A stretch of 64,000 bases of DNA from Bacteroidota bacterium. GTDB taxonomy: Bacteria; Bacteroidota; Bacteroidia; SXHM01. How positions within the stretch are numbered: position 1 is the first letter of the stretch; the number at the start of each line of letters is the position of its first letter. The DNA lies in the NCBI GenBank assembly GCA_947479755.1, contig CANKAM010000011.1, positions 20,488 through 84,487 on the forward strand, given 5' to 3'. A program made the position numbers and the translations under genes. The notes below the pieces were generated by a model. The model had not been told where the DNA came from. It saw only the letters and a program-made list of their open reading frames with translations, and made no database searches. Positions 1-64,000 of this stretch are shown piece after piece.

Positions 1-1
1 A

Positions 2-685
2 ACCTATCGCGAAATTCCGTTTGATATTGTTGACGATGTTGTTTTAGTTGATGATGCCAGTCCTGATAACACAATAGAAGTTGGAAAGCAACTCGGAATT
101 AAACACATCATCCGCCATGAGAAAAACAAAGGTTATGGCGGCAACCAGAAATCCTGCTATGATAAAGCACTTGAACTGAATGCAGACATTGTAATCATGT
201 TGCATCCCGATTACCAATACACACCAACACTAATTCCGGTGATGGCACATATTATTGCGTCAGACCTTTATCCTGTTGTTCTTGGTTCTCGTATCCTTGG
301 AAAGGGAGCGCTGAAAGGCGGAATGCCGATGTATAAGTATATCTTCAATCGCTGCCTCACACTTACTCAAAACATTTTGATGGGCCAGAAATTGAGTGAA
401 TACCACACCGGCTACCGCGCCTTTTCAAAAGAAGTTTTGAAAGGAATTAATTACCATGCCAACAGCGATGATTTCGTGTTCGACAATCAAATGCTGGCAC
501 AGATATTCTATGCTGATTTTGAAATAGCTGAAGTTACCTGCCCAACAAAATATTTTGAAGAAGCTTCGTCAATCAATTTTAAACGCAGCAGCATTTACGG
601 GTTTGGAGTGCTATGGACTTCCTTACAATATTTTTTTGCTAAACTTGGAGTTGCAAAGCCCAAAATATTTTCCCAAGCTAAATAA
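2..685 (+). CDS. Glycosyltransferase family 2 (polyprenyl-phosphate sugar synthase, DPM1/ArnC-like). 5' partial; the frame is open from the window edge.
   Basis: Translation from pos 2 reads TYREIPFDIVDDVVLVDDASPDNT...GYGGNQKSCY...ADIVIMLHPDYQYTP, the classic GT2 DxD/DDxSxDxT N-terminal region. The ORF track only shows the part from the first internal Met at 197. Confidence 0.7.
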   Translation, partial: TYREIPFDIVDDVVLVDDASPDNTIEVGKQLGIKHIIRHEKNKGYGGNQKSCYDKALELNADIVIMLHPDYQYTPTLIPVMAHIIASDLYPVVLGSRILGKGALKGGMPMYKYIFNRCLTLTQNILMGQKLSEYHTGYRAFSKEVLKGINYHANSDDFVFDNQMLAQIFYADFEIAEVTCPTKYFEEASSINFKRSSIYGFGVLWTSLQYFFAKLGVAKPKIFSQAK

Positions 686-691
686 AATTGC

Positions 692-2329
692 ATGAAACGC
701 ATAAGCATTGACTATTATTTTATTGGTCTGCTTGGTGTTATTGCTGCTGTTATAGCTTTTAAATTCCCTCATCTTTCATTACCTTATTTCTGGGACGAAG
801 CCTGGGTGTATGCACCGGCAGTTCTTGAAATGCATAAAAGTGGACTAAGCCTTTTGCCCGATGCTATTCCGCCTGAATTGTCAAGAGGACATCCATTATT
901 ATTTCATTTTCTTGCTGCCGGTTGGGTAAAAATTTTCGGAACAAGCTTTTTTGCTGTTCACAGCTTTGCATTAACTGTTTCGGTTGCTTTATTAGTTGCT
1001 GTCTATTTTTTCTGTAAAGAATTCTTTTCGCCATTGGTTGGACTGCTATCTGCTCTGATGCTGGCTGTTCAGCCACTATTTCTTGCACAAAGCTCCTTTC
1101 TGCTTCCCGAAGTTATGATGGCGTTGTGGACGGTTCTTGTGCTTTATTATTACCTGAAAGAAAAATGGATTTTATTTATTGTTTTTGCATCACTGATGCT
1201 GCTGACCAAAGAAAGTGGCATTGTATTGTTGGGCACAATTGGCTTATGGACATTATTTGAAAATGTGTTTCTGAAAAAGGAACCATTATTCAAACCAGAA
1301 GCACTTAAAACCTATGTATTGATTGCATCTCCGCTAATGGTTGCAGGAGTTTATTTTATAATCCAAAAGCTGCAATACGGTTGGTTTCTATATCCTGAGC
1401 ACATTGGAATGATGACGTTTGGCTGGACAATATTCCACAAGAAACTTCTGGATGTCTATGGTTTTCTTTTGCAGGGACAAGGGCGTTATTTACTTTTTAT
1501 CTCCTTCTTTTTTTGTGTTTCATTTTTCTGGAAATCACTTTCATGGATAGAGAAAATATTCATCCCTTTTGCATATCTGGCTGTAACTTACATATTGTTT
1601 AATCTATGGGGTGCAGATGATAAATTATCAATTGTACTCATCTTGATAATTTTTGCAAGACTATTTCAAACACTATTTATTAAAATTTACACTGAAGATA
1701 TTTTAACGGGAAGGGTGCTATCCATATCAGCGCTCTTTGTTTTTCTCTATTTTATTTTCACTCAATTAAACTTTCTTTCGCTTCGCTATTTACTCCTTAT
1801 AGTTCCAGTTATTATCCTAATTATATTTGGGTTCATTTATAGAATTCTTAAGGACAAGAAATGGTTATTTATTCTCGTTGCAGTGCTTTCAATAGCCAAT
1901 TGCTTACGCCAGATTCATAAATATGAAAATGTCGGAGATTATAACTTAAGTTATATTGACGCTATAAAAACTCAGCAGCAATTGGTAAACTATTGCGAAG
2001 AAAATAAATTACATGAAAATAAAATATTTGCAAGTTTTATTCTGAATAATTCTTTGAGTAATCCCATAGCCGGTTTTTTATCTGCTTCTAAATCATTTAC
2101 AGAACTTACCGATACATTAACTTCTGATGTAGAATACTGTTTATTTACGAATATCGATTTACAGGAAGAAAATGATTCTCTTTTAAATGTTATTAAACTG
2201 GAAAAGGTAAAAAGTTTTGAAACCAATAAGGTATGGATTGATGTTTATAAGTTTCATGGTTTTATAAATGATAGCATCGGCAAAGGGACTAATGCTAATC
2301 TGATAAAAAGAAAACTGAAGAAGATTTAG
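692..2329 (+). CDS. Polytopic membrane glycosyltransferase of the GT-C superfamily (ArnT/PMT/GT39-like)
   Basis: 545 aa with at least 10 predicted TM helices. N-terminal FWDEAW...RGHPLLF pattern parallels the DE...PPL motifs of ArnT/PMT-type GT-C enzymes. Sits directly after the GT2 gene with a 6-nt gap. Confidence 0.5.
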   Translation: MKRISIDYYFIGLLGVIAAVIAFKFPHLSLPYFWDEAWVYAPAVLEMHKSGLSLLPDAIPPELSRGHPLLFHFLAAGWVKIFGTSFFAVHSFALTVSVALLVAVYFFCKEFFSPLVGLLSALMLAVQPLFLAQSSFLLPEVMMALWTVLVLYYYLKEKWILFIVFASLMLLTKESGIVLLGTIGLWTLFENVFLKKEPLFKPEALKTYVLIASPLMVAGVYFIIQKLQYGWFLYPEHIGMMTFGWTIFHKKLLDVYGFLLQGQGRYLLFISFFFCVSFFWKSLSWIEKIFIPFAYLAVTYILFNLWGADDKLSIVLILIIFARLFQTLFIKIYTEDILTGRVLSISALFVFLYFIFTQLNFLSLRYLLLIVPVIILIIFGFIYRILKDKKWLFILVAVLSIANCLRQIHKYENVGDYNLSYIDAIKTQQQLVNYCEENKLHENKIFASFILNNSLSNPIAGFLSASKSFTELTDTLTSDVEYCLFTNIDLQEENDSLLNVIKLEKVKSFETNKVWIDVYKFHGFINDSIGKGTNANLIKRKLKKI

Positions 2330-3969
2330 TTTTTTCTCAGATAAAAAACAAAACCATTTTTTCTGTACAGAACCTCTAATTTAGGATTATAGTACAGGAT
2401 TTGTGTTTCCTTAGTATTCTTACTTACAAAATAGACAGGCTTATCAATCTCACCTTTCAATAGCCATTTAAGTTCAAGGCTTTTAAGATTATCCGGATTC
2501 TGCTTTTTGGTGTAGAAAAGATATGCGTAGCTCTTAAAGTCAAGTGTCTCAACGTAACAATCTTTATCTTTCAATGATTCATAAAAATCAATTGCTGCAC
2601 GTTGAGTATATTGTTCAGCCTTGGGGACAATTAATAATGAAGCAAACCATGTCGCCAGCATTGTAGATAAAAGCAGCAGGTAGAATCCTTTTTCAAATAA
2701 TCGCCACTTTACACAAAATACAAAAGCGATAACTCCGCTAAATAACAATATGCCGGTAAAAAATTCATAGCCTGTCCATTCTACGTGGGACATAATATTG
2801 GCGACTGCGAAATCATCTTTTATAATATTGAGTGCTATAATCTTTTCTTTGAAATTTTCAACAAACTGAAGGCTCGTAAGCACCAACGCAACCAAACCGC
2901 CAGTAGCGAGCAAAGCAAACGAATTACGTGTGCGCCATACAATTTCATCAGCAGAAACTTTCATTGCAACCCAGGCGGCAAGAAAGGTTAGAGGAAAATA
3001 GGTTAGTGATGAGTAATGGACTATTTTGGTTTTTACCATAGAGAATAAAACCAATACCACCCAGAACATAATCTGCATCCATACTTTAAAGTGGCGCTGC
3101 TCATCACTGTCACTTTCGCTGCGTTTAAACGACAGAAAAAACAAAATTGAAACCGGAAAACAACCAAATAACAAAACAATGAAATGATAGTAGAATGGCT
3201 GCCCATGTCCAGCTTCGCCTTCTGAATAAAGCCGAATTTGGTATTCAATAAATTCCTGAATCACTTCTCCTCTTCCTCTCAGAACTTCAATAATAAACCA
3301 TGAGAAACCTGTGAGAAGAACAAGTGCAGAAAAAAGAAAAAAGTGTTTCAAAGAAATAATATACCAAGAACCTTCTTTTGCCAAAAGAAAGAAAACAACA
3401 CACAAACCAAAAATCAGCAGCGCTACAGGACCTTTGGTAAGAATTCCTAGACCAATAAAAATAGCCGAAAGAATTAAGTTTTTAAATCTACTATCAGCAA
3501 CAGATGAGGTGTAAATAATTGCCTGATAAATTCCCAGAAAAATAAAAAGATTAAACCACGGATCAATAATTCCTGAGCGAAAATAAAACTGTGGTAACAG
3601 GGAGCCTGCGTATGCTAAAACCCAGAGCAAGCCAAAATTCCTATTGTATAATTTGCTTCCTATATTGAATAAAACCAGCAAAGTAGCTACTCCGCAGATA
3701 GCATTTGGAAAGCGGGCAGCAAATTCATTTACTCCGAATACTTTCATACTTACAACCTGCATCCAGAGAAACAAAGGTGGCTTTTCCCAGAAAGGCTGGA
3801 AGTTGATTTGTACGCGAGAATAATCGCCTGTGAGAATCATTTCTCTGGCAGCTTCTGCAAAATTTATTTCGTCCCAGTCAAAGAGATGAACACTTCCGAG
3901 AAACGGGAGAAACAGCAGCAGCGCAGCTAAAGCTATAATTACATTCCATTGAAGTGATGTTAGCTTCAT
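2326..3969 (-). CDS. ArnT-like GT39/GT83 family glycosyltransferase (undecaprenyl-phosphate-sugar dependent)
   Basis: N-terminus HLFDWDEINFAEAAREMILTGDY...FWEKPPLFLWMQ is the canonical ArnT/PMT signature. Multi-TM protein. Its stop overlaps the stop of the convergent 692..2329 gene. Confidence 0.75.
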   Translation of the reverse strand: MKLTSLQWNVIIALAALLLFLPFLGSVHLFDWDEINFAEAAREMILTGDYSRVQINFQPFWEKPPLFLWMQVVSMKVFGVNEFAARFPNAICGVATLLVLFNIGSKLYNRNFGLLWVLAYAGSLLPQFYFRSGIIDPWFNLFIFLGIYQAIIYTSSVADSRFKNLILSAIFIGLGILTKGPVALLIFGLCVVFFLLAKEGSWYIISLKHFFLFSALVLLTGFSWFIIEVLRGRGEVIQEFIEYQIRLYSEGEAGHGQPFYYHFIVLLFGCFPVSILFFLSFKRSESDSDEQRHFKVWMQIMFWVVLVLFSMVKTKIVHYSSLTYFPLTFLAAWVAMKVSADEIVWRTRNSFALLATGGLVALVLTSLQFVENFKEKIIALNIIKDDFAVANIMSHVEWTGYEFFTGILLFSGVIAFVFCVKWRLFEKGFYLLLLSTMLATWFASLLIVPKAEQYTQRAAIDFYESLKDKDCYVETLDFKSYAYLFYTKKQNPDNLKSLELKWLLKGEIDKPVYFVSKNTKETQILYYNPKLEVLYRKNGFVFYLRKN

Positions 3970-4628
3970 GGTTTATTATTTTTAAATAACGCCTTTTCTA
4001 AACCTTGATTTTGCACATTTTTTTGAAACAGATAATATACAAGCAACGCAAACAAAACACCAATCAGTGAACCAATAAATACATCGTCAAGAAAATGCTG
4101 ACTTAAATAAATCCGTGAAAAGCCTATGAGCGCTGCAGTAATTAAAAAAAGAAAACATGTATTCTTATTTTTTGCCATCAAAGCAAAGCAGGTAAAAACA
4201 CAAAAAGCTGTTGCCGTGTGTCCTGATGGCATGCTATTTTGCAGATAATTTTCAACTCCCGGAACAAGTCGCAATTCATAAATATTTTCAAAATATTTTT
4301 TAGGGCGAAGCGAAGCATCAAACACCTGTGTTTTCAGAATAAAAGTCAGTATTCCGGAAAACAGATTACTGAGCAATAAAATTAAAACAAAGCGATACTT
4401 AATGAAGAGTAAAATCAAGGCATACACAACCAGCATTCTTCCATCACCCAAATAAGTCAGGTATTTAAAAAATACATCAGCAAAAGGGTGATTTCTTTGA
4501 TTAATGGCAATGTGCAAACCTTCCTTATCAAAAAGCAGCAAAGCAAATGCACAGAAAAATAAAAAAGTTAAATACGGCAGAAAGAATGCCTTGTTGGCAG
4601 AAACGATTTTTAAAATATCGCGCAACAT
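3966..4628 (-). CDS. PAP2-family phosphatase (lipid phosphate or undecaprenyl-PP phosphatase type, LpxE/LpxF/PgpB-like)
   Basis: PAP2 motifs KxxxxxxRP-like (LRPKKYF), PSGH (MPSGHTATAF), and SRxxxxxHxxxD (SRIYLSQHFLDDV). Membrane protein. 4-nt overlap with the ArnT-like gene. Confidence 0.75.
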   Translation of the reverse strand: MLRDILKIVSANKAFFLPYLTFLFFCAFALLLFDKEGLHIAINQRNHPFADVFFKYLTYLGDGRMLVVYALILLFIKYRFVLILLLSNLFSGILTFILKTQVFDASLRPKKYFENIYELRLVPGVENYLQNSMPSGHTATAFCVFTCFALMAKNKNTCFLFLITAALIGFSRIYLSQHFLDDVFIGSLIGVLFALLVYYLFQKNVQNQGLEKALFKNNKP

Positions 4629-4642
4629 AAAAAGCGAAAAGC

Positions 4643-5476
4643 TTATGAACCCAAAATGTGCATTAATTCATGCACCTGACTATCCCACAAGAGTTGCGAT
4701 TCGTTTTCATCACCTTTCTCCACATAATCGGTAACAATAAGGGCAACCTCATTCGTAATTCCGTCAATTTTTATGCGAAATTCAAAAAAGCAATCTTTAG
4801 GTTGGGTAAGCCAACGGAAACGAACAAATTCATTATCCTCTTTTTCAATCAGAACAGCAGATTCTTCTGAACTATCCCATTTGAATGTGAACAGATTATC
4901 CATTGAATCAACATAATCTGCAAACCATGCAGAAAGCCCGCTGGCATTACTGACACTGCTGAAAAGTACACCTACAGATGAGCGTGTATAATATTCAAAC
5001 TGAACTTTTGTCCAACCGGGAACAATAGGATCAGGCTTAACTTCCGGAACTACTTTTTTAACCGGAGCAGCAAGTTTCTTCTTTACTACAGCAACCTGTT
5101 TTTTAGGTTCTGCAACCTTTTCAGGTGCTGCTGCAACCTGCTTTTTTGCGGGTGCAACAACCTTTTTAGTCGGAGCAGCAACTACCTTTTTCTTAGCAAC
5201 TGTAGCTTTTTTAACTGGTTTTGCAACTATTTTTTTCTTAGCAACTGCAACTTTCTTCGCTTGTTTAGCAACTACCTTTTTCTTAGGCTTAGGCTTAGCC
5301 ACTTTTTTAGCTGGCTTCGCAACCACCTTTTTCTTTGCAGGTGCTACTTTTTTCTTAGCTGCAGGAGCAACTTTCTTTTTCTGCGCTGGCAGTTTTTTCT
5401 TGCTTGCTACAACCTTTTTCTTTGCAGGTTTCACAGCTTTTTTCTTTGTAACTGCCGATGTCTTTTTCTTTTTCAT
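4643..5476 (-). CDS. Lys/Ala-rich histone-H1-like repeat protein with a C-terminal globular domain of unknown family, about 135 aa
   Basis: About 140-aa N-terminal region of KKKVVA/AKKKVAP repeats, encoded by tandem DNA repeats at 5040-5470. The ORF-track start at 5485 is a TTG; the first ATG is at 5476. C-terminal part (PGWTKVQFEYY...HELMHILGS) is non-repetitive. Confidence 0.6.
   Translation of the reverse strand: MKKKKTSAVTKKKAVKPAKKKVVASKKKLPAQKKKVAPAAKKKVAPAKKKVVAKPAKKVAKPKPKKKVVAKQAKKVAVAKKKIVAKPVKKATVAKKKVVAAPTKKVVAPAKKQVAAAPEKVAEPKKQVAVVKKKLAAPVKKVVPEVKPDPIVPGWTKVQFEYYTRSSVGVLFSSVSNASGLSAWFADYVDSMDNLFTFKWDSSEESAVLIEKEDNEFVRFRWLTQPKDCFFEFRIKIDGITNEVALIVTDYVEKGDENESQLLWDSQVHELMHILGS
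5040..5470. repeat. In-frame tandem DNA repeats (about 21-27 bp units) encoding the K/A-rich repeat region of the 4643..5476 protein
   Basis: Visible recurrence of gcaac(t/c)ttttt(c/t)ttagc(t/a)g / cttttt(t/c)gc(a/g)gg motifs, which also keep the opposite-strand frame open (shadow ORF 5261..5563). Confidence 0.7.
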
Positions 5477-5542
5477 CAGGCGCAAGGTATAAAAATATCT
5501 TTTGCTACAAAAAAAGAGGTTGTTTATTTGTTTTCATTGCTG

Positions 5543-5550
5543 TATGTTTG
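5543..5550 (+). promoter_or_regulatory. Candidate Bacteroidota sigma-A -7 box (TAnnTTTG) for the tRNA gene
   Basis: TATGTTTG ends 19 nt before the tRNA 5' end. Same tttgcaccc context as the candidate box upstream of def. Confidence 0.3.
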
Positions 5551-5569
5551 CACCCCTTTTTGAAAATAT

Positions 5570-5643
5570 GGCGAGGTAGCTCAGGTGGTTAGAGCGCAGG
5601 ATTCATAACCCTGAGGTCGGGGGTTCAATTCCCCCTCTCGCTA
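5570..5643 (+). tRNA. tRNA-Met (anticodon CAT; could alternatively be tRNA-Ile2/lysidine)
   Basis: Cloverleaf folds by hand: acceptor GGCGAGG/TCTCGCT (two G-U), D arm GCTC/GAGC, anticodon stem CAGGA/CCCTG with one 31-39 mismatch, loop TTCATAA (CAT), T arm GGGGG-TTCAATT-CCCCC, discriminator A. No encoded CCA. Confidence 0.85.
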
Positions 5644-5673
5644 CTACAAATTCTCTAGGTTTTTGTTGTAGCC

Positions 5674-6330
5674 ATGCTTATTCAAGCCCAAAACATTCAT
5701 AAATCTTACGGTGCACTAAACGTGCTGAAAGGTGTTAGTATTGAAATTCAACGCAAAGAAGTGGTAAGTATTGTTGGCCCTTCCGGTGCAGGTAAATCAA
5801 CGCTGCTGCATATTATTGGCACATTGGATAAACCTGATTCTGGTTTAGTGAGGGTAAATGATATGGACATCAACAGTCTTAAAGACAAACAACTTTCTGC
5901 GTTTAGAAACAAACATATTGGTTTTGTTTTTCAGTTTCATCACCTGTTGCCTGAGTTTACTGCATTGGAAAATATCTGCATTCCTGCATTTATAGCTAAA
6001 ACAAGCAAAGAAGAAGCGGAGAAAAAAGCGATGGAGCTCCTTTCCTTTCTTGGTCTGGAACAACGCAAAAACCATAAACCTTCTGAACTTTCGGGTGGCG
6101 AACAACAGCGTATTGCTGTTGCCCGTGCTTTAATTAACAATCCTGATGTGGTGCTGGCTGATGAGCCTTCAGGTAATCTAGATTCCGCTTCTGCAAAAGA
6201 ATTGCATCAACTGTTCTTTACGCTACGCGAAAAATTCGGGCAAACCTTTGTGATTGTAACACACAATAATGAACTGGCAGGTATGACTGACCGTGTGCTT
6301 ACGATGCGTGATGGTATGATTGTTTCTTAA
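5674..6330 (+). CDS. ABC transporter ATP-binding protein (LolD/MacB-type)
   Basis: Walker [13 protein letters not shown] signature [15 protein letters not shown], Walker [13 protein letters not shown]. 218 aa, typical LolD size. Confidence 0.85.
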
Positions 6331-6333
6331 CGA

Positions 6334-7134
6334 TTAAGGTTTTGTAGGAGGCTGCTGCCCGCCATACATTTTCATCAAGTCTTCCATCATTTTCTTCTGC
6401 TCTTCTGGAGTCATATTTTTCAGATCTTGCATGCTTTTAGGCATGTTGCTCAAATCCATGGTAGCTGCTTTTTTATAGCCTGCCGGAATTTCAAACATAG
6501 ATGATGGAACAGTTTTTTTCTCGGCCTTAACAAGGTCCATTTGCATACCGCCCGACATGCCGGCTTCACTCATTTTCATGCGCACAGGAAAACCATCTGC
6601 GCCTTTCTCTGCCATTTTTGCAAATAAATTATCATCGTCAAAGTATTTGCTTCCTTTCATGCCTGAAAAGCCTGGGAAGCACGGAACATCTTTGCTGGTC
6701 CACCATTCGTTACGCATCTTTCCGGAGTTTTTAAACTTGGCAATAACATGGGTGCAACTGTATCCGTTAACGGTTTCTTTGCCTACCACTGTAACCTCAA
6801 ATGGTTCTGTGCTCTTTTTTTCCTGTGGTTCATATTCTTCGTAGCTTATTTCGGTGTAGGTTTTATTGGAGGGAGTTAGTTTAGTGATGACGTTGGGCTT
6901 ATCCTGACGGGTAATGGTAATGGTATTCATTGCTCCTGTGGGCAATCCGGCAATATTCATTTCCATTTCGCTGCGGCTGTTACCATCCTGATGCCAGGTT
7001 TTATTATTGCCGCTCATGGATTCTTCTGCTTTACCCGAAGATATTTTGTATTCAACATAAACGCCTTGTGCATTGGAAGTGATAATTGACAATGAACAAT
7101 TGGCAATGAATATAAGTGTAAGTAGTTTTTTCAT
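6334..7134 (-). CDS. Secreted protein or lipoprotein of unknown function (possibly DUF4412-like)
   Basis: N-terminal signal peptide MKKLLTLIFIANCSLSIITSNAQG. Met/Lys-rich C-terminus. No catalytic motif recognised. Confidence 0.5.
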   Translation of the reverse strand: MKKLLTLIFIANCSLSIITSNAQGVYVEYKISSGKAEESMSGNNKTWHQDGNSRSEMEMNIAGLPTGAMNTITITRQDKPNVITKLTPSNKTYTEISYEEYEPQEKKSTEPFEVTVVGKETVNGYSCTHVIAKFKNSGKMRNEWWTSKDVPCFPGFSGMKGSKYFDDDNLFAKMAEKGADGFPVRMKMSEAGMSGGMQMDLVKAEKKTVPSSMFEIPAGYKKAATMDLSNMPKSMQDLKNMTPEEQKKMMEDLMKMYGGQQPPTKP

Positions 7135-7205
7135 TTGGTATTTTTTTTCAAAAGTAATAAAGAGTTTAATTCACTACTCTTCCAATATGTAAAGGATGAC
7201 AAATA

Positions 7206-7937
7206 TCAGTAACGCCTTCCGCTGCCATACTTATCATACACCTGATAACGCGATTTGATATACATTGCAAAATCGTATTGCGATGAGTGTTTAATCATAT
7301 CATCAGAAACGGCACAGAAATCAATGAAATCATCAAAGGCTTCGTCATGCAGACTGATGATGTCGGCTTCTACATATTTGGTAAGCAGCTCTTTTAAGAG
7401 CGAACGCATACGGTCTTCATTTTCCAGTTCTGCCACTAATTTGCGTGAGCGTTCTCTGCGGCTGAACATCTGGTACAGCGCAGTAATCGGACTTTCAAAT
7501 GCATTTACTCCTTCCAGCATGGTTTCATCTTTTTTAACGCCCAGCTTTTCAATATCGCGTTGTATTTCGTTCAGGTCGCGGGGACTAAGAATGGTAACGC
7601 TTCGCAGCTCTACCGAAACCTTTTTCAGGTAAAGCGTTACGTTGTATTCAGACTGTGGCGTTGAATCGTGCAAGCAAAATTTAATGGTATTGTACCCAAC
7701 TGAGTTTACCATAATGGTATCGCTGATGCGGGCATAAATAACAAACTCTCCGTTTTGATTTCCAAATACACCCTCGGCACTGGTTTTATTTACCACCAGC
7801 AGATTATAAAACTGAAGCGAAGGATTGTCTGCGTCTATTACCTTACCCGAAATTTTCAGAGGCTTATAAGCATTGAACTGCGCAAAGGCAGCAATACCCG
7901 GAAACAGAAGCAGTAACAGTATTAAACTCTTTCTCAT
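7206..7937 (-). CDS. Secreted hypothetical protein with an N-terminal carboxypeptidase-regulatory-like beta-sandwich
   Basis: Signal peptide MRKSLILLLLLFPGIAAFAQ, then the KISGKVID...VVNKTSAEGVFGNQNGEF pattern typical of CarboxypepD_reg-like domains. Confidence 0.45.
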   Translation of the reverse strand: MRKSLILLLLLFPGIAAFAQFNAYKPLKISGKVIDADNPSLQFYNLLVVNKTSAEGVFGNQNGEFVIYARISDTIMVNSVGYNTIKFCLHDSTPQSEYNVTLYLKKVSVELRSVTILSPRDLNEIQRDIEKLGVKKDETMLEGVNAFESPITALYQMFSRRERSRKLVAELENEDRMRSLLKELLTKYVEADIISLHDEAFDDFIDFCAVSDDMIKHSSQYDFAMYIKSRYQVYDKYGSGRRY

Positions 7938-8059
7938 TTATTAATGCTGTAAATGTGGGATTATTATCAGGATGCGGAAAGGGATTAACAAAAATTAACC
8001 CAACATTTTTACCTCAGAGGTCGCAGAGTAGGCGCAGCGAACTCAGAGAGAAACGAAAC

Positions 8060-8443
8060 TCATTTTTTCTCAGCCTTTGGCTCCATAAGAAAGAGAACCA
8101 AAGACATTAACATAAACAATCCACTGATAATAATTCCCGGCAGTGGTGAAGCCAAAACTGTAAGTGTCATCAAAACTGAAAGCAGTAAAACACAGACAAC
8201 AAGTATCATCCAGATAATCCTGTTGATGAAAATAATTTGAAAAACAAGAATTGCATCAGGTATACCCCATACAAGAACATGCATCGTTGTAAAGTTTGTA
8301 CTGAATGCAGGCTCATCTAAATCATCGCCCCACATCATTGTTGTCCACAATAAAATACCCAAACAATAAAACAATCGTTGAATTTCTACGTCCTGAAAAA
8401 TACTTTTGATTTGGTTAATCATTTTCACTTTTTTGATTAGCAA
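8060..8443 (-). CDS. Small integral membrane protein, unknown function
   Basis: 3-4 hydrophobic helices. The ORF-track start is TTG; the first ATG gives a 120-aa product from 8422. Confidence 0.4.
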   Translation of the reverse strand: MLIKKVKMINQIKSIFQDVEIQRLFYCLGILLWTTMMWGDDLDEPAFSTNFTTMHVLVWGIPDAILVFQIIFINRIIWMILVVCVLLLSVLMTLTVLASPLPGIIISGLFMLMSLVLFLMEPKAEKK

Positions 8444-8482
8444 TACTAAACAAAAGCTCCGCGATTGCTAAACTTTGTTTCT

Positions 8483-8745
8483 GTTGCGGAATTTATTTTG
8501 TAAAATAATTTTCAAGTGGTCTTTGCTGGTGTGTATAATCCGAACAATATGAACATTTACCATTTTTTAGCTGCACTTCCAATGCATTCTGCGTAATAAA
8601 TTTTCCGGATTTATGTCGCTTTTTAGCCTCTTTTAAACTTTTATTAAGTGCTGATTTGTTATAGCTTTTTCATCAATATCATAGCCTACAACAGTATTCT
8701 CTTTTGTTTCTAGTAGTTCTTTTAACTGAACCAAATATTGACATC
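8483..8745 (-). pseudogene. Decayed, frameshifted coding remnant, possibly a Zn-ribbon-containing protein
   Basis: Minus-strand reading gives ...YLVQLKELLETKENTVVGYDIDEKAITNQHLIKV(stop), then after a frameshift ...KEAKKRHKSGKFITQNALEVQLKNGKCSYCSDYTHQQRPLENYFTK(stop). Protein-like text with no start codon and no single intact frame. Confidence 0.3.
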
Positions 8746-8843
8746 ATCAATATGTGTAATGCGTTCTATAATGTTGATTTTTTATGAATGGATATTCATG
8801 TGTTTTATATTTTACAAATATATGCCTTTATAAAAAAAAGTAA

Positions 8844-9062
8844 CAGATACTTGTTATCGGTCTGTTTACAGGATATTTCTTTAACCCCGCTTATAAAGTA
8901 AGCGACCTCAAAGGCACTGTAGTAGCGCGTTTAGAAAAGGAGCCATCGTTCTGGGGCCGCAAATTTACGGTAACCAAACTTACCGACATCAGCGCAGCTG
9001 AGCAGGAACGCATTGTTCTTGCCATGATGATGATGATTTTGCTGGAAAGAAGAAGGGGTTAA
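8844..9062 (+). pseudogene. C-terminal gene fragment lacking a start (QILVIGLFTGYFFNPAYKVSDLKGTVVARLEKEPSFWGRKFTVTKLTDISAAEQERIVLAMMMMILLERRRG)
   Basis: 72-codon open frame bounded upstream by a stop, with no Met until near the end. Protein-like composition. Lies in a 676-bp stretch with no intact gene. Confidence 0.25.
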
Positions 9063-9119
9063 TTGGAGGATAAATAATCTTCTTACCTTTACTTTTACAA
9101 TCCATAGTTAAACGTTGTT

Positions 9120-9530
9120 ATGAAGTTATTTAAAACACTAATTCTTTTCTCATCAGTACTTTGTTACAGTACCGGAGTTTTTTCACAAAGTATACCAAAT
9201 GAGGTAATCGGTAGGTGGTCGGGCCAGGTGGTAGAAGAAGGACGCAGTGATTATTATACCGTAAAAATGCAGGTAAATGCAGGTGAGGTTGGCAGTATAA
9301 CAGCCACCATTGACTACCCCGGTTATGGTTGTGGCGGTAACCTCCAACTGATTGAAATTACTCAGGCTGAGCTTACCGAAGTAACATTTCTGGAGGTACT
9401 CAGCTACGGAAACGAGTTGTGTATTGACCAAGGTGAGGTAGTAATAGCCCGAGAAAATGGACGCCTTAGATTTCAATGGTCGAAAAGCGGCCTTGATTTT
9501 TTTGCACAAGGCTATCTCGACAGGGATTAA
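9120..9530 (+). CDS. Secreted hypothetical protein
   Basis: Signal peptide MKLFKTLILFSSVLCYSTGVFSQ. 136 aa. No recognised motif. Confidence 0.45.
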   Translation: MKLFKTLILFSSVLCYSTGVFSQSIPNEVIGRWSGQVVEEGRSDYYTVKMQVNAGEVGSITATIDYPGYGCGGNLQLIEITQAELTEVTFLEVLSYGNELCIDQGEVVIARENGRLRFQWSKSGLDFFAQGYLDRD

Positions 9531-9647
9531 TCCTCAAAAAAAATTATCAGCAGGGCTTACCCGCCATTACTCAATAAGGTATGAGCAAAATCATTTGCTG
9601 CTCCCTGATTGCAACCTACACTTGCAGTATTATTCTTTTGATATAAC

Positions 9648-10559
9648 ATGAAAGCCCTGATTATTCTGCTCATTGCCCTGCTGCCTTTTACAGGCATAGG
9701 CCAAACAGCAGAAGAGTATTTTGAACGCGGCCTTGAAAAAGATTCACTTAAGGATTACAGAGGTGCTATAGCCAGCTACAACAAGGTAATTGAATTTGAC
9801 CCTGCAAATGCCGAGGCATATAATAACAGAGGTATAGCGCGGCATATGCTGCATAACTACAACGAGGCTATTGCAGACTTCAATAAGGCAATAGAACTAA
9901 ATCCCAATCTGGCAAAACCGTATTATAACAGGGGCGCATCAAAAGACGAACTCAACAACCCTGCAGGGGCAATAACAGACTACAACAGTGCAATTGAAAT
10001 GGAGCCGAACTATGTAAAAGCCTATTCAAACCGCGGTGCTTCAAAACACCTGCTTAAGGATTACAAGGGAGCAATAGCAGACCTGACTAAGGCAATAGAA
10101 CTGGACCCCTATAACGCTGTGGCCTATAACAACAGAGGTACTTCACTAAAAAGTATGCAGAACTATAAAGCAGCCATGGAAGACTTTACACAGGCAATTG
10201 AAATAAGCCCTGAGCAGGCTGCAGTAAGTTATACCAACAGAGGTCTTACAAAAATTATTCTTCAGGAAATGAAAGGGGCCATTGCAGACTTCAGTAAGGC
10301 AATAGATATTGACCCTAAACATACGGATGCCTATTTACAAAGAGGACTTGCAAAAGCCAGTCTTCAGAACCACAAAGCGGCCATATCAGACTTCTCTAAG
10401 GTAATTGAAATTGACACTGAAAATACATTGGCTTTCTACAACAGAGGTCTTTCAAAAGTGCAGATAAAGCAAAACGAGAGCGGTTGCCTGGATTTAAACA
10501 AGGCTAAAAAAGCAGGTTACAGAGATGCTGTTGAAGCAGTAAGGCAATATTGCAGGTAA
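9648..10559 (+). CDS. Secreted tetratricopeptide-repeat protein
   Basis: Signal peptide plus about 8 consecutive 34-aa TPR units with the recurring A..YN.RG/AY..RG pattern (AEAYNNRGIARHMLHNYNEAIADFNKAIELNP...). Confidence 0.8.
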   Translation: MKALIILLIALLPFTGIGQTAEEYFERGLEKDSLKDYRGAIASYNKVIEFDPANAEAYNNRGIARHMLHNYNEAIADFNKAIELNPNLAKPYYNRGASKDELNNPAGAITDYNSAIEMEPNYVKAYSNRGASKHLLKDYKGAIADLTKAIELDPYNAVAYNNRGTSLKSMQNYKAAMEDFTQAIEISPEQAAVSYTNRGLTKIILQEMKGAIADFSKAIDIDPKHTDAYLQRGLAKASLQNHKAAISDFSKVIEIDTENTLAFYNRGLSKVQIKQNESGCLDLNKAKKAGYRDAVEAVRQYCR

Positions 10560-10591
10560 GGAGGATTTCCTTAATTAAAAACAAAACTTAT

Positions 10592-10819
10592 TTAAGCGGC
10601 TTTAAGGCGTATTACTTCCAGTTCTGTTCCGCTTTTAAAACGCTCATCGGCCAGTGCCAATACTTTACGGGTGGTTTCCTGGTCAAGCAGATAGTTGGCG
10701 CAGGTATCACACACTTCAGCATCTACATCTTTAATAAGTACAATTGCGTCATTGCGTTCTAACTTAACAGTTACTTTTCCTGCTTTATAGGTACCATGTT
10801 TACAGATTACACAATTCAT
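10592..10819 (-). CDS. YgiT-type zinc-ribbon protein, MqsA-family antitoxin lacking an HTH domain
   Basis: CxxC...CxxC zinc ribbon: MNCVICKHGTYKAGKVTV...AEVCDTCANYLLD. The ATG at 10819 gives a 4-nt gap to the upstream toxin. A longer form from the ATG at 10876 would overlap the toxin by 53 nt. Confidence 0.6.
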   Translation of the reverse strand: MNCVICKHGTYKAGKVTVKLERNDAIVLIKDVDAEVCDTCANYLLDQETTRKVLALADERFKSGTELEVIRLKAA

Positions 10820-10823
10820 TTTA

Positions 10824-11108
10824 TTATTTTTTTCTGGTTTTGTTATCCGATTCAAATTTATCTGCTGAGGGTTCATAAGCAGTAATAACTACACATAGTT
10901 TGTTTTCTGCATTATAACCCAACACTAAATGTATTGGTTTCCCCGATACATATGCCAACAAAAGACAACTGGGTAAAGGCTTGTCATCATCATAATTTTC
11001 AATTACCTCTCTCTCTTTTGCAACGCACTCAACCTGCTGTTCGGTAATGCCGCGAGCTGCCATAAATTCAACTGCATGGTTAGTATATTTAATAGATTCG
11101 CAGTTCAA
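10824..11108 (-). CDS. DUF4258-family toxin-like protein, partner of the YgiT zinc-ribbon antitoxin
   Basis: 94 aa. The IKYTNHAVEFMAARGITEQQVECV N-terminus resembles the DUF4258 consensus (tdHAleRmeeRgIteeeVe). The ORF-track start is TTG; the first ATG at 11063 would truncate the conserved N-terminus. Confidence 0.55.
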   Translation of the reverse strand: MNCESIKYTNHAVEFMAARGITEQQVECVAKEREVIENYDDDKPLPSCLLLAYVSGKPIHLVLGYNAENKLCVVITAYEPSADKFESDNKTRKK

Positions 11109-11264
11109 TTATCTTTTGTTTATTCAGTAGCAAATGTAGTTTTTTTTCAGAACATTACCTCCTTTAGCCTATAGGAATATCATACTTGCATTGTTTCTAA
11201 GAAACAACAATCTAAATCTTTAAAAACAAATAATATTACCAACAATCAATTCCTGCTTTCTTCG

Positions 11265-11272
11265 TAGGTTTG
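11265..11272 (+). promoter_or_regulatory. Candidate -7 box TAGGTTTG immediately upstream of mscS (possible leaderless transcript)
   Basis: Matches the Bacteroidota TAnnTTTG consensus. Ends 5 nt before the ATG at 11278. Confidence 0.25.
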
Positions 11273-11277
11273 AGCCC

Positions 11278-12114
11278 ATGGAATTTATCACGGAGCATAA
11301 ATCATTTTTCAGCGCAGCGATAGTAATACTGGTTGCCATTATAGCCTCGCGCATTATACGCAGGCTGCTGAAACGTTTTTTTGACCAGAGCTCGGAGCAC
11401 CTGAATGTTGACCCTACACGCTACCGCTTTTTCCGCAACATGGTTGACCTTGTTATTTTTACCCTTGCCGGCATGCTGGTGGTTTACAGCATACCTGCCC
11501 TGCGCACCTTAGGTCTTACGCTGTTTGCGGGTGCGGGTATTATTGCAGCCATTGTGGGTTTTGCATCACAGCAGGCATTCAGCAATATCATCAGCGGTAT
11601 ATTCATTGTTATATTTCGTCCTTTTCGCGTAAACGATATTATTAAAGTAGGCAGTTTCGACAGCGGAATAGTGGAAGACATAACGCTGCGCCATACTGTT
11701 ATCCGCAGTTTTGAAAACCGCAGACTTGTTATTCCCAACGGGGTTATAAGTGAACAAACGGTTTTAAACTCAAGCCTTGTGGATGAACATGTGTGCATGC
11801 TTATTGACATTGGTATAAGCTACGAAAGTGATGTGGACAAAGCGCTTTTAATTTTGCAGGACGAATGCCTGAAACATCCGTCTTGTGATGACAGACGCAA
11901 TCCGGATGAAAAAAATGCAAGTGAACCTATAGTAGAAGTAAAGGTTCTGGAACTTAGTGATACCGCTGTAATCATTCGTGCAAGTGTTTGGGCAGATGAT
12001 GCCATCAAGGGTTTTGATATGAAATGTGATTTGCTGTTGGCAGTAAAAAAACGATTTGACACTGAAGGCATTGAATTTCCTTTTCACCACCGCACAACTG
12101 TTTTTAAAAACTAA
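11278..12114 (+). CDS. mscS: Small-conductance mechanosensitive channel (MscS family)
   Basis: Three N-terminal TM helices, then the conserved MscS beta-domain text GIIAAIVGFASQQAFSNIISGIFIVIFRPFRVNDIIKVG...GIVEDITLRHTVIRSFENRRLVIPNG. Confidence 0.85.
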   Translation: MEFITEHKSFFSAAIVILVAIIASRIIRRLLKRFFDQSSEHLNVDPTRYRFFRNMVDLVIFTLAGMLVVYSIPALRTLGLTLFAGAGIIAAIVGFASQQAFSNIISGIFIVIFRPFRVNDIIKVGSFDSGIVEDITLRHTVIRSFENRRLVIPNGVISEQTVLNSSLVDEHVCMLIDIGISYESDVDKALLILQDECLKHPSCDDRRNPDEKNASEPIVEVKVLELSDTAVIIRASVWADDAIKGFDMKCDLLLAVKKRFDTEGIEFPFHHRTTVFKN

Positions 12115-12117
12115 CAG

Positions 12118-13179
12118 ATGGGAAAAAGCAATAAAAGAAAAAAACGCGAAAGTCTTCCCTTCGGAACACTGGTTCCCGTTGGCGATAAGCCAGGAATAGA
12201 ACAGGTACTTATCAGCAACATCAGCTACACACCCGGTTTTTATAACGAAAATCATGCGGTGGATGTAAACAACCTTGCAAAAGAAATTACCGAAGATAAA
12301 TTTCACTGGATAAACATCAACAGCCTTTACGACCTTAATCTGCTTGAAAAAGTGGGCAAACATTTCGGGCTGCATAACCTGTTGCTGGAAGATATTCTGC
12401 AAACCGAACACATACCTAAATACGAAGAGTTTGATAAACATCTGTTCATCACATTGAAAATGATTTCGGTTACGGAAGAAGGGGAAATTGAATTTGAACA
12501 GGTGGCCGTGGTACTGGGAAAGAACTATGTTATATCGTTTCAGGAACAGCCCGGTGATTTTTTCGACCCAGTGCGCAAACGACTGCTGGACCCTACAGCG
12601 CAGGTGCGCAATAAAACTTCAGACTTTCTTTTTTTTAGGCTCATTGACGTGGTGGTTGACAATTATTTTGTGGTGCTTGAAAGCATTGCCGACCAGATGG
12701 AGGAAATGGAAACCAAAACCTTGAATGAAACGGAAGAGAGCAATCTGCGCGAAATACTTAATGTTAAGAAAGATCTGATTTACCTGCGTAAATCTGTTTT
12801 CCCTTTGCGCGAGGCATTATCAAAACTGAGCAAAACAGAATCAGATGTAATTCAGGAAAACAACCTGAAATACCTTACTGATATTTACGACCATACCATC
12901 CACGTTATTCAGTCCATTGAAACCTACCGCGATTTGGTTTCAAGTCTGATGGACCTGCACCTTTCCAGCATCAGCTACCGTATGAATGTGGTGATGAAAG
13001 TACTGACTATTATCTCTACTATTTTTATTCCGCTCACCTTTCTGGCAGGGGTTTACGGTATGAATTTTAAATACTTCCCTGAACTGCAATGGCAATACGC
13101 CTACCCTGCTTTCTGGGGAATTTGCATTGCACTTTTTATCGGCATGATGTTTTATTTCAAAAAGAAAAAGTGGTTATAA
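12118..13179 (+). CDS. corA: Mg2+/Co2+ transporter CorA
   Basis: C-terminal two TM helices with the signature YGMNF (GMN motif) in LAGVYGMNFKYFPEL. 353 aa. Confidence 0.9.
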   Translation: MGKSNKRKKRESLPFGTLVPVGDKPGIEQVLISNISYTPGFYNENHAVDVNNLAKEITEDKFHWININSLYDLNLLEKVGKHFGLHNLLLEDILQTEHIPKYEEFDKHLFITLKMISVTEEGEIEFEQVAVVLGKNYVISFQEQPGDFFDPVRKRLLDPTAQVRNKTSDFLFFRLIDVVVDNYFVVLESIADQMEEMETKTLNETEESNLREILNVKKDLIYLRKSVFPLREALSKLSKTESDVIQENNLKYLTDIYDHTIHVIQSIETYRDLVSSLMDLHLSSISYRMNVVMKVLTIISTIFIPLTFLAGVYGMNFKYFPELQWQYAYPAFWGICIALFIGMMFYFKKKKWL

Positions 13180-13608
13180 ATGGGTAGAATACTGGCAATA
13201 GATTTTGGAACAAAACGCACCGGCATTGCGGTTACCGATACCTCAAAAATTATAGCCACCGGTCTGGCAACTGTTGCAACAAACGAAGCAATTGATTTTC
13301 TGAAAAAGTACCTTGCAAAAGAAGAAGTGGAATGCATTGTTGTAGGCGAACCCAAACGCATGAACAATCAGCCCGCACAGGCAGCAGCCGGTACAGAGCT
13401 GTTTATAAAACAACTGCAAAAGCATTTTCCAAATCACAAGATTGAACGTGAAGACGAACGCTTTACTTCCAAGATGGCTTTCCAGACCATGATTGATGGT
13501 GGACTGGGTAAAAAAGCACGGCAGAATAAAGAACTGGTAGATACCATTAGCGCAACAATAATCCTGCAAAGTTATATGGAGCGATTAAGCTCATCAACGA
13601 ATAGCTAA
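13180..13608 (+). CDS. ruvX: Holliday-junction resolvase-like RuvX/YqgF
   Basis: N-terminus MGRILAIDFGTKRTGIAVTD is the YqgF/RuvX signature. 142 aa. Confidence 0.9.
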   Translation: MGRILAIDFGTKRTGIAVTDTSKIIATGLATVATNEAIDFLKKYLAKEEVECIVVGEPKRMNNQPAQAAAGTELFIKQLQKHFPNHKIEREDERFTSKMAFQTMIDGGLGKKARQNKELVDTISATIILQSYMERLSSSTNS

Positions 13609-13690
13609 TCCTTTACGAATATACGAATGAGGAATTTCGACATCCGTATATTCGTTTTAATAATTCGTTATTCGTTGATAAACACAATCT

Positions 13691-13698
13691 CTATCTTT
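13691..13698 (+). promoter_or_regulatory. Candidate -7 box TATCTTTG for def, preceded by a hairpin with ACGAATATACG/CGTATATTCGT inverted repeats
   Basis: TAnnTTTG consensus 20 nt upstream of the def ATG. The inverted repeat at 13616-13660 may terminate ruvX. Confidence 0.3.
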
Positions 13699-13718
13699 GC
13701 ACCCTTAAAATTAAATAA

Positions 13719-14276
13719 ATGATTCTTCCCATAGTAGCCTACGGTGACCCCGTTCTTAAAAAAGTAGCCGAAGAAATTGACAGTGATTATCCCGGTCTTG
13801 ATAAGCTGATTACTGATATGTTTGAGACCATGTACTCAAGCAAAGGCGTGGGATTAGCGGCACCGCAAATCAACAAATCCATTCGCCTGTTTATTATTGA
13901 CGCATCACCCTTTGCTGACGAATATCCTGAACTGGAAGGCTGGAAAAAAACATTTATCAATCCCCGCATTCTGGAAGAAGAAGGCGAAGAATGGGATTTT
14001 AACGAAGGTTGTCTGAGCATTCCCGGCATACGCGAAGATGTGGAACGCAAACCCGAATTAATTCTGGAATACGAAGACGAAAACTTTGAACTGCACGAAG
14101 AAAAATTCGATGGTATTATTGCCCGCGTTATCCAGCATGAATACGACCACCTGGAAGGTATCCTTTTTACCGACCATCTGAGCCCGCTGAAAAAGCGTTT
14201 ACTCAAAGGCAAGCTCAATGATATTTCAAAAGGCATTGTGGATGTAAATTACAAAATGAAATTTCCGAAGAGATAA
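13719..14276 (+). CDS. def: Peptide deformylase
   Basis: Motifs GVGLAAPQI, EGCLSIPG and HEYDHLEG, the three Fe-binding PDF motifs. Confidence 0.9.
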   Translation: MILPIVAYGDPVLKKVAEEIDSDYPGLDKLITDMFETMYSSKGVGLAAPQINKSIRLFIIDASPFADEYPELEGWKKTFINPRILEEEGEEWDFNEGCLSIPGIREDVERKPELILEYEDENFELHEEKFDGIIARVIQHEYDHLEGILFTDHLSPLKKRLLKGKLNDISKGIVDVNYKMKFPKR

Positions 14277-14282
14277 TTTAAT

Positions 14283-14344
14283 GTCACCCTGAGCATAGTC
14301 GAAGGGTAATAATAGTGCCTCGACTACGCTCGGCATGACAAAAC
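14283..14344. repeat. Long imperfect hairpin element with termini GTCACCCTGA...GCATGACAAAAC; 22-bp arms
   Basis: Arm 1 is GTCACCCTGAGCATAGTCGAAGG (14283-14305). Arm 2 is CCTCGACTACGCTCGGCATGAC (14318-14339), an imperfect reverse complement. Related copies at 40405-40472 and 47657-47679. Confidence 0.6.
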
Positions 14345-14357
14345 AAATAACTAACAA

Positions 14358-14897
14358 ATGAAACAATACCTACTACCTACTGCCTGCTGCCTGCTACTTA
14401 CTTTAGCCTCCTGCACCAGCGAACAGCAAAAACTACAACAGTCCATTGATGCAAAAGAAAAAGAACTCTATGGCGATTCAACCATGGTAATGGACTTTGC
14501 AAAAGCCAAAGACATGATTGCGTTGTATGCCGATTTTGTAAAAAAATACCCTGAGAACGAAAAAGCAGAAGATTATCTTTTCAAAGCAGGTGAGGTAAGC
14601 ATGGGTGCCATGCAAAGCAATGTTGCCATCAAATATTTTGAGCAGTACTACGAGAAATACCCAAAAGCCGACAAGGCGCCTTACAGTCTTTTTATGCAGG
14701 GCTTTATTTACGAAACGCAGGTAAAGAATATAGAAAAAGCAAAATGGTGTTACGAGAAATTTATCCTTGATTTTCCTACTCACAAATTAGCGGAAGATGC
14801 TAAATACTCCATTGCCAACCTTGGCAAAAGTGAGGAAGACTTGATACGCGAGTTTGAAGCAAAGCTGAAAGGCGATTCTGCCACCGCAGGCAAGTAA
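14358..14897 (+). CDS. Lipoprotein, TPR-like helical
   Basis: Lipobox LTLASC. Helical repeats rich in Y/K/E with YxxA patterns. Confidence 0.45.
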   Translation: MKQYLLPTACCLLLTLASCTSEQQKLQQSIDAKEKELYGDSTMVMDFAKAKDMIALYADFVKKYPENEKAEDYLFKAGEVSMGAMQSNVAIKYFEQYYEKYPKADKAPYSLFMQGFIYETQVKNIEKAKWCYEKFILDFPTHKLAEDAKYSIANLGKSEEDLIREFEAKLKGDSATAGK

Positions 14898-15056
14898 CGC
14901 TGAATTAAATCTGCTTTTAATATCCCTTAACTGACATTATTATAGTGTCGGCTTCTGATATTATTTCTCTGTCGAAAAATATTTTTCCAATCACCCAACC
15001 ATTTAGCTTTACAGCACGTTTACAATTTGATAACATTAATTTAACTTATACCCCGA

Positions 15057-16700
15057 ATGACAAAACTTTACGCCTCTCTACTTTTTCCTTTTGTTGCAGT
15101 AAGTGCTTTTGCACAATGGAATACTGACCCCTCTATTAACAACCTTATCTGCACACAACCGCAGGACCAGCAGGATGCGCGCATTGTAACCGATACCAAA
15201 GGTGGTGCTATTATCAGTTGGGTTGACTTCCGTAACGATGCCAATCAATTAGTAGCCGATATTTTTGCACAACGCGTAAACTCTGTTGGAACTAATATGT
15301 GGACCAACAACGGTGTAGCAGTTTGCACCAACAGTGCCGATCAGACAGCATCCGTATTAACCGAAGACGGAGTAGGTGGAACAATCATTACCTGGCAAGA
15401 CTGGCGCAGCGGAAACCGCGACATTTATGCACAACGCATTGATTCATCCGGAAATGTTTTGTGGACTGCAAATGGTGTTGATGTGGCAGTAAAAAACTTT
15501 CAGCAGCAGGGGCCTCGCATTATCAGTGATGGTGCAGAAGGAGCCATAATTGTTTGGGAAGATTCTATAAACGGAAACTGGGATATTTTTGCACAGCACA
15601 TCAATAGCAGTGGCGTTACACAATGGACAGCAGGGGGTGTTGCCGTTTGCACTTCATCACAAAATCAGGTTAATCCTAAAATAGTTGGAGATGCAACAGG
15701 CTCAACCTATATTGTATGGCAAGACAGACGCAACGGAAATGATTATGATGTTTATTGCCAGAAACTGAACTCATCAGGCGCAGTGCAATGGACCGCTAAT
15801 GGTGTTGCCGTTTGTACAGCAGGCAATTCACAGACAAATCCAAAAATGGTATTGGATAATTCGGGTGCAATAGTTATTGCTTGGCAACATTTCAATACAG
15901 GCGCGGGTTACGATGTATATGCTCAACGCTTAAACTCATCAGGTGCTGTGCAATGGACAGCAAACGGTATTGCGATTTGTGCACAGCCTAATAATCAGAG
16001 TGCCATTGATATGACAGCTGAAGATATTACTGACGGTGTTATTATTTCATGGAAAGATGCAAGAAATCCAACTAATGTAAATATCTATTGCCAGAAAGTT
16101 GATTTCAGCGGCAACGGAATTTGGACAACAAACGGTGTCTTGCTTTCAAATGCTTCACGCAACCAGATCAATCCTAATATTGTTGGCGATGGCAATGGCG
16201 GAGGAATTATTGTGTGGCAGGATTCTATTGCCGGAATATGGGATGTTTATGCACAGCGTATCTCTTCATTAGGCGCTGCTGTTTGGGCAAGCGGTGGAGT
16301 TGCCGTAGGTATTGCAGCAGATAACCAGACCGGACCTAAAAATGTAAGTGACGGAACTGGCGGTTCAATTTTCTCTTTTCAGGATAAACGTTCAGGAGAT
16401 TTTGATATTTATGCTTACAAGATTGCAGGAGATACTACCACCGGAATTGAGACACTTACTGAATTAAAGAATAACATTTCTGTCTTTCCAAATCCTTTCT
16501 CAGAAAACACAACCATTTATTTACCCGAAGGAAAACACAATCTGCGCCTGTATGATTTAGCAGGAAGAGAAATGCTGACTGTACTTAACATAAGTAATAG
16601 TAATTATGTATTTAAAAAAGGAAACCTTGCAAGCGGAACGTATTTACTTTCTGTTAGCTCAGAAAAAACTAATTATTCAAAACTAATTATCATTAACTAA
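15057..16700 (+). CDS. T9SS-secreted protein built of 8 tandem 54-aa repeats (possible beta-propeller) plus a C-terminal T9SS sorting domain
   Basis: Signal peptide. Eight repeats of consensus n.(Q/M)WT(A/T)NGVAVCT...Q..PKIV.D..GG.II.WQD.R.GN.DIYAQR(L/I)NSSG. C-terminal SVFPNPFSENTTIYL...KLIIIN is a T9SS type-A CTD. Confidence 0.6.
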   Translation: MTKLYASLLFPFVAVSAFAQWNTDPSINNLICTQPQDQQDARIVTDTKGGAIISWVDFRNDANQLVADIFAQRVNSVGTNMWTNNGVAVCTNSADQTASVLTEDGVGGTIITWQDWRSGNRDIYAQRIDSSGNVLWTANGVDVAVKNFQQQGPRIISDGAEGAIIVWEDSINGNWDIFAQHINSSGVTQWTAGGVAVCTSSQNQVNPKIVGDATGSTYIVWQDRRNGNDYDVYCQKLNSSGAVQWTANGVAVCTAGNSQTNPKMVLDNSGAIVIAWQHFNTGAGYDVYAQRLNSSGAVQWTANGIAICAQPNNQSAIDMTAEDITDGVIISWKDARNPTNVNIYCQKVDFSGNGIWTTNGVLLSNASRNQINPNIVGDGNGGGIIVWQDSIAGIWDVYAQRISSLGAAVWASGGVAVGIAADNQTGPKNVSDGTGGSIFSFQDKRSGDFDIYAYKIAGDTTTGIETLTELKNNISVFPNPFSENTTIYLPEGKHNLRLYDLAGREMLTVLNISNSNYVFKKGNLASGTYLLSVSSEKTNYSKLIIIN

Positions 16701-17086
16701 TGAAAAATAGCGGCTTACTTATTATTGGTTTAGTTCTCCTCTTTTCTTCTTGTACAAAAGAAGAGGGTGTTGGAGGAACATCAACCATTTCAGGAAAAGT
16801 ATATGCAAAAGAATTTTCTTCAGCCGGTAATCTCTTGGCTGAATATTATGCGCAGGAAGAGCGTGTGTATATTATTTATGGTGATGGCACAACGTATGAC
16901 AATGATTTCCGGACCAGCTACGATGGCTCTTACAAGTTTCAATACCTGAACAAAGGAACTTATAAAGTATTCTGTTATTCCAATTGCGACACTTGTGCAT
17001 CAGGGAGTATAGCCGTGATTAAGGAAGTTGAAATAACTTCCAATAACTCAACAGTAGAAGTAGAAGATATCGTTATCAGGAAATGA
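16700..17086 (+). CDS. Small lipoprotein, unknown function
   Basis: Lipobox LLFSSC. Start overlaps the upstream stop (TAATG). Its stop overlaps the downstream start (ATGA). Confidence 0.45.
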   Translation: MKNSGLLIIGLVLLFSSCTKEEGVGGTSTISGKVYAKEFSSAGNLLAEYYAQEERVYIIYGDGTTYDNDFRTSYDGSYKFQYLNKGTYKVFCYSNCDTCASGSIAVIKEVEITSNNSTVEVEDIVIRK

Positions 17087-17877
17087 GCGAGAACACCACG
17101 GCAAACCTTATAGTTCCTGCTTTACAAACCTTTCGCCCTATTACATTGAGCGAGATGGATAACGTGCAGTTGCTTAACCGCATGGATACAAAGTTTGTTT
17201 TTCCGGTTGACAAGCTCTTGCCGTTTCTTGAAAAAATAAAAGACGGATACCGCCTGCTGGAAACCAATCCGCTGCGTTACTCAGACTACAACTCACTTTA
17301 TTATGACACACCGGATTCAAAACTATACTTCACGCATCACCGTGGAAAGTCAGGGCGCTATAAAATTCGTTTCCGCAGTTACAACGACACAAAATTATTT
17401 TTCCTGGAAATAAAACACAAGAACAACAAAGGACGAACCGATAAGTCAAGAAAAAGAAAAACCGAAATAGAACAAACACTTTCTGCCGAATCGATTGAAT
17501 ACATCAACCGCAAAACAAATCTTGATGCTACACAATTAGAAGCAAAACTGCAGGTTGAATTTTCACGCCTCACCTTTGTAAACAACGAAGAAAACGAACG
17601 CGCTACTATTGATTTCAATTTGCGTTTCAGTCATAACGGAAAGCAGGTTGGCCTTCCCGGCATAGTGGTAGCAGAAATAAAACAAAGTAAATTTTCGGTA
17701 AAGAGCGGAGCAATATCAGCGCTCAGAGAATTAAAGATACGCGAAGACAACATGAGTAAATACTGCATTGGCACAGCGTTGATATATTCAGATATCAAAC
17801 AAAATAATTTCAAACAAAAAATATACACCATAAATAAACTTCAGAACCATGGAATTTTTAGGAACCAAGCTGCTTAA
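17083..17877 (+). CDS. VTC-domain protein (polyphosphate-polymerase-like catalytic domain, CYTH/triphosphate-tunnel fold)
   Basis: Basic tunnel-like pattern RYSDYNSLYYDTPDSKLYFTHHRGKSGRYKIRFRSYNDTKLFFLEIKHKNNKGRTDKSRKRK, resembling the Vtc4 catalytic core (R/K ladder around FLEIK). No TM segments. ATGA overlap with the upstream gene. Confidence 0.65.
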   Translation: MSENTTANLIVPALQTFRPITLSEMDNVQLLNRMDTKFVFPVDKLLPFLEKIKDGYRLLETNPLRYSDYNSLYYDTPDSKLYFTHHRGKSGRYKIRFRSYNDTKLFFLEIKHKNNKGRTDKSRKRKTEIEQTLSAESIEYINRKTNLDATQLEAKLQVEFSRLTFVNNEENERATIDFNLRFSHNGKQVGLPGIVVAEIKQSKFSVKSGAISALRELKIREDNMSKYCIGTALIYSDIKQNNFKQKIYTINKLQNHGIFRNQAA

Positions 17878-18499
17878 CGACAACGATTTTTTAGAATTGC
17901 TTGTCAGATTTTTCTTAAATATTACCGTGATGTTGGTAATAGTGCGTCTTCTCTATTATCCTAATCAACGCAGAAAAGACTATTTGTTTACCTACGTTAT
18001 TTTTAACGTGCTTATTTTCCTCATCTGCTTTTTGCTTAGCAGTGTAAAACTGGAACTTGGTTTTGCGTTTGGTTTATTTGCTGTGTTCGGCATTTTGCGT
18101 TACCGCACAGAAGCTGTGCCTATTAAGGAAATGACCTATCTGTTTATAGTAATAGGCATTGCCGTAATCAATTCACTGAGTAATAAAAAAATAAGCTGGG
18201 CCGAACTTGCCTTTACCAATGCTGCAATCCTGGGTGCCACTTATGCACTTGAAAAAATGTGGCTGCTGCGCCACGAAACACAGAAATTGGTGATCTATGA
18301 TAATATTGAACTTATAAAACCCGAACACAGAGCGAAATTGATTGAAGACCTGAATAAACGCACAGGACTTACCATTACCCGCACCCGCCTGGAGAAAATT
18401 GACTTTCTGCGTGATGTTGCTTTTCTCTACATCTACTATTTTGAAGATAAAACTCCGGGCTATAATAACCCGGCTGACGACAGCGATGATGACGATTAG
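17849..18499 (+). CDS. DUF4956-like integral membrane protein
   Basis: 4-5 TM helices (VMLVIVRLLYYP, FTYVIFNVLIFLICFLL, GFAFGLFAVFGIL, YLFIVIGIAVINSL) and an acidic DDSDDDD C-terminus. Overlaps the VTC gene by 29 nt. Family assignment is from memory of this gene neighbourhood and is unverified. Confidence 0.5.
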   Translation: MEFLGTKLLNDNDFLELLVRFFLNITVMLVIVRLLYYPNQRRKDYLFTYVIFNVLIFLICFLLSSVKLELGFAFGLFAVFGILRYRTEAVPIKEMTYLFIVIGIAVINSLSNKKISWAELAFTNAAILGATYALEKMWLLRHETQKLVIYDNIELIKPEHRAKLIEDLNKRTGLTITRTRLEKIDFLRDVAFLYIYYFEDKTPGYNNPADDSDDDD

Positions 18500-19232
18500 A
18501 AACAGTTCTTTCATCTTTATTTTTCTGTTGGGTGCGCTTACTTCTTTTGCACAGACAAACGATTTTCAAACCTGGGCATGGGTTACATTGAAAACCGATA
18601 TTTCAAAAAAGTTCAGCGCAAGTGTTCAGTGTCAGTTACGGATGAAGGACAATTCAACGCGACCCGGCACCGTTTTTTTTGAGCCCGACCTTGGATTTAA
18701 AGTAAATAAATACCTGAAATTAGGTGTAGGATATCGTTTCTCTATGCGTTACAGTTCAGACAACATTAACACCACTGCGCACCGCTATAACATTGATGCC
18801 GAAGGCAGAAAAAAATTCGGCAAACTAACACTCAAGCTACGCACCCGTTTTCAGAAAGGTTTTACTGATTTAGTTTACAACGAAAATCGCGAACCCTACT
18901 CCTACCCTGCTTACAACCGCAACAAACTATCAATGGAATATGAAGTAAACAAACGCTTCAGTCCTTATGCAGAGTTTGAATTATTTCTACCGCTTAATAA
19001 CCCGCGCCAGCGCAATTTTGACCGCTACCGTGCAACCATCGGCTCTTCATTTGATTTAAAAAACCGCAACTCAATTGATTGTTTTTTTCGTGTGCAACAG
19101 GAGTTGAACACTGCCAATCCCAAAACAGATTTCATCATTGGTCTTGGCTATGCTTATGATGTAAAACTGAGTAAGAAGAAAAAGAAAGACAAGGATAAGA
19201 AAGAGGAAAAGCCTGATTCTAAAAAGAAATAA
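18486..19232 (+). CDS. Predicted outer-membrane beta-barrel protein (DUF2490-like), K/D-rich C-terminal tail
   Basis: Signal peptide MMTIRNSSFIFIFLLGALTSFAQ from the ATG at 18486. The ORF-track upstream extension overlaps DUF4956. Alternating hydrophobic beta-strand pattern (LGVGYRFSMRY, FDLKNRNSIDCFFRV, FIIGLGYAYDV). Confidence 0.45.
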   Translation: MMTIRNSSFIFIFLLGALTSFAQTNDFQTWAWVTLKTDISKKFSASVQCQLRMKDNSTRPGTVFFEPDLGFKVNKYLKLGVGYRFSMRYSSDNINTTAHRYNIDAEGRKKFGKLTLKLRTRFQKGFTDLVYNENREPYSYPAYNRNKLSMEYEVNKRFSPYAEFELFLPLNNPRQRNFDRYRATIGSSFDLKNRNSIDCFFRVQQELNTANPKTDFIIGLGYAYDVKLSKKKKKDKDKKEEKPDSKKK

Positions 19233-19238
19233 GATAGG

Positions 19239-21275
19239 ATGAAAAAGGCTATCATTTTAGTTGTTGTGCTTATCTCATTCAGCACGCTGCACATATCTGC
19301 ACAAACCTTTACAGGCAGCACCGGAACCATACTTGACGATGGCAGCGACAATTATTATCCTTTAACAGTAAGCGGTGTTGTTCCTGCAACGATGGATGCC
19401 AATTACGGACTGGAAACGGTTTGCATCAACCTTACCCATACCTGGGATGACGACATTGTTATTTCATTGATAGCACCTGACGGCAGTGAGTTTTTGCTGG
19501 CCGGCAGACTGGGCGGTGATGGCGACAACTATACCGATGCTTGCTTTAACTACAGTGCAGCCCAATACATTTATGAAGTGGGCGCACCCTTTACCGGAAC
19601 CTACAAACCGCAAGGAACCATGTCGGTAGTAAACAACGGACAAAATCCAAATGGCCTCTGGAAACTGCATATTTTAGATACCTATCCCTTTGCCGATACA
19701 GGCGATTTACTGGGTTGGTCGCTTACGTTTGGCAATAGTCCTGCAAGGCCTTTTCCTTTCAGTTCAACGCAACTGCCATTGGTATTAATACAAACAAGCG
19801 GTGGATTAATTCATGACGAGCCTAAGATTATGGCCGACATGAAGATTATCAGAAACGCCAACGGTGCGCCAAACTTCACAACCGATTTGCCAAACATTTA
19901 TAACGGCAAAATAGGAATTGAGCAGCGTGGAAACAGCTCGGGCGGAATGCCTAAAAAATCATACAACTTTGAAACACGCAACGCTGACAGCAGCAATCTT
20001 GATGTTTCGTTGCTTGATATGCCAATAGAAAACGACTGGACGTTGATTGCCAACTATTCTGACAAAACGTTGTTACGCAATTATTACAGCTACCGTCTTT
20101 TCCGTAAAATGGGACACTGGGCTCCGCGCATGGAATTTTGCGAGGTACTTATTGACGGAGAGTATCAGGGCATTTACCTACTGGGCGAGCGGATAAAGAA
20201 AGATTCCAGCCGTGTTGACATTGCAAGCAACACTATTGCAGACACCACTGGAGCTGAACTTACAGGCGGCTACATTTTTAAAGTGGATTGGATTGACGGG
20301 GGCGATGTGACCTGGCAATCTGAATTTCCTGATTTTAACAATGTAAATGCAATCACTTATATTCTTGATTATCCAAAGCCCGAAAATGTACAGCCTCAGC
20401 AGCTTGATTACATTAAGGCGTATGTTGACAGCTTTGAACTTGCCATGAATTCTCCTGATTTCAGCGATACCATTACCGGCTTCCGCAAATACATCAGTCA
20501 GCAGAGTTTTATTGATTACATCATTTTGGATGAGTTTACCAAAAACGTTGATGGCTACCGTTTGAGCACCTTTTTCTATAAAGAAAAGAACGGAAAAATA
20601 AAAGCCGGCCCTCCCTGGGATTATGACTTATCGTGGGGCAATGCCGACTACATGGACGGATGGTATCCGGGTGGGTGGGACTATGAAGCACAAACCACCT
20701 ATACCGACCAATGCCCATTCTGGTGGAGCCGCTTTTTCGAAGATGAATTATTTATGAACCGCCTGCGTTGCCGTTGGGAAGAGTTACGCCAAACGGCTTT
20801 AAACCCCGACACCATTAAAAGCGAGATTGATTCGCTGGCTGAAATACTGAGCGGGGCTACCGACCGGAACTTTACCAAATGGCCTATACTTGGGGTGTAT
20901 GTATGGCCCAACCCGCAACCTATTCCACAAGATTATCAGGGCGAAATTGATAAACTGAAAGACTGGACAGGCTTCCGAATTACGTGGCTGGACGAGCACT
21001 GGACAGGCACCTGCGATATTGTTACTGCAGTTGCTGAAAACGGTGATGAAAATAAAGCTGGTGTATATCCAAATCCTACTGACAATATTCTGAACTTCAG
21101 AGAAAAAAACGTGACTGAAATTATGGTCTGTAACTTAACAGGGCAAGCTGTTTTGAAAAAGAAAGTTAATAATAATGAACGTAAAGTCTACCTTGAAAAT
21201 CTTGCTTCAGGAAATTATATAATTCAGTTAATTTCTGAGGACAGAATTGTAAGATATAAGTTTGTTAAGCAATAG
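19239..21275 (+). CDS. Secreted CotH-family atypical kinase with an N-terminal P-domain-like beta-sandwich and a C-terminal T9SS sorting domain
   Basis: Signal peptide. P-domain-like region VCINLTHTWDDDIVISLIAPDGSEFLL...GLWKLHILDTYPFADTGDLLGWSLTF. CotH core KKSYNFETRN...KTLLRNYYSYRLFRKMGHWAPRMEFCEVLIDGEYQGIYLLGERIKKD...WDYDLSWGN. T9SS CTD GVYPNPTDNILNF...YKFVKQ. Confidence 0.75.
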   Translation: MKKAIILVVVLISFSTLHISAQTFTGSTGTILDDGSDNYYPLTVSGVVPATMDANYGLETVCINLTHTWDDDIVISLIAPDGSEFLLAGRLGGDGDNYTDACFNYSAAQYIYEVGAPFTGTYKPQGTMSVVNNGQNPNGLWKLHILDTYPFADTGDLLGWSLTFGNSPARPFPFSSTQLPLVLIQTSGGLIHDEPKIMADMKIIRNANGAPNFTTDLPNIYNGKIGIEQRGNSSGGMPKKSYNFETRNADSSNLDVSLLDMPIENDWTLIANYSDKTLLRNYYSYRLFRKMGHWAPRMEFCEVLIDGEYQGIYLLGERIKKDSSRVDIASNTIADTTGAELTGGYIFKVDWIDGGDVTWQSEFPDFNNVNAITYILDYPKPENVQPQQLDYIKAYVDSFELAMNSPDFSDTITGFRKYISQQSFIDYIILDEFTKNVDGYRLSTFFYKEKNGKIKAGPPWDYDLSWGNADYMDGWYPGGWDYEAQTTYTDQCPFWWSRFFEDELFMNRLRCRWEELRQTALNPDTIKSEIDSLAEILSGATDRNFTKWPILGVYVWPNPQPIPQDYQGEIDKLKDWTGFRITWLDEHWTGTCDIVTAVAENGDENKAGVYPNPTDNILNFREKNVTEIMVCNLTGQAVLKKKVNNNERKVYLENLASGNYIIQLISEDRIVRYKFVKQ

Positions 21276-21277
21276 AC

Positions 21278-22375
21278 TTACACATTAAACCTGAAGTGCA
21301 TCACATCCCCATCCCCTACTACATACTCCTTACCTTCAATGGTAAGTTTTCCGTTTTCGCGGGCAGCGGCCTCTGAGCCAAAGGTTACAAAGTCGTTGTA
21401 TTTAATAGTCTCGGCACGGATAAATCCTTTCTCAAAATCGCTGTGGATAACACCGGCAGCCTGCGGGGCAGTCATGCCTTTGGTAATGGTCCATGCACGC
21501 ACTTCTTTTACCCCTGCAGTGAAATACGTTGAAAGATTAAGCAGGCGGTAAGCCGCTTTAATCAATTTATTTACTCCGGGTTCGCTTAAACCTAAGTCAG
21601 CAAGAAATTCCTTGCGGTCGTCAGGGCTATCCATTGATGCAATTTCTGATTCAATAGCAGCAGAAATCAGGAGCACTTCGGCACCTTCGTTCTTCACTGC
21701 TTCTTTTACTACCTCTGAATGTTTATTTCCGTTCACTACCGAAGCCTCATCCACATTGCAAACGTAAAGCATCGGCTTGTCGGTAAGCAAATGAATGTCG
21801 TCAATAACAAAACGGTCTTTACCCTCAACAGGTGCGCTGCGGGCAGATTTACCTTGCTCTAAGTGGTTCTTGAAGATGCTTAATAACTCGTATTCTTTCT
21901 TGGCATCTTTATCACCCGTTTTTGCAGAACGCTCCAGTTTTTGCATTTTTTTCTCCACCGATTCCAAGTCTTTCAATTGCAACTCAAAATCGATAGTTTC
22001 TTTATCACGGATAGGATTTACAGAGCCATCAACGTGAACAACATTTCCATCGTCAAAGCAGCGCAGTACATGAATAATGGCGTTGGTATCTCTGATGTTA
22101 GCAAGGAATTTATTTCCCAGTCCTTCACCTTTACTCGCTCCTTTCACCAGACCTGCAATATCTACAATCTCAATAACGGTAGGCACTACACGCTCAGGTT
22201 TTACAAACTCACTCAGCTTGTTGAGCCGCTCGTCAGGAACGGTAATCACTCCCACATTCGGCTCAATGGTGCAGAACGGAAAATTAGCCGCCTGCGCCTT
22301 GGCATTTGATAAACAGTTAAACAAGGTTGATTTACCCACGTTTGGCAAACCCACTATTCCGCATTGTAATCCCAT
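21278..22375 (-). CDS. ychF: Ribosome-binding ATPase YchF
   Basis: MGLQCGIVGLPNVGKSTLFN (G1), DIAGLV (G3), and the C-terminal TGS domain text are all characteristic. 365 aa. Confidence 0.9.
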   Translation of the reverse strand: MGLQCGIVGLPNVGKSTLFNCLSNAKAQAANFPFCTIEPNVGVITVPDERLNKLSEFVKPERVVPTVIEIVDIAGLVKGASKGEGLGNKFLANIRDTNAIIHVLRCFDDGNVVHVDGSVNPIRDKETIDFELQLKDLESVEKKMQKLERSAKTGDKDAKKEYELLSIFKNHLEQGKSARSAPVEGKDRFVIDDIHLLTDKPMLYVCNVDEASVVNGNKHSEVVKEAVKNEGAEVLLISAAIESEIASMDSPDDRKEFLADLGLSEPGVNKLIKAAYRLLNLSTYFTAGVKEVRAWTITKGMTAPQAAGVIHSDFEKGFIRAETIKYNDFVTFGSEAAARENGKLTIEGKEYVVGDGDVMHFRFNV

Positions 22376-22396
22376 AGTTTATTTTTAAAAAGCGCG

Positions 22397-22404
22397 CAAA
22401 GATA
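22397..22404 (-). promoter_or_regulatory. Candidate -7 box (TATCTTTG on the minus strand) for ychF
   Basis: Plus-strand caaagata is the reverse complement of the TAnnTTTG consensus, about 20 nt upstream of the ychF start. Confidence 0.25.
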
Positions 22405-22471
22405 TATGAATTTTAACGCCCTAATTCTTTTCAAAAATTATTAACACACCAATTCTCACCTATCAATTAAA

Positions 22472-22479
22472 CTACTTTT
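22472..22479 (+). promoter_or_regulatory. Candidate -7 box TACTTTTG for the transketolase operon
   Basis: TAnnTTTG consensus 27 nt upstream of the ATG at 22507. Confidence 0.25.
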
Positions 22480-22506
22480 GAAACCTGAACAAATCCAACC
22501 CATCTT

Positions 22507-23352
22507 ATGCCAACTACAGACGAACTAAAACGTATTGCTTCTCAAACCAGACGCGACATTCTGCGCATGGTTCATGCCGTTAACTCAGGTCATCCAGGTG
22601 GCTCACTCGGTTGTACTGATTTTTTTGTAGCCCTTTATCATGAAGTTATGAAGCCTGATGCCAAAAACTTTACGATGGATGGCATTGGCGAAGATCTTTT
22701 CTTTCTTTCAAACGGGCATATTTCGGCTGTTTGGTATAGCGTTCTGGCGCATTACGGCTATTTCCCTGTAAGTGAACTGGCAACATTTCGTAAACTGAAT
22801 ACCCGTTTGCAGGGACACCCTACAACCCACGAAGGTTTACCGGGTGTGCGCATTGCTTCGGGTTCATTGGGGCAGGGACTTTCAGTAGGTATTGGTGCTG
22901 CGCTTGCTAAAAAACTGAACAACGATAAATCACTTATTTATACCCTGCATGGTGACGGTGAAATGCAGGAAGGACAAATTTGGGAAGCAGCTATGTACGC
23001 AGCTGCCAACAAAGTGGACAATATTATTGCTACAATTGACGTTAACGGAAGGCAGATAGATGGAGATACCGATCAGGTACTTAATATGGGCAGCCTTGAA
23101 GCAAAATGGCAGGCTTTTGGTTGGGATGTGATGCACATGAACGGAAATGATATGCAGGAAGTAGTAAATGGTTTGAACAAAGCCAAAACATTAACCGGCA
23201 AAGGGAAACCAGTTATGATTTTAATGAAAACCGAAATGGGAGCCGGAGTTGATTTCATGATGGGAAGTCATGAATGGCATGGTATAGCACCTAACGATGC
23301 TCAATTGGAAAAAGCTTTAGGTCAATTAGAACAAACACTTGGAGATTACTAA
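22507..23352 (+). CDS. Transketolase, N-terminal (TPP-binding) subunit of a split enzyme
   Basis: GHPGGSLG TPP motif, HGDGEMQEGQIWEA. 281 aa, the typical split-tkt N-subunit size. Confidence 0.85.
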   Translation: MPTTDELKRIASQTRRDILRMVHAVNSGHPGGSLGCTDFFVALYHEVMKPDAKNFTMDGIGEDLFFLSNGHISAVWYSVLAHYGYFPVSELATFRKLNTRLQGHPTTHEGLPGVRIASGSLGQGLSVGIGAALAKKLNNDKSLIYTLHGDGEMQEGQIWEAAMYAAANKVDNIIATIDVNGRQIDGDTDQVLNMGSLEAKWQAFGWDVMHMNGNDMQEVVNGLNKAKTLTGKGKPVMILMKTEMGAGVDFMMGSHEWHGIAPNDAQLEKALGQLEQTLGDY

Positions 23353-23392
23353 TAGAATAATGAATATCGAACAAGGAATATTGAATTTTGAA

Positions 23393-24787
23393 ATGAAGAA
23401 AATACTTCGCCATTCGTTATTCTTTGTTCTGTATTCACTGTTTTCCTTTTCTTCTTCGGCTCAGGAACCACAAAAAAAGCCTCAGCCACTTACCCGCATT
23501 TTATTTGTATTTGATGGTTCGCAAAGCATGTTCGGTCAATGGCAAAGCGGGATGAAAATTGATATTGCAAAAAAATTATTGGGCGAGTTACTTGACAGTT
23601 TGCAAACTGTGCCAAATATTGAGTTGGCGCTGCGTTGCTATGGGCACCAAAGCCAATATATATCAAGTTCACAGCGCGATTGCAAAGACACCAAACTGGA
23701 AGTCCCTTTTTATAAAAACAATATTCCTGCAATAAAAAACAAGATTAATTCCATAACCCCAAAAGGAACAACACCTATCGCCTATTCACTGGAACAAACC
23801 GGTAATGATTTTCCAAAATGTGATGACTGCCGCAACATCATTATCCTTATCACCGATGGCATAGAAGAATGCGATGGCGATCCTTGTGCAGTTTCTGCAG
23901 CCTTGCAGAAAAATGGAATTGTTCTTAAACCGTTTGTAATCGGTGTTGGTTTAGATGAAGACATACTGAAACAGTTTGATTGCGTTGGTAATTACTACGA
24001 TGCCAGCAACGAGAAAACATTTAAAACCGTTCTGAACGTAGTAATCTCACAAGCATTGAACAATACTACTGCACAAGTAAATTTACTTGACATTTACAGC
24101 AAGCCTACAGAAACCAACGTGAACATGACGTTCTATGATAGTTTTTCGGGCAAAATGAAATACAATTTCATTCACACTATTAATAACCGCGGCAACCCTG
24201 ACACCCTGATTATTGACCCCCTGCCTACTTATAAAATTGTAGTTCACACTATTCCCGAAGTTGTAAAAGACAGCATAAAACTTACTCCCGGAAAACACAC
24301 CATCATAGCCATTGATGCACCGCAAGGCGATTTAGAATTAAAAGTAAACGGCACAAGTGATTACAAAACTTTACAATGTATTATCCGCAAACAAGGCGAA
24401 ATGCAGACACTGAATATTCAGGAATTTAATCAGAAAGAGAAATATATTATTGGCAAATATGATGTGGAAATTTTGTGTCTCCCACGAATGTATGTATACA
24501 ATGTAGATATCTCGCAAAGCAAGACGACAACAGTTGCTATCCCACAACCGGGAAGAGCCAACATACTTAAAAACACTGCCGGATACGGAGGTGTTTATCT
24601 TGAAGGCAACAATAAACTTACCTTAGTATATAATCTGAAACCTGAAAATATTCAGGAAAACTTAGTGCTTCAACCCGGAAAATACCGCGCTGTTTTCCGT
24701 CCAAAAAACTCAAAAGAATCAGAATACACACTTGAAAAATCATTTACCATACTTTCGGGAAGTTCGGAAGTTGTAAAACTTTACTAA
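23393..24787 (+). CDS. Secreted von Willebrand factor type A (VWA) domain protein
   Basis: Signal peptide MKKILRHSLFFVLYSLFSFSSSAQ from the internal ATG at 23393; the ORF-track start at 23339 is TTG. MIDAS motif DGSQSM, then ...TPIAYSL...ITDGIE. About 300-aa beta-rich C-terminal region. Confidence 0.7.
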   Translation: MKKILRHSLFFVLYSLFSFSSSAQEPQKKPQPLTRILFVFDGSQSMFGQWQSGMKIDIAKKLLGELLDSLQTVPNIELALRCYGHQSQYISSSQRDCKDTKLEVPFYKNNIPAIKNKINSITPKGTTPIAYSLEQTGNDFPKCDDCRNIIILITDGIEECDGDPCAVSAALQKNGIVLKPFVIGVGLDEDILKQFDCVGNYYDASNEKTFKTVLNVVISQALNNTTAQVNLLDIYSKPTETNVNMTFYDSFSGKMKYNFIHTINNRGNPDTLIIDPLPTYKIVVHTIPEVVKDSIKLTPGKHTIIAIDAPQGDLELKVNGTSDYKTLQCIIRKQGEMQTLNIQEFNQKEKYIIGKYDVEILCLPRMYVYNVDISQSKTTTVAIPQPGRANILKNTAGYGGVYLEGNNKLTLVYNLKPENIQENLVLQPGKYRAVFRPKNSKESEYTLEKSFTILSGSSEVVKLY

Positions 24788-24788
24788 C

Positions 24789-25772
24789 ATGGAAAAAACA
24801 CTACCTATGAGCATTGAAATAGTATCGGAAGATAAAGACACACGCAGCGGATTTGGTGCGGGTTTACATGAACTCGGAAAGAAAAACAAAAACGTAGTTG
24901 CGCTGTGTGCCGACCTTACCGGTTCACTGAAAATGGATGCCTTCAAAAAAGAATTCCCTGACCGCTTTTTTCAAGTTGGAATTGCAGAAGCCAATATGAT
25001 TGGTATTGCAGCGGGATTAACCATTGGAGGAAAAATTCCGTTCACCGGAACATTTGCAAACTTTTCTACAGGAAGAGTTTATGACCAAATACGTCAATCA
25101 GTTGCTTACTCAGACAAAAATGTAAAAATCTGTGCTTCACATGCAGGCTTAACATTGGGTGAAGACGGAGCTACTCACCAAATTCTAGAAGACATCGGCA
25201 TGATGAAAATGCTGCCGGGAATGAGTGTTATCAATCCTTGTGATTATAACCAGACAAAAGATGCAACACTTGCTATTGCCGATATTCACGGGCCTGTTTA
25301 CCTGCGCTTCGGAAGACCGAAAGTTCCAAATTTTACCGGAGGTCAATACCCGTTTGTGTTTGGCAAAGCCCTGAAATTCTTTGACGGTACAGATGTAACC
25401 ATCTTTGCAACCGGCCATATGGTATGGAAAGCGCTGGAAGCAAAAAAGATTTTAGAAGAAAAAGGAATCAGCGCTGAAATAATAAACATACACACGATTA
25501 AACCATTAGATGTGGAGGCTGTCATAGCATCAGTCAGGAAAACAAAAAGTGTGGTAACAGCAGAAGAACATCAGATGAACGGAGGACTTGGCGACAGCAT
25601 CGCTCAGGTTCTTGCGCAGCATTTTCCGGCTCCCATTGAAATGGTAGCGGTGAACGACAGTTTTGGCGAAAGCGGAACTCCGGAACAATTGCTCAAAAAA
25701 TACGGACTCGATACTCCCAATATAGTGCAGGCGGCAGAAAAAGTAATAGCGAGAAAAAACGCGGGAAATTAG
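24789..25772 (+). CDS. Transketolase, C-terminal (pyrimidine-binding) subunit
   Basis: FFQVGIAEANMIGIAAGL and EDGATHQILEDIGMM motifs of the transketolase Pyr and C-terminal domains. 327 aa. Confidence 0.85.
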   Translation: MEKTLPMSIEIVSEDKDTRSGFGAGLHELGKKNKNVVALCADLTGSLKMDAFKKEFPDRFFQVGIAEANMIGIAAGLTIGGKIPFTGTFANFSTGRVYDQIRQSVAYSDKNVKICASHAGLTLGEDGATHQILEDIGMMKMLPGMSVINPCDYNQTKDATLAIADIHGPVYLRFGRPKVPNFTGGQYPFVFGKALKFFDGTDVTIFATGHMVWKALEAKKILEEKGISAEIINIHTIKPLDVEAVIASVRKTKSVVTAEEHQMNGGLGDSIAQVLAQHFPAPIEMVAVNDSFGESGTPEQLLKKYGLDTPNIVQAAEKVIARKNAGN

Positions 25773-25840
25773 AATTCAGCAGTTCAGATGATGTGCTTAT
25801 AGCAGACACTTTTGTTTCCTTCAACATAAATTGAAACAGC

Positions 25841-26386
25841 ATGGAAACAGAAGACAAACAATTGCTCGAACAGTTTCGCAACGAGGGAACCCGCAACAGC
25901 GCATTTAATTCTATCCTCAGTAAATATCAGAAACGGCTTTACTGGCACATCCGCAAAATGGTCATCGACCATGATGATACGGATGACCTACTGCAAAACA
26001 CCTTTATAAAAGCTTGGAAAAATCTGGAAGATTTCCGGGAAGATGCTCAGCTTTATACCTGGCTGTATCGTATTGCTACCAACGAATGCCTGACTTTTCT
26101 GAAGAAGAAAAAAAACAGCAACACCATTTCCATCAATGAAGTGGAATATGGTCTGCACGAAAAAATTGACAGCGAACGAAACTACACAGGCGAAGAAATT
26201 CAGCGCAAGCTGCAGAAGGCAATTTTAACACTTCCCGAGAAACAAAGGCTTGTATTTAACATGAAATACTTTGACGCCATGAAATACGATGAAATGAGCG
26301 TGGTACTTGATACCTCAGTGGGCGCCTTGAAAGCATCTTACCATCATGCCGTTAAAAAAATCGAACATTTTATAACCAAGGATTAA
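25841..26386 (+). CDS. ECF-type RNA polymerase sigma factor (sigma-70 family group 4)
   Basis: Region 2 LLQNTFIKAWKNLEDFRE...TWLYRIATNECLTFLKKKK and region 4 LPEKQRLVFNMKYFDAMKYDEMS. Confidence 0.85.
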   Translation: METEDKQLLEQFRNEGTRNSAFNSILSKYQKRLYWHIRKMVIDHDDTDDLLQNTFIKAWKNLEDFREDAQLYTWLYRIATNECLTFLKKKKNSNTISINEVEYGLHEKIDSERNYTGEEIQRKLQKAILTLPEKQRLVFNMKYFDAMKYDEMSVVLDTSVGALKASYHHAVKKIEHFITKD

Positions 26387-26418
26387 ACCTTTTCAAACCA
26401 AATGAATCTTAGTAGCAA

Positions 26419-26907
26419 ATGAGCACGAAAAACAACGATACAGAATTTGATGACGGGAAGTTGGAGTATGAAAGTCCATTACTTTCAAAACTAAAACAAT
26501 CACCCATTGATTTTAAGGAGCCCGAAGGCTATTTTGAAGAGTTCAACCGCAAATTGAATGAGCGGATAAACTATGAACAGCCAGTTCTTACTCCGGTAAA
26601 AAAACGCGGTATTATCATCACGCTTTTACAACCGCGCTATGCCATTGCTGCAGCTTTAATAACAGCAATATGTATTATTGGCTTCAAGTTTATTAAAGAA
26701 GGAAAACCTTTAACTCAAAACGATATTGCAGAAGTAGTTTCATTCGAAAAAATTGAAAGTATGGATGAAGAAGTGTTGATAGAAGCTATTGAAATTGAAA
26801 CACTGGACGAAAACGAAATGCTGAATGAAGAAGAAATTACTAACGATGTAATTATTGACTACTTAGTTGAAAACGATATTGATTTGGATTTAATAAACGA
26901 ACTATAA
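26419..26907 (+). CDS. Putative anti-sigma factor (single-pass membrane protein with an acidic C-terminus)
   Basis: Immediately downstream of the ECF sigma gene. One TM helix (IAAALITAICIIGF). Assignment is by position only. Confidence 0.35.
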   Translation: MSTKNNDTEFDDGKLEYESPLLSKLKQSPIDFKEPEGYFEEFNRKLNERINYEQPVLTPVKKRGIIITLLQPRYAIAAALITAICIIGFKFIKEGKPLTQNDIAEVVSFEKIESMDEEVLIEAIEIETLDENEMLNEEEITNDVIIDYLVENDIDLDLINEL

Positions 26908-26918
26908 ATAATTAAAAC

Positions 26919-27386
26919 ATGAACACTTCAAAAATGAAAACCGCCTTACTGACATTAGTTACTATCATCGGCTTTACCGGAACTTCAATCGCTCAACCCG
27001 GACCAAAACACGAGGAGAAAAAAGAAAAAGTAGAAGCCATGAAAATTGGGTTCATCACGCAACAGATGAATCTTACACCTGAAGAAGCGCAGAAATTCTG
27101 GCCCGTTTATAATCAGATGAATAATGAAATTGAAAACCTTCGTAAAGAACGTCAGTTATCGCGCGAAAATGTCAAAGACAACTTTGAAACCATGACTGAC
27201 CCTGAATTTGAGAAATTAATCAACGATGAGTTAGCAAGCCGTCAAAAGGAATTTGATATTCAGAAAAAATACGTGGCACAGTTTAAAGCTGTGGTATCTA
27301 TAAAGAAAGTAGCGCAGTTCTACAGAGCAGAAGAACAGTTCAAGCGCAAACTGTTAGAGAAAATTCAGGAGAAGAAACAGGAGTAG
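26919..27386 (+). CDS. Periplasmic Spy/CpxP-like LTXXQ-motif protein
   Basis: Signal peptide. MNLTPEEAQKFWPVYNQ contains the LTxxQ motif. Helical K/E-rich protein in the third position of the ECF sigma operon, as is common in Bacteroidota. Confidence 0.45.
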   Translation: MNTSKMKTALLTLVTIIGFTGTSIAQPGPKHEEKKEKVEAMKIGFITQQMNLTPEEAQKFWPVYNQMNNEIENLRKERQLSRENVKDNFETMTDPEFEKLINDELASRQKEFDIQKKYVAQFKAVVSIKKVAQFYRAEEQFKRKLLEKIQEKKQE

Positions 27387-28985
27387 CTATCTCTTTGTTC
27401 CGAAGTTCCCTTCGCTCGTAAAATTAAATTCAATCTTAGGATATTGTTCTTTCGCCATTTGCAAACCCCATGCTGAGTCGGCAAGGAAGACAGGATTGCC
27501 GTCTTTGTCTTCGCTTATATGATCGCCCTTGCGCTCCATAAAAGTTGCAAGCGCAACTTTGTCTTCACTGCTTATCCAGCAAGCTTTATGCAGGTTAATG
27601 GGTTGATAGCGACATGAAGCTGCATACTCATGCAACAAACGGAATTGAATTACTTCAAACTGAAGCGCACCAACTGTTCCGATAATTTTTCTGCCGTTCC
27701 ATTTGCTGGTGAATAGTTGCGCCACACCTTCGTCCATTAGTTGTTCCAGGCCTTTTGCAAGCTGTTTGCTTTTCATCGGGTCGGCATTTTCAACGTAACG
27801 GAAAAGCTCGGGTGAGAAACTGGGGATGCCTTTGAAATGCAATTGTTCTCCTTCAGTCAATGTGTCACCGATCTTGAAGTTGCCGCTATCGGGCAGACCA
27901 ACAATATCACCGGGAAATGCTTCGTCAATGATTTCTTTTTTATCAGCCATGAAAGAAGTGGGCGATGAAAAACGAAGTTGTTTAGCCAGCCTTACATGCA
28001 AATAGTTTTTGCTGCGCACAAACTTACCTGAACACACACGCACAAAGGCAATGCGGTTGCGGTGGTTCGGATCCATGTTGGCATGTATCTTAAAAATAAA
28101 GCCGCTGAATTTTTCTTCATCGGGGGCAACGGCACGCTCTTCGGTTGTGCGGCCAACGGGTGATGGTGCAATTTCAATAAAGCAATCCAACAACTCACGC
28201 ACACCGAAATTATTGATGGCGCTACCAAAGAAGACAGGTGAAATATCTCCTGCTAAATAATCGCTGACCTTAAACTCAGGATAAACACCTTCTACCAATT
28301 CCGAATCTTCGCGCAGCTTCGCAGCTGCTCTTTCGCCTATTTGATTTTCTAATTCAGGACTATTGATATCGGTTATGCGGATGGTTTCCTCATCTTTCTG
28401 TTTCCCGTGAGGATTAAAAAGGTTTAGCGTTTTTTCCCAGATGGTATATACGCCTTTAAAATCCTGTCCCATGCCGATGGGCAAACTGAGCGGACGAACT
28501 TTGATGAAGAGTTTCTTTTCGATATCGTCCATCAGGTCGAAAGGGTCAATTCCCTCGCGGTCAAGTTTGTTGATGAAAACAATGATGGGGGTTTTGCGCA
28601 TACGGCAAACCTCAACAAGCTTTATCGTTTGCGGCTCTACACCTTTCGCTGCATCAATAACAACGATAACGCTGTCAACAGCAGTGAGTGTGCGGAACGT
28701 GTCTTCTGCAAAATCCTGGTGGCCGGGTGTATCAAGGATGTTTATCTTTTTGCCTTTGTAATCAAACGCCATTACCGAAGTGGCAACGGAAATTCCGCGC
28801 TGCTTCTCAATCTCCATCCAGTCGCTGGTGGCGGTTTTCTTAATCTTGTTTGATTTTACGGCACCGGCAATCTGTATCGCGCCACCAAATAAAAGCAGCT
28901 TCTCAGTAAGCGTGGTCTTCCCCGCATCAGGGTGACTGACGATGGCAAAGGTTCTTCTACGTAAAATTTCTTCTTTAAATGTCAT
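27387..28985 (-). CDS. prfC: Peptide chain release factor 3
   Basis: [23 protein letters not shown] (G1), DTPGHQDF (G3), NKLDR (G4). The ATG at 28985 gives [11 protein letters not shown]; the ORF-track start at 29009 is GTG. Confidence 0.9.
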
Positions 28986-29059
28986 GTTGTTTTTTACCAC
29001 TAAGGTCACAAGAGCACTTAGAATAAACTTAGTGAACTTGTGTTCTTAGTGGTGAATAT

Positions 29060-30004
29060 TTATTCCATTAGTCCTCTTCCTGATTTCTGAATTTTATCTT
29101 CACGTTTGAAATCCGTGAGCAGTTTATCCAAGATACCATTGATGAAGAGTTTACTTTGCGGTGTGCTGTAATCTTTTGAGATTTCAATGTACTCGTTCAT
29201 GCTTACTTTGGTGGGCACCGAAGGGAAATTCAGAAATTCAGAGATGGCCATTTTCATCAGGAGCACATCCATCATAGCTACCCGTTCCATTTCCCAGTTC
29301 TGCAATTTTGGTTTAATCAGTTCATCGTATTCCTTTTCGTGAATAATGGTTTTGTGAAAAAGGTCGAGCATAAATCTACGGTCGTCATCATCTTTTAATA
29401 AAGGAAGCAGCGGTGTATTTTCATTTGCCTGCTCGTTGAGCAAACCAAGTGTTTTCACCACCATGCTATTGATGAATTCCAAATCATCCACCCAATAAAT
29501 GCTTTTGTCTTCAAAGAGTGAATGCAGACGTTCTTCGGTAGCAACGTATTTTTTGAAAACACTTTGAACAAACTTTTGCTCCACAAGATAACTCTTGTCT
29601 TCATTGTTCATATAGGCGGCAAACTCTTCGCTGTCCACAATGCTGTTGTAAATCTTTTTAATCAGTTCGGGTTCGTCTGCCCACGAAAGTTTACGCACTT
29701 CAGCTTCTCTGCGCAAGGCATTGTTGTTAGAGAGTTTCGCAAGTAAAGGGTTCTCTACAAATCGGGTATTAGGATTTAAATCCTCAGGATTAGGAATGCG
29801 CTTTTGCTTGCGCTCGTCAATGCGGGCTTTGCCGAATTCAATGAGCTCGGGCAGGAGCAGCAGTATAAAAATGTAGAGGTCATAAATCTTGTTGACGCCT
29901 TTCATCAATTCTTTTTCGCCTTTGGCGAGGTCGGTGTTATCGCCTTGAAGGAATGCATAAATGGCTTGCATTACCTTAATTCTCAGGTGTCGTCTGCTCA
30001 ACAT
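29060..30004 (-). CDS. nusB: Transcription antitermination factor NusB (long Bacteroidota form)
   Basis: N-terminus MLSRRHLRIKVMQAIYAF is the NusB signature. The 314-aa length matches the extended Bacteroidota NusB. Confidence 0.8.
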   Translation of the reverse strand: MLSRRHLRIKVMQAIYAFLQGDNTDLAKGEKELMKGVNKIYDLYIFILLLLPELIEFGKARIDERKQKRIPNPEDLNPNTRFVENPLLAKLSNNNALRREAEVRKLSWADEPELIKKIYNSIVDSEEFAAYMNNEDKSYLVEQKFVQSVFKKYVATEERLHSLFEDKSIYWVDDLEFINSMVVKTLGLLNEQANENTPLLPLLKDDDDRRFMLDLFHKTIIHEKEYDELIKPKLQNWEMERVAMMDVLLMKMAISEFLNFPSVPTKVSMNEYIEISKDYSTPQSKLFINGILDKLLTDFKREDKIQKSGRGLME

Positions 30005-30040
30005 GATTTAAAGAACGGGGTTTATTTTAGTTTCTATTTA

Positions 30041-30092
30041 TTAGCTGATGGTATGATTAGCTGATTAGCTGATGATATGATTAGCTAATGGT
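30041..30092. repeat. Left inverted-repeat flank (TTAGCTGAT iterations) of the four-helix-bundle gene cassette
   Basis: ttagctgatggtatgattagctgattagctgatgatatgattagctaatgg is the reverse-complement partner of 30481-30517. Confidence 0.6.
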
Positions 30093-30457
30093 TGTTTGAC
30101 ATTATTTTTTGATGTTCCAATTATTTTATTCAGGACTTTAGAAATTGATGTTAGCTTCACTATAAGTTCTGTAGGAGTAGGGTAATTTTCAGAATGTTTG
30201 CACAGTAATAACCAATACTCCGTTTCATCCGATTCTTTCAATGCAATTTTTATTTTATGAATAAAATCAGCTTTGCTTTCTGCATTCTGAGCTTCTTTCA
30301 CATTTGCTCCAATACTGGTTCCGCTTCTGAATAATTGCCTTGCAAGATTATATCTTTTTCTATTTTCCAATTCTTCAGTAAATGAAATAACAGAAAGCGA
30401 AAACTCAAATGTAAGTTTAACAATCAGGTTGTCCTTGTATTTAGGATTTTCAGACAT
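30065..30457 (-). CDS. Four-helix-bundle protein (23S rRNA intervening-sequence protein family)
   Basis: 130 aa, helical. Pattern ...ARQLFRSGTSIGANVKEAQNAESKADFIHKIKIALKESDETEYWLLLC is the family signature (GANIAEG...E...W-like). Confidence 0.7.
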   Translation of the reverse strand: MSENPKYKDNLIVKLTFEFSLSVISFTEELENRKRYNLARQLFRSGTSIGANVKEAQNAESKADFIHKIKIALKESDETEYWLLLCKHSENYPTPTELIVKLTSISKVLNKIIGTSKNNVKQPLANHIIS

Positions 30458-30480
30458 TTATTTTCAATAGTTCATCTTCC

Positions 30481-30517
30481 TCATCAGCTAATTAGCTAAT
30501 CCGCTAATTGACTAATT
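30481..30517. repeat. Right inverted-repeat flank (ATCAGCTAA iterations) of the four-helix-bundle cassette
   Basis: tcatcagctaattagctaatccgctaattgactaatt. The reverse complement matches the left flank (ATTAGCTAATTAGCTGATGA). Also supplies the stop codon of the adjacent dehydrogenase gene. Confidence 0.6.
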
Positions 30518-31581
30518 CTCTCCATTGCTACATTCAATGCTGCCCGGGCAGTGGTGATGTTTTGTTCTTTTGCTGTGTTTAATATGTTTAAGGTAGTATC
30601 GTAAATCCTGGCGGTTTCTTCCATTGTCTTTTGCATGTTGTAGCCTTCTACTTCGGAATAAACGGAAATTATTCCTCCGGCATTGATTAAAAAATCGGGG
30701 GCATAAACAATTCCTCGGTCTTTGAGCATTTGTCCGTGCAGCTTCTCATCCAGCAACTGGTTATTGGCTGCGCCCGAAACAATGGCGCAACGCAATTGCG
30801 GAATTGTTTCGCTGTTCAGGGTAGCACCTAAGGCGCAGGGAGCGTAAATGTCTACTTCCTCGGCATAGATATTTCCGGTAACGGCTATGGCATTGTATTT
30901 TGCAACAATGGTTTTTACGCGTTCTTCGTTTATATCGTTTACAAAAACTATTGCTTTTTCTTTGGTCAGGTAATCAATAAGGGTTTCGCCAACGTGACCT
31001 GTTCCCTGCACCAATACTTTTTTTCCGGCAAGCGAATCAGTGCCCCACACAAATCTGGCGCTGGCTTTCATGCCCATATACACGCCATAAGCGGTAACAG
31101 GAGACGGATTTCCGTTACCACCCATTTCAACGGGTAAGCCGGTAACATAGTTGGTTTCTTTCTTGATGAAAACCATGTCCTGCGTTTCCATGCCCACATC
31201 TTCGGCAGTGATGTATTTGCCGCCCAGCGTTTGCACAAACTTTCCGAACCTGCGCATGAGAGCTTCGTTCTTCTGTGTTTTGGCATCGCCTATAATCACT
31301 GCTTTTCCGCCACCCAGTTTTAGTCCGGTTATGGCTGCTTTAAAGGTCATTCCGCGCGAAAGGCGCAACACATCATTGAGGGCTTCTTCTTCGGTAGCGT
31401 AGTTCCACATGCGGGTGCCGCCCAGGGCAGGGCCAAGCACGGTGTTGTGTATGGCTATAATGGCTTTCAATCCTGTTTCTTTGTCGTGACAAAAAAGTAC
31501 CTGCTCGTGTTCCATTTCGGCCATTTGCGCCAATACGCCTTTGGCAATGGAAGCGGAAACGGTTGTTGTTTTGAACGACAT
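30496..31581 (-). CDS. Glu/Leu/Phe/Val-family amino-acid dehydrogenase (leucine or phenylalanine dehydrogenase-like)
   Basis: GGGKAVIIGD catalytic-lysine motif and the Rossmann GxGxxG region VQGTGHVGETL. The ATG at 31581 gives MSFKTTTVSAS...; the ORF-track start is TTG. Confidence 0.85.
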   Translation of the reverse strand: MSFKTTTVSASIAKGVLAQMAEMEHEQVLFCHDKETGLKAIIAIHNTVLGPALGGTRMWNYATEEEALNDVLRLSRGMTFKAAITGLKLGGGKAVIIGDAKTQKNEALMRRFGKFVQTLGGKYITAEDVGMETQDMVFIKKETNYVTGLPVEMGGNGNPSPVTAYGVYMGMKASARFVWGTDSLAGKKVLVQGTGHVGETLIDYLTKEKAIVFVNDINEERVKTIVAKYNAIAVTGNIYAEEVDIYAPCALGATLNSETIPQLRCAIVSGAANNQLLDEKLHGQMLKDRGIVYAPDFLINAGGIISVYSEVEGYNMQKTMEETARIYDTTLNILNTAKEQNITTARAALNVAMERISQLAD

Positions 31582-31589
31582 GATTTTTT

Positions 31590-31722
31590 GATTTTTAAGC
31601 GGGGGCAAAAGTAGTAAATCGAATGATAGAAAATAGCGAATGATAGAAAATAGCAAATAGATGATATGAAATAGAAAATTGAAGGCAGTTTGTTCCTATT
31701 TTCTGTTTGCTATTTGCTATTT
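31590..31722. repeat. Low-complexity palindromic region (GATAGAAAATAGC direct repeats mirrored by GCTATTTTCTAT)
   Basis: aatgatagaaaatagcgaatgatagaaaatagcaaatag ... ctattttctgtttgctatttgctattttctat can form a long AT-rich hairpin between two minus-strand genes. Confidence 0.5.
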
Positions 31723-31723
31723 T

Positions 31724-33196
31724 CTATAATTTCTTTTTCAGCCAGATAATCAGTTCCTCAAGCCCCAACAGGTTTTTGTTTTCGGGACGACTAAAGAGTT
31801 CTTCCAGTTTTGAAAGAAAGACTGCTTTTTGATTTTTTGACTTAATAAGCAGTGGGATATTTTCAAGAACAATTTGTTCCAGCTCATAGAGCTTATTGCC
31901 ATACTTCAGGCGGTCGCGGGTGTTGCGCACTTCATATTCAACAAGGTCGTGCTTGCCGGTTTGGTAAAGCAGAATAATTTTAAAGATGCCGGACATATCC
32001 CGCAAATCGGTTCGCACCTCGTGTTTGCGGTTGGCAGTTATAATGCTGTTAAAGCTTTGCATGGCCTCTGCATATTTTTCATTCAGAAAATAGGTGATGG
32101 CTATGTTATACATAAAGCCGGATTTGCGCATCGGGTTTATTGAATTGTCATATTGCTTCAGACCTTTTTCAATTTTTGGGTTTAGCTCCAGCGCCTTTTC
32201 AAACTGCCCGTTGTTCAGCATATATAGCTGCTGCAAAAAATATACTTCCCTGAAAAGAACTGCATTATCTCCCTTGCTGCCTCCTGAAATGCTTTCTATG
32301 CGGCTTATGATGTCATCAAAATCCAGCGGTGTTTTTGCTGTAATACTTTTTGTCAGCAGGTTCGCTAAATCCGAACGGTAGCGGATAATGTATTCCGTTT
32401 TCATTTGAGGATACATATCCCATAATTCTATTATTCTTTTCCGGTATTGAAAAGCTTTTACATAATCACCACATAGGTCGTGGTATGTTGAATATAAATG
32501 ATTAAATATAAGTTTAGCGCTGAAGCTGAGCGCATTGTTTTCATCACTGAGCAAGGGTTCCTGCATCAGTTTTTCAAGCTCTTCTTTTTTTTCGGAGGTT
32601 TTAAGCGTATGCAATTCTATGTACATAACCTGCACCTTATCTTTTATATAAGTTAGGCTGTCTTTATTTTCTATTTTTTTCAGCAGATATCTTTTCTCTC
32701 GATAAATTTCCTCTATCAATTTCCCCAGATTTACATAGGTGGAATTATTCAGCAATATCCGGTGGATGTTATTAATCTCCAGTAGCAAAAAAAGCTTTTC
32801 GTAATGCAGGGCAAGCGCCCGCGCCTTAACCACTAATTTAAGTGCCTGCTGATAAAGTTGCTTTTCGCGTAAAGAATCAATGGCTTCAATCAGGCGGTGC
32901 AGGCGACTGTTTACCGTTGTGCTGCTTTTATAAGCCACAAGGCTGTCCACCACCAGAGTGGATAAATTTGTTTTATGATACGCAAAGCGTTTTAGAAAAG
33001 CGGGATTTTTAAAAGAGGATTTTACTTCACTCTCTTTATATTCTTCCAGTCCTCTGATGAGTTTAAAGAGTTGAATGTATTCATCCCCTTCCTTAATACG
33101 GCTGCGGTTTATGTATTGAATAAAATAACCGGCCTCTGCCTTATTAAAACTTTTAACAAGGTTGAAAATTTCATCCGATGGTTGTTTTGTTTTCAT
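31724..33196 (-). CDS. Large all-helical cytoplasmic protein of unknown function (TPR-like)
   Basis: About 490 aa with no signal peptide, TM helix, NTPase or HTH motif. The first ATG at 33196 gives MKTKQPSDEI; the ORF-track start is TTG. Confidence 0.4.
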   Translation of the reverse strand: MKTKQPSDEIFNLVKSFNKAEAGYFIQYINRSRIKEGDEYIQLFKLIRGLEEYKESEVKSSFKNPAFLKRFAYHKTNLSTLVVDSLVAYKSSTTVNSRLHRLIEAIDSLREKQLYQQALKLVVKARALALHYEKLFLLLEINNIHRILLNNSTYVNLGKLIEEIYREKRYLLKKIENKDSLTYIKDKVQVMYIELHTLKTSEKKEELEKLMQEPLLSDENNALSFSAKLIFNHLYSTYHDLCGDYVKAFQYRKRIIELWDMYPQMKTEYIIRYRSDLANLLTKSITAKTPLDFDDIISRIESISGGSKGDNAVLFREVYFLQQLYMLNNGQFEKALELNPKIEKGLKQYDNSINPMRKSGFMYNIAITYFLNEKYAEAMQSFNSIITANRKHEVRTDLRDMSGIFKIILLYQTGKHDLVEYEVRNTRDRLKYGNKLYELEQIVLENIPLLIKSKNQKAVFLSKLEELFSRPENKNLLGLEELIIWLKKKL

Positions 33197-33325
33197 AATG
33201 ACCAAAGTCAAATTATTGCCTGCAAATCCGTTTTTGCACAGGTAAATTTATTGAAATATTTGCCGGCACAACAACCTGAGCACTATGTCAAAATTACTTT
33301 TATCATTTATGCCTGCCGCCACCCA

Positions 33326-33535
33326 TAATTTGCCGGCAAAGCCTGAGCGTGGGATGGCAAAAAGTCAGCCCGTGACGGCAAATTCTGGTGCAGGGACGGC
33401 AAATTCCCGAACAGTGACGGCACGGACTGAGGCCGGGAGGGCAAACCGCCACACCGGGAGAGCAAAAACTCAGCCCGTGATGGCAAAACCTCAGGCGGGG
33501 ATGGCAAAACCTCAGGCTGTGAGGGCAATGGGGCA
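33326..33535. repeat. Ten 21-bp tandem units in exact register (consensus GGCAAAnnnyCAGnCnGkGAn), bracketed by TTGCCGGCAA-type palindromes
   Basis: Units start at 33326, 33347, ..., 33515. Perfect 10-bp palindrome TTGCCGGCAA at 33321-33330, a 9/10 copy at 33260-33269, and TTGCCGCTAA at 33531-33540. Sits in the divergent region between the 31724..33196 and 33626..34369 genes. Confidence 0.7.
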
Positions 33536-33625
33536 GCATTTGCCGCTAAAAAGCACTCTTTTACGTTCATTTTATATATAAACCAATCAAACAATCAATA
33601 ATTAACCTAAAAAAAAACAGAAACC

Positions 33626-34369
33626 ATGGCAAAAGATTTTGTAAAAAGTAACGATGTACAATTTGTAGCACAACTTAACACCTTTAAAGCTAACCTGCCC
33701 TCTCATGCAATGTTATTTGGCTTAACACCTGCACAAATTGCTTCTGTGCAAGCCGATGCCGATTGGATGGCTTTTATAGTGCTGCGCAACAACGCTGCAC
33801 CCGGCTTTGCACAGGACTGGACAAAGCTAAAAGATCAGGTTCGCCACGGGGGCGATGGAAGTATTATTCCACCCTTCCCAACTCCACCGGATGTTGTTAC
33901 CCCACCAATGGGTACTATACAGCCCGATGTGGAAGGGCGTTTTCGCCAATTGGCAGCTCAACTGAAAGCAAACAGCAACTACAGCAAAGCTATTGGCGAA
34001 AACTTAGGTATTGAAGCAGATGAAACCAGCTTTGATGCCGGAAATTATAAACCCGAAGGCAGCGCAAAAGCGGTATTGAATGTGGTAACTATCAAGTTCA
34101 CTAAAAAAGGAGTGGATGGTCAGGCTATCTACAGCAAGGTAACAACAGGGGTGAGCACACTGCCCTCTACACCGGGCTCTCCGGCACCGGCTACGCTTAG
34201 TCAGTACACCAAAATAGCCATAGACTTCCATAGTCCTTATGTTGATAACCGTGCACTTACCATTGCCGGGCAGCCCGAACTGCGGGAATATTACCTGCGT
34301 GGTGTACTCAGTGATGCCGAGATTGGTGTACCCTCTGATATAATCAGAGTAATAGTGGGAACTATCTAA
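33626..34369 (+). CDS. Hypothetical cytoplasmic protein with a Pro/Thr-rich central segment (PPFPTPPDVVTPPMGTIQP)
   Basis: 247 aa. Good start context (aaaccATGgc). No signal peptide. No recognised family. Confidence 0.5.
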   Translation: MAKDFVKSNDVQFVAQLNTFKANLPSHAMLFGLTPAQIASVQADADWMAFIVLRNNAAPGFAQDWTKLKDQVRHGGDGSIIPPFPTPPDVVTPPMGTIQPDVEGRFRQLAAQLKANSNYSKAIGENLGIEADETSFDAGNYKPEGSAKAVLNVVTIKFTKKGVDGQAIYSKVTTGVSTLPSTPGSPAPATLSQYTKIAIDFHSPYVDNRALTIAGQPELREYYLRGVLSDAEIGVPSDIIRVIVGTI

Positions 34370-34373
34370 AGTA

Positions 34374-34409
34374 AAAATCCCTCTCGCCTTTGGCGAGGGG
34401 GATTTTTGT
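34374..34409 (+). terminator. Rho-independent terminator hairpin AAAATCCCTCTCGCC-TTT-GGCGAGGGGGATTTTTG
   Basis: GC-rich stem plus T-tract, 5 nt after the stop at 34369. Confidence 0.7.
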
Positions 34410-34461
34410 TATGCCTTTATCAAAAAAATTACTATACTTTTGAACAACTAAAACTGAAACC

Positions 34462-36438
34462 ATGAAAAAAATATTTACACTCTTAAGCCTCGCAGTTTGT
34501 ATGAATGCAACTGCGCAAACATGCTTTACAACTGCAAGTTATCCGGTAGGTGGCGCAACCACAACAATTGCTGTTGCAGATTTTAACAATGACGGACATC
34601 TTGATATTGTTGCATCAAATGATGGAGGGCCTGGAGGTTCTGTTTACATGTTACCCGGTACAGGAACAGGAACTTTCGGAACTGTTATTCTTGCTGTTGA
34701 TGGTGGTGATAGTTTATTTTCAGTTTCATCACATTCTATAAGCGCTTCTGATTTTAATGCAGATAGTAATGCAGACCTGGCCATAGCTACAGGTACTGAT
34801 GTAAAAGTTCTACTTGGTGATGGTACAGGTCATTTTGCTCCCCCAACTGTTCATGTGGTTGGCAGTTATCCTTATGCTGCATGCATAGCAGATTTTAACG
34901 GAGATGGTGACATGGATATAGCATCTGCAAATGATGGTAATGTATCTGTTTTGTTAGGAAACGGAGCAGGCAATTTCAGTTCCCATGTTGATTTTTCTGC
35001 CGGTCCTGAAATGTATGCTATAACAATCGGTGATTTTAACGGAGACGGAGATGTGGATTTGGCTGCAACCAGCAATGCCAATGGTGGCGGGCTTGATAGT
35101 GTATGGGTATTGCTTGGCAATGGAACTGGTGGTTTCGGAACAGCCGCAAAATATTTAGCAGGGGAAGGGCCATATTCGGTTTGCAGTTCAGACTTTAATG
35201 ATGATGGATTTGATGATATAGCCGTTGCCAATACCAATTCCCAAAATGTTTCTGTATTATTAAGTCAGGGAGTTTCAGGCATATTTTCTCCTGCTGAAAA
35301 TTTCACAACACTTCATACTCCTTTTTCAGTTGTCAGTGCTGATTTTAACGTTGATGGAATTCCTGACTTGGCTACCGGAGCCCAGGGAAATGATGTATCA
35401 GTATTGTTGGGTACTGATTCGGCCTACTTTGGACCACCCGCTCTTTTTTCCTGCCCGGGTTTTCCATGGGAAATTGCCACCGGTGATTTCAATGAAGATG
35501 GCAGACCTGACCTTGCAGCAGCAAGTCATGATGCCTCTTCTGTTAAAGTATTACTAAACGTTGAAGTAGTGAACTGCACAGGCTGTGCATTAAATAACGG
35601 AGTTACAGTTCCTGATATTTGCATGGTATCAACCGATAGTGCATCATACTATCAATACAATGTTATTATTTGGGATAATTCGCTTTATACCAATGTTGAC
35701 AGTTTTATTGTGTATAGAAAAGATGCAATTACCTCAACCTATTTACGTATAGGAGCAACAAGCAAAGATTCGTTAAGCCTGTTTGTTGATACACAATTCA
35801 ATATTGGCGGTCCCAATGGAGGAAATCCAATGTACTCAAGTTGGTTTTACAAACTGGCAATACGTGATACCTGCGGCAACATCGGTGAAAAAAGTCCATA
35901 CCATCAAACAATGTTCTTTCAGCAGAATGGTGCCAATTTTTCGTGGAATGCTTATACCGTTGAAAGCGGACAAACCAACCCTGTAACAGGTTATTCATTT
36001 TTAAGAGACGATAATAATAACGGAAACTGGAATGTGTTGGTAAATACGGTAGGTCTTTCCACCACTGATCCTGACTACGCAAATTATCCAAACGGAAATT
36101 GGCGCATAGATGCATTAGGTTTTAGTTGCACACCAACCAATAAAACCTATATGGTGGCACAAAGCAATCCTATTAAACCAATAGTTGCAGGCATAGAGCA
36201 GTTATCATTAAATAAGGTAATAGTCTACCCTAACCCAGCCACCAACACACTAACCATTGAAACAGAAAGTGGCAATAGCATTTACCAATTGCAAGATTTA
36301 ACAGGCAAGGTATTGTTAAGCGGCAGTGTAACAGCAACTAAGTTTAGTTTAGATATTAGCGCACTAAGCAAAGGCATTTATTTACTAAGCCTTATTGATG
36401 GCGAGCAGCAGGTAAACAGGAAGGTTGTGAAAGATTAG
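34462..36438 (+). CDS. FG-GAP/VCBS-repeat protein with a T9SS C-terminal sorting domain
   Basis: Signal peptide. At least eight DFN(G/N/D)DG..D(I/L)A calcium-binding FG-GAP-like repeats. CTD VIVYPNPATNTLTIET...NRKVVKD. Confidence 0.75.
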   Translation: MKKIFTLLSLAVCMNATAQTCFTTASYPVGGATTTIAVADFNNDGHLDIVASNDGGPGGSVYMLPGTGTGTFGTVILAVDGGDSLFSVSSHSISASDFNADSNADLAIATGTDVKVLLGDGTGHFAPPTVHVVGSYPYAACIADFNGDGDMDIASANDGNVSVLLGNGAGNFSSHVDFSAGPEMYAITIGDFNGDGDVDLAATSNANGGGLDSVWVLLGNGTGGFGTAAKYLAGEGPYSVCSSDFNDDGFDDIAVANTNSQNVSVLLSQGVSGIFSPAENFTTLHTPFSVVSADFNVDGIPDLATGAQGNDVSVLLGTDSAYFGPPALFSCPGFPWEIATGDFNEDGRPDLAAASHDASSVKVLLNVEVVNCTGCALNNGVTVPDICMVSTDSASYYQYNVIIWDNSLYTNVDSFIVYRKDAITSTYLRIGATSKDSLSLFVDTQFNIGGPNGGNPMYSSWFYKLAIRDTCGNIGEKSPYHQTMFFQQNGANFSWNAYTVESGQTNPVTGYSFLRDDNNNGNWNVLVNTVGLSTTDPDYANYPNGNWRIDALGFSCTPTNKTYMVAQSNPIKPIVAGIEQLSLNKVIVYPNPATNTLTIETESGNSIYQLQDLTGKVLLSGSVTATKFSLDISALSKGIYLLSLIDGEQQVNRKVVKD

Positions 36439-36451
36439 GGGAGTAGTAGTT

Positions 36452-36494
36452 AAAACAAAAGTCCCTCGCCTAAGGCGAGGGACTTTTGTTTTTC
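36452..36494 (+). terminator. Bidirectional-capable terminator with a 19-bp perfect stem, AAAACAAAAGTCCCTCGCC-TAAG-GGCGAGGGACTTTTGTTTT
   Basis: Perfect inverted repeat with A- and T-tracts on both sides. Shares the CCCTCGCC...GGCGAGGG core with the 34374 terminator. Confidence 0.75.
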
Positions 36495-36691
36495 TGAATT
36501 TGAAACAATTAAACATTCAAGCGGTTGCCACATAGCTACGCCTGAGATGAACTGTGGTAATACCCCTGCAAAAAACTGACCACAAGACCATAACATAATT
36601 AACTTTACCAACCGTAAAACTTAAAAGTGCGGGCGGACTCTTTGGCGACACTGACTCGACCTTTCATTTGGAATAATAAGAAATAAATACC

Positions 36692-37888
36692 ATGAAAATT
36701 TTTATTATTATTTTATTTTTGCTGAGTTCCTTCCAAGCGTTTGCTCAAATAGATTGGGTTGTATATAATACTTCCAATTCTGGAATTCCTCACAATGTAG
36801 TTGAGGACATTACGTTTGATGCCAGTGGTAATATTTGGGTAGCAACCTATGGCGGTGTGGGGAAATTCGATGGGGCAAATTGGACTGCATATACCACCGC
36901 AAATTCTATTCTACCAAGTAACGTATGCTATTCGATTAAAGCTGATGCTGATACTATTTGGATTGGCTCAGTATATGGTTTAATAAAATTTGATGGCACG
37001 AATTGGACAAGTTATCCTTATGGATATGTGGTTTCAATGGCATTTGAAGAGAATGGAACGAAATGGTTTGGCGGGTATCAGACAGGATTAGTAAAATACG
37101 ATGGAAGTACTTGGACCCGATATGATGCTTCCAACTCTGATCTTACAGACAGTACCTATTATTCAATTAATATTGATAGTGTGAATAATAAATGGTTTGC
37201 TACCCCAGAGGGGGTATTCAAATTTGATGATATCGATTGGACACAATTTACTATAGGAAATTCTGATATACCCGGGAATATTATTGTAGCTCTTAGTATT
37301 GATGCAAATGATACGAAATGGATTGGGGTTGCAGAATTGGGCATGGGGCAATTTGATGATGTTATCTGGATCGGCTATGACACCCTCAATTCGGGGTTGC
37401 CTTCAAATTATGTGAATGCAGAAATTGCTTTTGATGAGAATGGTGATAAATGGATTGGTACTTCTACCAAAGGACTTGCATTTTTTGATAATACCACATG
37501 GACTACCTTTAATATGACGAATTCGGAATTACCATCAAATGCAGTCGAAGCAGTTTCAGTAGATAATGTAGGTAATAAATGGATAGGAACCTATGGTGAA
37601 GGTTTAGCGGTGTATCGTGAAAATGGGGTTATTCTATCAAACAATGATATTGCAAAGTCACAACCTGCAATTTATGTTTATCCTAATCCTGCAACTAATT
37701 ACTCTACAGTTGTAACTTCATTTAAGGGCACTTACCAATTGCAAGATATAACCGGCAAGGTATTGTTAACCGGCAGCGTAACTGCAACCAAGTTTAGTTT
37801 AGATATAAGCGCACTCAGCAAAGGCATTTATTTACTAAGCCTTTTTGATGGTGAGCAGCAGGTGAACAGGAAGGTGGTAAAAGAGTAA
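36692..37888 (+). CDS. Two-component-regulator-propeller-like repeat protein (NWT.Y...NS.LPSN.V..I..D..GN.WIGT) with a T9SS C-terminal sorting domain
   Basis: Signal peptide. At least seven repeats of about 45 aa with W-T-Y/F and WIGT motifs. The CTD is near-identical, at the DNA level too, to that of the preceding gene. Confidence 0.65.
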   Translation: MKIFIIILFLLSSFQAFAQIDWVVYNTSNSGIPHNVVEDITFDASGNIWVATYGGVGKFDGANWTAYTTANSILPSNVCYSIKADADTIWIGSVYGLIKFDGTNWTSYPYGYVVSMAFEENGTKWFGGYQTGLVKYDGSTWTRYDASNSDLTDSTYYSINIDSVNNKWFATPEGVFKFDDIDWTQFTIGNSDIPGNIIVALSIDANDTKWIGVAELGMGQFDDVIWIGYDTLNSGLPSNYVNAEIAFDENGDKWIGTSTKGLAFFDNTTWTTFNMTNSELPSNAVEAVSVDNVGNKWIGTYGEGLAVYRENGVILSNNDIAKSQPAIYVYPNPATNYSTVVTSFKGTYQLQDITGKVLLTGSVTATKFSLDISALSKGIYLLSLFDGEQQVNRKVVKE

Positions 37889-38011
37889 GCTATTTAAGAT
37901 TTAATAAGTAAGAGGTAATATTTGCTGGCGGTCTGCCTGTAACTATTACCTCTTACTTTTTACCTAATACATCTTTTTATAAGGCGTATATTTGTGCAAA
38001 CAAAATATACT

Positions 38012-38251
38012 ATGAGCACAACAGAAATAAAACAGCACCTTCACCAATACATAGATAAAGCAGACCAACGCTTTCTCAATATGATTTATGCTTTAACAAA
38101 AGAATATGCGAACTATACCGTTGTTTTGAGTGACGAAGAAAAAAAAGCTGCCGACAAGGGTTTAGCCTCCATAGCAAAAGGAAAAACGGTTCCTCATGCT
38201 AAGGTTATTTCAACCATGAAAAAGAAATATCCTTCCCTTAAGTTCAAATGA
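38012..38251 (+). CDS. Putative addiction-module antitoxin component (CHP02574-like)
   Basis: 79 aa from the ATG at 38012; the ORF-track start is GTG. MSTTEIKQHLHQYIDKADQRFLNMIYAL fits the small helical antitoxin pattern (EIK..L...ID.ADD..L..IY.L). Its TGA stop overlaps the ATG of the downstream RelE/ParE-like gene (ATGA). Confidence 0.5.
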   Translation: MSTTEIKQHLHQYIDKADQRFLNMIYALTKEYANYTVVLSDEEKKAADKGLASIAKGKTVPHAKVISTMKKKYPSLKFK

Positions 38252-38537
38252 AGAAAATAATCTGGTCAGCAGATGCTGTTTCTGATTATGAGCAAAATAT
38301 TGAATATTTGCTTGACGAATGGGGCATTAAAGAAACACAACAATTTATTGATTAAATAGCTGAAATGCTGAATACTATTTCTAAAATGCCCGAATTATTT
38401 CCGTTGAGTGATTATCGCGACATCAGAAAATGTGTGGTTCGCAAACAGATCAGCATTATATACACCGTTAAAGATGATAAGATTGAACTCGTAAGGGTTT
38501 GGAATAACAAACAAAATCCAAAAAAGCTGAAGGATTA
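38248..38537 (+). pseudogene. RelE/ParE-family toxin gene interrupted by an in-frame TAA at codon 36 (38353-38355)
   Basis: Single continuous frame MKKIIWSADAVSDYEQNIEYLLDEWGIKETQQFID-stop-IAEMLNTISKMPELFPLSDYRDIRKCVVRKQISIIYTVKDDKIELVRVWNNKQNPKKLKD. The stop replaces an expected Lys (gat TAA ata, where AAA is expected). The rest is intact and RelE/ParE-like. Confidence 0.6.
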
Positions 38538-38582
38538 AAAAACAAATTCTGCCTCCTGCTGTTTACCTGTTCGGGTATATAA

Positions 38583-40391
38583 ATGAAACACCTCTTCTAC
38601 CTCAATAAATATTTTATTCGTTATAAAGGACTGCTCATCATGGGCATTCTGTTTGTAACCATCTCTAATCTGTTTGCCATTTTTCCGGCACAGATTATTC
38701 GTCATGCGCTGGATGTGGTGGTGCAGACCATCAGCGTTTATAATCTTTTCTATGGTTTTGAAATGCAAAGTCCCTTAGGCGATTTACTGGATAAAACGCT
38801 ATTGATTTTTGGGATGGTGGTTATTTCGCTTGCCTTGCTGAAAGGAGTGTTCATGTTCTTTATGCGGCAAACCATTATCGTCATGTCGCGCCACATTGAG
38901 TACGACCTGAAGAACGATATTTATGAGCAATACCAACGCCTGAGCCTTGCCTTTTTCAAGCGCAACAACACAGGCGATTTAATGGCGCGCATCAGCGAAG
39001 ATGTAAGCCGTGCGCGCATGTATGTGGGTCCTGCAGTGATGTATTCCATTAACCTGGTGGTGCTTGCTGTGCTGTGTATTTGGGCCATGCTGAGCGTAAA
39101 TGTGGAACTAACTTTATTTGTCTTGCTGCCACTCCCCTTTCTTTCAATTGCCATCTATTATGTAAGCACCATGATAGACCAAAAAAGCGAACAGGTACAG
39201 GCGCAACTCTCCCGCCTTTCCACCTTTGTGCAAGAAACCTTTTCGGGCATTCGGGTGATAAAAGCCTACACCCGCGAAAAGGAAATGGAGCAGGAGTTTG
39301 TTAAAGAAACCAACGAGTATAAAGACAAGAGCATGGAGTTGGTGCGCATCAATTCGCTCTTCTTTCCTATTATGCTTTTGCTCATTGGATTAAGCACCCT
39401 GCTAACCATTTACATTGGCGGGAAACAGGTTATTGCAGGAAAAATAACATCGGGAAACATTGCCGAATTCATCATCTACATCAACATGCTTACCTGGCCT
39501 TTTACCGCAGTGGGTTGGGTAACTTCCATTATCCAACGTGCGGCAGCATCACAGCGCAGGATTAATGAATTTCTGCTACAGAAACCTGAAATAGAAAACC
39601 CATCCTCACAACCCACCGAGGTTAAAGGCGAGATTGTTTTTGATAACGTGAGTTTTGTTTATCCCGACTCGGGAATACAGGCGTTGAAGAATGTGTCCTT
39701 TAAAGTAGAGCCCGGAAAATCATTAGCCGTAATCGGTCGCACCGGCTCAGGTAAATCAACCATTGCTGCCCTGATTACCCGCCTTTACGACACAACCCAG
39801 GGCAACCTTTTTATTGACGGCAAAAACATACGCGAAAGCAACCTGTATGAATTGCGCAAACAAACAGGATATGTTCCGCAGGAAGTTTTTCTGTTCTCGG
39901 ATAATGTGTTTAACAACATTGCGTTCGGGATTAAGAAGGAAAGCTTTACAGGAAATCTTAAAGAAGCCGTTGAGCAAGCAGCAAAAGATGCCGCGGTGTA
40001 TGACAACATAATGGATTTCCCCGCAAAGTTCGACACCATGCTGGGCGAAAGAGGAATTACCCTTTCAGGCGGACAAAAACAGCGTGTTTCCATAGCCCGC
40101 GCCATTATCCAAAACCCTCGTATCCTTATTTTTGATGACTGCCTGAGTGCGGTTGATACCGAAACCGAAGAGATAATTCTGGGCAACCTGCGCAGGATTA
40201 TGAAAGGGAAAACATCGATTATTATCAGTCACCGCGTGTCATCTGTAAAAGATGCTGATACTATTATTGTATTGGATGGAGGAGAAATTATTGAGCGCGG
40301 AACGCATCAAGATTTGATGCAATCTAAAGGTGCTTACTACGAACTTTACCAGAAACAACTCCTGGAAGAGGAGAAAACAGAAGCTGCTTAG
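38583..40391 (+). CDS. ABC exporter, fused permease-ATPase (MsbA-like)
   Basis: Six N-terminal TM helices, then Walker A GRTGSGKST, signature LSGGQKQRVSIARA, and Walker B ILIFDDCLSAVD. 602 aa. Confidence 0.9.
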   Translation: MKHLFYLNKYFIRYKGLLIMGILFVTISNLFAIFPAQIIRHALDVVVQTISVYNLFYGFEMQSPLGDLLDKTLLIFGMVVISLALLKGVFMFFMRQTIIVMSRHIEYDLKNDIYEQYQRLSLAFFKRNNTGDLMARISEDVSRARMYVGPAVMYSINLVVLAVLCIWAMLSVNVELTLFVLLPLPFLSIAIYYVSTMIDQKSEQVQAQLSRLSTFVQETFSGIRVIKAYTREKEMEQEFVKETNEYKDKSMELVRINSLFFPIMLLLIGLSTLLTIYIGGKQVIAGKITSGNIAEFIIYINMLTWPFTAVGWVTSIIQRAAASQRRINEFLLQKPEIENPSSQPTEVKGEIVFDNVSFVYPDSGIQALKNVSFKVEPGKSLAVIGRTGSGKSTIAALITRLYDTTQGNLFIDGKNIRESNLYELRKQTGYVPQEVFLFSDNVFNNIAFGIKKESFTGNLKEAVEQAAKDAAVYDNIMDFPAKFDTMLGERGITLSGGQKQRVSIARAIIQNPRILIFDDCLSAVDTETEEIILGNLRRIMKGKTSIIISHRVSSVKDADTIIVLDGGEIIERGTHQDLMQSKGAYYELYQKQLLEEEKTEAA

Positions 40392-40404
40392 TGTCTCGTA
40401 AGTC

Positions 40405-40472
40405 GTCACCCTGAACTTGTTTCAGGGTCTTATTAAGAGAGATACTGAAACAAGTTCAGCATGACAAACTGC
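40405..40472. repeat. Second member of the GTCACCCTGA...GCATGACAAA hairpin family; 21-bp arms with 2 mismatches and a 19-nt loop
   Basis: GTCACCCTGAACTTGTTTCAG (40405-40425) pairs with CTGAAACAAGTTCAGCATGAC (40445-40465). The termini are identical to the 14283 element, but the inner stem sequence is different and compensatory. Confidence 0.55.
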
Positions 40473-40482
40473 ATAAAAAAAG

Positions 40483-40521
40483 CGTCCCGTCTGCCTGAGG
40501 CAGACGGGACGCTTTTTTATT
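40483..40521 (+). terminator. Rho-independent terminator GCGTCCCGTCTGCC-TGA-GGCAGACGGGACGC plus a T-tract; bidirectional, with an A-tract on the other side
   Basis: 14-bp perfect GC-rich stem flanked by aaaaaaa and tttttta. Lies between the convergent ABC exporter (+) and rpmE2 (-). Confidence 0.8.
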
Positions 40522-40536
40522 TAATTGAAGTTATTT

Positions 40537-40821
40537 CTATCCTTCAGTAGTTGTTTCAGGTCTTGCAGACTCTGTACGACCTTTGTAACGGTTACGGAAT
40601 TTATCAACGCGACCTGCAGTGTCAACCAATTTCATTTTACCTGTATAGAACGGGTGAGATTTATCAGAAATCTCTAATTTCACTAATGGATACTCAACAC
40701 CATCTTCATGTGTAATGGTTTCTTTTGTCTCAACAGTTGAGCGGCAAACGAATGAATAATCCATTGACATGTCTTTAAATACAACAAGTCTGTAGTTAGC
40801 TGGGTGTAATTCTTTTTTCAT
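40537..40821 (-). CDS. rpmE2: 50S ribosomal protein L31, type B (zinc-independent paralogue)
   Basis: [17 protein letters not shown]...[13 protein letters not shown] with no CxxC pair. The ATG at 40821 is taken as the start; the ORF-track start is TTG. Confidence 0.75.
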
Positions 40822-40953
40822 CTTCTTATTTTTTAGAGGGCGCAAATATAGATATTTCATTTTACCTGCCAAATATATTTACTGACTAAGTAACAAATAT
40901 TAGGTGTCTTATTCAGGAAAAAATATATTTTTGCGCCCTCAATTATCAAAAAC

Positions 40954-41634
40954 ATGGCAAAAGTAAAGGAAAACGAAGAAGTAATTATCAATGCAGAAAG
41001 CGCTTACGATAAGACTGAGCAGTTTTTTGAGGACAATCAAAAAATCATTATTGGCGTTGTGGCTGCACTCATCATAATTATTGGCGGTTATGTAGGATAC
41101 AAAAAATTCATTGTTGCTCCTAAACAAACTGAAGCTGCTTCACAAATGTTCCGTGCCGAGCAGTATTTTCAACAAGATTCTTTCCGCATTGCTTTGGACG
41201 GCAAAGGACAATACCCCGGTTTCCTTCAAATCATTGATGATTACAGTATGACGGAGGCTGCCAACCTTTCTTATTACTATGCCGGTGTTAGTTACCTGCA
41301 CCTTGGCGAATACGAAAATGCTATTGAATACTTAGGCAAATTTGATTCAGATGATGAAGTACTGAGCGTTATTGCAGATGGAGCACAAGGAGATGCTTAC
41401 ATGGAATTAGGCGAAACCGATAAAGCTATCAGTGCATACATTGCAGCTGCTGACGATAACAATAACAAATTCACCTCACCTGTTTACCTGATGAAAGCCG
41501 CACAGGCTTTAGAAGGCAAAGGCGAAACTGAAAAAGCAGTCAAATTATACGAGCGTCTGGAAAAAGAATTTCCTACTTCAAACGAAGGCCGCTCTGCCGA
41601 GAAGTATAAAGCAAGAGCGAAAGCATCGTTATAA
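40954..41634 (+). CDS. Membrane-anchored TPR-like protein
   Basis: One N-terminal TM helix (IIIGVVAALIIIIGGYVGY), then helical repeats (YYAGVSYLHLGEYENAIEYL..., GDAYMELGETDKAISAY). Confidence 0.5.
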   Translation: MAKVKENEEVIINAESAYDKTEQFFEDNQKIIIGVVAALIIIIGGYVGYKKFIVAPKQTEAASQMFRAEQYFQQDSFRIALDGKGQYPGFLQIIDDYSMTEAANLSYYYAGVSYLHLGEYENAIEYLGKFDSDDEVLSVIADGAQGDAYMELGETDKAISAYIAAADDNNNKFTSPVYLMKAAQALEGKGETEKAVKLYERLEKEFPTSNEGRSAEKYKARAKASL

Positions 41635-41643
41635 GCCCATCAC

Positions 41644-42135
41644 TTGGCTTCTGCACTAAAAAATTTATCAAAGCACGACAGCAGCAAAATCCCTACTGCA
41701 AAAGGAATGCGGTTTGCCCTTGTTGTTTCGGAATGGAACGATGAGATTACCTACGCTCTGCGCGATGGAGCCATTAATACACTTGCACAATACGGAGCAA
41801 AAGAGAAAAACATTTCGGTACATTATGTTCCCGGAAGTTTTGAACTGACTGCCGGAGCCAAATGGGTAGCCGACACAAAAAAGTTTGATGCTATTATATG
41901 CCTTGGTTGCGTGATACAAGGCGAAACCCGCCACTTTGACTTTATCTGCAACGCGGTTGCCATTGGTCTTACTGACTTAAATACCACTTACAGTTTACCC
42001 TTCATTTTCGGAGTACTTACACCCGAAAACATGCAGCAGGCAAAAGCCCGTGCAGGAGGGAAACATGGTAATAAAGGTGTGGAAGCTGCAGTGACTGCTA
42101 TTAAGATGGTGGCGTTGAAAAAGAGCCTCACCTAA
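41644..42135 (+). CDS. ribH: 6,7-dimethyl-8-ribityllumazine synthase
   Basis: RFALVVSEWNDEIT, GSFEL, and AIICLGCVIQGETRHFDFIC are lumazine synthase signatures. The conserved N-terminus (MASALKNLS) requires the TTG start at 41644. Confidence 0.9.
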   Translation: MASALKNLSKHDSSKIPTAKGMRFALVVSEWNDEITYALRDGAINTLAQYGAKEKNISVHYVPGSFELTAGAKWVADTKKFDAIICLGCVIQGETRHFDFICNAVAIGLTDLNTTYSLPFIFGVLTPENMQQAKARAGGKHGNKGVEAAVTAIKMVALKKSLT

Positions 42136-42137
42136 AT

Positions 42138-42160
42138 CCTCTCCAAAGGAGAGGACTTTT
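42138..42160 (+). terminator. Terminator hairpin CCTCTCC-AAA-GGAGAGG plus a T-tract after ribH. A second hairpin CCCTTCTCC-TTA-GGAGAAGGG at 42192-42212 may serve the convergent gene.
   Basis: Perfect 7-bp GC stem followed by acTTTT. The second hairpin has a 9-bp perfect stem. Confidence 0.5.
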
Positions 42161-42225
42161 CCAATAACTTTCTTATGAGTATCACTCTGTTCCCTTCTCC
42201 TTAGGAGAAGGGTTAGGGATGAGGC

Positions 42226-44127
42226 TTAATATAATACTCTGAATCGTATCGTGTGGTCAATTTTCTTGAACTCACTGATAACATCCTCATTATACTCTTT
42301 ATCTATATCAGTAATCAGGTAGCCGATGCTGCCTGTTGTTTTAAGATATTGCCCGAGTATATTAATTCCGTAACGAGCAAAAATACTGTTGATTTTTGCC
42401 ATAATACCTGGAACATTTTTATGCAAATGCAACAGACGATGTGCCTTATTCAGTTCTGGCAATTGAAGATTGGGGAGATTTACACTTGTAAAAGAGTTTC
42501 CTGTGTTGATGTATTTAATGATGTGCTCTGGCACATAGGCAGCAATGTTGCGTTGCGCTTCTTCAGTACTGCCGCCAACATGCGGAGTAAGAATGGTGTT
42601 GGGCAAGCCACGTAATTCTGTTTTAAATTCCTCATCATTTGTCTTCGGTTCATACGGATAAACATCAACTCCTGCTCCGCGTATTTTTCCGTTCTTAATG
42701 TATTTTTCCAAAGCCTTAATATCCACCACATGACCGCGACTGAGGTTTAGGAAAATGATTCCATCTTTCATCATTTTGAATTCATCTTCGCCAATAAGGT
42801 TGGTATTTGTTTCGCTGCCGTCAACGTGAAGCGTAATGATATCGGCTTTCTTTAACAATTCACGAAGTGAGCCACATTTGTATGCATTTCCGAGTGAAAG
42901 TTTTTCCATTGTATCATAATACATCACCTGCATTCCCAGTGATTCAGCAAGGACAGAAAGTTGGGAGCCTATGTTTCCGTAACCAATAATTCCCAATTTT
43001 TTTCCTCGTATTTCAAAACTTCCTTTTGCTGATTTGTCCCATTTGCCTTCGTGCAACATTTTGCTTTTATCGGTGATATTGCGTTGCAGCATAATTATTT
43101 CACCAATGGCTAACTCAACCACACTGCGGGTATTACTGTACGGGGCATTAAAAACTGCTACACCTTTTTTCAACGCTTCATCCAAATCAATCTGATTAGT
43201 ACCAATGCAGAAAGCGCCAATAGCCAACAACCTGTCTGCATTTTTCAGTACTTCTTTTGTTACCATTGTTTTTGAGCGAATGCCCAAAACAGAAACACCT
43301 TTAATGGCTTCTGAAAGTTCGGCTTCGGTCATTGCCCCTGAGTGGGTTTCGACCTGATAACCTTCTTCTTTCATAATTTCCAATGCATCAGTATGTACGT
43401 TCTCAAGCAAGAGAACTTTAATGCGGTTTTTGGGATACGAGATATTCATGGGCAATTTATTTACGTAAAGAAATTCATCAAAACTTGGTGTGATATGATC
43501 GGCACGATCGAGAATATTGGCGCGCTCAATATTTTCGGTATAGGCAAAAAATTTGTGCGCAAGTCCTGCCTCACGCATCTGATAGTCGCTATAACCATCA
43601 CCGATTACATATATTTCTCCATCAAGGTTCAACTCTTTTAGCTGACCAATTTTCCCGTTGGGTTGTGCGAGGTGATTGTTGCGGTCGAAGCCAATGATGT
43701 TATCTTCCTCATCAAAGGTGAATGTGTTGGCATACACACGTTCCGAAGGGATTTTGTATGCAGCAACAATTGGGTCTACAAACTCTTTGAAGCCACCGGA
43801 TATGACATAGATATTTTCAGAATTTTTGCGAAAGAACTCTTTGTTGCTTTTAATGGATTTAGAAATTTTACTCTTCAACTTCTTCACCAAAACATCAAGG
43901 TGTTCGCGCTTTGCATGGAGCAAAAGAATTCTTCGTTCGAGCGATTCGGTAAATGTGATGGTGCCGTCAACTCCAAGGTCGGTGATATGACCAATTTCTT
44001 TTACTACTTTGTTTTTATCCTTGTTGCCTTTGAGCGCTATGGCTGCTAATTCTTCAAACGCTTCAACAGCAGTGAGCGTGCTGTCGAAATCAAAGACATA
44101 GTATTTTTGTTTAGGAACTATTTGCAT
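42226..44127 (-). CDS. Fusion protein: HAD-family phosphoserine-phosphatase-like domain (N) plus D-3-phosphoglycerate dehydrogenase with a C-terminal ACT domain
   Basis: N-terminal HAD motifs FDFDSTLT (DxDxT), ...VISGGF, GDGYSD. Then 2-hydroxyacid dehydrogenase text (GKKLGIIGYGNIGSQL Rossmann, catalytic R/E/H region) and an ACT-like tail. Confidence 0.8.
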   Translation of the reverse strand: MQIVPKQKYYVFDFDSTLTAVEAFEELAAIALKGNKDKNKVVKEIGHITDLGVDGTITFTESLERRILLLHAKREHLDVLVKKLKSKISKSIKSNKEFFRKNSENIYVISGGFKEFVDPIVAAYKIPSERVYANTFTFDEEDNIIGFDRNNHLAQPNGKIGQLKELNLDGEIYVIGDGYSDYQMREAGLAHKFFAYTENIERANILDRADHITPSFDEFLYVNKLPMNISYPKNRIKVLLLENVHTDALEIMKEEGYQVETHSGAMTEAELSEAIKGVSVLGIRSKTMVTKEVLKNADRLLAIGAFCIGTNQIDLDEALKKGVAVFNAPYSNTRSVVELAIGEIIMLQRNITDKSKMLHEGKWDKSAKGSFEIRGKKLGIIGYGNIGSQLSVLAESLGMQVMYYDTMEKLSLGNAYKCGSLRELLKKADIITLHVDGSETNTNLIGEDEFKMMKDGIIFLNLSRGHVVDIKALEKYIKNGKIRGAGVDVYPYEPKTNDEEFKTELRGLPNTILTPHVGGSTEEAQRNIAAYVPEHIIKYINTGNSFTSVNLPNLQLPELNKAHRLLHLHKNVPGIMAKINSIFARYGINILGQYLKTTGSIGYLITDIDKEYNEDVISEFKKIDHTIRFRVLY

Positions 44128-44212
44128 ATCAGGCGCAAAAATACCATTGCAAGAGGACAGATTGCACTGAAAAAATAAAAATCATCAACATCGATTGTTG
44201 AAAATAGAAACT

Positions 44213-45436
44213 TCAATTCAAGGCCTCTTCAACCACTTCCGACAATGGCTTTACACCTTCAAAATAAGACAATATTTTTTTGAGCACTGCATCAACTATT
44301 GCATCAGGGCAAGATGCTCCGCTGGTTATTGCGATGTTTACTATAGCTTTATCGGGAAGATAGTTTGATGAGATTTTAAGTTCTTGCGTATGAAAATTGC
44401 TATGGCGGATTTCTTTCTCTGATATAATTTCTTTTTCGGAACTAATGAAATAGGTTGGAAATTTACGCTCGCATAATTCAACTAAGTGCGATGTATTAGA
44501 ACTATTGTAACCTCCTACTACTATTGCTATATCTGCATCCTGTTCCAATAAACCATAAGTGGCTTGCTGGTTGTCGTTGGTAGCATAACAGAGTGTGTCG
44601 CGGGTGTCTGCAAAATGATTTTTCAAATCTGCTTCACCGAATTTTTGAAGCATTATATTTTTCAGGTAATCAGCAATCTCCTGAGTTTCCGAAGCAAGCA
44701 TGGTGGTTTGGTTTACTACTCCAATTCTATCTAAATCCCTTTCCGGGTTAAAGTTGGAAGAAGACCTGCTGCCAAAATGTTTATCAAATTCTGACAAGGG
44801 AAGTTTGCCAAGAATAATATCACCCAGAATTATTGTCTCTTCAATATTTTTTACAACCAATGTTGGTGCAGTCTGGTCGCTATGTGAAAATGTTGCGCGC
44901 GTTTCTTCATGATTAGATTTTCCGTGAATGATGATGGTATGATTTTCCTGACCGAGTTTTTCTGATTTCTTCCAAACGCGCTCTACAAAAGGACAAGTGG
45001 TATTATAGGTTTGCGGATTAATTCCGATATCATTCAACTTTTTTTCAATTTCCAGTGTTGTTCCGAAAGCAGGAATTATCACAATGTCATCGCTATTCAA
45101 TTCACTCCAGGGAATGAATTGGTTGCCTTCGGTATCCATGATAAATTTAATCCCACGCTGCTGCAAGTCATTATTTACATCGGGATTATGAATCATTTGA
45201 CTAAGTAGAAAAATTCGTTTATCAGGATTTTCTTCTAAAGCTCGGTAGGATATTTCAATGGCATTTTCAACTCCGTAACAAAATCCAAAATGCCTTGCGA
45301 TAAAAAAACGTACAGGTCCAAAGTCAAGCACCGTTGGCGCAAAATCCTTTTTGCGCGGGTCGCTGTCTTTGCGATTTTGTTTTATAGACCCAATTACTGA
45401 AGAGCGGTAAAAGGCTGGTATGTTAAACTCTTTCAT
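44213..45436 (-). CDS. ispH: 4-hydroxy-3-methylbut-2-enyl diphosphate reductase (long Bacteroidota form)
   Basis: Three Fe-S cysteine contexts GFCYGV, TTCPFV and SGASCPD, plus the HNxxV motif (MIHNPDVN). 407 aa. Confidence 0.9.
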   Translation of the reverse strand: MKEFNIPAFYRSSVIGSIKQNRKDSDPRKKDFAPTVLDFGPVRFFIARHFGFCYGVENAIEISYRALEENPDKRIFLLSQMIHNPDVNNDLQQRGIKFIMDTEGNQFIPWSELNSDDIVIIPAFGTTLEIEKKLNDIGINPQTYNTTCPFVERVWKKSEKLGQENHTIIIHGKSNHEETRATFSHSDQTAPTLVVKNIEETIILGDIILGKLPLSEFDKHFGSRSSSNFNPERDLDRIGVVNQTTMLASETQEIADYLKNIMLQKFGEADLKNHFADTRDTLCYATNDNQQATYGLLEQDADIAIVVGGYNSSNTSHLVELCERKFPTYFISSEKEIISEKEIRHSNFHTQELKISSNYLPDKAIVNIAITSGASCPDAIVDAVLKKILSYFEGVKPLSEVVEEALN

Positions 45437-45448
45437 TTAGGGTGCAAT

Positions 45449-45568
45449 TTATAGGAAGAAAACAGAAGCAAGAATAAATATCGCAATCATGGCTATTAAA
45501 GTCCACAACATATCATTCTGGATATAGACTTTATAGGTTTCCCAGAATTTCTTCAATTCGTTCTTCAT
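45449..45568 (-). CDS. 39-aa single-TM peptide (MKNELKKFWETYKVYIQNDMLWTLIAMIAIFILASVFFL), translationally coupled to the mazG-like gene
   Basis: Its ATG overlaps the TGA of the upstream gene (ATGA). Ends 12 nt before the ispH start. Not in the ORF track because it is under 60 aa. Confidence 0.35.
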   Translation of the reverse strand: MKNELKKFWETYKVYIQNDMLWTLIAMIAIFILASVFFL

Positions 45569-45891
45569 TTTAGTTTCGGGTTATTCTTGTGGCGCTCAGT
45601 ATCTCGCTTGGTTTTCTTCTCAAGGTTTTTATTCAGTTCAGTTGTTAAGTCAACACCTGTCTGGTTGGCTATGCAAAGCAACACAAATAAAACATCAGCC
45701 AACTCTTCACCTAATTCATATTTTTTATCGCTTTCCTTGAAACTTTGTTCACCATATTTACGCGACATAATCCGAGCAACTTCTCCCACTTCTTCGGTTA
45801 GAATTGCCATATTGGTTAGTTCATTGTAATAACGAACTCCGTTTGTTTTAATCCATTCGTCAACGGTTTGCTGGGCTTGGGATATAGTCAT
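45565..45891 (-). CDS. MazG-like nucleotide pyrophosphohydrolase (single-domain)
   Basis: LTEEVGEVARIM...ELGEELADVLFVLLCIANQTGVDL is the MazG/NTP-PPase EExxE...ELxD motif pair. 108 aa. Confidence 0.75.
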   Translation of the reverse strand: MTISQAQQTVDEWIKTNGVRYYNELTNMAILTEEVGEVARIMSRKYGEQSFKESDKKYELGEELADVLFVLLCIANQTGVDLTTELNKNLEKKTKRDTERHKNNPKLK

Positions 45892-45950
45892 GTTAAATGT
45901 TTTCGCAAAAGTAAAAACTTTAAATTTGCCTTTCCATTTAATTTCCCAAA

Positions 45951-47654
45951 ATGAAAAAACATTACTCGTTCTTGTTTCTTGCTTCTTGCCTCTTGTCTCT
46001 CAGCAGTTTTGCACAACAAATAATCTCGATTGATTTTTTACGCTCGTTTACTACAGATCAAATTGATTCAACGTTTACAGCAAACGGAATACCTTTATTA
46101 GTTGTTCCAACAACCTATGCAGTAAATGCCTATAAAATAACTTACAATACAGTAAGCTATGACGGAACAACGCCAACCTTTGCTACAGGCGCACTTTTAG
46201 TTCCGCAAGGAGTTCCCTGCAAAACTCCTTTAATCAGTTACCAACATGGAACCACTACGTTACGTTACGGTGTTCCCTCCTATTTATCAGGCGAAATTGT
46301 AATTGGGCTGGCTGAAGCAACAGATGGCTATACCATTGCAATGCCTGATTTCCTTGGACTTGGTGATAGCCCGGGTATTCATCCTTATATTCATGCTGCT
46401 TCAGAAGCCACTGCATCTTTAGATTTGTTAAGAGCAACACGAGAAGCTCAAGACAGTCTTGATTTTTCACTAAACGGACAATTATTTTTAGTGGGTTATT
46501 CGCAAGGCGGACATGCTACCATGGCTTTGCACCGTATGATAGAAACTGATTTTTCGGATGAATTTACAGTTACTGCTTCTGCGCCTATGTCAGGACCTTA
46601 TGATGTTTCAGGTGTGCAGGCTGATGTGATTTTGAATGACAGTGTTTATTCGCAGCCGGGTTATTTGCCGTATATATTACAATCATACAATACGGTTTAC
46701 AATTTATTTATTGATTATGCAGATGTTTTTCAGTCGCCTTATGATGTTACGCTGCCTCCTCTGCTGGATGGAACACACGGCATGGGCGAATTGAATGCTG
46801 CTATGCCAAGCATACCCAATCAGATTATGATTCCTGAAGTATTGGATTCATTTATTAATAATCAGGATCACTACTTCAGAGTTGCTTTGCGGGATAATGA
46901 TGTATATGACTGGACACCTGTTTCGCCCGTAAAAATGTTTTACTGCGAAGCTGATGATGAAGTGTATTACATGAATGCAATTGTGGCTTACGATAAATTT
47001 ATTGAAAATGGTGCTACCTCTGTAGAAATGATGAGTGCCGGTGAAAATTTCGGGCATTTTGAATGTGCGTTTTATGCTTTGTCGGGCGGGAAGACTTGGT
47101 TTGATACGTTTAGGAATGATGGGATAGAATTGACTTTTAATGTTCAAAATTCATACGGTGATATTAATGATGGCTCTGCAAGCATTGACAGTATTATTGG
47201 TGGAATGCCACCTTACACTTACCAATGGAATATTGATAGCCTGATTAATTTCCCATCTTCTTATTATTTTTCTGACCAAACTGATAGCACTTTACAAAAC
47301 ATAAACTATCTATGGCCAGGATATTATTCTGTAGTAGTAACCGATTCTAACGGATGTACTTCAAATGGATCTGTTTATGTAGATGTGATTGAAGGAATCT
47401 CAGAAAGTATTAAAGTGAACTTCCAACTCTTCCCCAATCCCTTCACCGAAACAACAACCATTAAATTTGATGAAACTCCTGCCAACGCAATGCTTGATAT
47501 AATTGACCTGAGCGGAAAATTATTGCAAAGTGAAAACATTTCAGGGAAGAAACAGGTTGTGATAGAACGCAAAGGTTTGAGTAGTGGAACGTATTTTCTG
47601 AGGATTGCTAAAAAAGACAAATCTCCATCTTTTGCGAAATTGATAATTAATTAA
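45951..47654 (+). CDS. Secreted alpha/beta-hydrolase (secretory-lipase-like) with a T9SS C-terminal sorting domain
   Basis: Signal peptide. Nucleophile elbow GYSQGG. CTD FQLFPNPFTETTTIKFD...AKLIIN. Confidence 0.7.
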   Translation: MKKHYSFLFLASCLLSLSSFAQQIISIDFLRSFTTDQIDSTFTANGIPLLVVPTTYAVNAYKITYNTVSYDGTTPTFATGALLVPQGVPCKTPLISYQHGTTTLRYGVPSYLSGEIVIGLAEATDGYTIAMPDFLGLGDSPGIHPYIHAASEATASLDLLRATREAQDSLDFSLNGQLFLVGYSQGGHATMALHRMIETDFSDEFTVTASAPMSGPYDVSGVQADVILNDSVYSQPGYLPYILQSYNTVYNLFIDYADVFQSPYDVTLPPLLDGTHGMGELNAAMPSIPNQIMIPEVLDSFINNQDHYFRVALRDNDVYDWTPVSPVKMFYCEADDEVYYMNAIVAYDKFIENGATSVEMMSAGENFGHFECAFYALSGGKTWFDTFRNDGIELTFNVQNSYGDINDGSASIDSIIGGMPPYTYQWNIDSLINFPSSYYFSDQTDSTLQNINYLWPGYYSVVVTDSNGCTSNGSVYVDVIEGISESIKVNFQLFPNPFTETTTIKFDETPANAMLDIIDLSGKLLQSENISGKKQVVIERKGLSSGTYFLRIAKKDKSPSFAKLIIN

Positions 47655-47656
47655 AC

Positions 47657-47679
47657 CCTTCGACTACGCTCAGGGTGAC
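47657..47679. repeat. Single-arm copy (reverse orientation) of the GTCACCCTGAGCGTAGTCGAAGG hairpin-family arm, 4 nt upstream of the UbiD-family start
   Basis: CCTTCGACTACGCTCAGGGTGAC is the reverse complement of the 14283 arm, with one A/G difference. Confidence 0.5.
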
Positions 47680-47682
47680 AAT

Positions 47683-49497
47683 ATGGGATACAGCAGTTTA
47701 CGTGAGTGCATCAATGATCTTGAAAAACACAAGCATCTTGTTCGCATAAAAGAAGAGGTTGATCCTAACCTTGAGATGGCTGCTATTCATTTGCGGGTGT
47801 TTGAAGCAGGCGGTCCTGCTGTTTATTTTGAGAATATAAAAGGTTGCAATTTTCCGGCAGTTTCAAATCTGTTTGGAACAACAGAACGCAGTCGTTTTAT
47901 TTTTCGTGACACTTTAGAAACTGTAAAAAAGTTAGTCGCACTGAAAGCTGACCCGACTGCATTTCTGAAAAATCCATTTCAGTATGCAGAACTTCCTTTT
48001 CATGCTTTCAATGCGCTGCCAAGAAAGAAATATCGTATTCCTCATCTCAGTGCAAACATCTCCGACTTACCACAGATAAAATGCTGGGAAAAAGATGGTG
48101 GTGCATTTATAACACTTCCACAAGTATTTACTGAAGACATTGATAAGCCCGGAGTAATGAACGGAAACCTGGGAATGTATCGCATTCAGTTAAGCGGCAA
48201 TGATTATGTGCAGGACAAAGAAATTGGCTTGCATTATCAATTACATCGCGGTATTGGCGTGCATCAAACCAAAGCCAATTCAAAAGGACAACCGCTGAAA
48301 GTGAGCATTTTTGTGGGCGGACCTCCCTCCCACTCATTTGCAGCGGTGATGCCGCTTCCCGAGGGTTTGAGTGAACTGACTTTTGCAGGGGTTTTAGGTG
48401 CAAGACGTTTTCGTTACACGGTGGTTGATGGTTATGTTATTTCCTGCGATGCCGATTTTGTAATTACCGGAGAAGTTTATCCGAATGAAAATAAACCTGA
48501 AGGTCCGTTTGGCGACCACTTGGGATATTACAGTTTGAAACACGACTTCCCGTTGATGCGTGTTCACAAAGTTTATCACCGCAAAGATGCCATCTGGCCT
48601 TTTACTGTTGTTGGTCGCCCACCACAGGAAGACACAGCTTTCGGAAATATGATTCACGAAATAGCAGGCGCAATGATTCCTGCATCCATTCCGGGTTTGC
48701 ACGATGTTCATGCTGTGGATGCAAGCGGAGTACATCCACTTTTGTTGGCGCTAGGCAGCGAGCGTTATACTCCTTACATTAAAGAACGCAAGCCACAGGA
48801 AATTTTGACGATTGCAAATCACATTTTGGGTTTTAACCAAATGTCATTAGCAAAGTATTTATTCATTGCTGCAAAAGATGACAACCCAGATTTAGATACG
48901 CACGATGTTCCTGGATTTTTTAAACATATTTTAGAGCGCGTTGACTGGACACGGGATTTACACTTCCATACCCGCACTACTATTGATACACTTGATTACA
49001 GCGGAACTGACATTAACAGCGGAAGTAAAGTAGTGGTAGCAGCAGCGGGCGAAAAGAAACGTGAACTCGGAACAAAATTGCCAACTGATTTTTCATTGCC
49101 TGATGATTTTTCTAATCCTAGAATTGCAATGCCGGGAGTAGTTGTTTTGGAAGTTAGTAGCTGGAAATTAGAAGTTGAAAAATTGGAAGAATATCTAATT
49201 TCTAACTTACAACTTCTAACCTCCTTCCCTCTCATCGTTCTTGCCGATAACAGCGATTTTACTGCCAAAACGCTGAATAACTTTCTTTGGGTAACATTTA
49301 CCCGCAGCAATCCTTCACACGATATTTATGGTATTGATTCATTTACAGAACACAAGCACTGGGGCTGCAGAGGTTCATTAATAATTGATGCGCGCATAAA
49401 GCCACACCACGCACCTGTGCTTGAAAAAAATCCAGAAATTGAAAAACGCGTGGATGCTTTTGGCGCAAAAGGAAAATCCCTGCACGGGATTATTTAA
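47683..49497 (+). CDS. UbiD-family (prenylated-FMN-dependent) decarboxylase, menaquinone/ubiquinone-biosynthesis type
   Basis: N-terminus LRECINDLEKHKHLVRIKEEVDPNLEMAAIHLRVFEAGGPAVYFENIKG parallels UbiD (LRDFL..LE..GEL.RI...VDP.LE.TEI.DR...AGGPALLFENPKG). 604 aa. Confidence 0.85.
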   Translation: MGYSSLRECINDLEKHKHLVRIKEEVDPNLEMAAIHLRVFEAGGPAVYFENIKGCNFPAVSNLFGTTERSRFIFRDTLETVKKLVALKADPTAFLKNPFQYAELPFHAFNALPRKKYRIPHLSANISDLPQIKCWEKDGGAFITLPQVFTEDIDKPGVMNGNLGMYRIQLSGNDYVQDKEIGLHYQLHRGIGVHQTKANSKGQPLKVSIFVGGPPSHSFAAVMPLPEGLSELTFAGVLGARRFRYTVVDGYVISCDADFVITGEVYPNENKPEGPFGDHLGYYSLKHDFPLMRVHKVYHRKDAIWPFTVVGRPPQEDTAFGNMIHEIAGAMIPASIPGLHDVHAVDASGVHPLLLALGSERYTPYIKERKPQEILTIANHILGFNQMSLAKYLFIAAKDDNPDLDTHDVPGFFKHILERVDWTRDLHFHTRTTIDTLDYSGTDINSGSKVVVAAAGEKKRELGTKLPTDFSLPDDFSNPRIAMPGVVVLEVSSWKLEVEKLEEYLISNLQLLTSFPLIVLADNSDFTAKTLNNFLWVTFTRSNPSHDIYGIDSFTEHKHWGCRGSLIIDARIKPHHAPVLEKNPEIEKRVDAFGAKGKSLHGII

Positions 49498-50075
49498 CCC
49501 GCCTTCTTAACAAACTTGGTCAGTATTACAATCGTCTGACCATTCACTCTGCCTTCAATCTGCTCAGCATTATCCCAAACGAGATTAATGTTGCGAACCG
49601 ATGTTCCCCGCTTAGCTGCAAATATTGAACCTTTGATATCTAAATCTTTTATGATTACAACGGTATCACCATTTTGCAATACAGAACCATTGCTGTCAAT
49701 GTGTTTTACTTTATCATCGTTGTTAGCAGCTTCATCCTGTCCGGTCTGTGCCCATTTCAGGGTTTCTTCATCCAGATATATTGTGTCCAGCAAGTCTTGT
49801 GTCCAACCTTGTGAGCGCAGGCGGGTAAGCATTCGCCATGCCATTACCTGCACGGCAGGAACTGTGCTCCACATACTATCATTCAGGCAACGCCAGTGAT
49901 TAGCTTCTTCTGTTCCCGGATTATTAATTTGTGATGTACAGGTTTCGCAAATCAGGATACTTTTATCTGCACTTTCGTCTGAAGGAGCAACAGCAAAAAC
50001 TGTTAATCCATTTGTGTTTCCACATAATTCACAGCTTGATGCGCTGCGTTCTTTCAATTCATTTTCCACGCTCAT
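49494..50075 (-). CDS. phnA: PhnA/YjdC-family zinc-ribbon protein with an N-terminal extension
   Basis: CELCGN...CETC zinc ribbon. C-terminal GDTVVIIKDLDIKGSIFAAKRGTSVRNINLV...GRVNGQTIVILTKFVKK aligns to E. coli PhnA. Confidence 0.75.
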   Translation of the reverse strand: MSVENELKERSASSCELCGNTNGLTVFAVAPSDESADKSILICETCTSQINNPGTEEANHWRCLNDSMWSTVPAVQVMAWRMLTRLRSQGWTQDLLDTIYLDEETLKWAQTGQDEAANNDDKVKHIDSNGSVLQNGDTVVIIKDLDIKGSIFAAKRGTSVRNINLVWDNAEQIEGRVNGQTIVILTKFVKKAG

Positions 50076-50084
50076 TATTTCTTT

Positions 50085-51146
50085 TTACTTAAAACTTATT
50101 TCACTCAATTCAATTGTTTTTTCAATCCGTTGCTCGTCATTAATATCCCATATTTCCATTTTTATTTTGGGAGTTAATTCTTTCCAGTCAATGGTGATTA
50201 ACCCAAAATGATTTTCCATAATTGGCCCTTCAATTCTGTTATTATTAGGACAAGCAAATTTCCAGGTTGATGATAAGCCACTGGAAGTAACATCGTAAAT
50301 CGGATACAAATCAGGTTCAATAAGTTTTGAGATTTCTGCATAATGCACATCACCTGTTATAAATATAACACCGTTCGCACGTGTCTTTTTAACTAGGTTA
50401 AGAAAACGCTTTTGTTCATGTGGCATGTTTGCCCATGCCTCGTAGCCATTAAATTCAATACCGAACTGTGTACCTGAACCAATTATGCGGACGTCAGCAG
50501 GTTTGCTTAGTTCACCTTCCAGCCATTTCCATTGCTCTTCGCCCAAAAAAGTTTTGGTGGTATCGGTGTGGGGGGCATAATCGAGATTATAGAAATAACG
50601 TTTATCGCGACTGAATTGTCCGGTGTAAGGTTTTAAATCATCACGAAAGGTGCGGTTGTCAACCAGAATAATTTGCAGTTTTTTACCGTTGGTTTCATAC
50701 ATGTAGGAAGTATAAATTCCTTCGTGTTTGCGCCTTTCAGAATCCTTTGGTTCATTGAAAAACTCCAGGAATATTTCTTTCGATTCTGCTTTAAAAGGAT
50801 AATGTCGGCCTGCATCATTCTTTCCGTAGTCATGGTCGTCCCAGGTTGCTATAATCGGGACATTTTTTTTTAAGTTTTGAAAAGTTGATTTTGCTCCAAG
50901 CGTAGCATAATCTGCTTTCAGATCATCCATATTTCTGGTATCGCCATACAAATTATCGCCAAGGAAAATAAATAAATCGGGTTGGTGTTTTATCACCACA
51001 TCAAAAATGGGTAATGGGCTATCCTGACTACCACAAGAGCCAAAAGCAATTTTTGAAACAGCAGTTTGCGACAACACATTTTGAAATACAGCCTGAAGAA
51101 AAAAGCAAGCTAACAGAGAGAAAAAACTATTTTTAGTTAATAGCAT
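50085..51146 (-). CDS. Secreted PhoD-like metallophosphatase (alkaline phosphatase D family)
   Basis: Signal peptide. Metallophosphoesterase motifs GDNLYGD and TWDDHDYGKND, plus GDVHYAE. Confidence 0.75.
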   Translation of the reverse strand: MLLTKNSFFSLLACFFLQAVFQNVLSQTAVSKIAFGSCGSQDSPLPIFDVVIKHQPDLFIFLGDNLYGDTRNMDDLKADYATLGAKSTFQNLKKNVPIIATWDDHDYGKNDAGRHYPFKAESKEIFLEFFNEPKDSERRKHEGIYTSYMYETNGKKLQIILVDNRTFRDDLKPYTGQFSRDKRYFYNLDYAPHTDTTKTFLGEEQWKWLEGELSKPADVRIIGSGTQFGIEFNGYEAWANMPHEQKRFLNLVKKTRANGVIFITGDVHYAEISKLIEPDLYPIYDVTSSGLSSTWKFACPNNNRIEGPIMENHFGLITIDWKELTPKIKMEIWDINDEQRIEKTIELSEISFK

Positions 51147-51876
51147 ATTTGTGATTTAAAATTCCATCGGCAATCATGTATTCAGCTAGTGCATAAGTGC
51201 TGAAAATAGCAAAGCCTGCATAATAAGTTGGCTCCGAAAGTACAAGAAAGTTAATGGCAATAAGTGAATCGGAAATAACAAAAATGCAGGCACCAATAAA
51301 TGTGAGCCAGAAACTTTTTGCAGTTGTTTTTCCATAACGGTTAAGAGCTATTGCTGCCATGCTTACCAATACCCCTGAATAAATAATAACAGGAATGGTT
51401 GCCGCTTTTTTCTCAGGATCTGACTGCAAAGCAGGCAGAATAATGAATAACATTAGTATCCAGAAAATAAAAAAAATCAGGTAATACAGTTTGTTTACAG
51501 GAGCTCCTGTTTGTTCTACACTTTCAGATTTCCTGTAAGATGTAAGGAACAGAATTTGTGTTACTAAGAAAGAACCTAATCCGCCAAGAAAGTAATTTTT
51601 ATTTTTAGCAATACCCATAATGTGCGTATCACTTAAGGTTTCCGGTGTCAGCATCAGAAAAATATCACCAAACCATGAGAACAAAAATGCAACAAGCATT
51701 AACTTGTGGACAGCCGATAAACTGCCTTTTACTGAACTGAAAAAATAAAACGCAATTAAGGGCAACACCAAGGGTTTGGTGAAAAACACCAGCTTGCTGT
51801 CATGTATAAACTCTGCGTAAATTTCTATTAACGAAACAAACAGAATTACATAACGAATAAGAGCAGGATTACCCAT
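51133..51876 (-). CDS. YhhN/TMEM86-family lysoplasmalogenase-like membrane protein
   Basis: Eight TM helices. FSWFGDIFL fits the YhhN-family conserved segment. Confidence 0.5.
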   Translation of the reverse strand: MGNPALIRYVILFVSLIEIYAEFIHDSKLVFFTKPLVLPLIAFYFFSSVKGSLSAVHKLMLVAFLFSWFGDIFLMLTPETLSDTHIMGIAKNKNYFLGGLGSFLVTQILFLTSYRKSESVEQTGAPVNKLYYLIFFIFWILMLFIILPALQSDPEKKAATIPVIIYSGVLVSMAAIALNRYGKTTAKSFWLTFIGACIFVISDSLIAINFLVLSEPTYYAGFAIFSTYALAEYMIADGILNHKYAIN

Positions 51877-51890
51877 GCTTTAATTGACGG

Positions 51891-52343
51891 TTACTTTGTT
51901 TTTTTAACCTTTACGGCATTCATTCCTTTTATGCCGCGCTCCAGTTCAAAGCTCACATGATCATCGGCAACAATTTCTTCGGTTACTCCTGTTATGTGTA
52001 CAAAAAACTTCTCTCCTGTACCGATCTCATTAATAAATCCGTAGCCTTTGCTTGCGTCAAAGAACGCAACTTTGCCCTGACGTTCAGCAGGAACTTCATC
52101 ACCTTCCTGTTTGCGGGGAATACCTATTTCAATGCTGGAAGCATCTACTTTTTGCTTGCGGGCAGGATCCGGAGGAGTATCTGTAATTCTTCCGTATTCA
52201 TCCACATAAGCAATCATGCTTTCAAAGCCACCACTTCCAGCGTTTGCTTTGCGTTCTTCTTTCTTCTGTTCTTTTTCCTGACGCTTCTTTAGGCGTTTAG
52301 TTTCTTTTTCTTTTTTAGCGTAGGTAGCTTGTGATTTTGCCAT
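51891..52343 (-). CDS. Cold-shock-domain protein with an N-terminal Lys/Glu-rich extension
   Basis: C-terminal GKVAFFDASKGYGFINEIGTGEKFFVHITGV is a CspA-type CSD containing the RNP1-like GYGFI. The N-terminal 40 aa read KKEKETKRLKKRQEKEQKKEERK. Confidence 0.7.
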   Translation of the reverse strand: MAKSQATYAKKEKETKRLKKRQEKEQKKEERKANAGSGGFESMIAYVDEYGRITDTPPDPARKQKVDASSIEIGIPRKQEGDEVPAERQGKVAFFDASKGYGFINEIGTGEKFFVHITGVTEEIVADDHVSFELERGIKGMNAVKVKKTK

Positions 52344-52370
52344 TGATTATTTAGTGATTGTTTAGTTTAA

Positions 52371-53510
52371 TTATTCTTTTACCATTTTAAGTACTTCATT
52401 AACCATAACATGAAAATCAGGTGAATGATTATCGTCTTCTGGTGGGATTCGCTGATGCCCCAATCTTACAATTACAGTATTAAATTCGGGAATGCTGATA
52501 ATGTATTGACCTAAAATTCCTCGTTGATAAAATACTTTTGTGCCGTGCGATTCATCTAACCAAAAAGAGTAGCCGTAATATGGAACCAATGCACCTGTTG
52601 TTGCCAATTGTACAAAAGCAGTATCAAGAATTTGTGTGCCGTTCCAATTGCCTTGATGCAACATCATTTTTCCGAAGCGGGCAAAATCGCGGGCATTAGA
52701 ATTGAAGCAGCAATAAGCAAGGTCAGTACCAACTTCATCGGTGTGCCACTTAGCTGCGTTCTTTGCCTGCATGGGTTTCCACAACCATTCAGATGCCAGT
52801 TCAGCCAATGTTTTTCCTGTAGCCTGCATAACGCAAAGACCAAGTAATTGCGTTGAACCGCTTTGATAATTATATTTTTTTCCTGGCTCATCAACAATGG
52901 GAAGTGAAAGCATCAGTTCTTTTACATCATCGCCATAATATGCTTTAGCTGTAACGCTGAAAGGGTCTTTGTATTTTTCGTCCCACTCCAATCCGGAACT
53001 CATGGTGCTTAAGTGCCAAAGCTCCAATTCATCGGCATGTGCGCCTTTAATTTCGGGGAGAATAGTTTTTACTTTTTGATTCCATCCTTGCAGCATTCCC
53101 TTCTGAATGGCTATTTGTGCCAGCATAGTGGTTATGCTTTTAGCCATTGAAAAAGAATTTGTTTGTGAATTGGCTGAATAATCATCCCAATAATTTTCAG
53201 TCAGAATGCTGTCGTTTTGAATAACCAGAAAACTAACGGTCTGAATTTGTTCCAGCGTTGTTTTAAGTTCAGAACTTAAGGACGTTTTGTTATAGTTGCT
53301 GTGCAAATTCCATTCTTTCGGTTGTGGGGAAGCTTCAATAACATGAGTATCAAAAAACTTAGCATCATCAATTGTAGCTGAGTTGTTACCGTGCAGATAG
53401 CTTGCCCACAAGCCTTTTACAAGATAGCCATTACCACTGAATTTTGATGCGGAAAACAGCAACACAAAAAACAGTACAATGCCTGTAATAATTTTTAAAA
53501 GACTTTTCAT
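52371..53510 (-). CDS. Serine hydrolase of the class-C beta-lactamase/PBP fold
   Basis: Signal/anchor N-terminus. SxxK motif SFSMAKS. About 380 aa. Confidence 0.75.
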   Translation of the reverse strand: MKSLLKIITGIVLFFVLLFSASKFSGNGYLVKGLWASYLHGNNSATIDDAKFFDTHVIEASPQPKEWNLHSNYNKTSLSSELKTTLEQIQTVSFLVIQNDSILTENYWDDYSANSQTNSFSMAKSITTMLAQIAIQKGMLQGWNQKVKTILPEIKGAHADELELWHLSTMSSGLEWDEKYKDPFSVTAKAYYGDDVKELMLSLPIVDEPGKKYNYQSGSTQLLGLCVMQATGKTLAELASEWLWKPMQAKNAAKWHTDEVGTDLAYCCFNSNARDFARFGKMMLHQGNWNGTQILDTAFVQLATTGALVPYYGYSFWLDESHGTKVFYQRGILGQYIISIPEFNTVIVRLGHQRIPPEDDNHSPDFHVMVNEVLKMVKE

Positions 53511-53664
53511 TCTCCTTAGTTTTTTCTGAGAGAATGCGAATGTAAGTAAAATAAGTTGGTGTTTTATGTCTTCCTTGCTTTTGTTTGAAGAGCAATTTCT
53601 TTTACACTAAACTTTACAATGTTTGCAATTAGGGTAAATAATATTTGGCTGGCAAATGGGGGAA

Positions 53665-55392
53665 TTATTGCTTTATGAATTTCATTTGCTGAAATTCATT
53701 ACCCGACCTGATTTGAAAAAAGTAAATGCCACTGGTTAACGAATCAACATCAATTCTTGCTGTATTAATATTGTTAATCTTTGAAGATACAACTACTTCG
53801 CCAAGTAAATTGATAATGGTTAGTTCTGCCGAAGAAATCTGATTTTCAAACTTTATTGAAATGAAATTTTGAGCAGGATTAGGATAAATAATAAACTTGG
53901 TTTTCTCTACTGTAGAGATTCCTGCTGAAGTTGTATCTATTACTGTAAAACTTCCCATCATTCCATCATCTTCGTGGTGCAATAAATGGCAGTGATACAT
54001 ATAGGGAATCATATCGTCTGCAAAATCTTCAAACTTTGTTATAAACTCAACATATTGCATGGGCATAACCAACACCACATCTTTTTTACCCTGTTCATAA
54101 TCAGGAACCGCACCTCCATTAATATTCAACAGATAAAAGTGCATATCGTGAATATGAAACGGATGTGCAATGCCTGTATTATTGCTTATTTTCCACTTTT
54201 CGGTAGTGTTGAGGTACGTAGAAAAATTGATTGTGTTCATATCAAAATGAACTCCGTTGATGTTAAAAGGACCTGCTACTTGTCCCAATGGACTCATCAT
54301 GGTATCGGGTTGAAGGTTAAAATTTCTTGCAACGGTGAAAGAAGTCCATGGTGCATTTGTTATAAGTGAACCCGGCATAGTTGTAACCGGATTAACTGTT
54401 GGTGCAACAACATTAAGCTGTAACACCCCGAAATCAGCACCATTCAAAGGATTTAAGTTATAGTTGGGAATGGTTCCTCCCATCATTCCGGTCACTGTTG
54501 CTGCACCATAAATCCCGTTTGGCATTTCAGAACTAAAACTGATGAGGTTAATTGTCTGCCCGGTCATGCCCTGAAGATCAAGTACTATTTCTGCACGCTC
54601 ACCGGGGCTTAATAAGATGCGTGTTAATGAAACTGCATTATCTAAAAGGCCTGCATCACCTGCAATCATTTTAAATGATTTATTATCAGTAAAACCAAAA
54701 TTATAGCTGCGCGATGATGAGCCATTGAGTAATCGCAGACGTATAACTTGTGCCGGGGCATTTAAGTACGGATGTATTGTTCCATTCACACAAACGGCAG
54801 TATCCATTTCGGTAGAAATGGCAATCTGATTTAAAATGTCAAATGCTTTTGTTTGAACAATAACCGGAAAATCATCTACGCCATAGGTTCGTGGCAGAGT
54901 TAATTCTGCTTCGGCACTATCTTTTACAACCAACATTCCTGCTATGCCTTTTGAAACATGGCGGTCGGTTTTATTATCGCCATGCGGATGATACCAAAAT
55001 GTACCTGCCGAATTAAGAATTTGAAAATTCGGGCTCCAGGTTGAGCCCTGTTCTATAATCTGATGAGGGCCTCCATCATCCATTGCAGGCACATGCAAAC
55101 CGTGCCAGTGAATAGTAGTTGAATTACCCGAACCGGCTAGATTATTAGTAACATTCATTGTTACCCAATCCCATTTATTTACAATTAAGGTAGGGCCCAG
55201 TAATGCACCGTTTATTCCGTAAGTAGGCGTATTAATACCCGGATAAAACTGGGTTATTCCGTTCTGAATATTCAGGTCAAATGATGTGCCCGATAGTGTT
55301 AACGGAATAAACAGCGGATTTTGAGCAACAGATAAGTCAACAGTGAAAAATAATAATACTACTGAAAAAACTATTTGCCGGACTGCATTCAT
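53665..55392 (-). CDS. Multicopper oxidase (CueO/laccase-like) with a T9SS C-terminal sorting domain
   Basis: Copper-site motifs HWHGLHV, WYHPHGD, HPFHIHDMHF and YHCHLLHHEDDGMMG. CTD IIYPNPAQNFISIKF...MKFIKQ. Confidence 0.85.
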   Translation of the reverse strand: MNAVRQIVFSVVLLFFTVDLSVAQNPLFIPLTLSGTSFDLNIQNGITQFYPGINTPTYGINGALLGPTLIVNKWDWVTMNVTNNLAGSGNSTTIHWHGLHVPAMDDGGPHQIIEQGSTWSPNFQILNSAGTFWYHPHGDNKTDRHVSKGIAGMLVVKDSAEAELTLPRTYGVDDFPVIVQTKAFDILNQIAISTEMDTAVCVNGTIHPYLNAPAQVIRLRLLNGSSSRSYNFGFTDNKSFKMIAGDAGLLDNAVSLTRILLSPGERAEIVLDLQGMTGQTINLISFSSEMPNGIYGAATVTGMMGGTIPNYNLNPLNGADFGVLQLNVVAPTVNPVTTMPGSLITNAPWTSFTVARNFNLQPDTMMSPLGQVAGPFNINGVHFDMNTINFSTYLNTTEKWKISNNTGIAHPFHIHDMHFYLLNINGGAVPDYEQGKKDVVLVMPMQYVEFITKFEDFADDMIPYMYHCHLLHHEDDGMMGSFTVIDTTSAGISTVEKTKFIIYPNPAQNFISIKFENQISSAELTIINLLGEVVVSSKINNINTARIDVDSLTSGIYFFQIRSGNEFQQMKFIKQ

Positions 55393-55395
55393 TGT

Positions 55396-56178
55396 TTAAT
55401 GCGAAACGGTAAACTTTTGGGTTGCGGTATTTTCGTTTGTCAGAATACGGGCAATATAATTACCGTTAGGCAAAGTAGCAGTGTTTATTTGCTTTGTTAT
55501 TAGTCCTTTTTGCTTTTCATCTGAAATAAGGGCAACCTGTTTTCCGGTTATGTCGGTAATACTTATTGTGTAATCTGACGTTTCGGTTAATGTAAACGTA
55601 ACACTTACATTATCATTTGCCGGATTAGGAAATACGTTGAATGAATTTACGCCTCCCTGCAAATTCTGAATACTGTTAGCTGTGTTAAACAATGCCAGAA
55701 TACTATCTCTCATAATAGTAGTATCACTTGACGAGAAACTCTGTGTTGAAAATAACACTCTGTGGTCCATACCGCCCAATAAAACAACTGTTGGCATACC
55801 AAAACCACCGTAATGGGCTACCTGTGCCTCACCATTAGCCATTGCGGTATAAATTGTTGAAACGTTACTTGTATTAACCCAGTTATCAGCAACAATGCAA
55901 CTTGAGTTATCAAAAGGAAATGCATAGCCCTTAACTTTTCCAGGAAACACGGCATTTATTTTATTGGCCATTTTTTGAATACGTTGTGCCGGAGGGGGAC
56001 AAGCACCGCAGTTAGGCATAAAGAAATGCAGCAAAACTGCTTTGCCTGCATCCAGATCGGCAAAAAGGTCAACCGCATCGCCACTGCAACTATTGCCGCT
56101 GAACTGCATTGCTGTTTGTGCATTTGATAAGTTTATTACAAATAGAAGAGCAATGGATAAAAGGAAAGATTTTGTCAT
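55396..56178 (-). CDS. Secreted thioredoxin-fold-like protein (CGAC motif) with a T9SS C-terminal sorting domain
   Basis: Signal peptide. LLHFFMPNCGACPP resembles a redoxin CxxC active site. CTD VFPNPANDNVSVTF...KFTVSH. 3-nt gap to the multicopper oxidase gene. Confidence 0.45.
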   Translation of the reverse strand: MTKSFLLSIALLFVINLSNAQTAMQFSGNSCSGDAVDLFADLDAGKAVLLHFFMPNCGACPPPAQRIQKMANKINAVFPGKVKGYAFPFDNSSCIVADNWVNTSNVSTIYTAMANGEAQVAHYGGFGMPTVVLLGGMDHRVLFSTQSFSSSDTTIMRDSILALFNTANSIQNLQGGVNSFNVFPNPANDNVSVTFTLTETSDYTISITDITGKQVALISDEKQKGLITKQINTATLPNGNYIARILTNENTATQKFTVSH

Positions 56179-56240
56179 TTTTTTTATTATTTAGTTTTTC
56201 AACTCAATGCAAAAGTGGTAAATTAGAATGAAGTTCATTA

Positions 56241-56759
56241 CTAATCGCCATCAAACTCTTCCTGTAACTTATTTTCTTCTAATTCAATTTTATGAAATGT
56301 GGCAAATTGCTTCTGCGCTTCCTGAAATTTCTTATCGACAATAGCTTCGCCATCCTGAACTTTCAGAAGAACGACATTCAGCTTTTCCATGTCAGGTGCA
56401 GGTTTATACAATTCATCAATAAGCAACGGGTAATCGTCACTCATGGTGGTTTTATAAAACTCAAATAAATTTTGTGAATTAACGCGCAGACTAAATTCAT
56501 TTTCAATGGGTTTTATTGATTTTACTGCTGCAATAGCATTATCACATTCTGCTATAACTTTTTTTAATTGTGCGTTAACAATGGCTTTGTCTTCGGGCAG
56601 ATTATCAAACATGCCAATCAGTTTAAGTAATTCATTACCTATTTTATTCTGATTGTTTACAAAATAATCGTTGTATTCAACAGGCTCGGTTATGGTTTGA
56701 GCTGAGGCTGTAAAAGCAATAAACAGAAGCAGTAATGTGTATCTGAATTTATTCATCAT
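56241..56759 (-). CDS. Secreted helical hypothetical protein
   Basis: Signal peptide MMNKFRYTLLLLFIAFTASAQ. 172 aa. No motif recognised. Confidence 0.4.
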   Translation of the reverse strand: MMNKFRYTLLLLFIAFTASAQTITEPVEYNDYFVNNQNKIGNELLKLIGMFDNLPEDKAIVNAQLKKVIAECDNAIAAVKSIKPIENEFSLRVNSQNLFEFYKTTMSDDYPLLIDELYKPAPDMEKLNVVLLKVQDGEAIVDKKFQEAQKQFATFHKIELEENKLQEEFDGD

Positions 56760-56822
56760 TAGGAGGTTGTTATTTTGGTGTAAAAGTAGCTTTTTGAAAT
56801 ACTGATCTGAATAGTCAGGATG

Positions 56823-57485
56823 TTAATGATTTACAATTAGTTTTCGCGTGGCTATTCCTTGCTTTGTCTTAATGTAAACGATGTATACACCGTTGTTTTC
56901 CAGATGCAACCTCATTGTTTTTTGTGTTGCTTGTGTATGGATTACTTCTTTTCCCAGCATGTCTGTAATGCTAATTTCAGCATAGTCTGTTGGAAGAGAA
57001 AGTGTAAACTGTCCGCTTGTTGGATTAGGGAACATTTGCACTAAAGAAGCAGTAAGTTCATTTACCGAAGTATTTAAAGTACCATACGTAAAACTGAAAG
57101 GGTAACTGCAATCAAAGGATTTATCGTTGGGGTCGTTGATGGTTAAGATGCCGGTAAATACCGTGTTTAATGGAACGGTAGCTTCTTGGGCAATTGTGCC
57201 GTTAAAGCTGCCCAGGGTATACCCGTTATTGCCATCACCCGGCACACTTAAAAAAGTAGGAATCATCAACGTATCGCTCATTACTATATAGGGATTGGCA
57301 TCAAGAAGGGCAGTAAAAAAAGGATACGCAATAAAATGAGTGCTGCTGTTATATACCTCGACATAAAGCATATTTGCATCAAGGTAGGCTGTATCAACAT
57401 CCATTGAATCGCATAGGGTTTGGGCACTTGACTTTACAGTACCAAGCAGCAATGCTGCACTTAGAATAAGTATAATTTTTTTCAT
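56823..57485 (-). CDS. Secreted hypothetical protein with a T9SS C-terminal sorting domain
   Basis: Signal peptide. CTD QMFPNPTSGQFTLSL...RKLIVNH. Confidence 0.5.
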   Translation of the reverse strand: MKKIILILSAALLLGTVKSSAQTLCDSMDVDTAYLDANMLYVEVYNSSTHFIAYPFFTALLDANPYIVMSDTLMIPTFLSVPGDGNNGYTLGSFNGTIAQEATVPLNTVFTGILTINDPNDKSFDCSYPFSFTYGTLNTSVNELTASLVQMFPNPTSGQFTLSLPTDYAEISITDMLGKEVIHTQATQKTMRLHLENNGVYIVYIKTKQGIATRKLIVNH

Positions 57486-57580
57486 TGTATTGCTGATTAA
57501 TAATTCAGCAGCAAAGCTAACTAAAATCAGAAAAGATTAAACGATATAACACCTGAGAAAGTCTCGTGTAAAAGAACTTC

Positions 57581-59689
57581 TTACTTGCTTAAAAAAATCT
57601 TTTTAAACAAGGTTCTGTCATCAATAGTTAAGTGACAGATATAGATGCCGCTTGCAAGATTTGCAGGTGACCATTTGTAGCGTTCCGTTCCGGGGTACAA
57701 AACTTCTGAATTGAAATTCTTAACTGTATGACCCATTACATCATGAATGGAAAGGCTTACGCGACTCTGCTTATTCACATTCACTTCCATGGTAAGTTCA
57801 TTTGAAAACGGATTGGGATAACAATTAAAAACGGTTTCGTTTTCTGCTGTATTACCGGGGTTAACTGATAGCGGGGTGTAATATCCAAAGTGCAAAATAA
57901 CTCCGTTGTCATCCCAGCCGGATTGAATAACAGCAATGGGATTACCTAAATCATCCTGTGCTTTAATCAGGGCAAGGTCTTGTCCGTTATCAACAATAAA
58001 ACTTAGTGCAGAATCAAGTGGTAATAAGGTATGCGGAATAATTACCGTTAGCGAATCATTGCTTAACAGTGTTTGAAATTCAATGCTGTTTCTGCCTGTC
58101 CAGAAATCGGCATAGGTTTCAAAATCGCAAACCATCATATCATCGGGCAGTTGATTTATAAAATCCTGTTCGGCCTGTAGTTTAAATACCCGCGTTGGGT
58201 GTATGAGCAAAACACTGGGTGCATAATTGGCTTTGTTTTTTGAAACTACGTCTAACCATATCGCTACTTTTTCGTGGTAGTTTTCGGGTGAAATAACATC
58301 GTCATGAAAGATATCCGAAATAGTTACGGGAATTTCCCATACATCGGATAATACACCACTGCTTAATCTGTCTTTAAAGGATTGGAAAGGAAAATTGGTA
58401 AGCACATCATTTGCCGAAGCAGTTGTGTTGTATTGATAATCCAGCGTGTCCAGTGCATTGGTAAGTTTATCATTGAAACATAAGTAACCTGCACGGAAGG
58501 TGCGGATGGAAACTCCGAATAATGATTCCAACAGATTTTTTGAGACCTCTGTTTCGCCAAGAACGGTTGAGCCCATGGTGGGTGTGGCTATGCATGAATC
58601 AAAAGGAAGGTAATTGCTGGTGGTATTTCCAAGGGTGCCTAAGGGTGCAATCAGTTCGTCATTGAAATCAATAAAATGCCCTACCGAGTGACTTGCCAGT
58701 TTATGTCCCTTGTCAAGCAGGTATTGCACTTTGGGATAATTGCCGGGTTTAAAATAGTCGGCCATACACTCATCATCAAGGTAATGGGTGGTAATAAGGT
58801 AGGTGGATGAAAATCCTCTTGCCTGTTCATAATCTGCATACAGGTGCATGGTGTCAAAAGCGGATGTGGCATCTACATCGTGGGTAACCATAAGGGTTGC
58901 ACTGCTTTCAAAAGGACTGGTGTGCAGCCATACCGAATTTGAAATTGTTTGGGCGCAAATGCCTTTTATAAATAATATAAGGGCATCGCTGGTGGGCTCA
59001 AATCCATTGGAATAAACGCGCTGCGCTTCATAATCACGGTTGGTTTGGTTCACTGCTATCAGGCTTTTGAACGAAAAACCAAGGGCATAGCTTTTTCCTG
59101 AACCATAGGTGTGTTTTGTAATGGCGGTTTCGCTATCATTATATACAGCCAATGAAGTTGCACCCGATGTTGTATAGCTGCGTGTATTTAAAAATGTGGC
59201 GAACTGAGACGAATCACCAAGACTTATGGTTTGTTCAAGTGTATCATTGAGCCAGCGAAACGAGGGCTCACCCAACGATATATCAAATGAGATATTGAAA
59301 TGCAAATCTGAATTTACCGAGCTTGAAATACCGAACAGGGCAAACAGATAAGGGTCACGTACATTGGGTGCAATAAGGCAGCCACCGTTTGACACATAGC
59401 TTATTAAGGTATCCTTTTCAACGGTGCTCAGCGAAAATGTTTCCAGTTTGGAAGAGGCAATAACTACACCATATTGAACAGCAGAATCAACATTGGTGGT
59501 TATACTAAAAGGCAAGCCCGCTACTTTTAGTATGTGGGTTATTGAGTATAATTCGGCTACTCCGGTTTCTGAATTATTAACCGTAAGGTCAAGAACAGCA
59601 ATGGTTCGCGGATAGATTACTGATGCAAATGAGCTTATGTTTCCTGTCAGCAGCAATAACAGGAGAACTGCTTTTAAAGTCTTTAACAT
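57581..59689 (-). CDS. Secreted polysaccharide-deacetylase-like (CE4/NodB-fold) protein with a large N-terminal domain and a T9SS C-terminal sorting domain
   Basis: Central region has CE4-like motifs THDVD (TFDDG position), HSVGH, and RAGYL (RxxY). CTD NCYPNPFSNELTMEV...KKIFLSK. The ATG at 59689 is taken as the start; the ORF-track start is GTG. Confidence 0.5.
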   Translation of the reverse strand: MLKTLKAVLLLLLLTGNISSFASVIYPRTIAVLDLTVNNSETGVAELYSITHILKVAGLPFSITTNVDSAVQYGVVIASSKLETFSLSTVEKDTLISYVSNGGCLIAPNVRDPYLFALFGISSSVNSDLHFNISFDISLGEPSFRWLNDTLEQTISLGDSSQFATFLNTRSYTTSGATSLAVYNDSETAITKHTYGSGKSYALGFSFKSLIAVNQTNRDYEAQRVYSNGFEPTSDALILFIKGICAQTISNSVWLHTSPFESSATLMVTHDVDATSAFDTMHLYADYEQARGFSSTYLITTHYLDDECMADYFKPGNYPKVQYLLDKGHKLASHSVGHFIDFNDELIAPLGTLGNTTSNYLPFDSCIATPTMGSTVLGETEVSKNLLESLFGVSIRTFRAGYLCFNDKLTNALDTLDYQYNTTASANDVLTNFPFQSFKDRLSSGVLSDVWEIPVTISDIFHDDVISPENYHEKVAIWLDVVSKNKANYAPSVLLIHPTRVFKLQAEQDFINQLPDDMMVCDFETYADFWTGRNSIEFQTLLSNDSLTVIIPHTLLPLDSALSFIVDNGQDLALIKAQDDLGNPIAVIQSGWDDNGVILHFGYYTPLSVNPGNTAENETVFNCYPNPFSNELTMEVNVNKQSRVSLSIHDVMGHTVKNFNSEVLYPGTERYKWSPANLASGIYICHLTIDDRTLFKKIFLSK

Positions 59690-59862
59690 CACTAAAATTC
59701 AGGTGGGGATTTGTACAGCAAAACATTTGCTACGAAGGTAGGTGATTATTGTTCAGCTATTGCAGAACATTTGCCTGTTTTGACTACCGGCTTATTCAAC
59801 GTTCAGGAGGCATCTGTCCCGTAAAACATAGCGAACTGTTACACTTTACGGGTTAACGGGCT

Positions 59863-61605
59863 CTAAAACATTCTTATGGCTCTTACCACACCACCATATG
59901 AATTAGCATCACTCTTTGGAATATTACCTATGTAACCGGTATAAGAAGGATAATTATTAAAGTTTATATTGGCGTTATTCGCACTGAATTGATTGGAAGT
60001 CCAGTATCCCTGTGCATTGCTGATTCCATTGATGAGTACTAAGTTTAAATCCATTGCAATCCATTCATTATCCGATGGCAGAAACCAATCGGAATAACTA
60101 TTTAACACCAAGCTGTTGCAAAGCTCGGCAGCAATTCCGGGGGTATTGCACCCGGCTATAATATCTAAGGTATTTTGTGCGCCATCGCCAATTAATGTTC
60201 CGTTTGCGCCTGTAATTAATGTTCCTTCACAACCCCATACTACCCCTGTTCCTATATTACTTTGTGAAATAATAATTCCGTGCAGTACATTGATATCATA
60301 TCCCGGGTCGCCATTTTGTAAAAAGTATCCGATTATACCGCCCTGATGGTAACTGCCGATAGAAAGTGTTGAGGTAGTTGTAAATGTATATTCGTTACCG
60401 TATGACGTTCCTGCAATATTGGTAGCATAGGCTCTGAGATAATACGTTGTGCTTATTACTAAGCCATTTGCAATACTGGAGAATGAACCGTTGCCAAATC
60501 CATCAACAGTTTTGCTGTTTGCAATTGTTGGTGAGGGTGAGGTGCTCCAGCAAACGCCTTTTGCGGTTACGTTTGCTCCTCCGTCAGCGGATACGTTTCC
60601 GCCTGAATAGGCTACACCGCCTGTAACACCTGTTACTGGTGTTGTGGTTACGGTTGGCAGAGATGGATTGAAGGTGCTGAAACTAACCTGATTGCCATAC
60701 GCAACTCCTGCACTGTTAATAACATAGGCACGAACGAAATAAGTAGTACCGGGAGCTAAATTAGTAAGATAGGAATTAAAAGCACCTACCGTTATATTGC
60801 TCTGGTAGTAAGAATAATCATCTGCCATAGTAGGATTTGGAGAAGTGCTCCAAACCATACCATATCCAAAAACAGGAGAACCTCCGGAAGCGGTGATACC
60901 GGTATTGCTAAGATTTCCACCGGCACCGTTGTAAGCAGAAAAATAAACCTGCGAAGGTATAGGGTCGGTGGTTAAGGTTGCCAACCCTCCTCCTGTCCAA
61001 GTGGGGACATTGGTAGCATCTACCTGTAGAAATTGTCCGGGTGTTCCAATGGGTATCATCACCCATGAAGTTCCGTTCCAGTATTGCATATCGCCCGGGT
61101 TTGTTCCGGCCGGAAAAGCGCCTGTTGCTCCGGTTGCCCCTGCACTGCCTGTTGCTCCGGGCGCACCTGTTGCACCGGTTGCTCCTGTATTTCCGCTGGT
61201 TTTAGCATACAGTGCATAGGGAACCGAAACCAGTTGTGATGTTCCCATGTTCTGATAATTTGTTCCTCCTGCAGCATCCATTTCTGACTGTATGTAAAAC
61301 ACATCGCTGCCCCAGCTGATGGTGCTGAATGTTCCGCTTACTACTGTTCCATCACCAATTTTAATATCAAATAATCCAAAAGCATTGGTGGCTGTGGCCT
61401 GCGTTTCCTGATACACAACAGGTCCGCCAGCGCTGGTGCTGTGCAGTGTTAATCTTAAACCTATGTTTTGGTTAGGCAATACGTTTCCGCTAAGGTCGCG
61501 AGCAACGCCCTGATAATTCATTTTTTCGGGGGCCTGGGCGAAGGCAGATGTGAGACAGGAGATATGAGATATGAGACAGGCGAGAAAGAGGAATAGTTGC
61601 TTCAT
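59863..61605 (-). CDS. Secreted collagen-like (Gly-X-Y) repeat protein with a C-terminal DUF1566-like (Lcl C-terminal type) domain
   Basis: Signal peptide MKQLFLFLACLISHISCLTSAFAQ from the ATG at 61605. Gly-X-Y run GNTGATGATGAPGATGSAGATGATGA. C-terminal YSDWFLPSDNEWIAM resembles the W(R/F)LP..EL motif of DUF1566. Confidence 0.55.
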   Translation of the reverse strand: MKQLFLFLACLISHISCLTSAFAQAPEKMNYQGVARDLSGNVLPNQNIGLRLTLHSTSAGGPVVYQETQATATNAFGLFDIKIGDGTVVSGTFSTISWGSDVFYIQSEMDAAGGTNYQNMGTSQLVSVPYALYAKTSGNTGATGATGAPGATGSAGATGATGAFPAGTNPGDMQYWNGTSWVMIPIGTPGQFLQVDATNVPTWTGGGLATLTTDPIPSQVYFSAYNGAGGNLSNTGITASGGSPVFGYGMVWSTSPNPTMADDYSYYQSNITVGAFNSYLTNLAPGTTYFVRAYVINSAGVAYGNQVSFSTFNPSLPTVTTTPVTGVTGGVAYSGGNVSADGGANVTAKGVCWSTSPSPTIANSKTVDGFGNGSFSSIANGLVISTTYYLRAYATNIAGTSYGNEYTFTTTSTLSIGSYHQGGIIGYFLQNGDPGYDINVLHGIIISQSNIGTGVVWGCEGTLITGANGTLIGDGAQNTLDIIAGCNTPGIAAELCNSLVLNSYSDWFLPSDNEWIAMDLNLVLINGISNAQGYWTSNQFSANNANINFNNYPSYTGYIGNIPKSDANSYGGVVRAIRMF

Positions 61606-61932
61606 GGTTATTGTTTTTAGGTTGCACAAATATAGAAAAGTTTTAAAGCGAAGTATTAATTGGGTTTAAAGATGGTATTTATACACCTACTAAATTACAG
61701 CTTATGCAGGCGGTATTTGCCTTACACAATGTCCATACGTCAAAGGCTGCTGTTGCAATCAGCAACAGTCATTTAGCTTGAAATAGAATTTGTTTTTAAA
61801 AACCACCAATACCCATAAAGTTTAATATCACCTAAGATTATTAACCAACCACCCGTGAATATCATTTTTTGGTATCTTAAAAAAAGTTTATAATTTTGCC
61901 TTAACACGGTGTTAAAAATAAGGTGATTAATC

Positions 61933-62664
61933 ATGGATTACTTTGACAGAGACATGCAGCGCGTGATGAAGAGGATGAGGGAGAAGCTGAACCTTGGCAA
62001 CATAAGCCGGGGTAATGACCTTCATTTGCTGGAAGAGTTAGCTGCCACCTTTAATTTCTGCATTGTTTTACACCATCCCGGTTCGGTTGATGCCTTCTTT
62101 GCAAGCAGGCGTTTCTTTAATTTGCTTGGCAAAAAGAAAGGTGCAAGTGAGTATGTGTATGCCGATTATAATGAGGCATTTAAGCAAAGCAGCAATATGG
62201 CTTATCATGCCTTGTTTCTGCAACACTTCAGCACCCCTGCTGCCGACACCCACCGAGGCAGTTATAAGTTTAAAGATGTTAAGGCAAAGGTATTCTGGCT
62301 CAACTCCTGCTCCTGCCTTATGGATACCGGAACGGGTAACAAACCCATTATACTTACCCTGCTGTATCAGGCACAGCAGACCATGAGCACCGACCACCAG
62401 ATACTGAATGACCTTATCAGAGGTCTGGACTTAGATGAGCTGATGAGTAAAATCAATAAACTAAGCGACCGCGAACTGGAGGTATTTGAATACCTGGCAC
62501 AAGGCACCGATAAAAAAACGGCAAGTGATGAATTATTCATTTCGGAAGATACATTTATTACCCACCGTAAAAACCTGAGAAAGAAAATAGGCTCGCCCTA
62601 TAACGACAAACTGTTGCTCAGTTACTTATCCAACAAGTATTACCGCCTTTTACACAACCTGTAA
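61933..62664 (+). CDS. LuxR-family (FixJ/NarL-type HTH) transcriptional regulator with an N-terminal domain of unknown function
   Basis: C-terminal LSDRELEVFEYLAQGTDKKTASDELFISEDTFITHRKNLRKKIG is a LuxR-type HTH. No receiver-domain Asp pocket was recognised in the N-terminal 170 aa. Confidence 0.75.
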   Translation: MDYFDRDMQRVMKRMREKLNLGNISRGNDLHLLEELAATFNFCIVLHHPGSVDAFFASRRFFNLLGKKKGASEYVYADYNEAFKQSSNMAYHALFLQHFSTPAADTHRGSYKFKDVKAKVFWLNSCSCLMDTGTGNKPIILTLLYQAQQTMSTDHQILNDLIRGLDLDELMSKINKLSDRELEVFEYLAQGTDKKTASDELFISEDTFITHRKNLRKKIGSPYNDKLLLSYLSNKYYRLLHNL

Positions 62665-62676
62665 ATTACCCTTTTA

Positions 62677-62726
62677 AGGGTAGGGCAAGTAGGGTGCCAA
62701 GCCATAACATTACCCTGGAAAGGGTA
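62677..62726. promoter_or_regulatory. Two 16-bp palindromes TACCC-N6-GGGTA (62677-62692 and 62711-62726), 34 bp apart; candidate operator pair
   Basis: tacccttttaagggta and taccctggaaagggta sit immediately downstream of the LuxR-family gene and upstream of the 21-bp array. Confidence 0.35.
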
Positions 62727-62756
62727 TGCCTCTGCCCTGCTCTATGGTATTTCTTT

Positions 62757-62834
62757 GCGCTGTCAATAAAACTCACCCCCTACCCCTCTCTTTGAAATAA
62801 AGAGAGGGGAGAATGGAAAAGCAATTGACAGCGC
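62757..62834. promoter_or_regulatory. Nested inverted repeat: outer GCGCTGTCAAT/ATTGACAGCGC, inner CCCCTCTCTTT-GAAAT-AAAGAGAGGGG (62784-62809)
   Basis: A perfect 11-bp outer arm pair encloses a perfect 11-bp inner hairpin. Could be a terminator for the LuxR gene or a structured regulatory RNA/DNA element. Confidence 0.5.
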
Positions 62835-62982
62835 TCTTTGACATATTGAAAAACAACCGAAGACTTTAATTACAAGTCGTAAGAGCTTAACTGCTCAACC
62901 AAATACCTTGTTTACACTACACAATGCCTTAAACGGGCAGCAAAATACCTTACGGGCAGCACAGAAAGCTTTAATTGATGCA

Positions 62983-63213
62983 CACAAGACCTTAAATGCT
63001 GAACTTAAGACCTTAAGCGGTGAACTTAAGACCTTAAATCAAAGACTTAATTCATTAAATGCAAGACTTAAGACCTTAAACGCTGAACTTAAAACCTTAA
63101 CTGCAAGACTTAAGATCTTAAGCGCTGAACGCAAGACCTTAAGTGCAAGGTTTAAGACCTTAAATGCTGTACGCATGACCTTAACGCTTAAACGCAAGGC
63201 ATTTTATCAGTAA
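62983..63213 (+). repeat. Eleven 21-bp tandem units (core CTTAAGACCTTAAnnGnnGAA, each containing the inverted pair TTAAG-AC-CTTAA). Open in one frame as a leucine-zipper heptad array (LNAELKT x10) that starts at TTG 62908.
   Basis: Units start at 62983, 63004, ..., 63193 in exact register. Translation gives LxxxLxx heptads with L at the a/d positions. No ATG start; only a TTG at 62908. The ORF track lists it as a 101-aa ORF. Confidence 0.6.
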
Positions 63214-63347
63214 ACAGTAAACAATTGACAGTTGATATGGACTATGAACTGTGGACTATTGACTGTGACTACCGACCATGAATTACTAATTTAATTAAAC
63301 AACATAACTAAATAATAACTAATAACTAACAACTAATAACTAAACAA
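63214..63347. repeat. AT-rich low-complexity spacer: TGGACTAT(G/T)(A/G)ACTG x2, then (A)TAACTAA heptamer-like iterations
   Basis: tggactatgaactgtggactattgactgtgactac ... aactaaataataactaataactaacaactaataactaaacaac, immediately upstream of the ATG at 63348. Confidence 0.5.
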
Positions 63348-64000
63348 CATGGCAAACTATAAAATTCGTTGCAGACTAAATTATCACATCCTTAAAATTG
63401 ATGAGATAGATTTATTTGCCGTTATTATCCGTAACGGTATTTACAATAATCCGCTTATATTTTTAACACCTCCAATTCTTCAGGCTGCTTTTCAGCTGCT
63501 GATTGATGACTTTATTACCAAACGTGCAGCTTACAAAGCAGGGGGCAGTGCACAAAAAGGGCCTTATAACGAAGCTAAAATAGCATTGATGGCAGCCCTT
63601 GACAGCCTGTCGGCCTACGTTGACACGGTGGCACTGGGCAATGCCAATACCATTACCCTTGCAGGTTTTGTACCTACCAAGGGAAGCTCAACCCCTATTA
63701 ACCCGCCTACCCAGCCGCAGGGGGCAACCCTTAGCCGTGGCCTGCCGGGCGAGCTGTATGCTGATTGCGCAGCCGCTGCAGGGGTTGACGGTTGGGGCGG
63801 ACTGCTGATAGCCAACAACCCTATTCCCGAGGGTATGGGTATCAATGAGTTGGGGCAGATAGTATCATTTTACAATTCAACTCCTATGCCTATTCCGGGG
63901 CCTATACCTGCACCGGGCAGCATTCAGTTTATTCAGGATTTGAACAAAGCCCGCAGAAAAAAATTTACAGGTCTGCAAATAGGTGTTACCTACTACTTCT
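63348..64000 (+). CDS. Hypothetical cytoplasmic protein with Pro-rich segments (PINPPTQPQG, PMPIPGPIPAPG); 3' partial, runs off the window
   Basis: Open frame of 217 codons from ATG 63348 with no stop before the window end. Absent from the ORF track only because it lacks a stop in the window. Composition is protein-like. The overlapping track ORFs 63599..63808 and 63615..63845 are shadows. Confidence 0.5.

Follow-up and report, generated by a model that had tools for sequence, protein, structure and literature searches.

Results and Discussion

The analysed stretch of DNA, in the following called the window, comprises 64 kb and contains two loci of the same design. In each of them a long, non-coding array of short motifs, which recur every 21 bp and thus every two helical turns, lies between a regulator gene (a candidate one at locus 1) and the gene for an uncharacterised protein modelled as helical plus FN3. 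The features of locus 1 are as follows:

31724..33211, − strand: gene of a RusR-like TPR-containing protein, divergent neighbour of array 1, candidate regulator (NCBIfam BT_2802_fam)
33260..33269, no strand assigned: TTGCCGGCAC, an inverted array-1 core further upstream, read from the sequence
33285..33581, + strand: ORF through array 1, 98 aa, judged a repeat by-product and not a gene
33330..33339, no strand assigned: palindrome TTGCCGGCAA at the array-1 5' edge, made up of an inverted core and the adjoining first core
33334..33543, + strand: array 1, 10 × 21 bp, core G-n-G-A-n-G-G-C-A-A plus a free spacer of ~10–11 nt
33539..33544, no strand assigned: TTTGCC, the core in inverted orientation, at the array-1 3' edge
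33573..33613, + strand: leader boxes TATATATAAAC (33573..33583) and ATTAACCTAAAAA (33601..33613), conserved in orthologues
33626..34369, + strand: family-1 gene, 247 aa (AF2 model, Foldseek)

Locus 2 shows the following features:

61933..62664, + strand: gene of a LuxR/GerE-type HTH regulator (Pfam GerE), directly 5' of array 2
62667..62682, 62711..62726 and 62783..62809, + strand: three hairpins after the regulator gene
62831..62853, + strand: conserved box GCGCTCTTTGACATATTGAAAAA at the 5' edge of array 2
62851..63208, + strand: array 2, ~17 × 21 bp, 358 bp, core AAGACCTTAA / CTTAAG
62908..63213, + strand: ORF through array 2, 101 aa, leucine-zipper-like with LNAELKT heptads, judged a by-product
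63304..63344, + strand: TAACTAA heptamer repeats in the locus-2 leader (TRF)
63349..64000, + strand: family-2 gene, truncated by the end of the window, ~241 aa in full

A lag scan of the whole window revealed these two lag-21 arrays only. With identities of 0.61 and 0.66 compared to a background lag-21 identity of 0.28 (sd 0.046), both are genuine and far exceed chance. Read in register, array 1 consists of ten GGCAA-type cores, one per 21 bp from 33334 to 33543; TRF reports two sub-blocks of it. Array 2 is made up of a clear part with ten units (62971..63184; TRF period 21, 10.2 copies) and about seven degenerate in-register units 5' of it that reach back to ~62851. The original prediction had assigned 10 × 21 bp = 210 bp in register to both; the strict 21-bp register applies to both and the count of exactly ten to array 1, whereas array 2 extends to ~17 units and 358 bp. 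Within the window the core motifs are restricted to their own array: the array-1 core pattern occurs seven times inside the array and twice elsewhere in the 64 kb, and exact array-2 core matches were found inside the array only.

Palindromes had been described as bracketing both arrays, which is correct for array 1. The right half of TTGCCGGCAA is the first core itself, and the inverted copies at 33330..33339 (alignment columns 118–128) and 33539..33544 (alignment T329–C333) are invariant in four of four orthologues; the copy further upstream, at 33260..33269, is kept in three of four. At locus 2, however, both TACCC-N6-GGGTA hairpins (62667..62682; 62711..62726) are located on the upstream side of the array instead of bracketing it, directly 3' of the LuxR-type gene, ~125–185 bp before the degenerate start of array 2 and 250–300 bp before its clear units. 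A comparison of the window with the related locus L009 shows conserved stems in both hairpins and a variable loop in one of them. A terminator-like site predicted on the − strand overlaps the hairpin at 62783..62809.

In an alignment of four array-1 orthologues (the window and three syntenic loci) all ten units are kept with zero indels. The core columns are invariant and the spacers are free, diverging by point mutation. Conservation of the 10-bp core next to drifting spacers indicates sequence-specific reading. Array 2 is nearly identical in L009, with differences in the variable part of three units only.

Both arrays also sit within open reading frames, an observation that had escaped the earlier reader. 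Small heptad-repeat proteins of 98 and 101 aa could be encoded in this way as partners of the downstream protein, 21 bp corresponding to seven codons. The frames are open through both arrays, gene callers annotate both, and the array-2 ORF with Leu at a/d positions gives many weak coiled-coil Pfam matches. The codon-position pattern, however, is not gene-like: differences per column at codon positions 1/2/3 amount to 1.31/2.09/1.81 in the array-1 ORF compared to 37/41/87 in the real downstream family-1 gene, i.e. the third-position excess of the adjacent gene is absent. Furthermore, the 'Ala' codon does not vary in its third base in 4 species × 10 units, and the opposite strand of array 1 is open as well. 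The array-2 ORF begins with TTG, its Leu codons are fixed as TTA/CTT, and a 1-bp indel together with a different C-terminus distinguishes the window from L009. Among the relatives, gene callers choose the opposite strand in L006, L008 and L013, and stops occur in all + frames in the arrays of L040, L047, L048 and L025; an open frame conserved in strand and frame was not found across them. In a 21-bp repeat an open frame is expected by chance with ~0.71 per frame. Since stops are common in other arrays, third positions show no excess and the cores are conserved as DNA, the ORFs are judged by-products of the repeats and an encoded partner protein appears highly improbable.

The family-1 protein gave no match in Pfam, NCBIfam, PHROGs or PADLOC; the family has 3045 representatives at E≤1e-3. 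Its AF2 model (pLDDT 84.8) predicts an N-terminal three-helix domain, a Pro-rich linker, two short helices and a C-terminal FN3-like sandwich, with Foldseek matches to FN3 domains only. Similarly, the family-2 product contains a Pro-rich linker and has no Pfam match, and its model (pLDDT 82), composed of a short N-terminal strand, long helices and an FN3 domain, is matched to FN3 domains by Foldseek. An N-terminal helical domain followed by a Pro-rich linker and, at the C-terminus, FN3 is the layout modelled for both products. The claim that the arrays precede unannotatable genes with Pro-rich linkers at 33626 and 63348 is thus confirmed apart from the second start, which is 63349. At the level of sequence, homology between the two proteins is not detectable, neither by BLASTP (best E 0.27) nor by hhalign (probability 0.2–0.3%). 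The segment LTP...Q...D...I that both were thought to share is noise, as the best BLASTP alignment lies elsewhere in the proteins.

This lack of homology would fit a coincidental resemblance of the two loci, with unrelated tandem repeats in front of unrelated genes, and the original prediction named coincidence as the outcome if further instances were missing as well. Dozens of them exist, so the parallel between the two loci is not coincidence. An array with a period of 21, 42 or 63 bp was found just 5' of the gene in 20 of 25 family-1 loci and in all 12 family-2 loci, the best lag being 21, 42 or 63 in 34/37. Coincidence is refuted by an identity of at least 0.5 in 32 of these 37 loci compared to 0.13% of background positions, and its probability is next to nil. 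Domain layout and leader box are also common to both families; the box, TTAACC(C)TTAAAA, is found 10–25 nt before the ATG in ~15/35 loci.

The proposed recurring module with locus-specific recognition sequences is borne out, relatives of both proteins carrying 21/42-bp arrays of other units at the same position. Array-bearing loci span Bacteroidota, Planctomycetota and Armatimonadota, and the unit sequence is different in each array. The arrays comprise 10–24 units, each with a core of ~10–12 bp, often dyad-symmetric, and a free spacer; some alternate two unit types, resulting in a 42-bp period. Dyad symmetry of the unit exceeds the column-permuted null in 27/30 arrays (p = 1.3e-7). The array always lies 5' of the gene and close to it, its 3' end 8–160 bp before the ATG in most. 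The loci are chromosomal, flanked by chromosomal housekeeping genes, and several divergent copies occur per genome, where paralogues carry different cores (L015, L020, L022).

Regulator genes are frequent neighbours of the arrays. The product of 31724..33211 matches NCBIfam BT_2802_fam over residues 12–475 (E 5.9e-33; with 114.6 bits not reaching the curated cut-off of 550) and contains one TPR repeat; it appears distantly related to the RusR/BT2802 family and hence is a candidate regulator. RusR itself was presented as a candidate regulator for which DNA-binding motifs are predicted (bioRxiv 10.1101/574913). Syntenic orthologues of 490 aa are present in L001, L056 and L057. At locus 2, the product of 61933..62664 matches Pfam GerE (E 3.3e-12, residues 176–220), and the gene holds the same position in L009. 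The nearest upstream gene encodes a transcription factor in seven of nine non-redundant family-2 loci (GerE, LytTR twice, XRE twice, Cro/C1, AraC). Family-1 neighbours are RusR-like in the clade of the window, weakly GerE-like in L019 and L020, and XRE in L035; in ~13 loci of this family no gene for a regulator was found to adjoin the array. These flanking regulators of different families agree with the idea of specificity-swapped operators. Where the neighbour changed between the window clade and L004, L015 and L016, the core changed too, with the product still 69–76% identical.

The box at the 5' edge of array 2 corresponds to the family-2 consensus GTTCTTTGACATACTGGAAA and occurs in 9/13 family-2 loci, whatever the family of the neighbouring regulator. 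By inspection of the sequence, in-frame stops follow it in five of nine loci, which means that the box is not coding. It contains TTGACA and could be a promoter, the consensus of the promoter scan being one that does not cover Bacteroidota promoters. If it is, the array would lie inside the transcript, which speaks against operators and for an alternative in which the array is transcribed and functions at the RNA level, in a long 5' leader or as a repeat RNA of its own. Its repeats could then bind or sequester the product of the downstream gene (comparable to type III toxin-antitoxin loci or TRAP-like repeat binding) or control mRNA stability or translation. The position of the arrays suits this explanation, and core differences from locus to locus are the expected product of protein–RNA co-evolution. 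In L025, L029 and L031 the array reaches to ~10–35 nt from the ATG and adjoins the ribosome-binding region, leaving no room for a separate promoter, which again counts for RNA and against operators.

The layout moreover resembles toxI-toxN, and locus-specific tandem repeats directly 5' of a single protein gene are shared with toxIN, cptIN and tenpIN (PMC3401426). However, type III units measure ~34–45 nt in 2–6 copies, compared to 21 bp in 10–24 copies here, and a terminator precedes the toxin, an endoRNase of the ToxN/AbiQ type; between array and gene no terminator was found at either locus, and the product is an FN3-domain protein. Pfam and PADLOC gave no match to the ToxN/AbiQ, CptN or TenpN endoribonuclease families, the model combining a helical domain with FN3. 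In only 14/35 arrays (p = 0.17) is the + strand the more stably folded one, several arrays on this strand fold no better than shuffles, G–T and A–C mismatches in candidate stems number 26 vs. 14 with 41 others, and the RNAalifold covariation term is −0.31 kcal/mol, i.e. no covariation. Neither folding energy nor covariation supports a strand-specific RNA structure of the arrays. Rfam at gathering thresholds returned only a tRNA in the whole window, and E-value scans gave only weak, chance-level matches. Family-1 products are near neutral (median pI 6.7, N-terminal net charge ~0), and it is not obvious why an RNA would need a 21-nt unit that stays the same among unrelated sequences. Overall, a function as RNA seems unlikely.

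The constant spacing could also reflect shape without any specific binder. Small bends in phase would add up to DNA that is strongly curved or wraps easily 5' of the promoter, modulating the binding of RNA polymerase or nucleoid proteins. The strict 21/42/63-bp period regardless of sequence, GC content (0.28–0.65) or neighbour is in accordance with this, as are the short A/T tracts in many units. The specific 10-bp core kept by array-1 orthologues while the spacers drift counts against it, and A-tracts are absent from the GC-rich arrays L021 and L029; we consider an action by shape distinctly unlikely.

Iteron arrays of theta-replicating plasmids (R6K, pPS10, P1) are phased direct repeats of ~17–22 bp, with inverted half-iterons at the rep promoter. 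The arrays are similar in adjoining a gene as phased tandem repeats of this size, and array 1 has inverted core copies at its edges. The product is without a Rep domain, PLSDB gave no match and the loci are chromosomal. In parC (R1, pSK41), sopC (F), omega-repressor heptad arrays and MraZ boxes, many phased sites upstream of the regulated gene build a cooperative nucleoprotein complex, and direct and inverted site orientations can mix in such partition centromeres and multi-operator repressosomes. The arrays share the tandem, phased sites 5' of a gene, but unit sizes differ and the helical-plus-FN3 product has no recognisable DNA-binding fold; the neighbour lists of the loci contain no ParA, ParM, TubZ or centromere-binding partner. 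A CRISPR array, with repeats of ~23–50 bp, unique spacers of similar length and cas genes nearby, was rejected: the core is ~11 bp, the spacer ~10 bp, spacers drift by point mutation and cas genes are absent.

To our knowledge, no conserved natural array of the decoy or 'sponge' kind has been described in bacteria. Such sites sharpen the response to a transcription factor, and many tandem sites for one factor beside its target, a layout that the loci here would share, could give threshold behaviour (PMC3322331, PMC8599769). The yeast (PMC3322331) and E. coli (PMC7686491) sponges were built synthetically, and the study of response regulators (PMC8599769) deals with dispersed natural sites.

The geometry of the array units is that of LytTR-type sites (AgrA, ComE, PlnC, SilA), in which 9-bp repeats with a 12-bp spacer, or 10 + 11 bp as in array 1, add up to 21 bp (PMC2766830). 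Known LytTR-type sites are, however, pairs of repeats as compared with 10–24 units here. A LytTR-domain regulator was not found among the window ORFs, only L013/L014 and L052 have a LytTR gene as their upstream neighbour, and most loci have regulators of other families.

Conclusion

We tentatively favour, at a probability of roughly 0.45, helically phased operator arrays for a locus-specific regulator. The strict period in 34/37 loci, the four stable array-1 orthologues with fixed cores and free spacers, locus-confined cores, dyad symmetry, the lack of strand bias, regulator adjacency, the known geometry of LytTR sites and the switch of the core with the neighbour all speak for it. The loci without an adjoining regulator count against it, and so does the fact that regulator families vary and the spacing never does, which calls for a reason beyond any single protein. 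We infer from the above that a regulator binds the array, which one this is and that transcription is affected. The array would act as double-stranded DNA along which a locus-specific DNA-binding protein loads cooperatively on one helix face, setting transcription of the downstream gene in a switch-like manner. The binder would most likely be the adjacent regulator, which is RusR-like at locus 1 and of the LuxR type at locus 2, and the cores are proposed to differ because the regulators do. A spacing of 21 bp would be the tightest packing of 16–20-bp operators that is still in helical phase.

The order of the cassette would often be a transcription-factor gene, the non-coding array, a leader of 40–140 bp and the gene of a ~240-aa helical plus FN3 protein. 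Searches of Rfam, Pfam, NCBIfam, PADLOC and the literature gave no match to it. Since dozens of bacteria belonging to several phyla show this layout, arrays and genes together appear to form a so far undescribed regulatory cassette.

Two arrays of 21-bp units in the window

The two loci are composed of the following features, where a conserved core of ~10–12 bp in each array unit is joined by free spacer.

Features of locus 1 and locus 2
31724..33211 (−): RusR-like gene adjoining array 1
33334..33543: array 1
33626..34369: family-1 gene, product of 247 aa
61933..62664 (+): LuxR-type gene upstream of array 2
62667..62682 and 62711..62726: TACCC/GGGTA hairpins
62831..62853: conserved box GTTCTTTGACATACTGGAAA, also given as GTTCTTTGACATACTGG
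62851..63208: array 2
63349..>64000: family-2 gene, product of about 241 aa at full length in relatives

A lag scan of the 64 kb window revealed these two lag-21 arrays only, with identities of 0.61 and 0.66 versus a background of 0.28 (sd 0.046). Array 1 was reported by Tandem Repeats Finder as two sub-blocks; written in 21-bp rows it consists of ten units from 33334 to 33543, each starting with GGCAA and ending with G-n-G-A-n. For array 2 the program returned a clear part at 62971..63184 (period 21, 10.2 copies), which degenerate in-register units extend 5' to ~62851, resulting in ~17 units. The size of 10 x 21 = 210 bp originally proposed for both arrays is therefore exact for array 1 only. 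Within the window, the core motifs of each array are confined to that array.

The palindrome TTGCCGGCAA at 33330..33339 is an inverted core abutting the first core of array 1, and further inverted cores are located at 33260..33269 (kept in 3/4 orthologues) and 33539..33544 (invariant in 4/4). TACCC-N6-GGGTA had been regarded as a bracket of array 2, but both hairpins follow the upstream LuxR-type gene instead. Their stems are identical in L009 (such handles denote fetched loci encoding relatives of the two window proteins), while the loop of 62711..62726 differs; a role as terminators or REP-like elements is probable. Downstream of array 2, the leader up to the ATG is filled by TAACTAA heptamer repeats (63304..63344), and a related TTAAACTAACAA repeat occurs in L009 (5938..5960). 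These repeats recall the TAACTGA direct repeats reported for intergenic regions of Beggiatoaceae (PMC4679880).

The only other periodic block in the lag scan, ~4959..5486, is a 45-bp repeat inside a coding gene; the 3' end of the block also gives a 24-bp signal of lower strength. A Lys/Ala-rich ORF at 4643..5485 (−, 280 aa) has 45/51-bp coding repeats at 5177..5353, and its product may be a histone-H1-like or nucleoid protein. Repeats of 8 bp in inverted orientation (TGATTAGC; complement, AGCTAATT/ATCAGCTAAT) at 30040..30090 and 30483..30517 flank a 130-aa 23S-rRNA-IVP-family gene (30065..30457, −), which looks like a bounded cassette. Inverted heptamer blocks, ATAGAAA x ~6 (31643..31683) followed by CTATTTG x ~4.6 (31696..31727), lie within 31620..31727, in the gap that separates the end of the RusR-like gene from a Glu/Leu dehydrogenase gene.

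Recurrence of the array with its gene

Loci encoding relatives of the two products were collected from Bacteroidia and Chitinophagaceae MAGs, Planctomycetota (L029, L031), Fimbriimonadales (L025) and many metagenomes, and an array was scored where lag-21 or lag-42 identity was at least 0.5 in a window no more than 700 nt upstream of the gene. Arrays were found in 20/25 family-1 loci and 12/12 family-2 loci, compared with 0.13% of the background positions of the same loci, from which we conclude that the linkage of array and gene is a conserved module with the window loci as two instances. Among lags of 5 to 70, the best was 21, 42 or 63 in 34/37 loci. The register is free of indels across 10–24 units, and the units are wholly different in sequence from locus to locus, even for paralogues in one genome (L015, L020, L022). 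The same pattern is exhibited by L059, a distant AT-rich member. Among the most remote relatives the array is missing or below threshold in L034, L036, L037 (Ignavibacteriaceae) and L038 (Ohtaekwangia), as it is in L033, a Bacteroidales MAG (identity 0.47–0.48).

The original suggestion of a recurring module with locus-specific recognition sequences is thus supported, with arrays in 32/37 relatives' loci and a different unit sequence in each. These further instances rule out a mere coincidence of two unrelated repeats, whose remaining probability we regard as negligible.

The contigs of L011, L012 and L043 stop ~30–120 nt upstream of the family-2 gene, at the expected array site. Metagenome assemblies probably under-represent the arrays, since they appear to break at repeats of this kind.

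Downstream proteins

No similarity between the two products was detected by BLASTP or in two hhalign runs, and even with a 108-sequence family-1 profile the profile–profile probability stayed at 0.2–0.3%. The homology considered earlier is not supported, and the "LTP" segment described as common to both proteins is noise. AlphaFold models (pLDDT 84.8 for the family-1 and 82.1 for the family-2 product) exhibit a domain of long helices at the N-terminus, then a Pro-rich linker modelled with low confidence, and at the C-terminus a beta-sandwich, which Foldseek matched in both cases to FN3 domains only. As modelled, the two proteins have only this general architecture in common, a predicted helical domain plus FN3.

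Neither protein matched Pfam, NCBIfam, PHROGs, PADLOC or PDB sequences, apart from generic FN3 matches in PHROGs and BFVD, and searches of IMG/VR and PLSDB found no relatives. A phage or plasmid origin was rejected on the IMG/VR, PLSDB, PHROGs and BFVD results, a defence system on the PADLOC result. Family 1 comprises 3045 representatives at 50% identity (E<=1e-3); near neutral (median pI 6.7) and devoid of an HTH, it is a poor candidate for a DNA binder. In family 2 the N-terminus forms a short basic strand (K5, R7), which is only suggestive of DNA binding. Cargo of type IX secretion, carrying a Por_Secre_tail, is frequently encoded 3' of the module (4 of ~10 contexts: window 34462..37888; L008, L011, L058), which may reflect no more than the abundance of such genes in these genomes.

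Open reading frames through the arrays

Both window arrays fall within ORFs annotated as genes by gene callers, as would be expected if the arrays encoded small heptad proteins. An open frame through a 21-bp repeat is, however, expected by chance. The opposite strand was chosen by gene callers in L006, L008 and L013, and stops occur in all + frames of L025, L040, L047 and L048. An alignment of array 1 with three syntenic orthologues (82–85% protein identity) had 1.31/2.09/1.81 differences per column at the first, second and third codon positions of the ORF frame; the same positions of the real gene beside it gave 37/41/87. The conserved array-1 columns are G-n-G-A-n-G-G-C-A-A regardless of codon position. 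Further, the array-2 ORF has a 1-bp indel in its supposed N-terminus between the window and L009, and the C-termini differ. Based on codon-position pattern, stops, inconsistent strand and indel, coding heptad peptides were rejected as very improbable. In practice, spurious ORFs of ~100–150 aa are routinely called through such arrays, which are also frequent break points of assemblies.

DNA or RNA element

Folding of 35 arrays with RNAfold revealed no strand preference (+ strand more stable in 14/35, p = 0.17); the strand difference tracks GC skew, and the folds of several arrays are no more stable than those of shuffles. Mismatches in candidate stems amounted to 26 G–T, 14 A–C and 41 others, and the RNAalifold covariation term for four array-1 orthologues was −0.31 kcal/mol. 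The arrays had no match in Rfam; a tRNA gene at 5570..5643 is the only gathering-threshold match in the window. Hence a + strand RNA hairpin array, for which strand bias, excess G–U pairs and covariation were all absent, was rejected, as were known RNA families.

Transcription of the arrays is possible, since those in L025, L029 and L031 extend to ~10–35 nt from the ATG and family-2 arrays are preceded by the conserved box (9/13 loci), which could be a promoter. Sigma-70 promoter and terminator scans are uninformative in this phylum. The short distance to the ATG and the box would both suit a functional repeat RNA, but in view of the folding and Rfam results we consider this unlikely. ATGGCAAAA is found at the start codon as well as in units of array 1. 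The idea that the units copy or mimic the translation start of their own gene was rejected and the match put down to chance, with a cognate similarity of 9.93 of 15 versus 9.89 for non-cognate pairs and the same result in the reverse-strand control.

Dyad symmetry of the units exceeded a column-permuted null in 27/30 arrays (p = 1.3e-7), many of the cores take the form of a 6-bp palindrome with extended arms, and 21 bp correspond to two turns of B-DNA. Symmetry and a period in multiples of 21 bp, together with the lack of strand bias, covariation and Rfam matches, favour a double-stranded DNA element that, judged from sequence, would be read by sequence-specific, often dimeric proteins on one helix face. 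That the arrays serve as a shape or curvature element instead is improbable. The 6-bp palindromes of the cores are of the kind recognised by restriction–modification systems, and in L024 (329..2308) the genes immediately 5' of a family-1 array encode an Eco47II-type restriction endonuclease and a C5 cytosine methylase.

Candidate regulators

A transcription factor is the nearest upstream gene in 7/9 non-redundant family-2 loci, its family varying between loci. Of the other annotated neighbours, roughly a hundred in number, only two or three are regulators. No regulator adjoining the array was found for ~13 family-1 loci.

Nearest upstream gene by locus
Window locus 2 and L009: LuxR/GerE
L013: LytTR
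L052: LytTR
L047: XRE
L050: XRE
L044: Cro/C1
L048: AraC
Window locus 1 and orthologues: distant RusR/BT2802 relative
L019, L020: weak GerE
L035: XRE

The window clade has the RusR-like neighbour and a retained G-n-G-A-n-GGCAA core. In contrast, the family-1 loci L004, L015 and L016, with products 69–76% identical to that clade, have other neighbours, none of them RusR-like; their cores differ as well, and they carry a (GA)n tract that the window locus lacks. This natural experiment fits a model with an adjacent regulator. The tracts measure 14–34 nt, are followed by TTCCTTTTAAAT and lie just 5' of the arrays (L004, 5600..5625; L015, about 2660..2675; L016, 1..35). Due to the confinement of core motifs to their own array in the window, a global factor is unlikely as array reader.

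Our leading interpretation, with a probability of roughly 45%, is that the arrays consist of operators in helical phase for a locus-specific regulator, in most cases the one encoded next to them. This sequence-specific regulator would load 10–24 strictly phased sites on one helix face, and cooperative loading would result in switch-like control of the helical+FN3 gene.

Comparison with known systems and significance

The closest designs are LytTR direct-repeat sites, plasmid iterons with inverted half-sites, partition centromeres, omega- and MraZ-type multi-operator arrays, type III toxin–antitoxin repeat loci and synthetic decoy arrays. LytTR sites are typically 9-bp repeats with 12-bp spacers, or 10+11 (PMC2766830), a spacing geometry that is exactly the unit geometry found here. 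At least one defining feature of each system was looked for and found to be absent, so the arrays belong to none of them; they most resemble a multi-operator array. To our knowledge, the layout is matched by no described system, whether DNA array or repeat RNA, and a literature search returned no description of such 21-/42-bp arrays.

We tentatively suggest an unrecognised, widespread cassette of a swappable regulator, a phased array of 10–24 sites and a helical+FN3 effector from a family of >3000 clusters at 50% identity. Its array might act as a one-faced filament or natural 'sponge' giving an all-or-none switch, or else as a new protein-binding repeat RNA.

If the arrays are operators, they would represent a natural extreme of multivalent, helically phased transcription-factor binding in bacteria, with an evolutionarily stable number of 10–24 sites. 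Such multivalent design has so far mainly been explored with synthetic decoy arrays. As the cores vary with the adjacent regulator at fixed geometry, the loci form a ready set of matched regulator/operator pairs for specificity studies and possibly orthogonal switches. The module also offers a handle on a large protein family without Pfam, NCBIfam or PDB relative.
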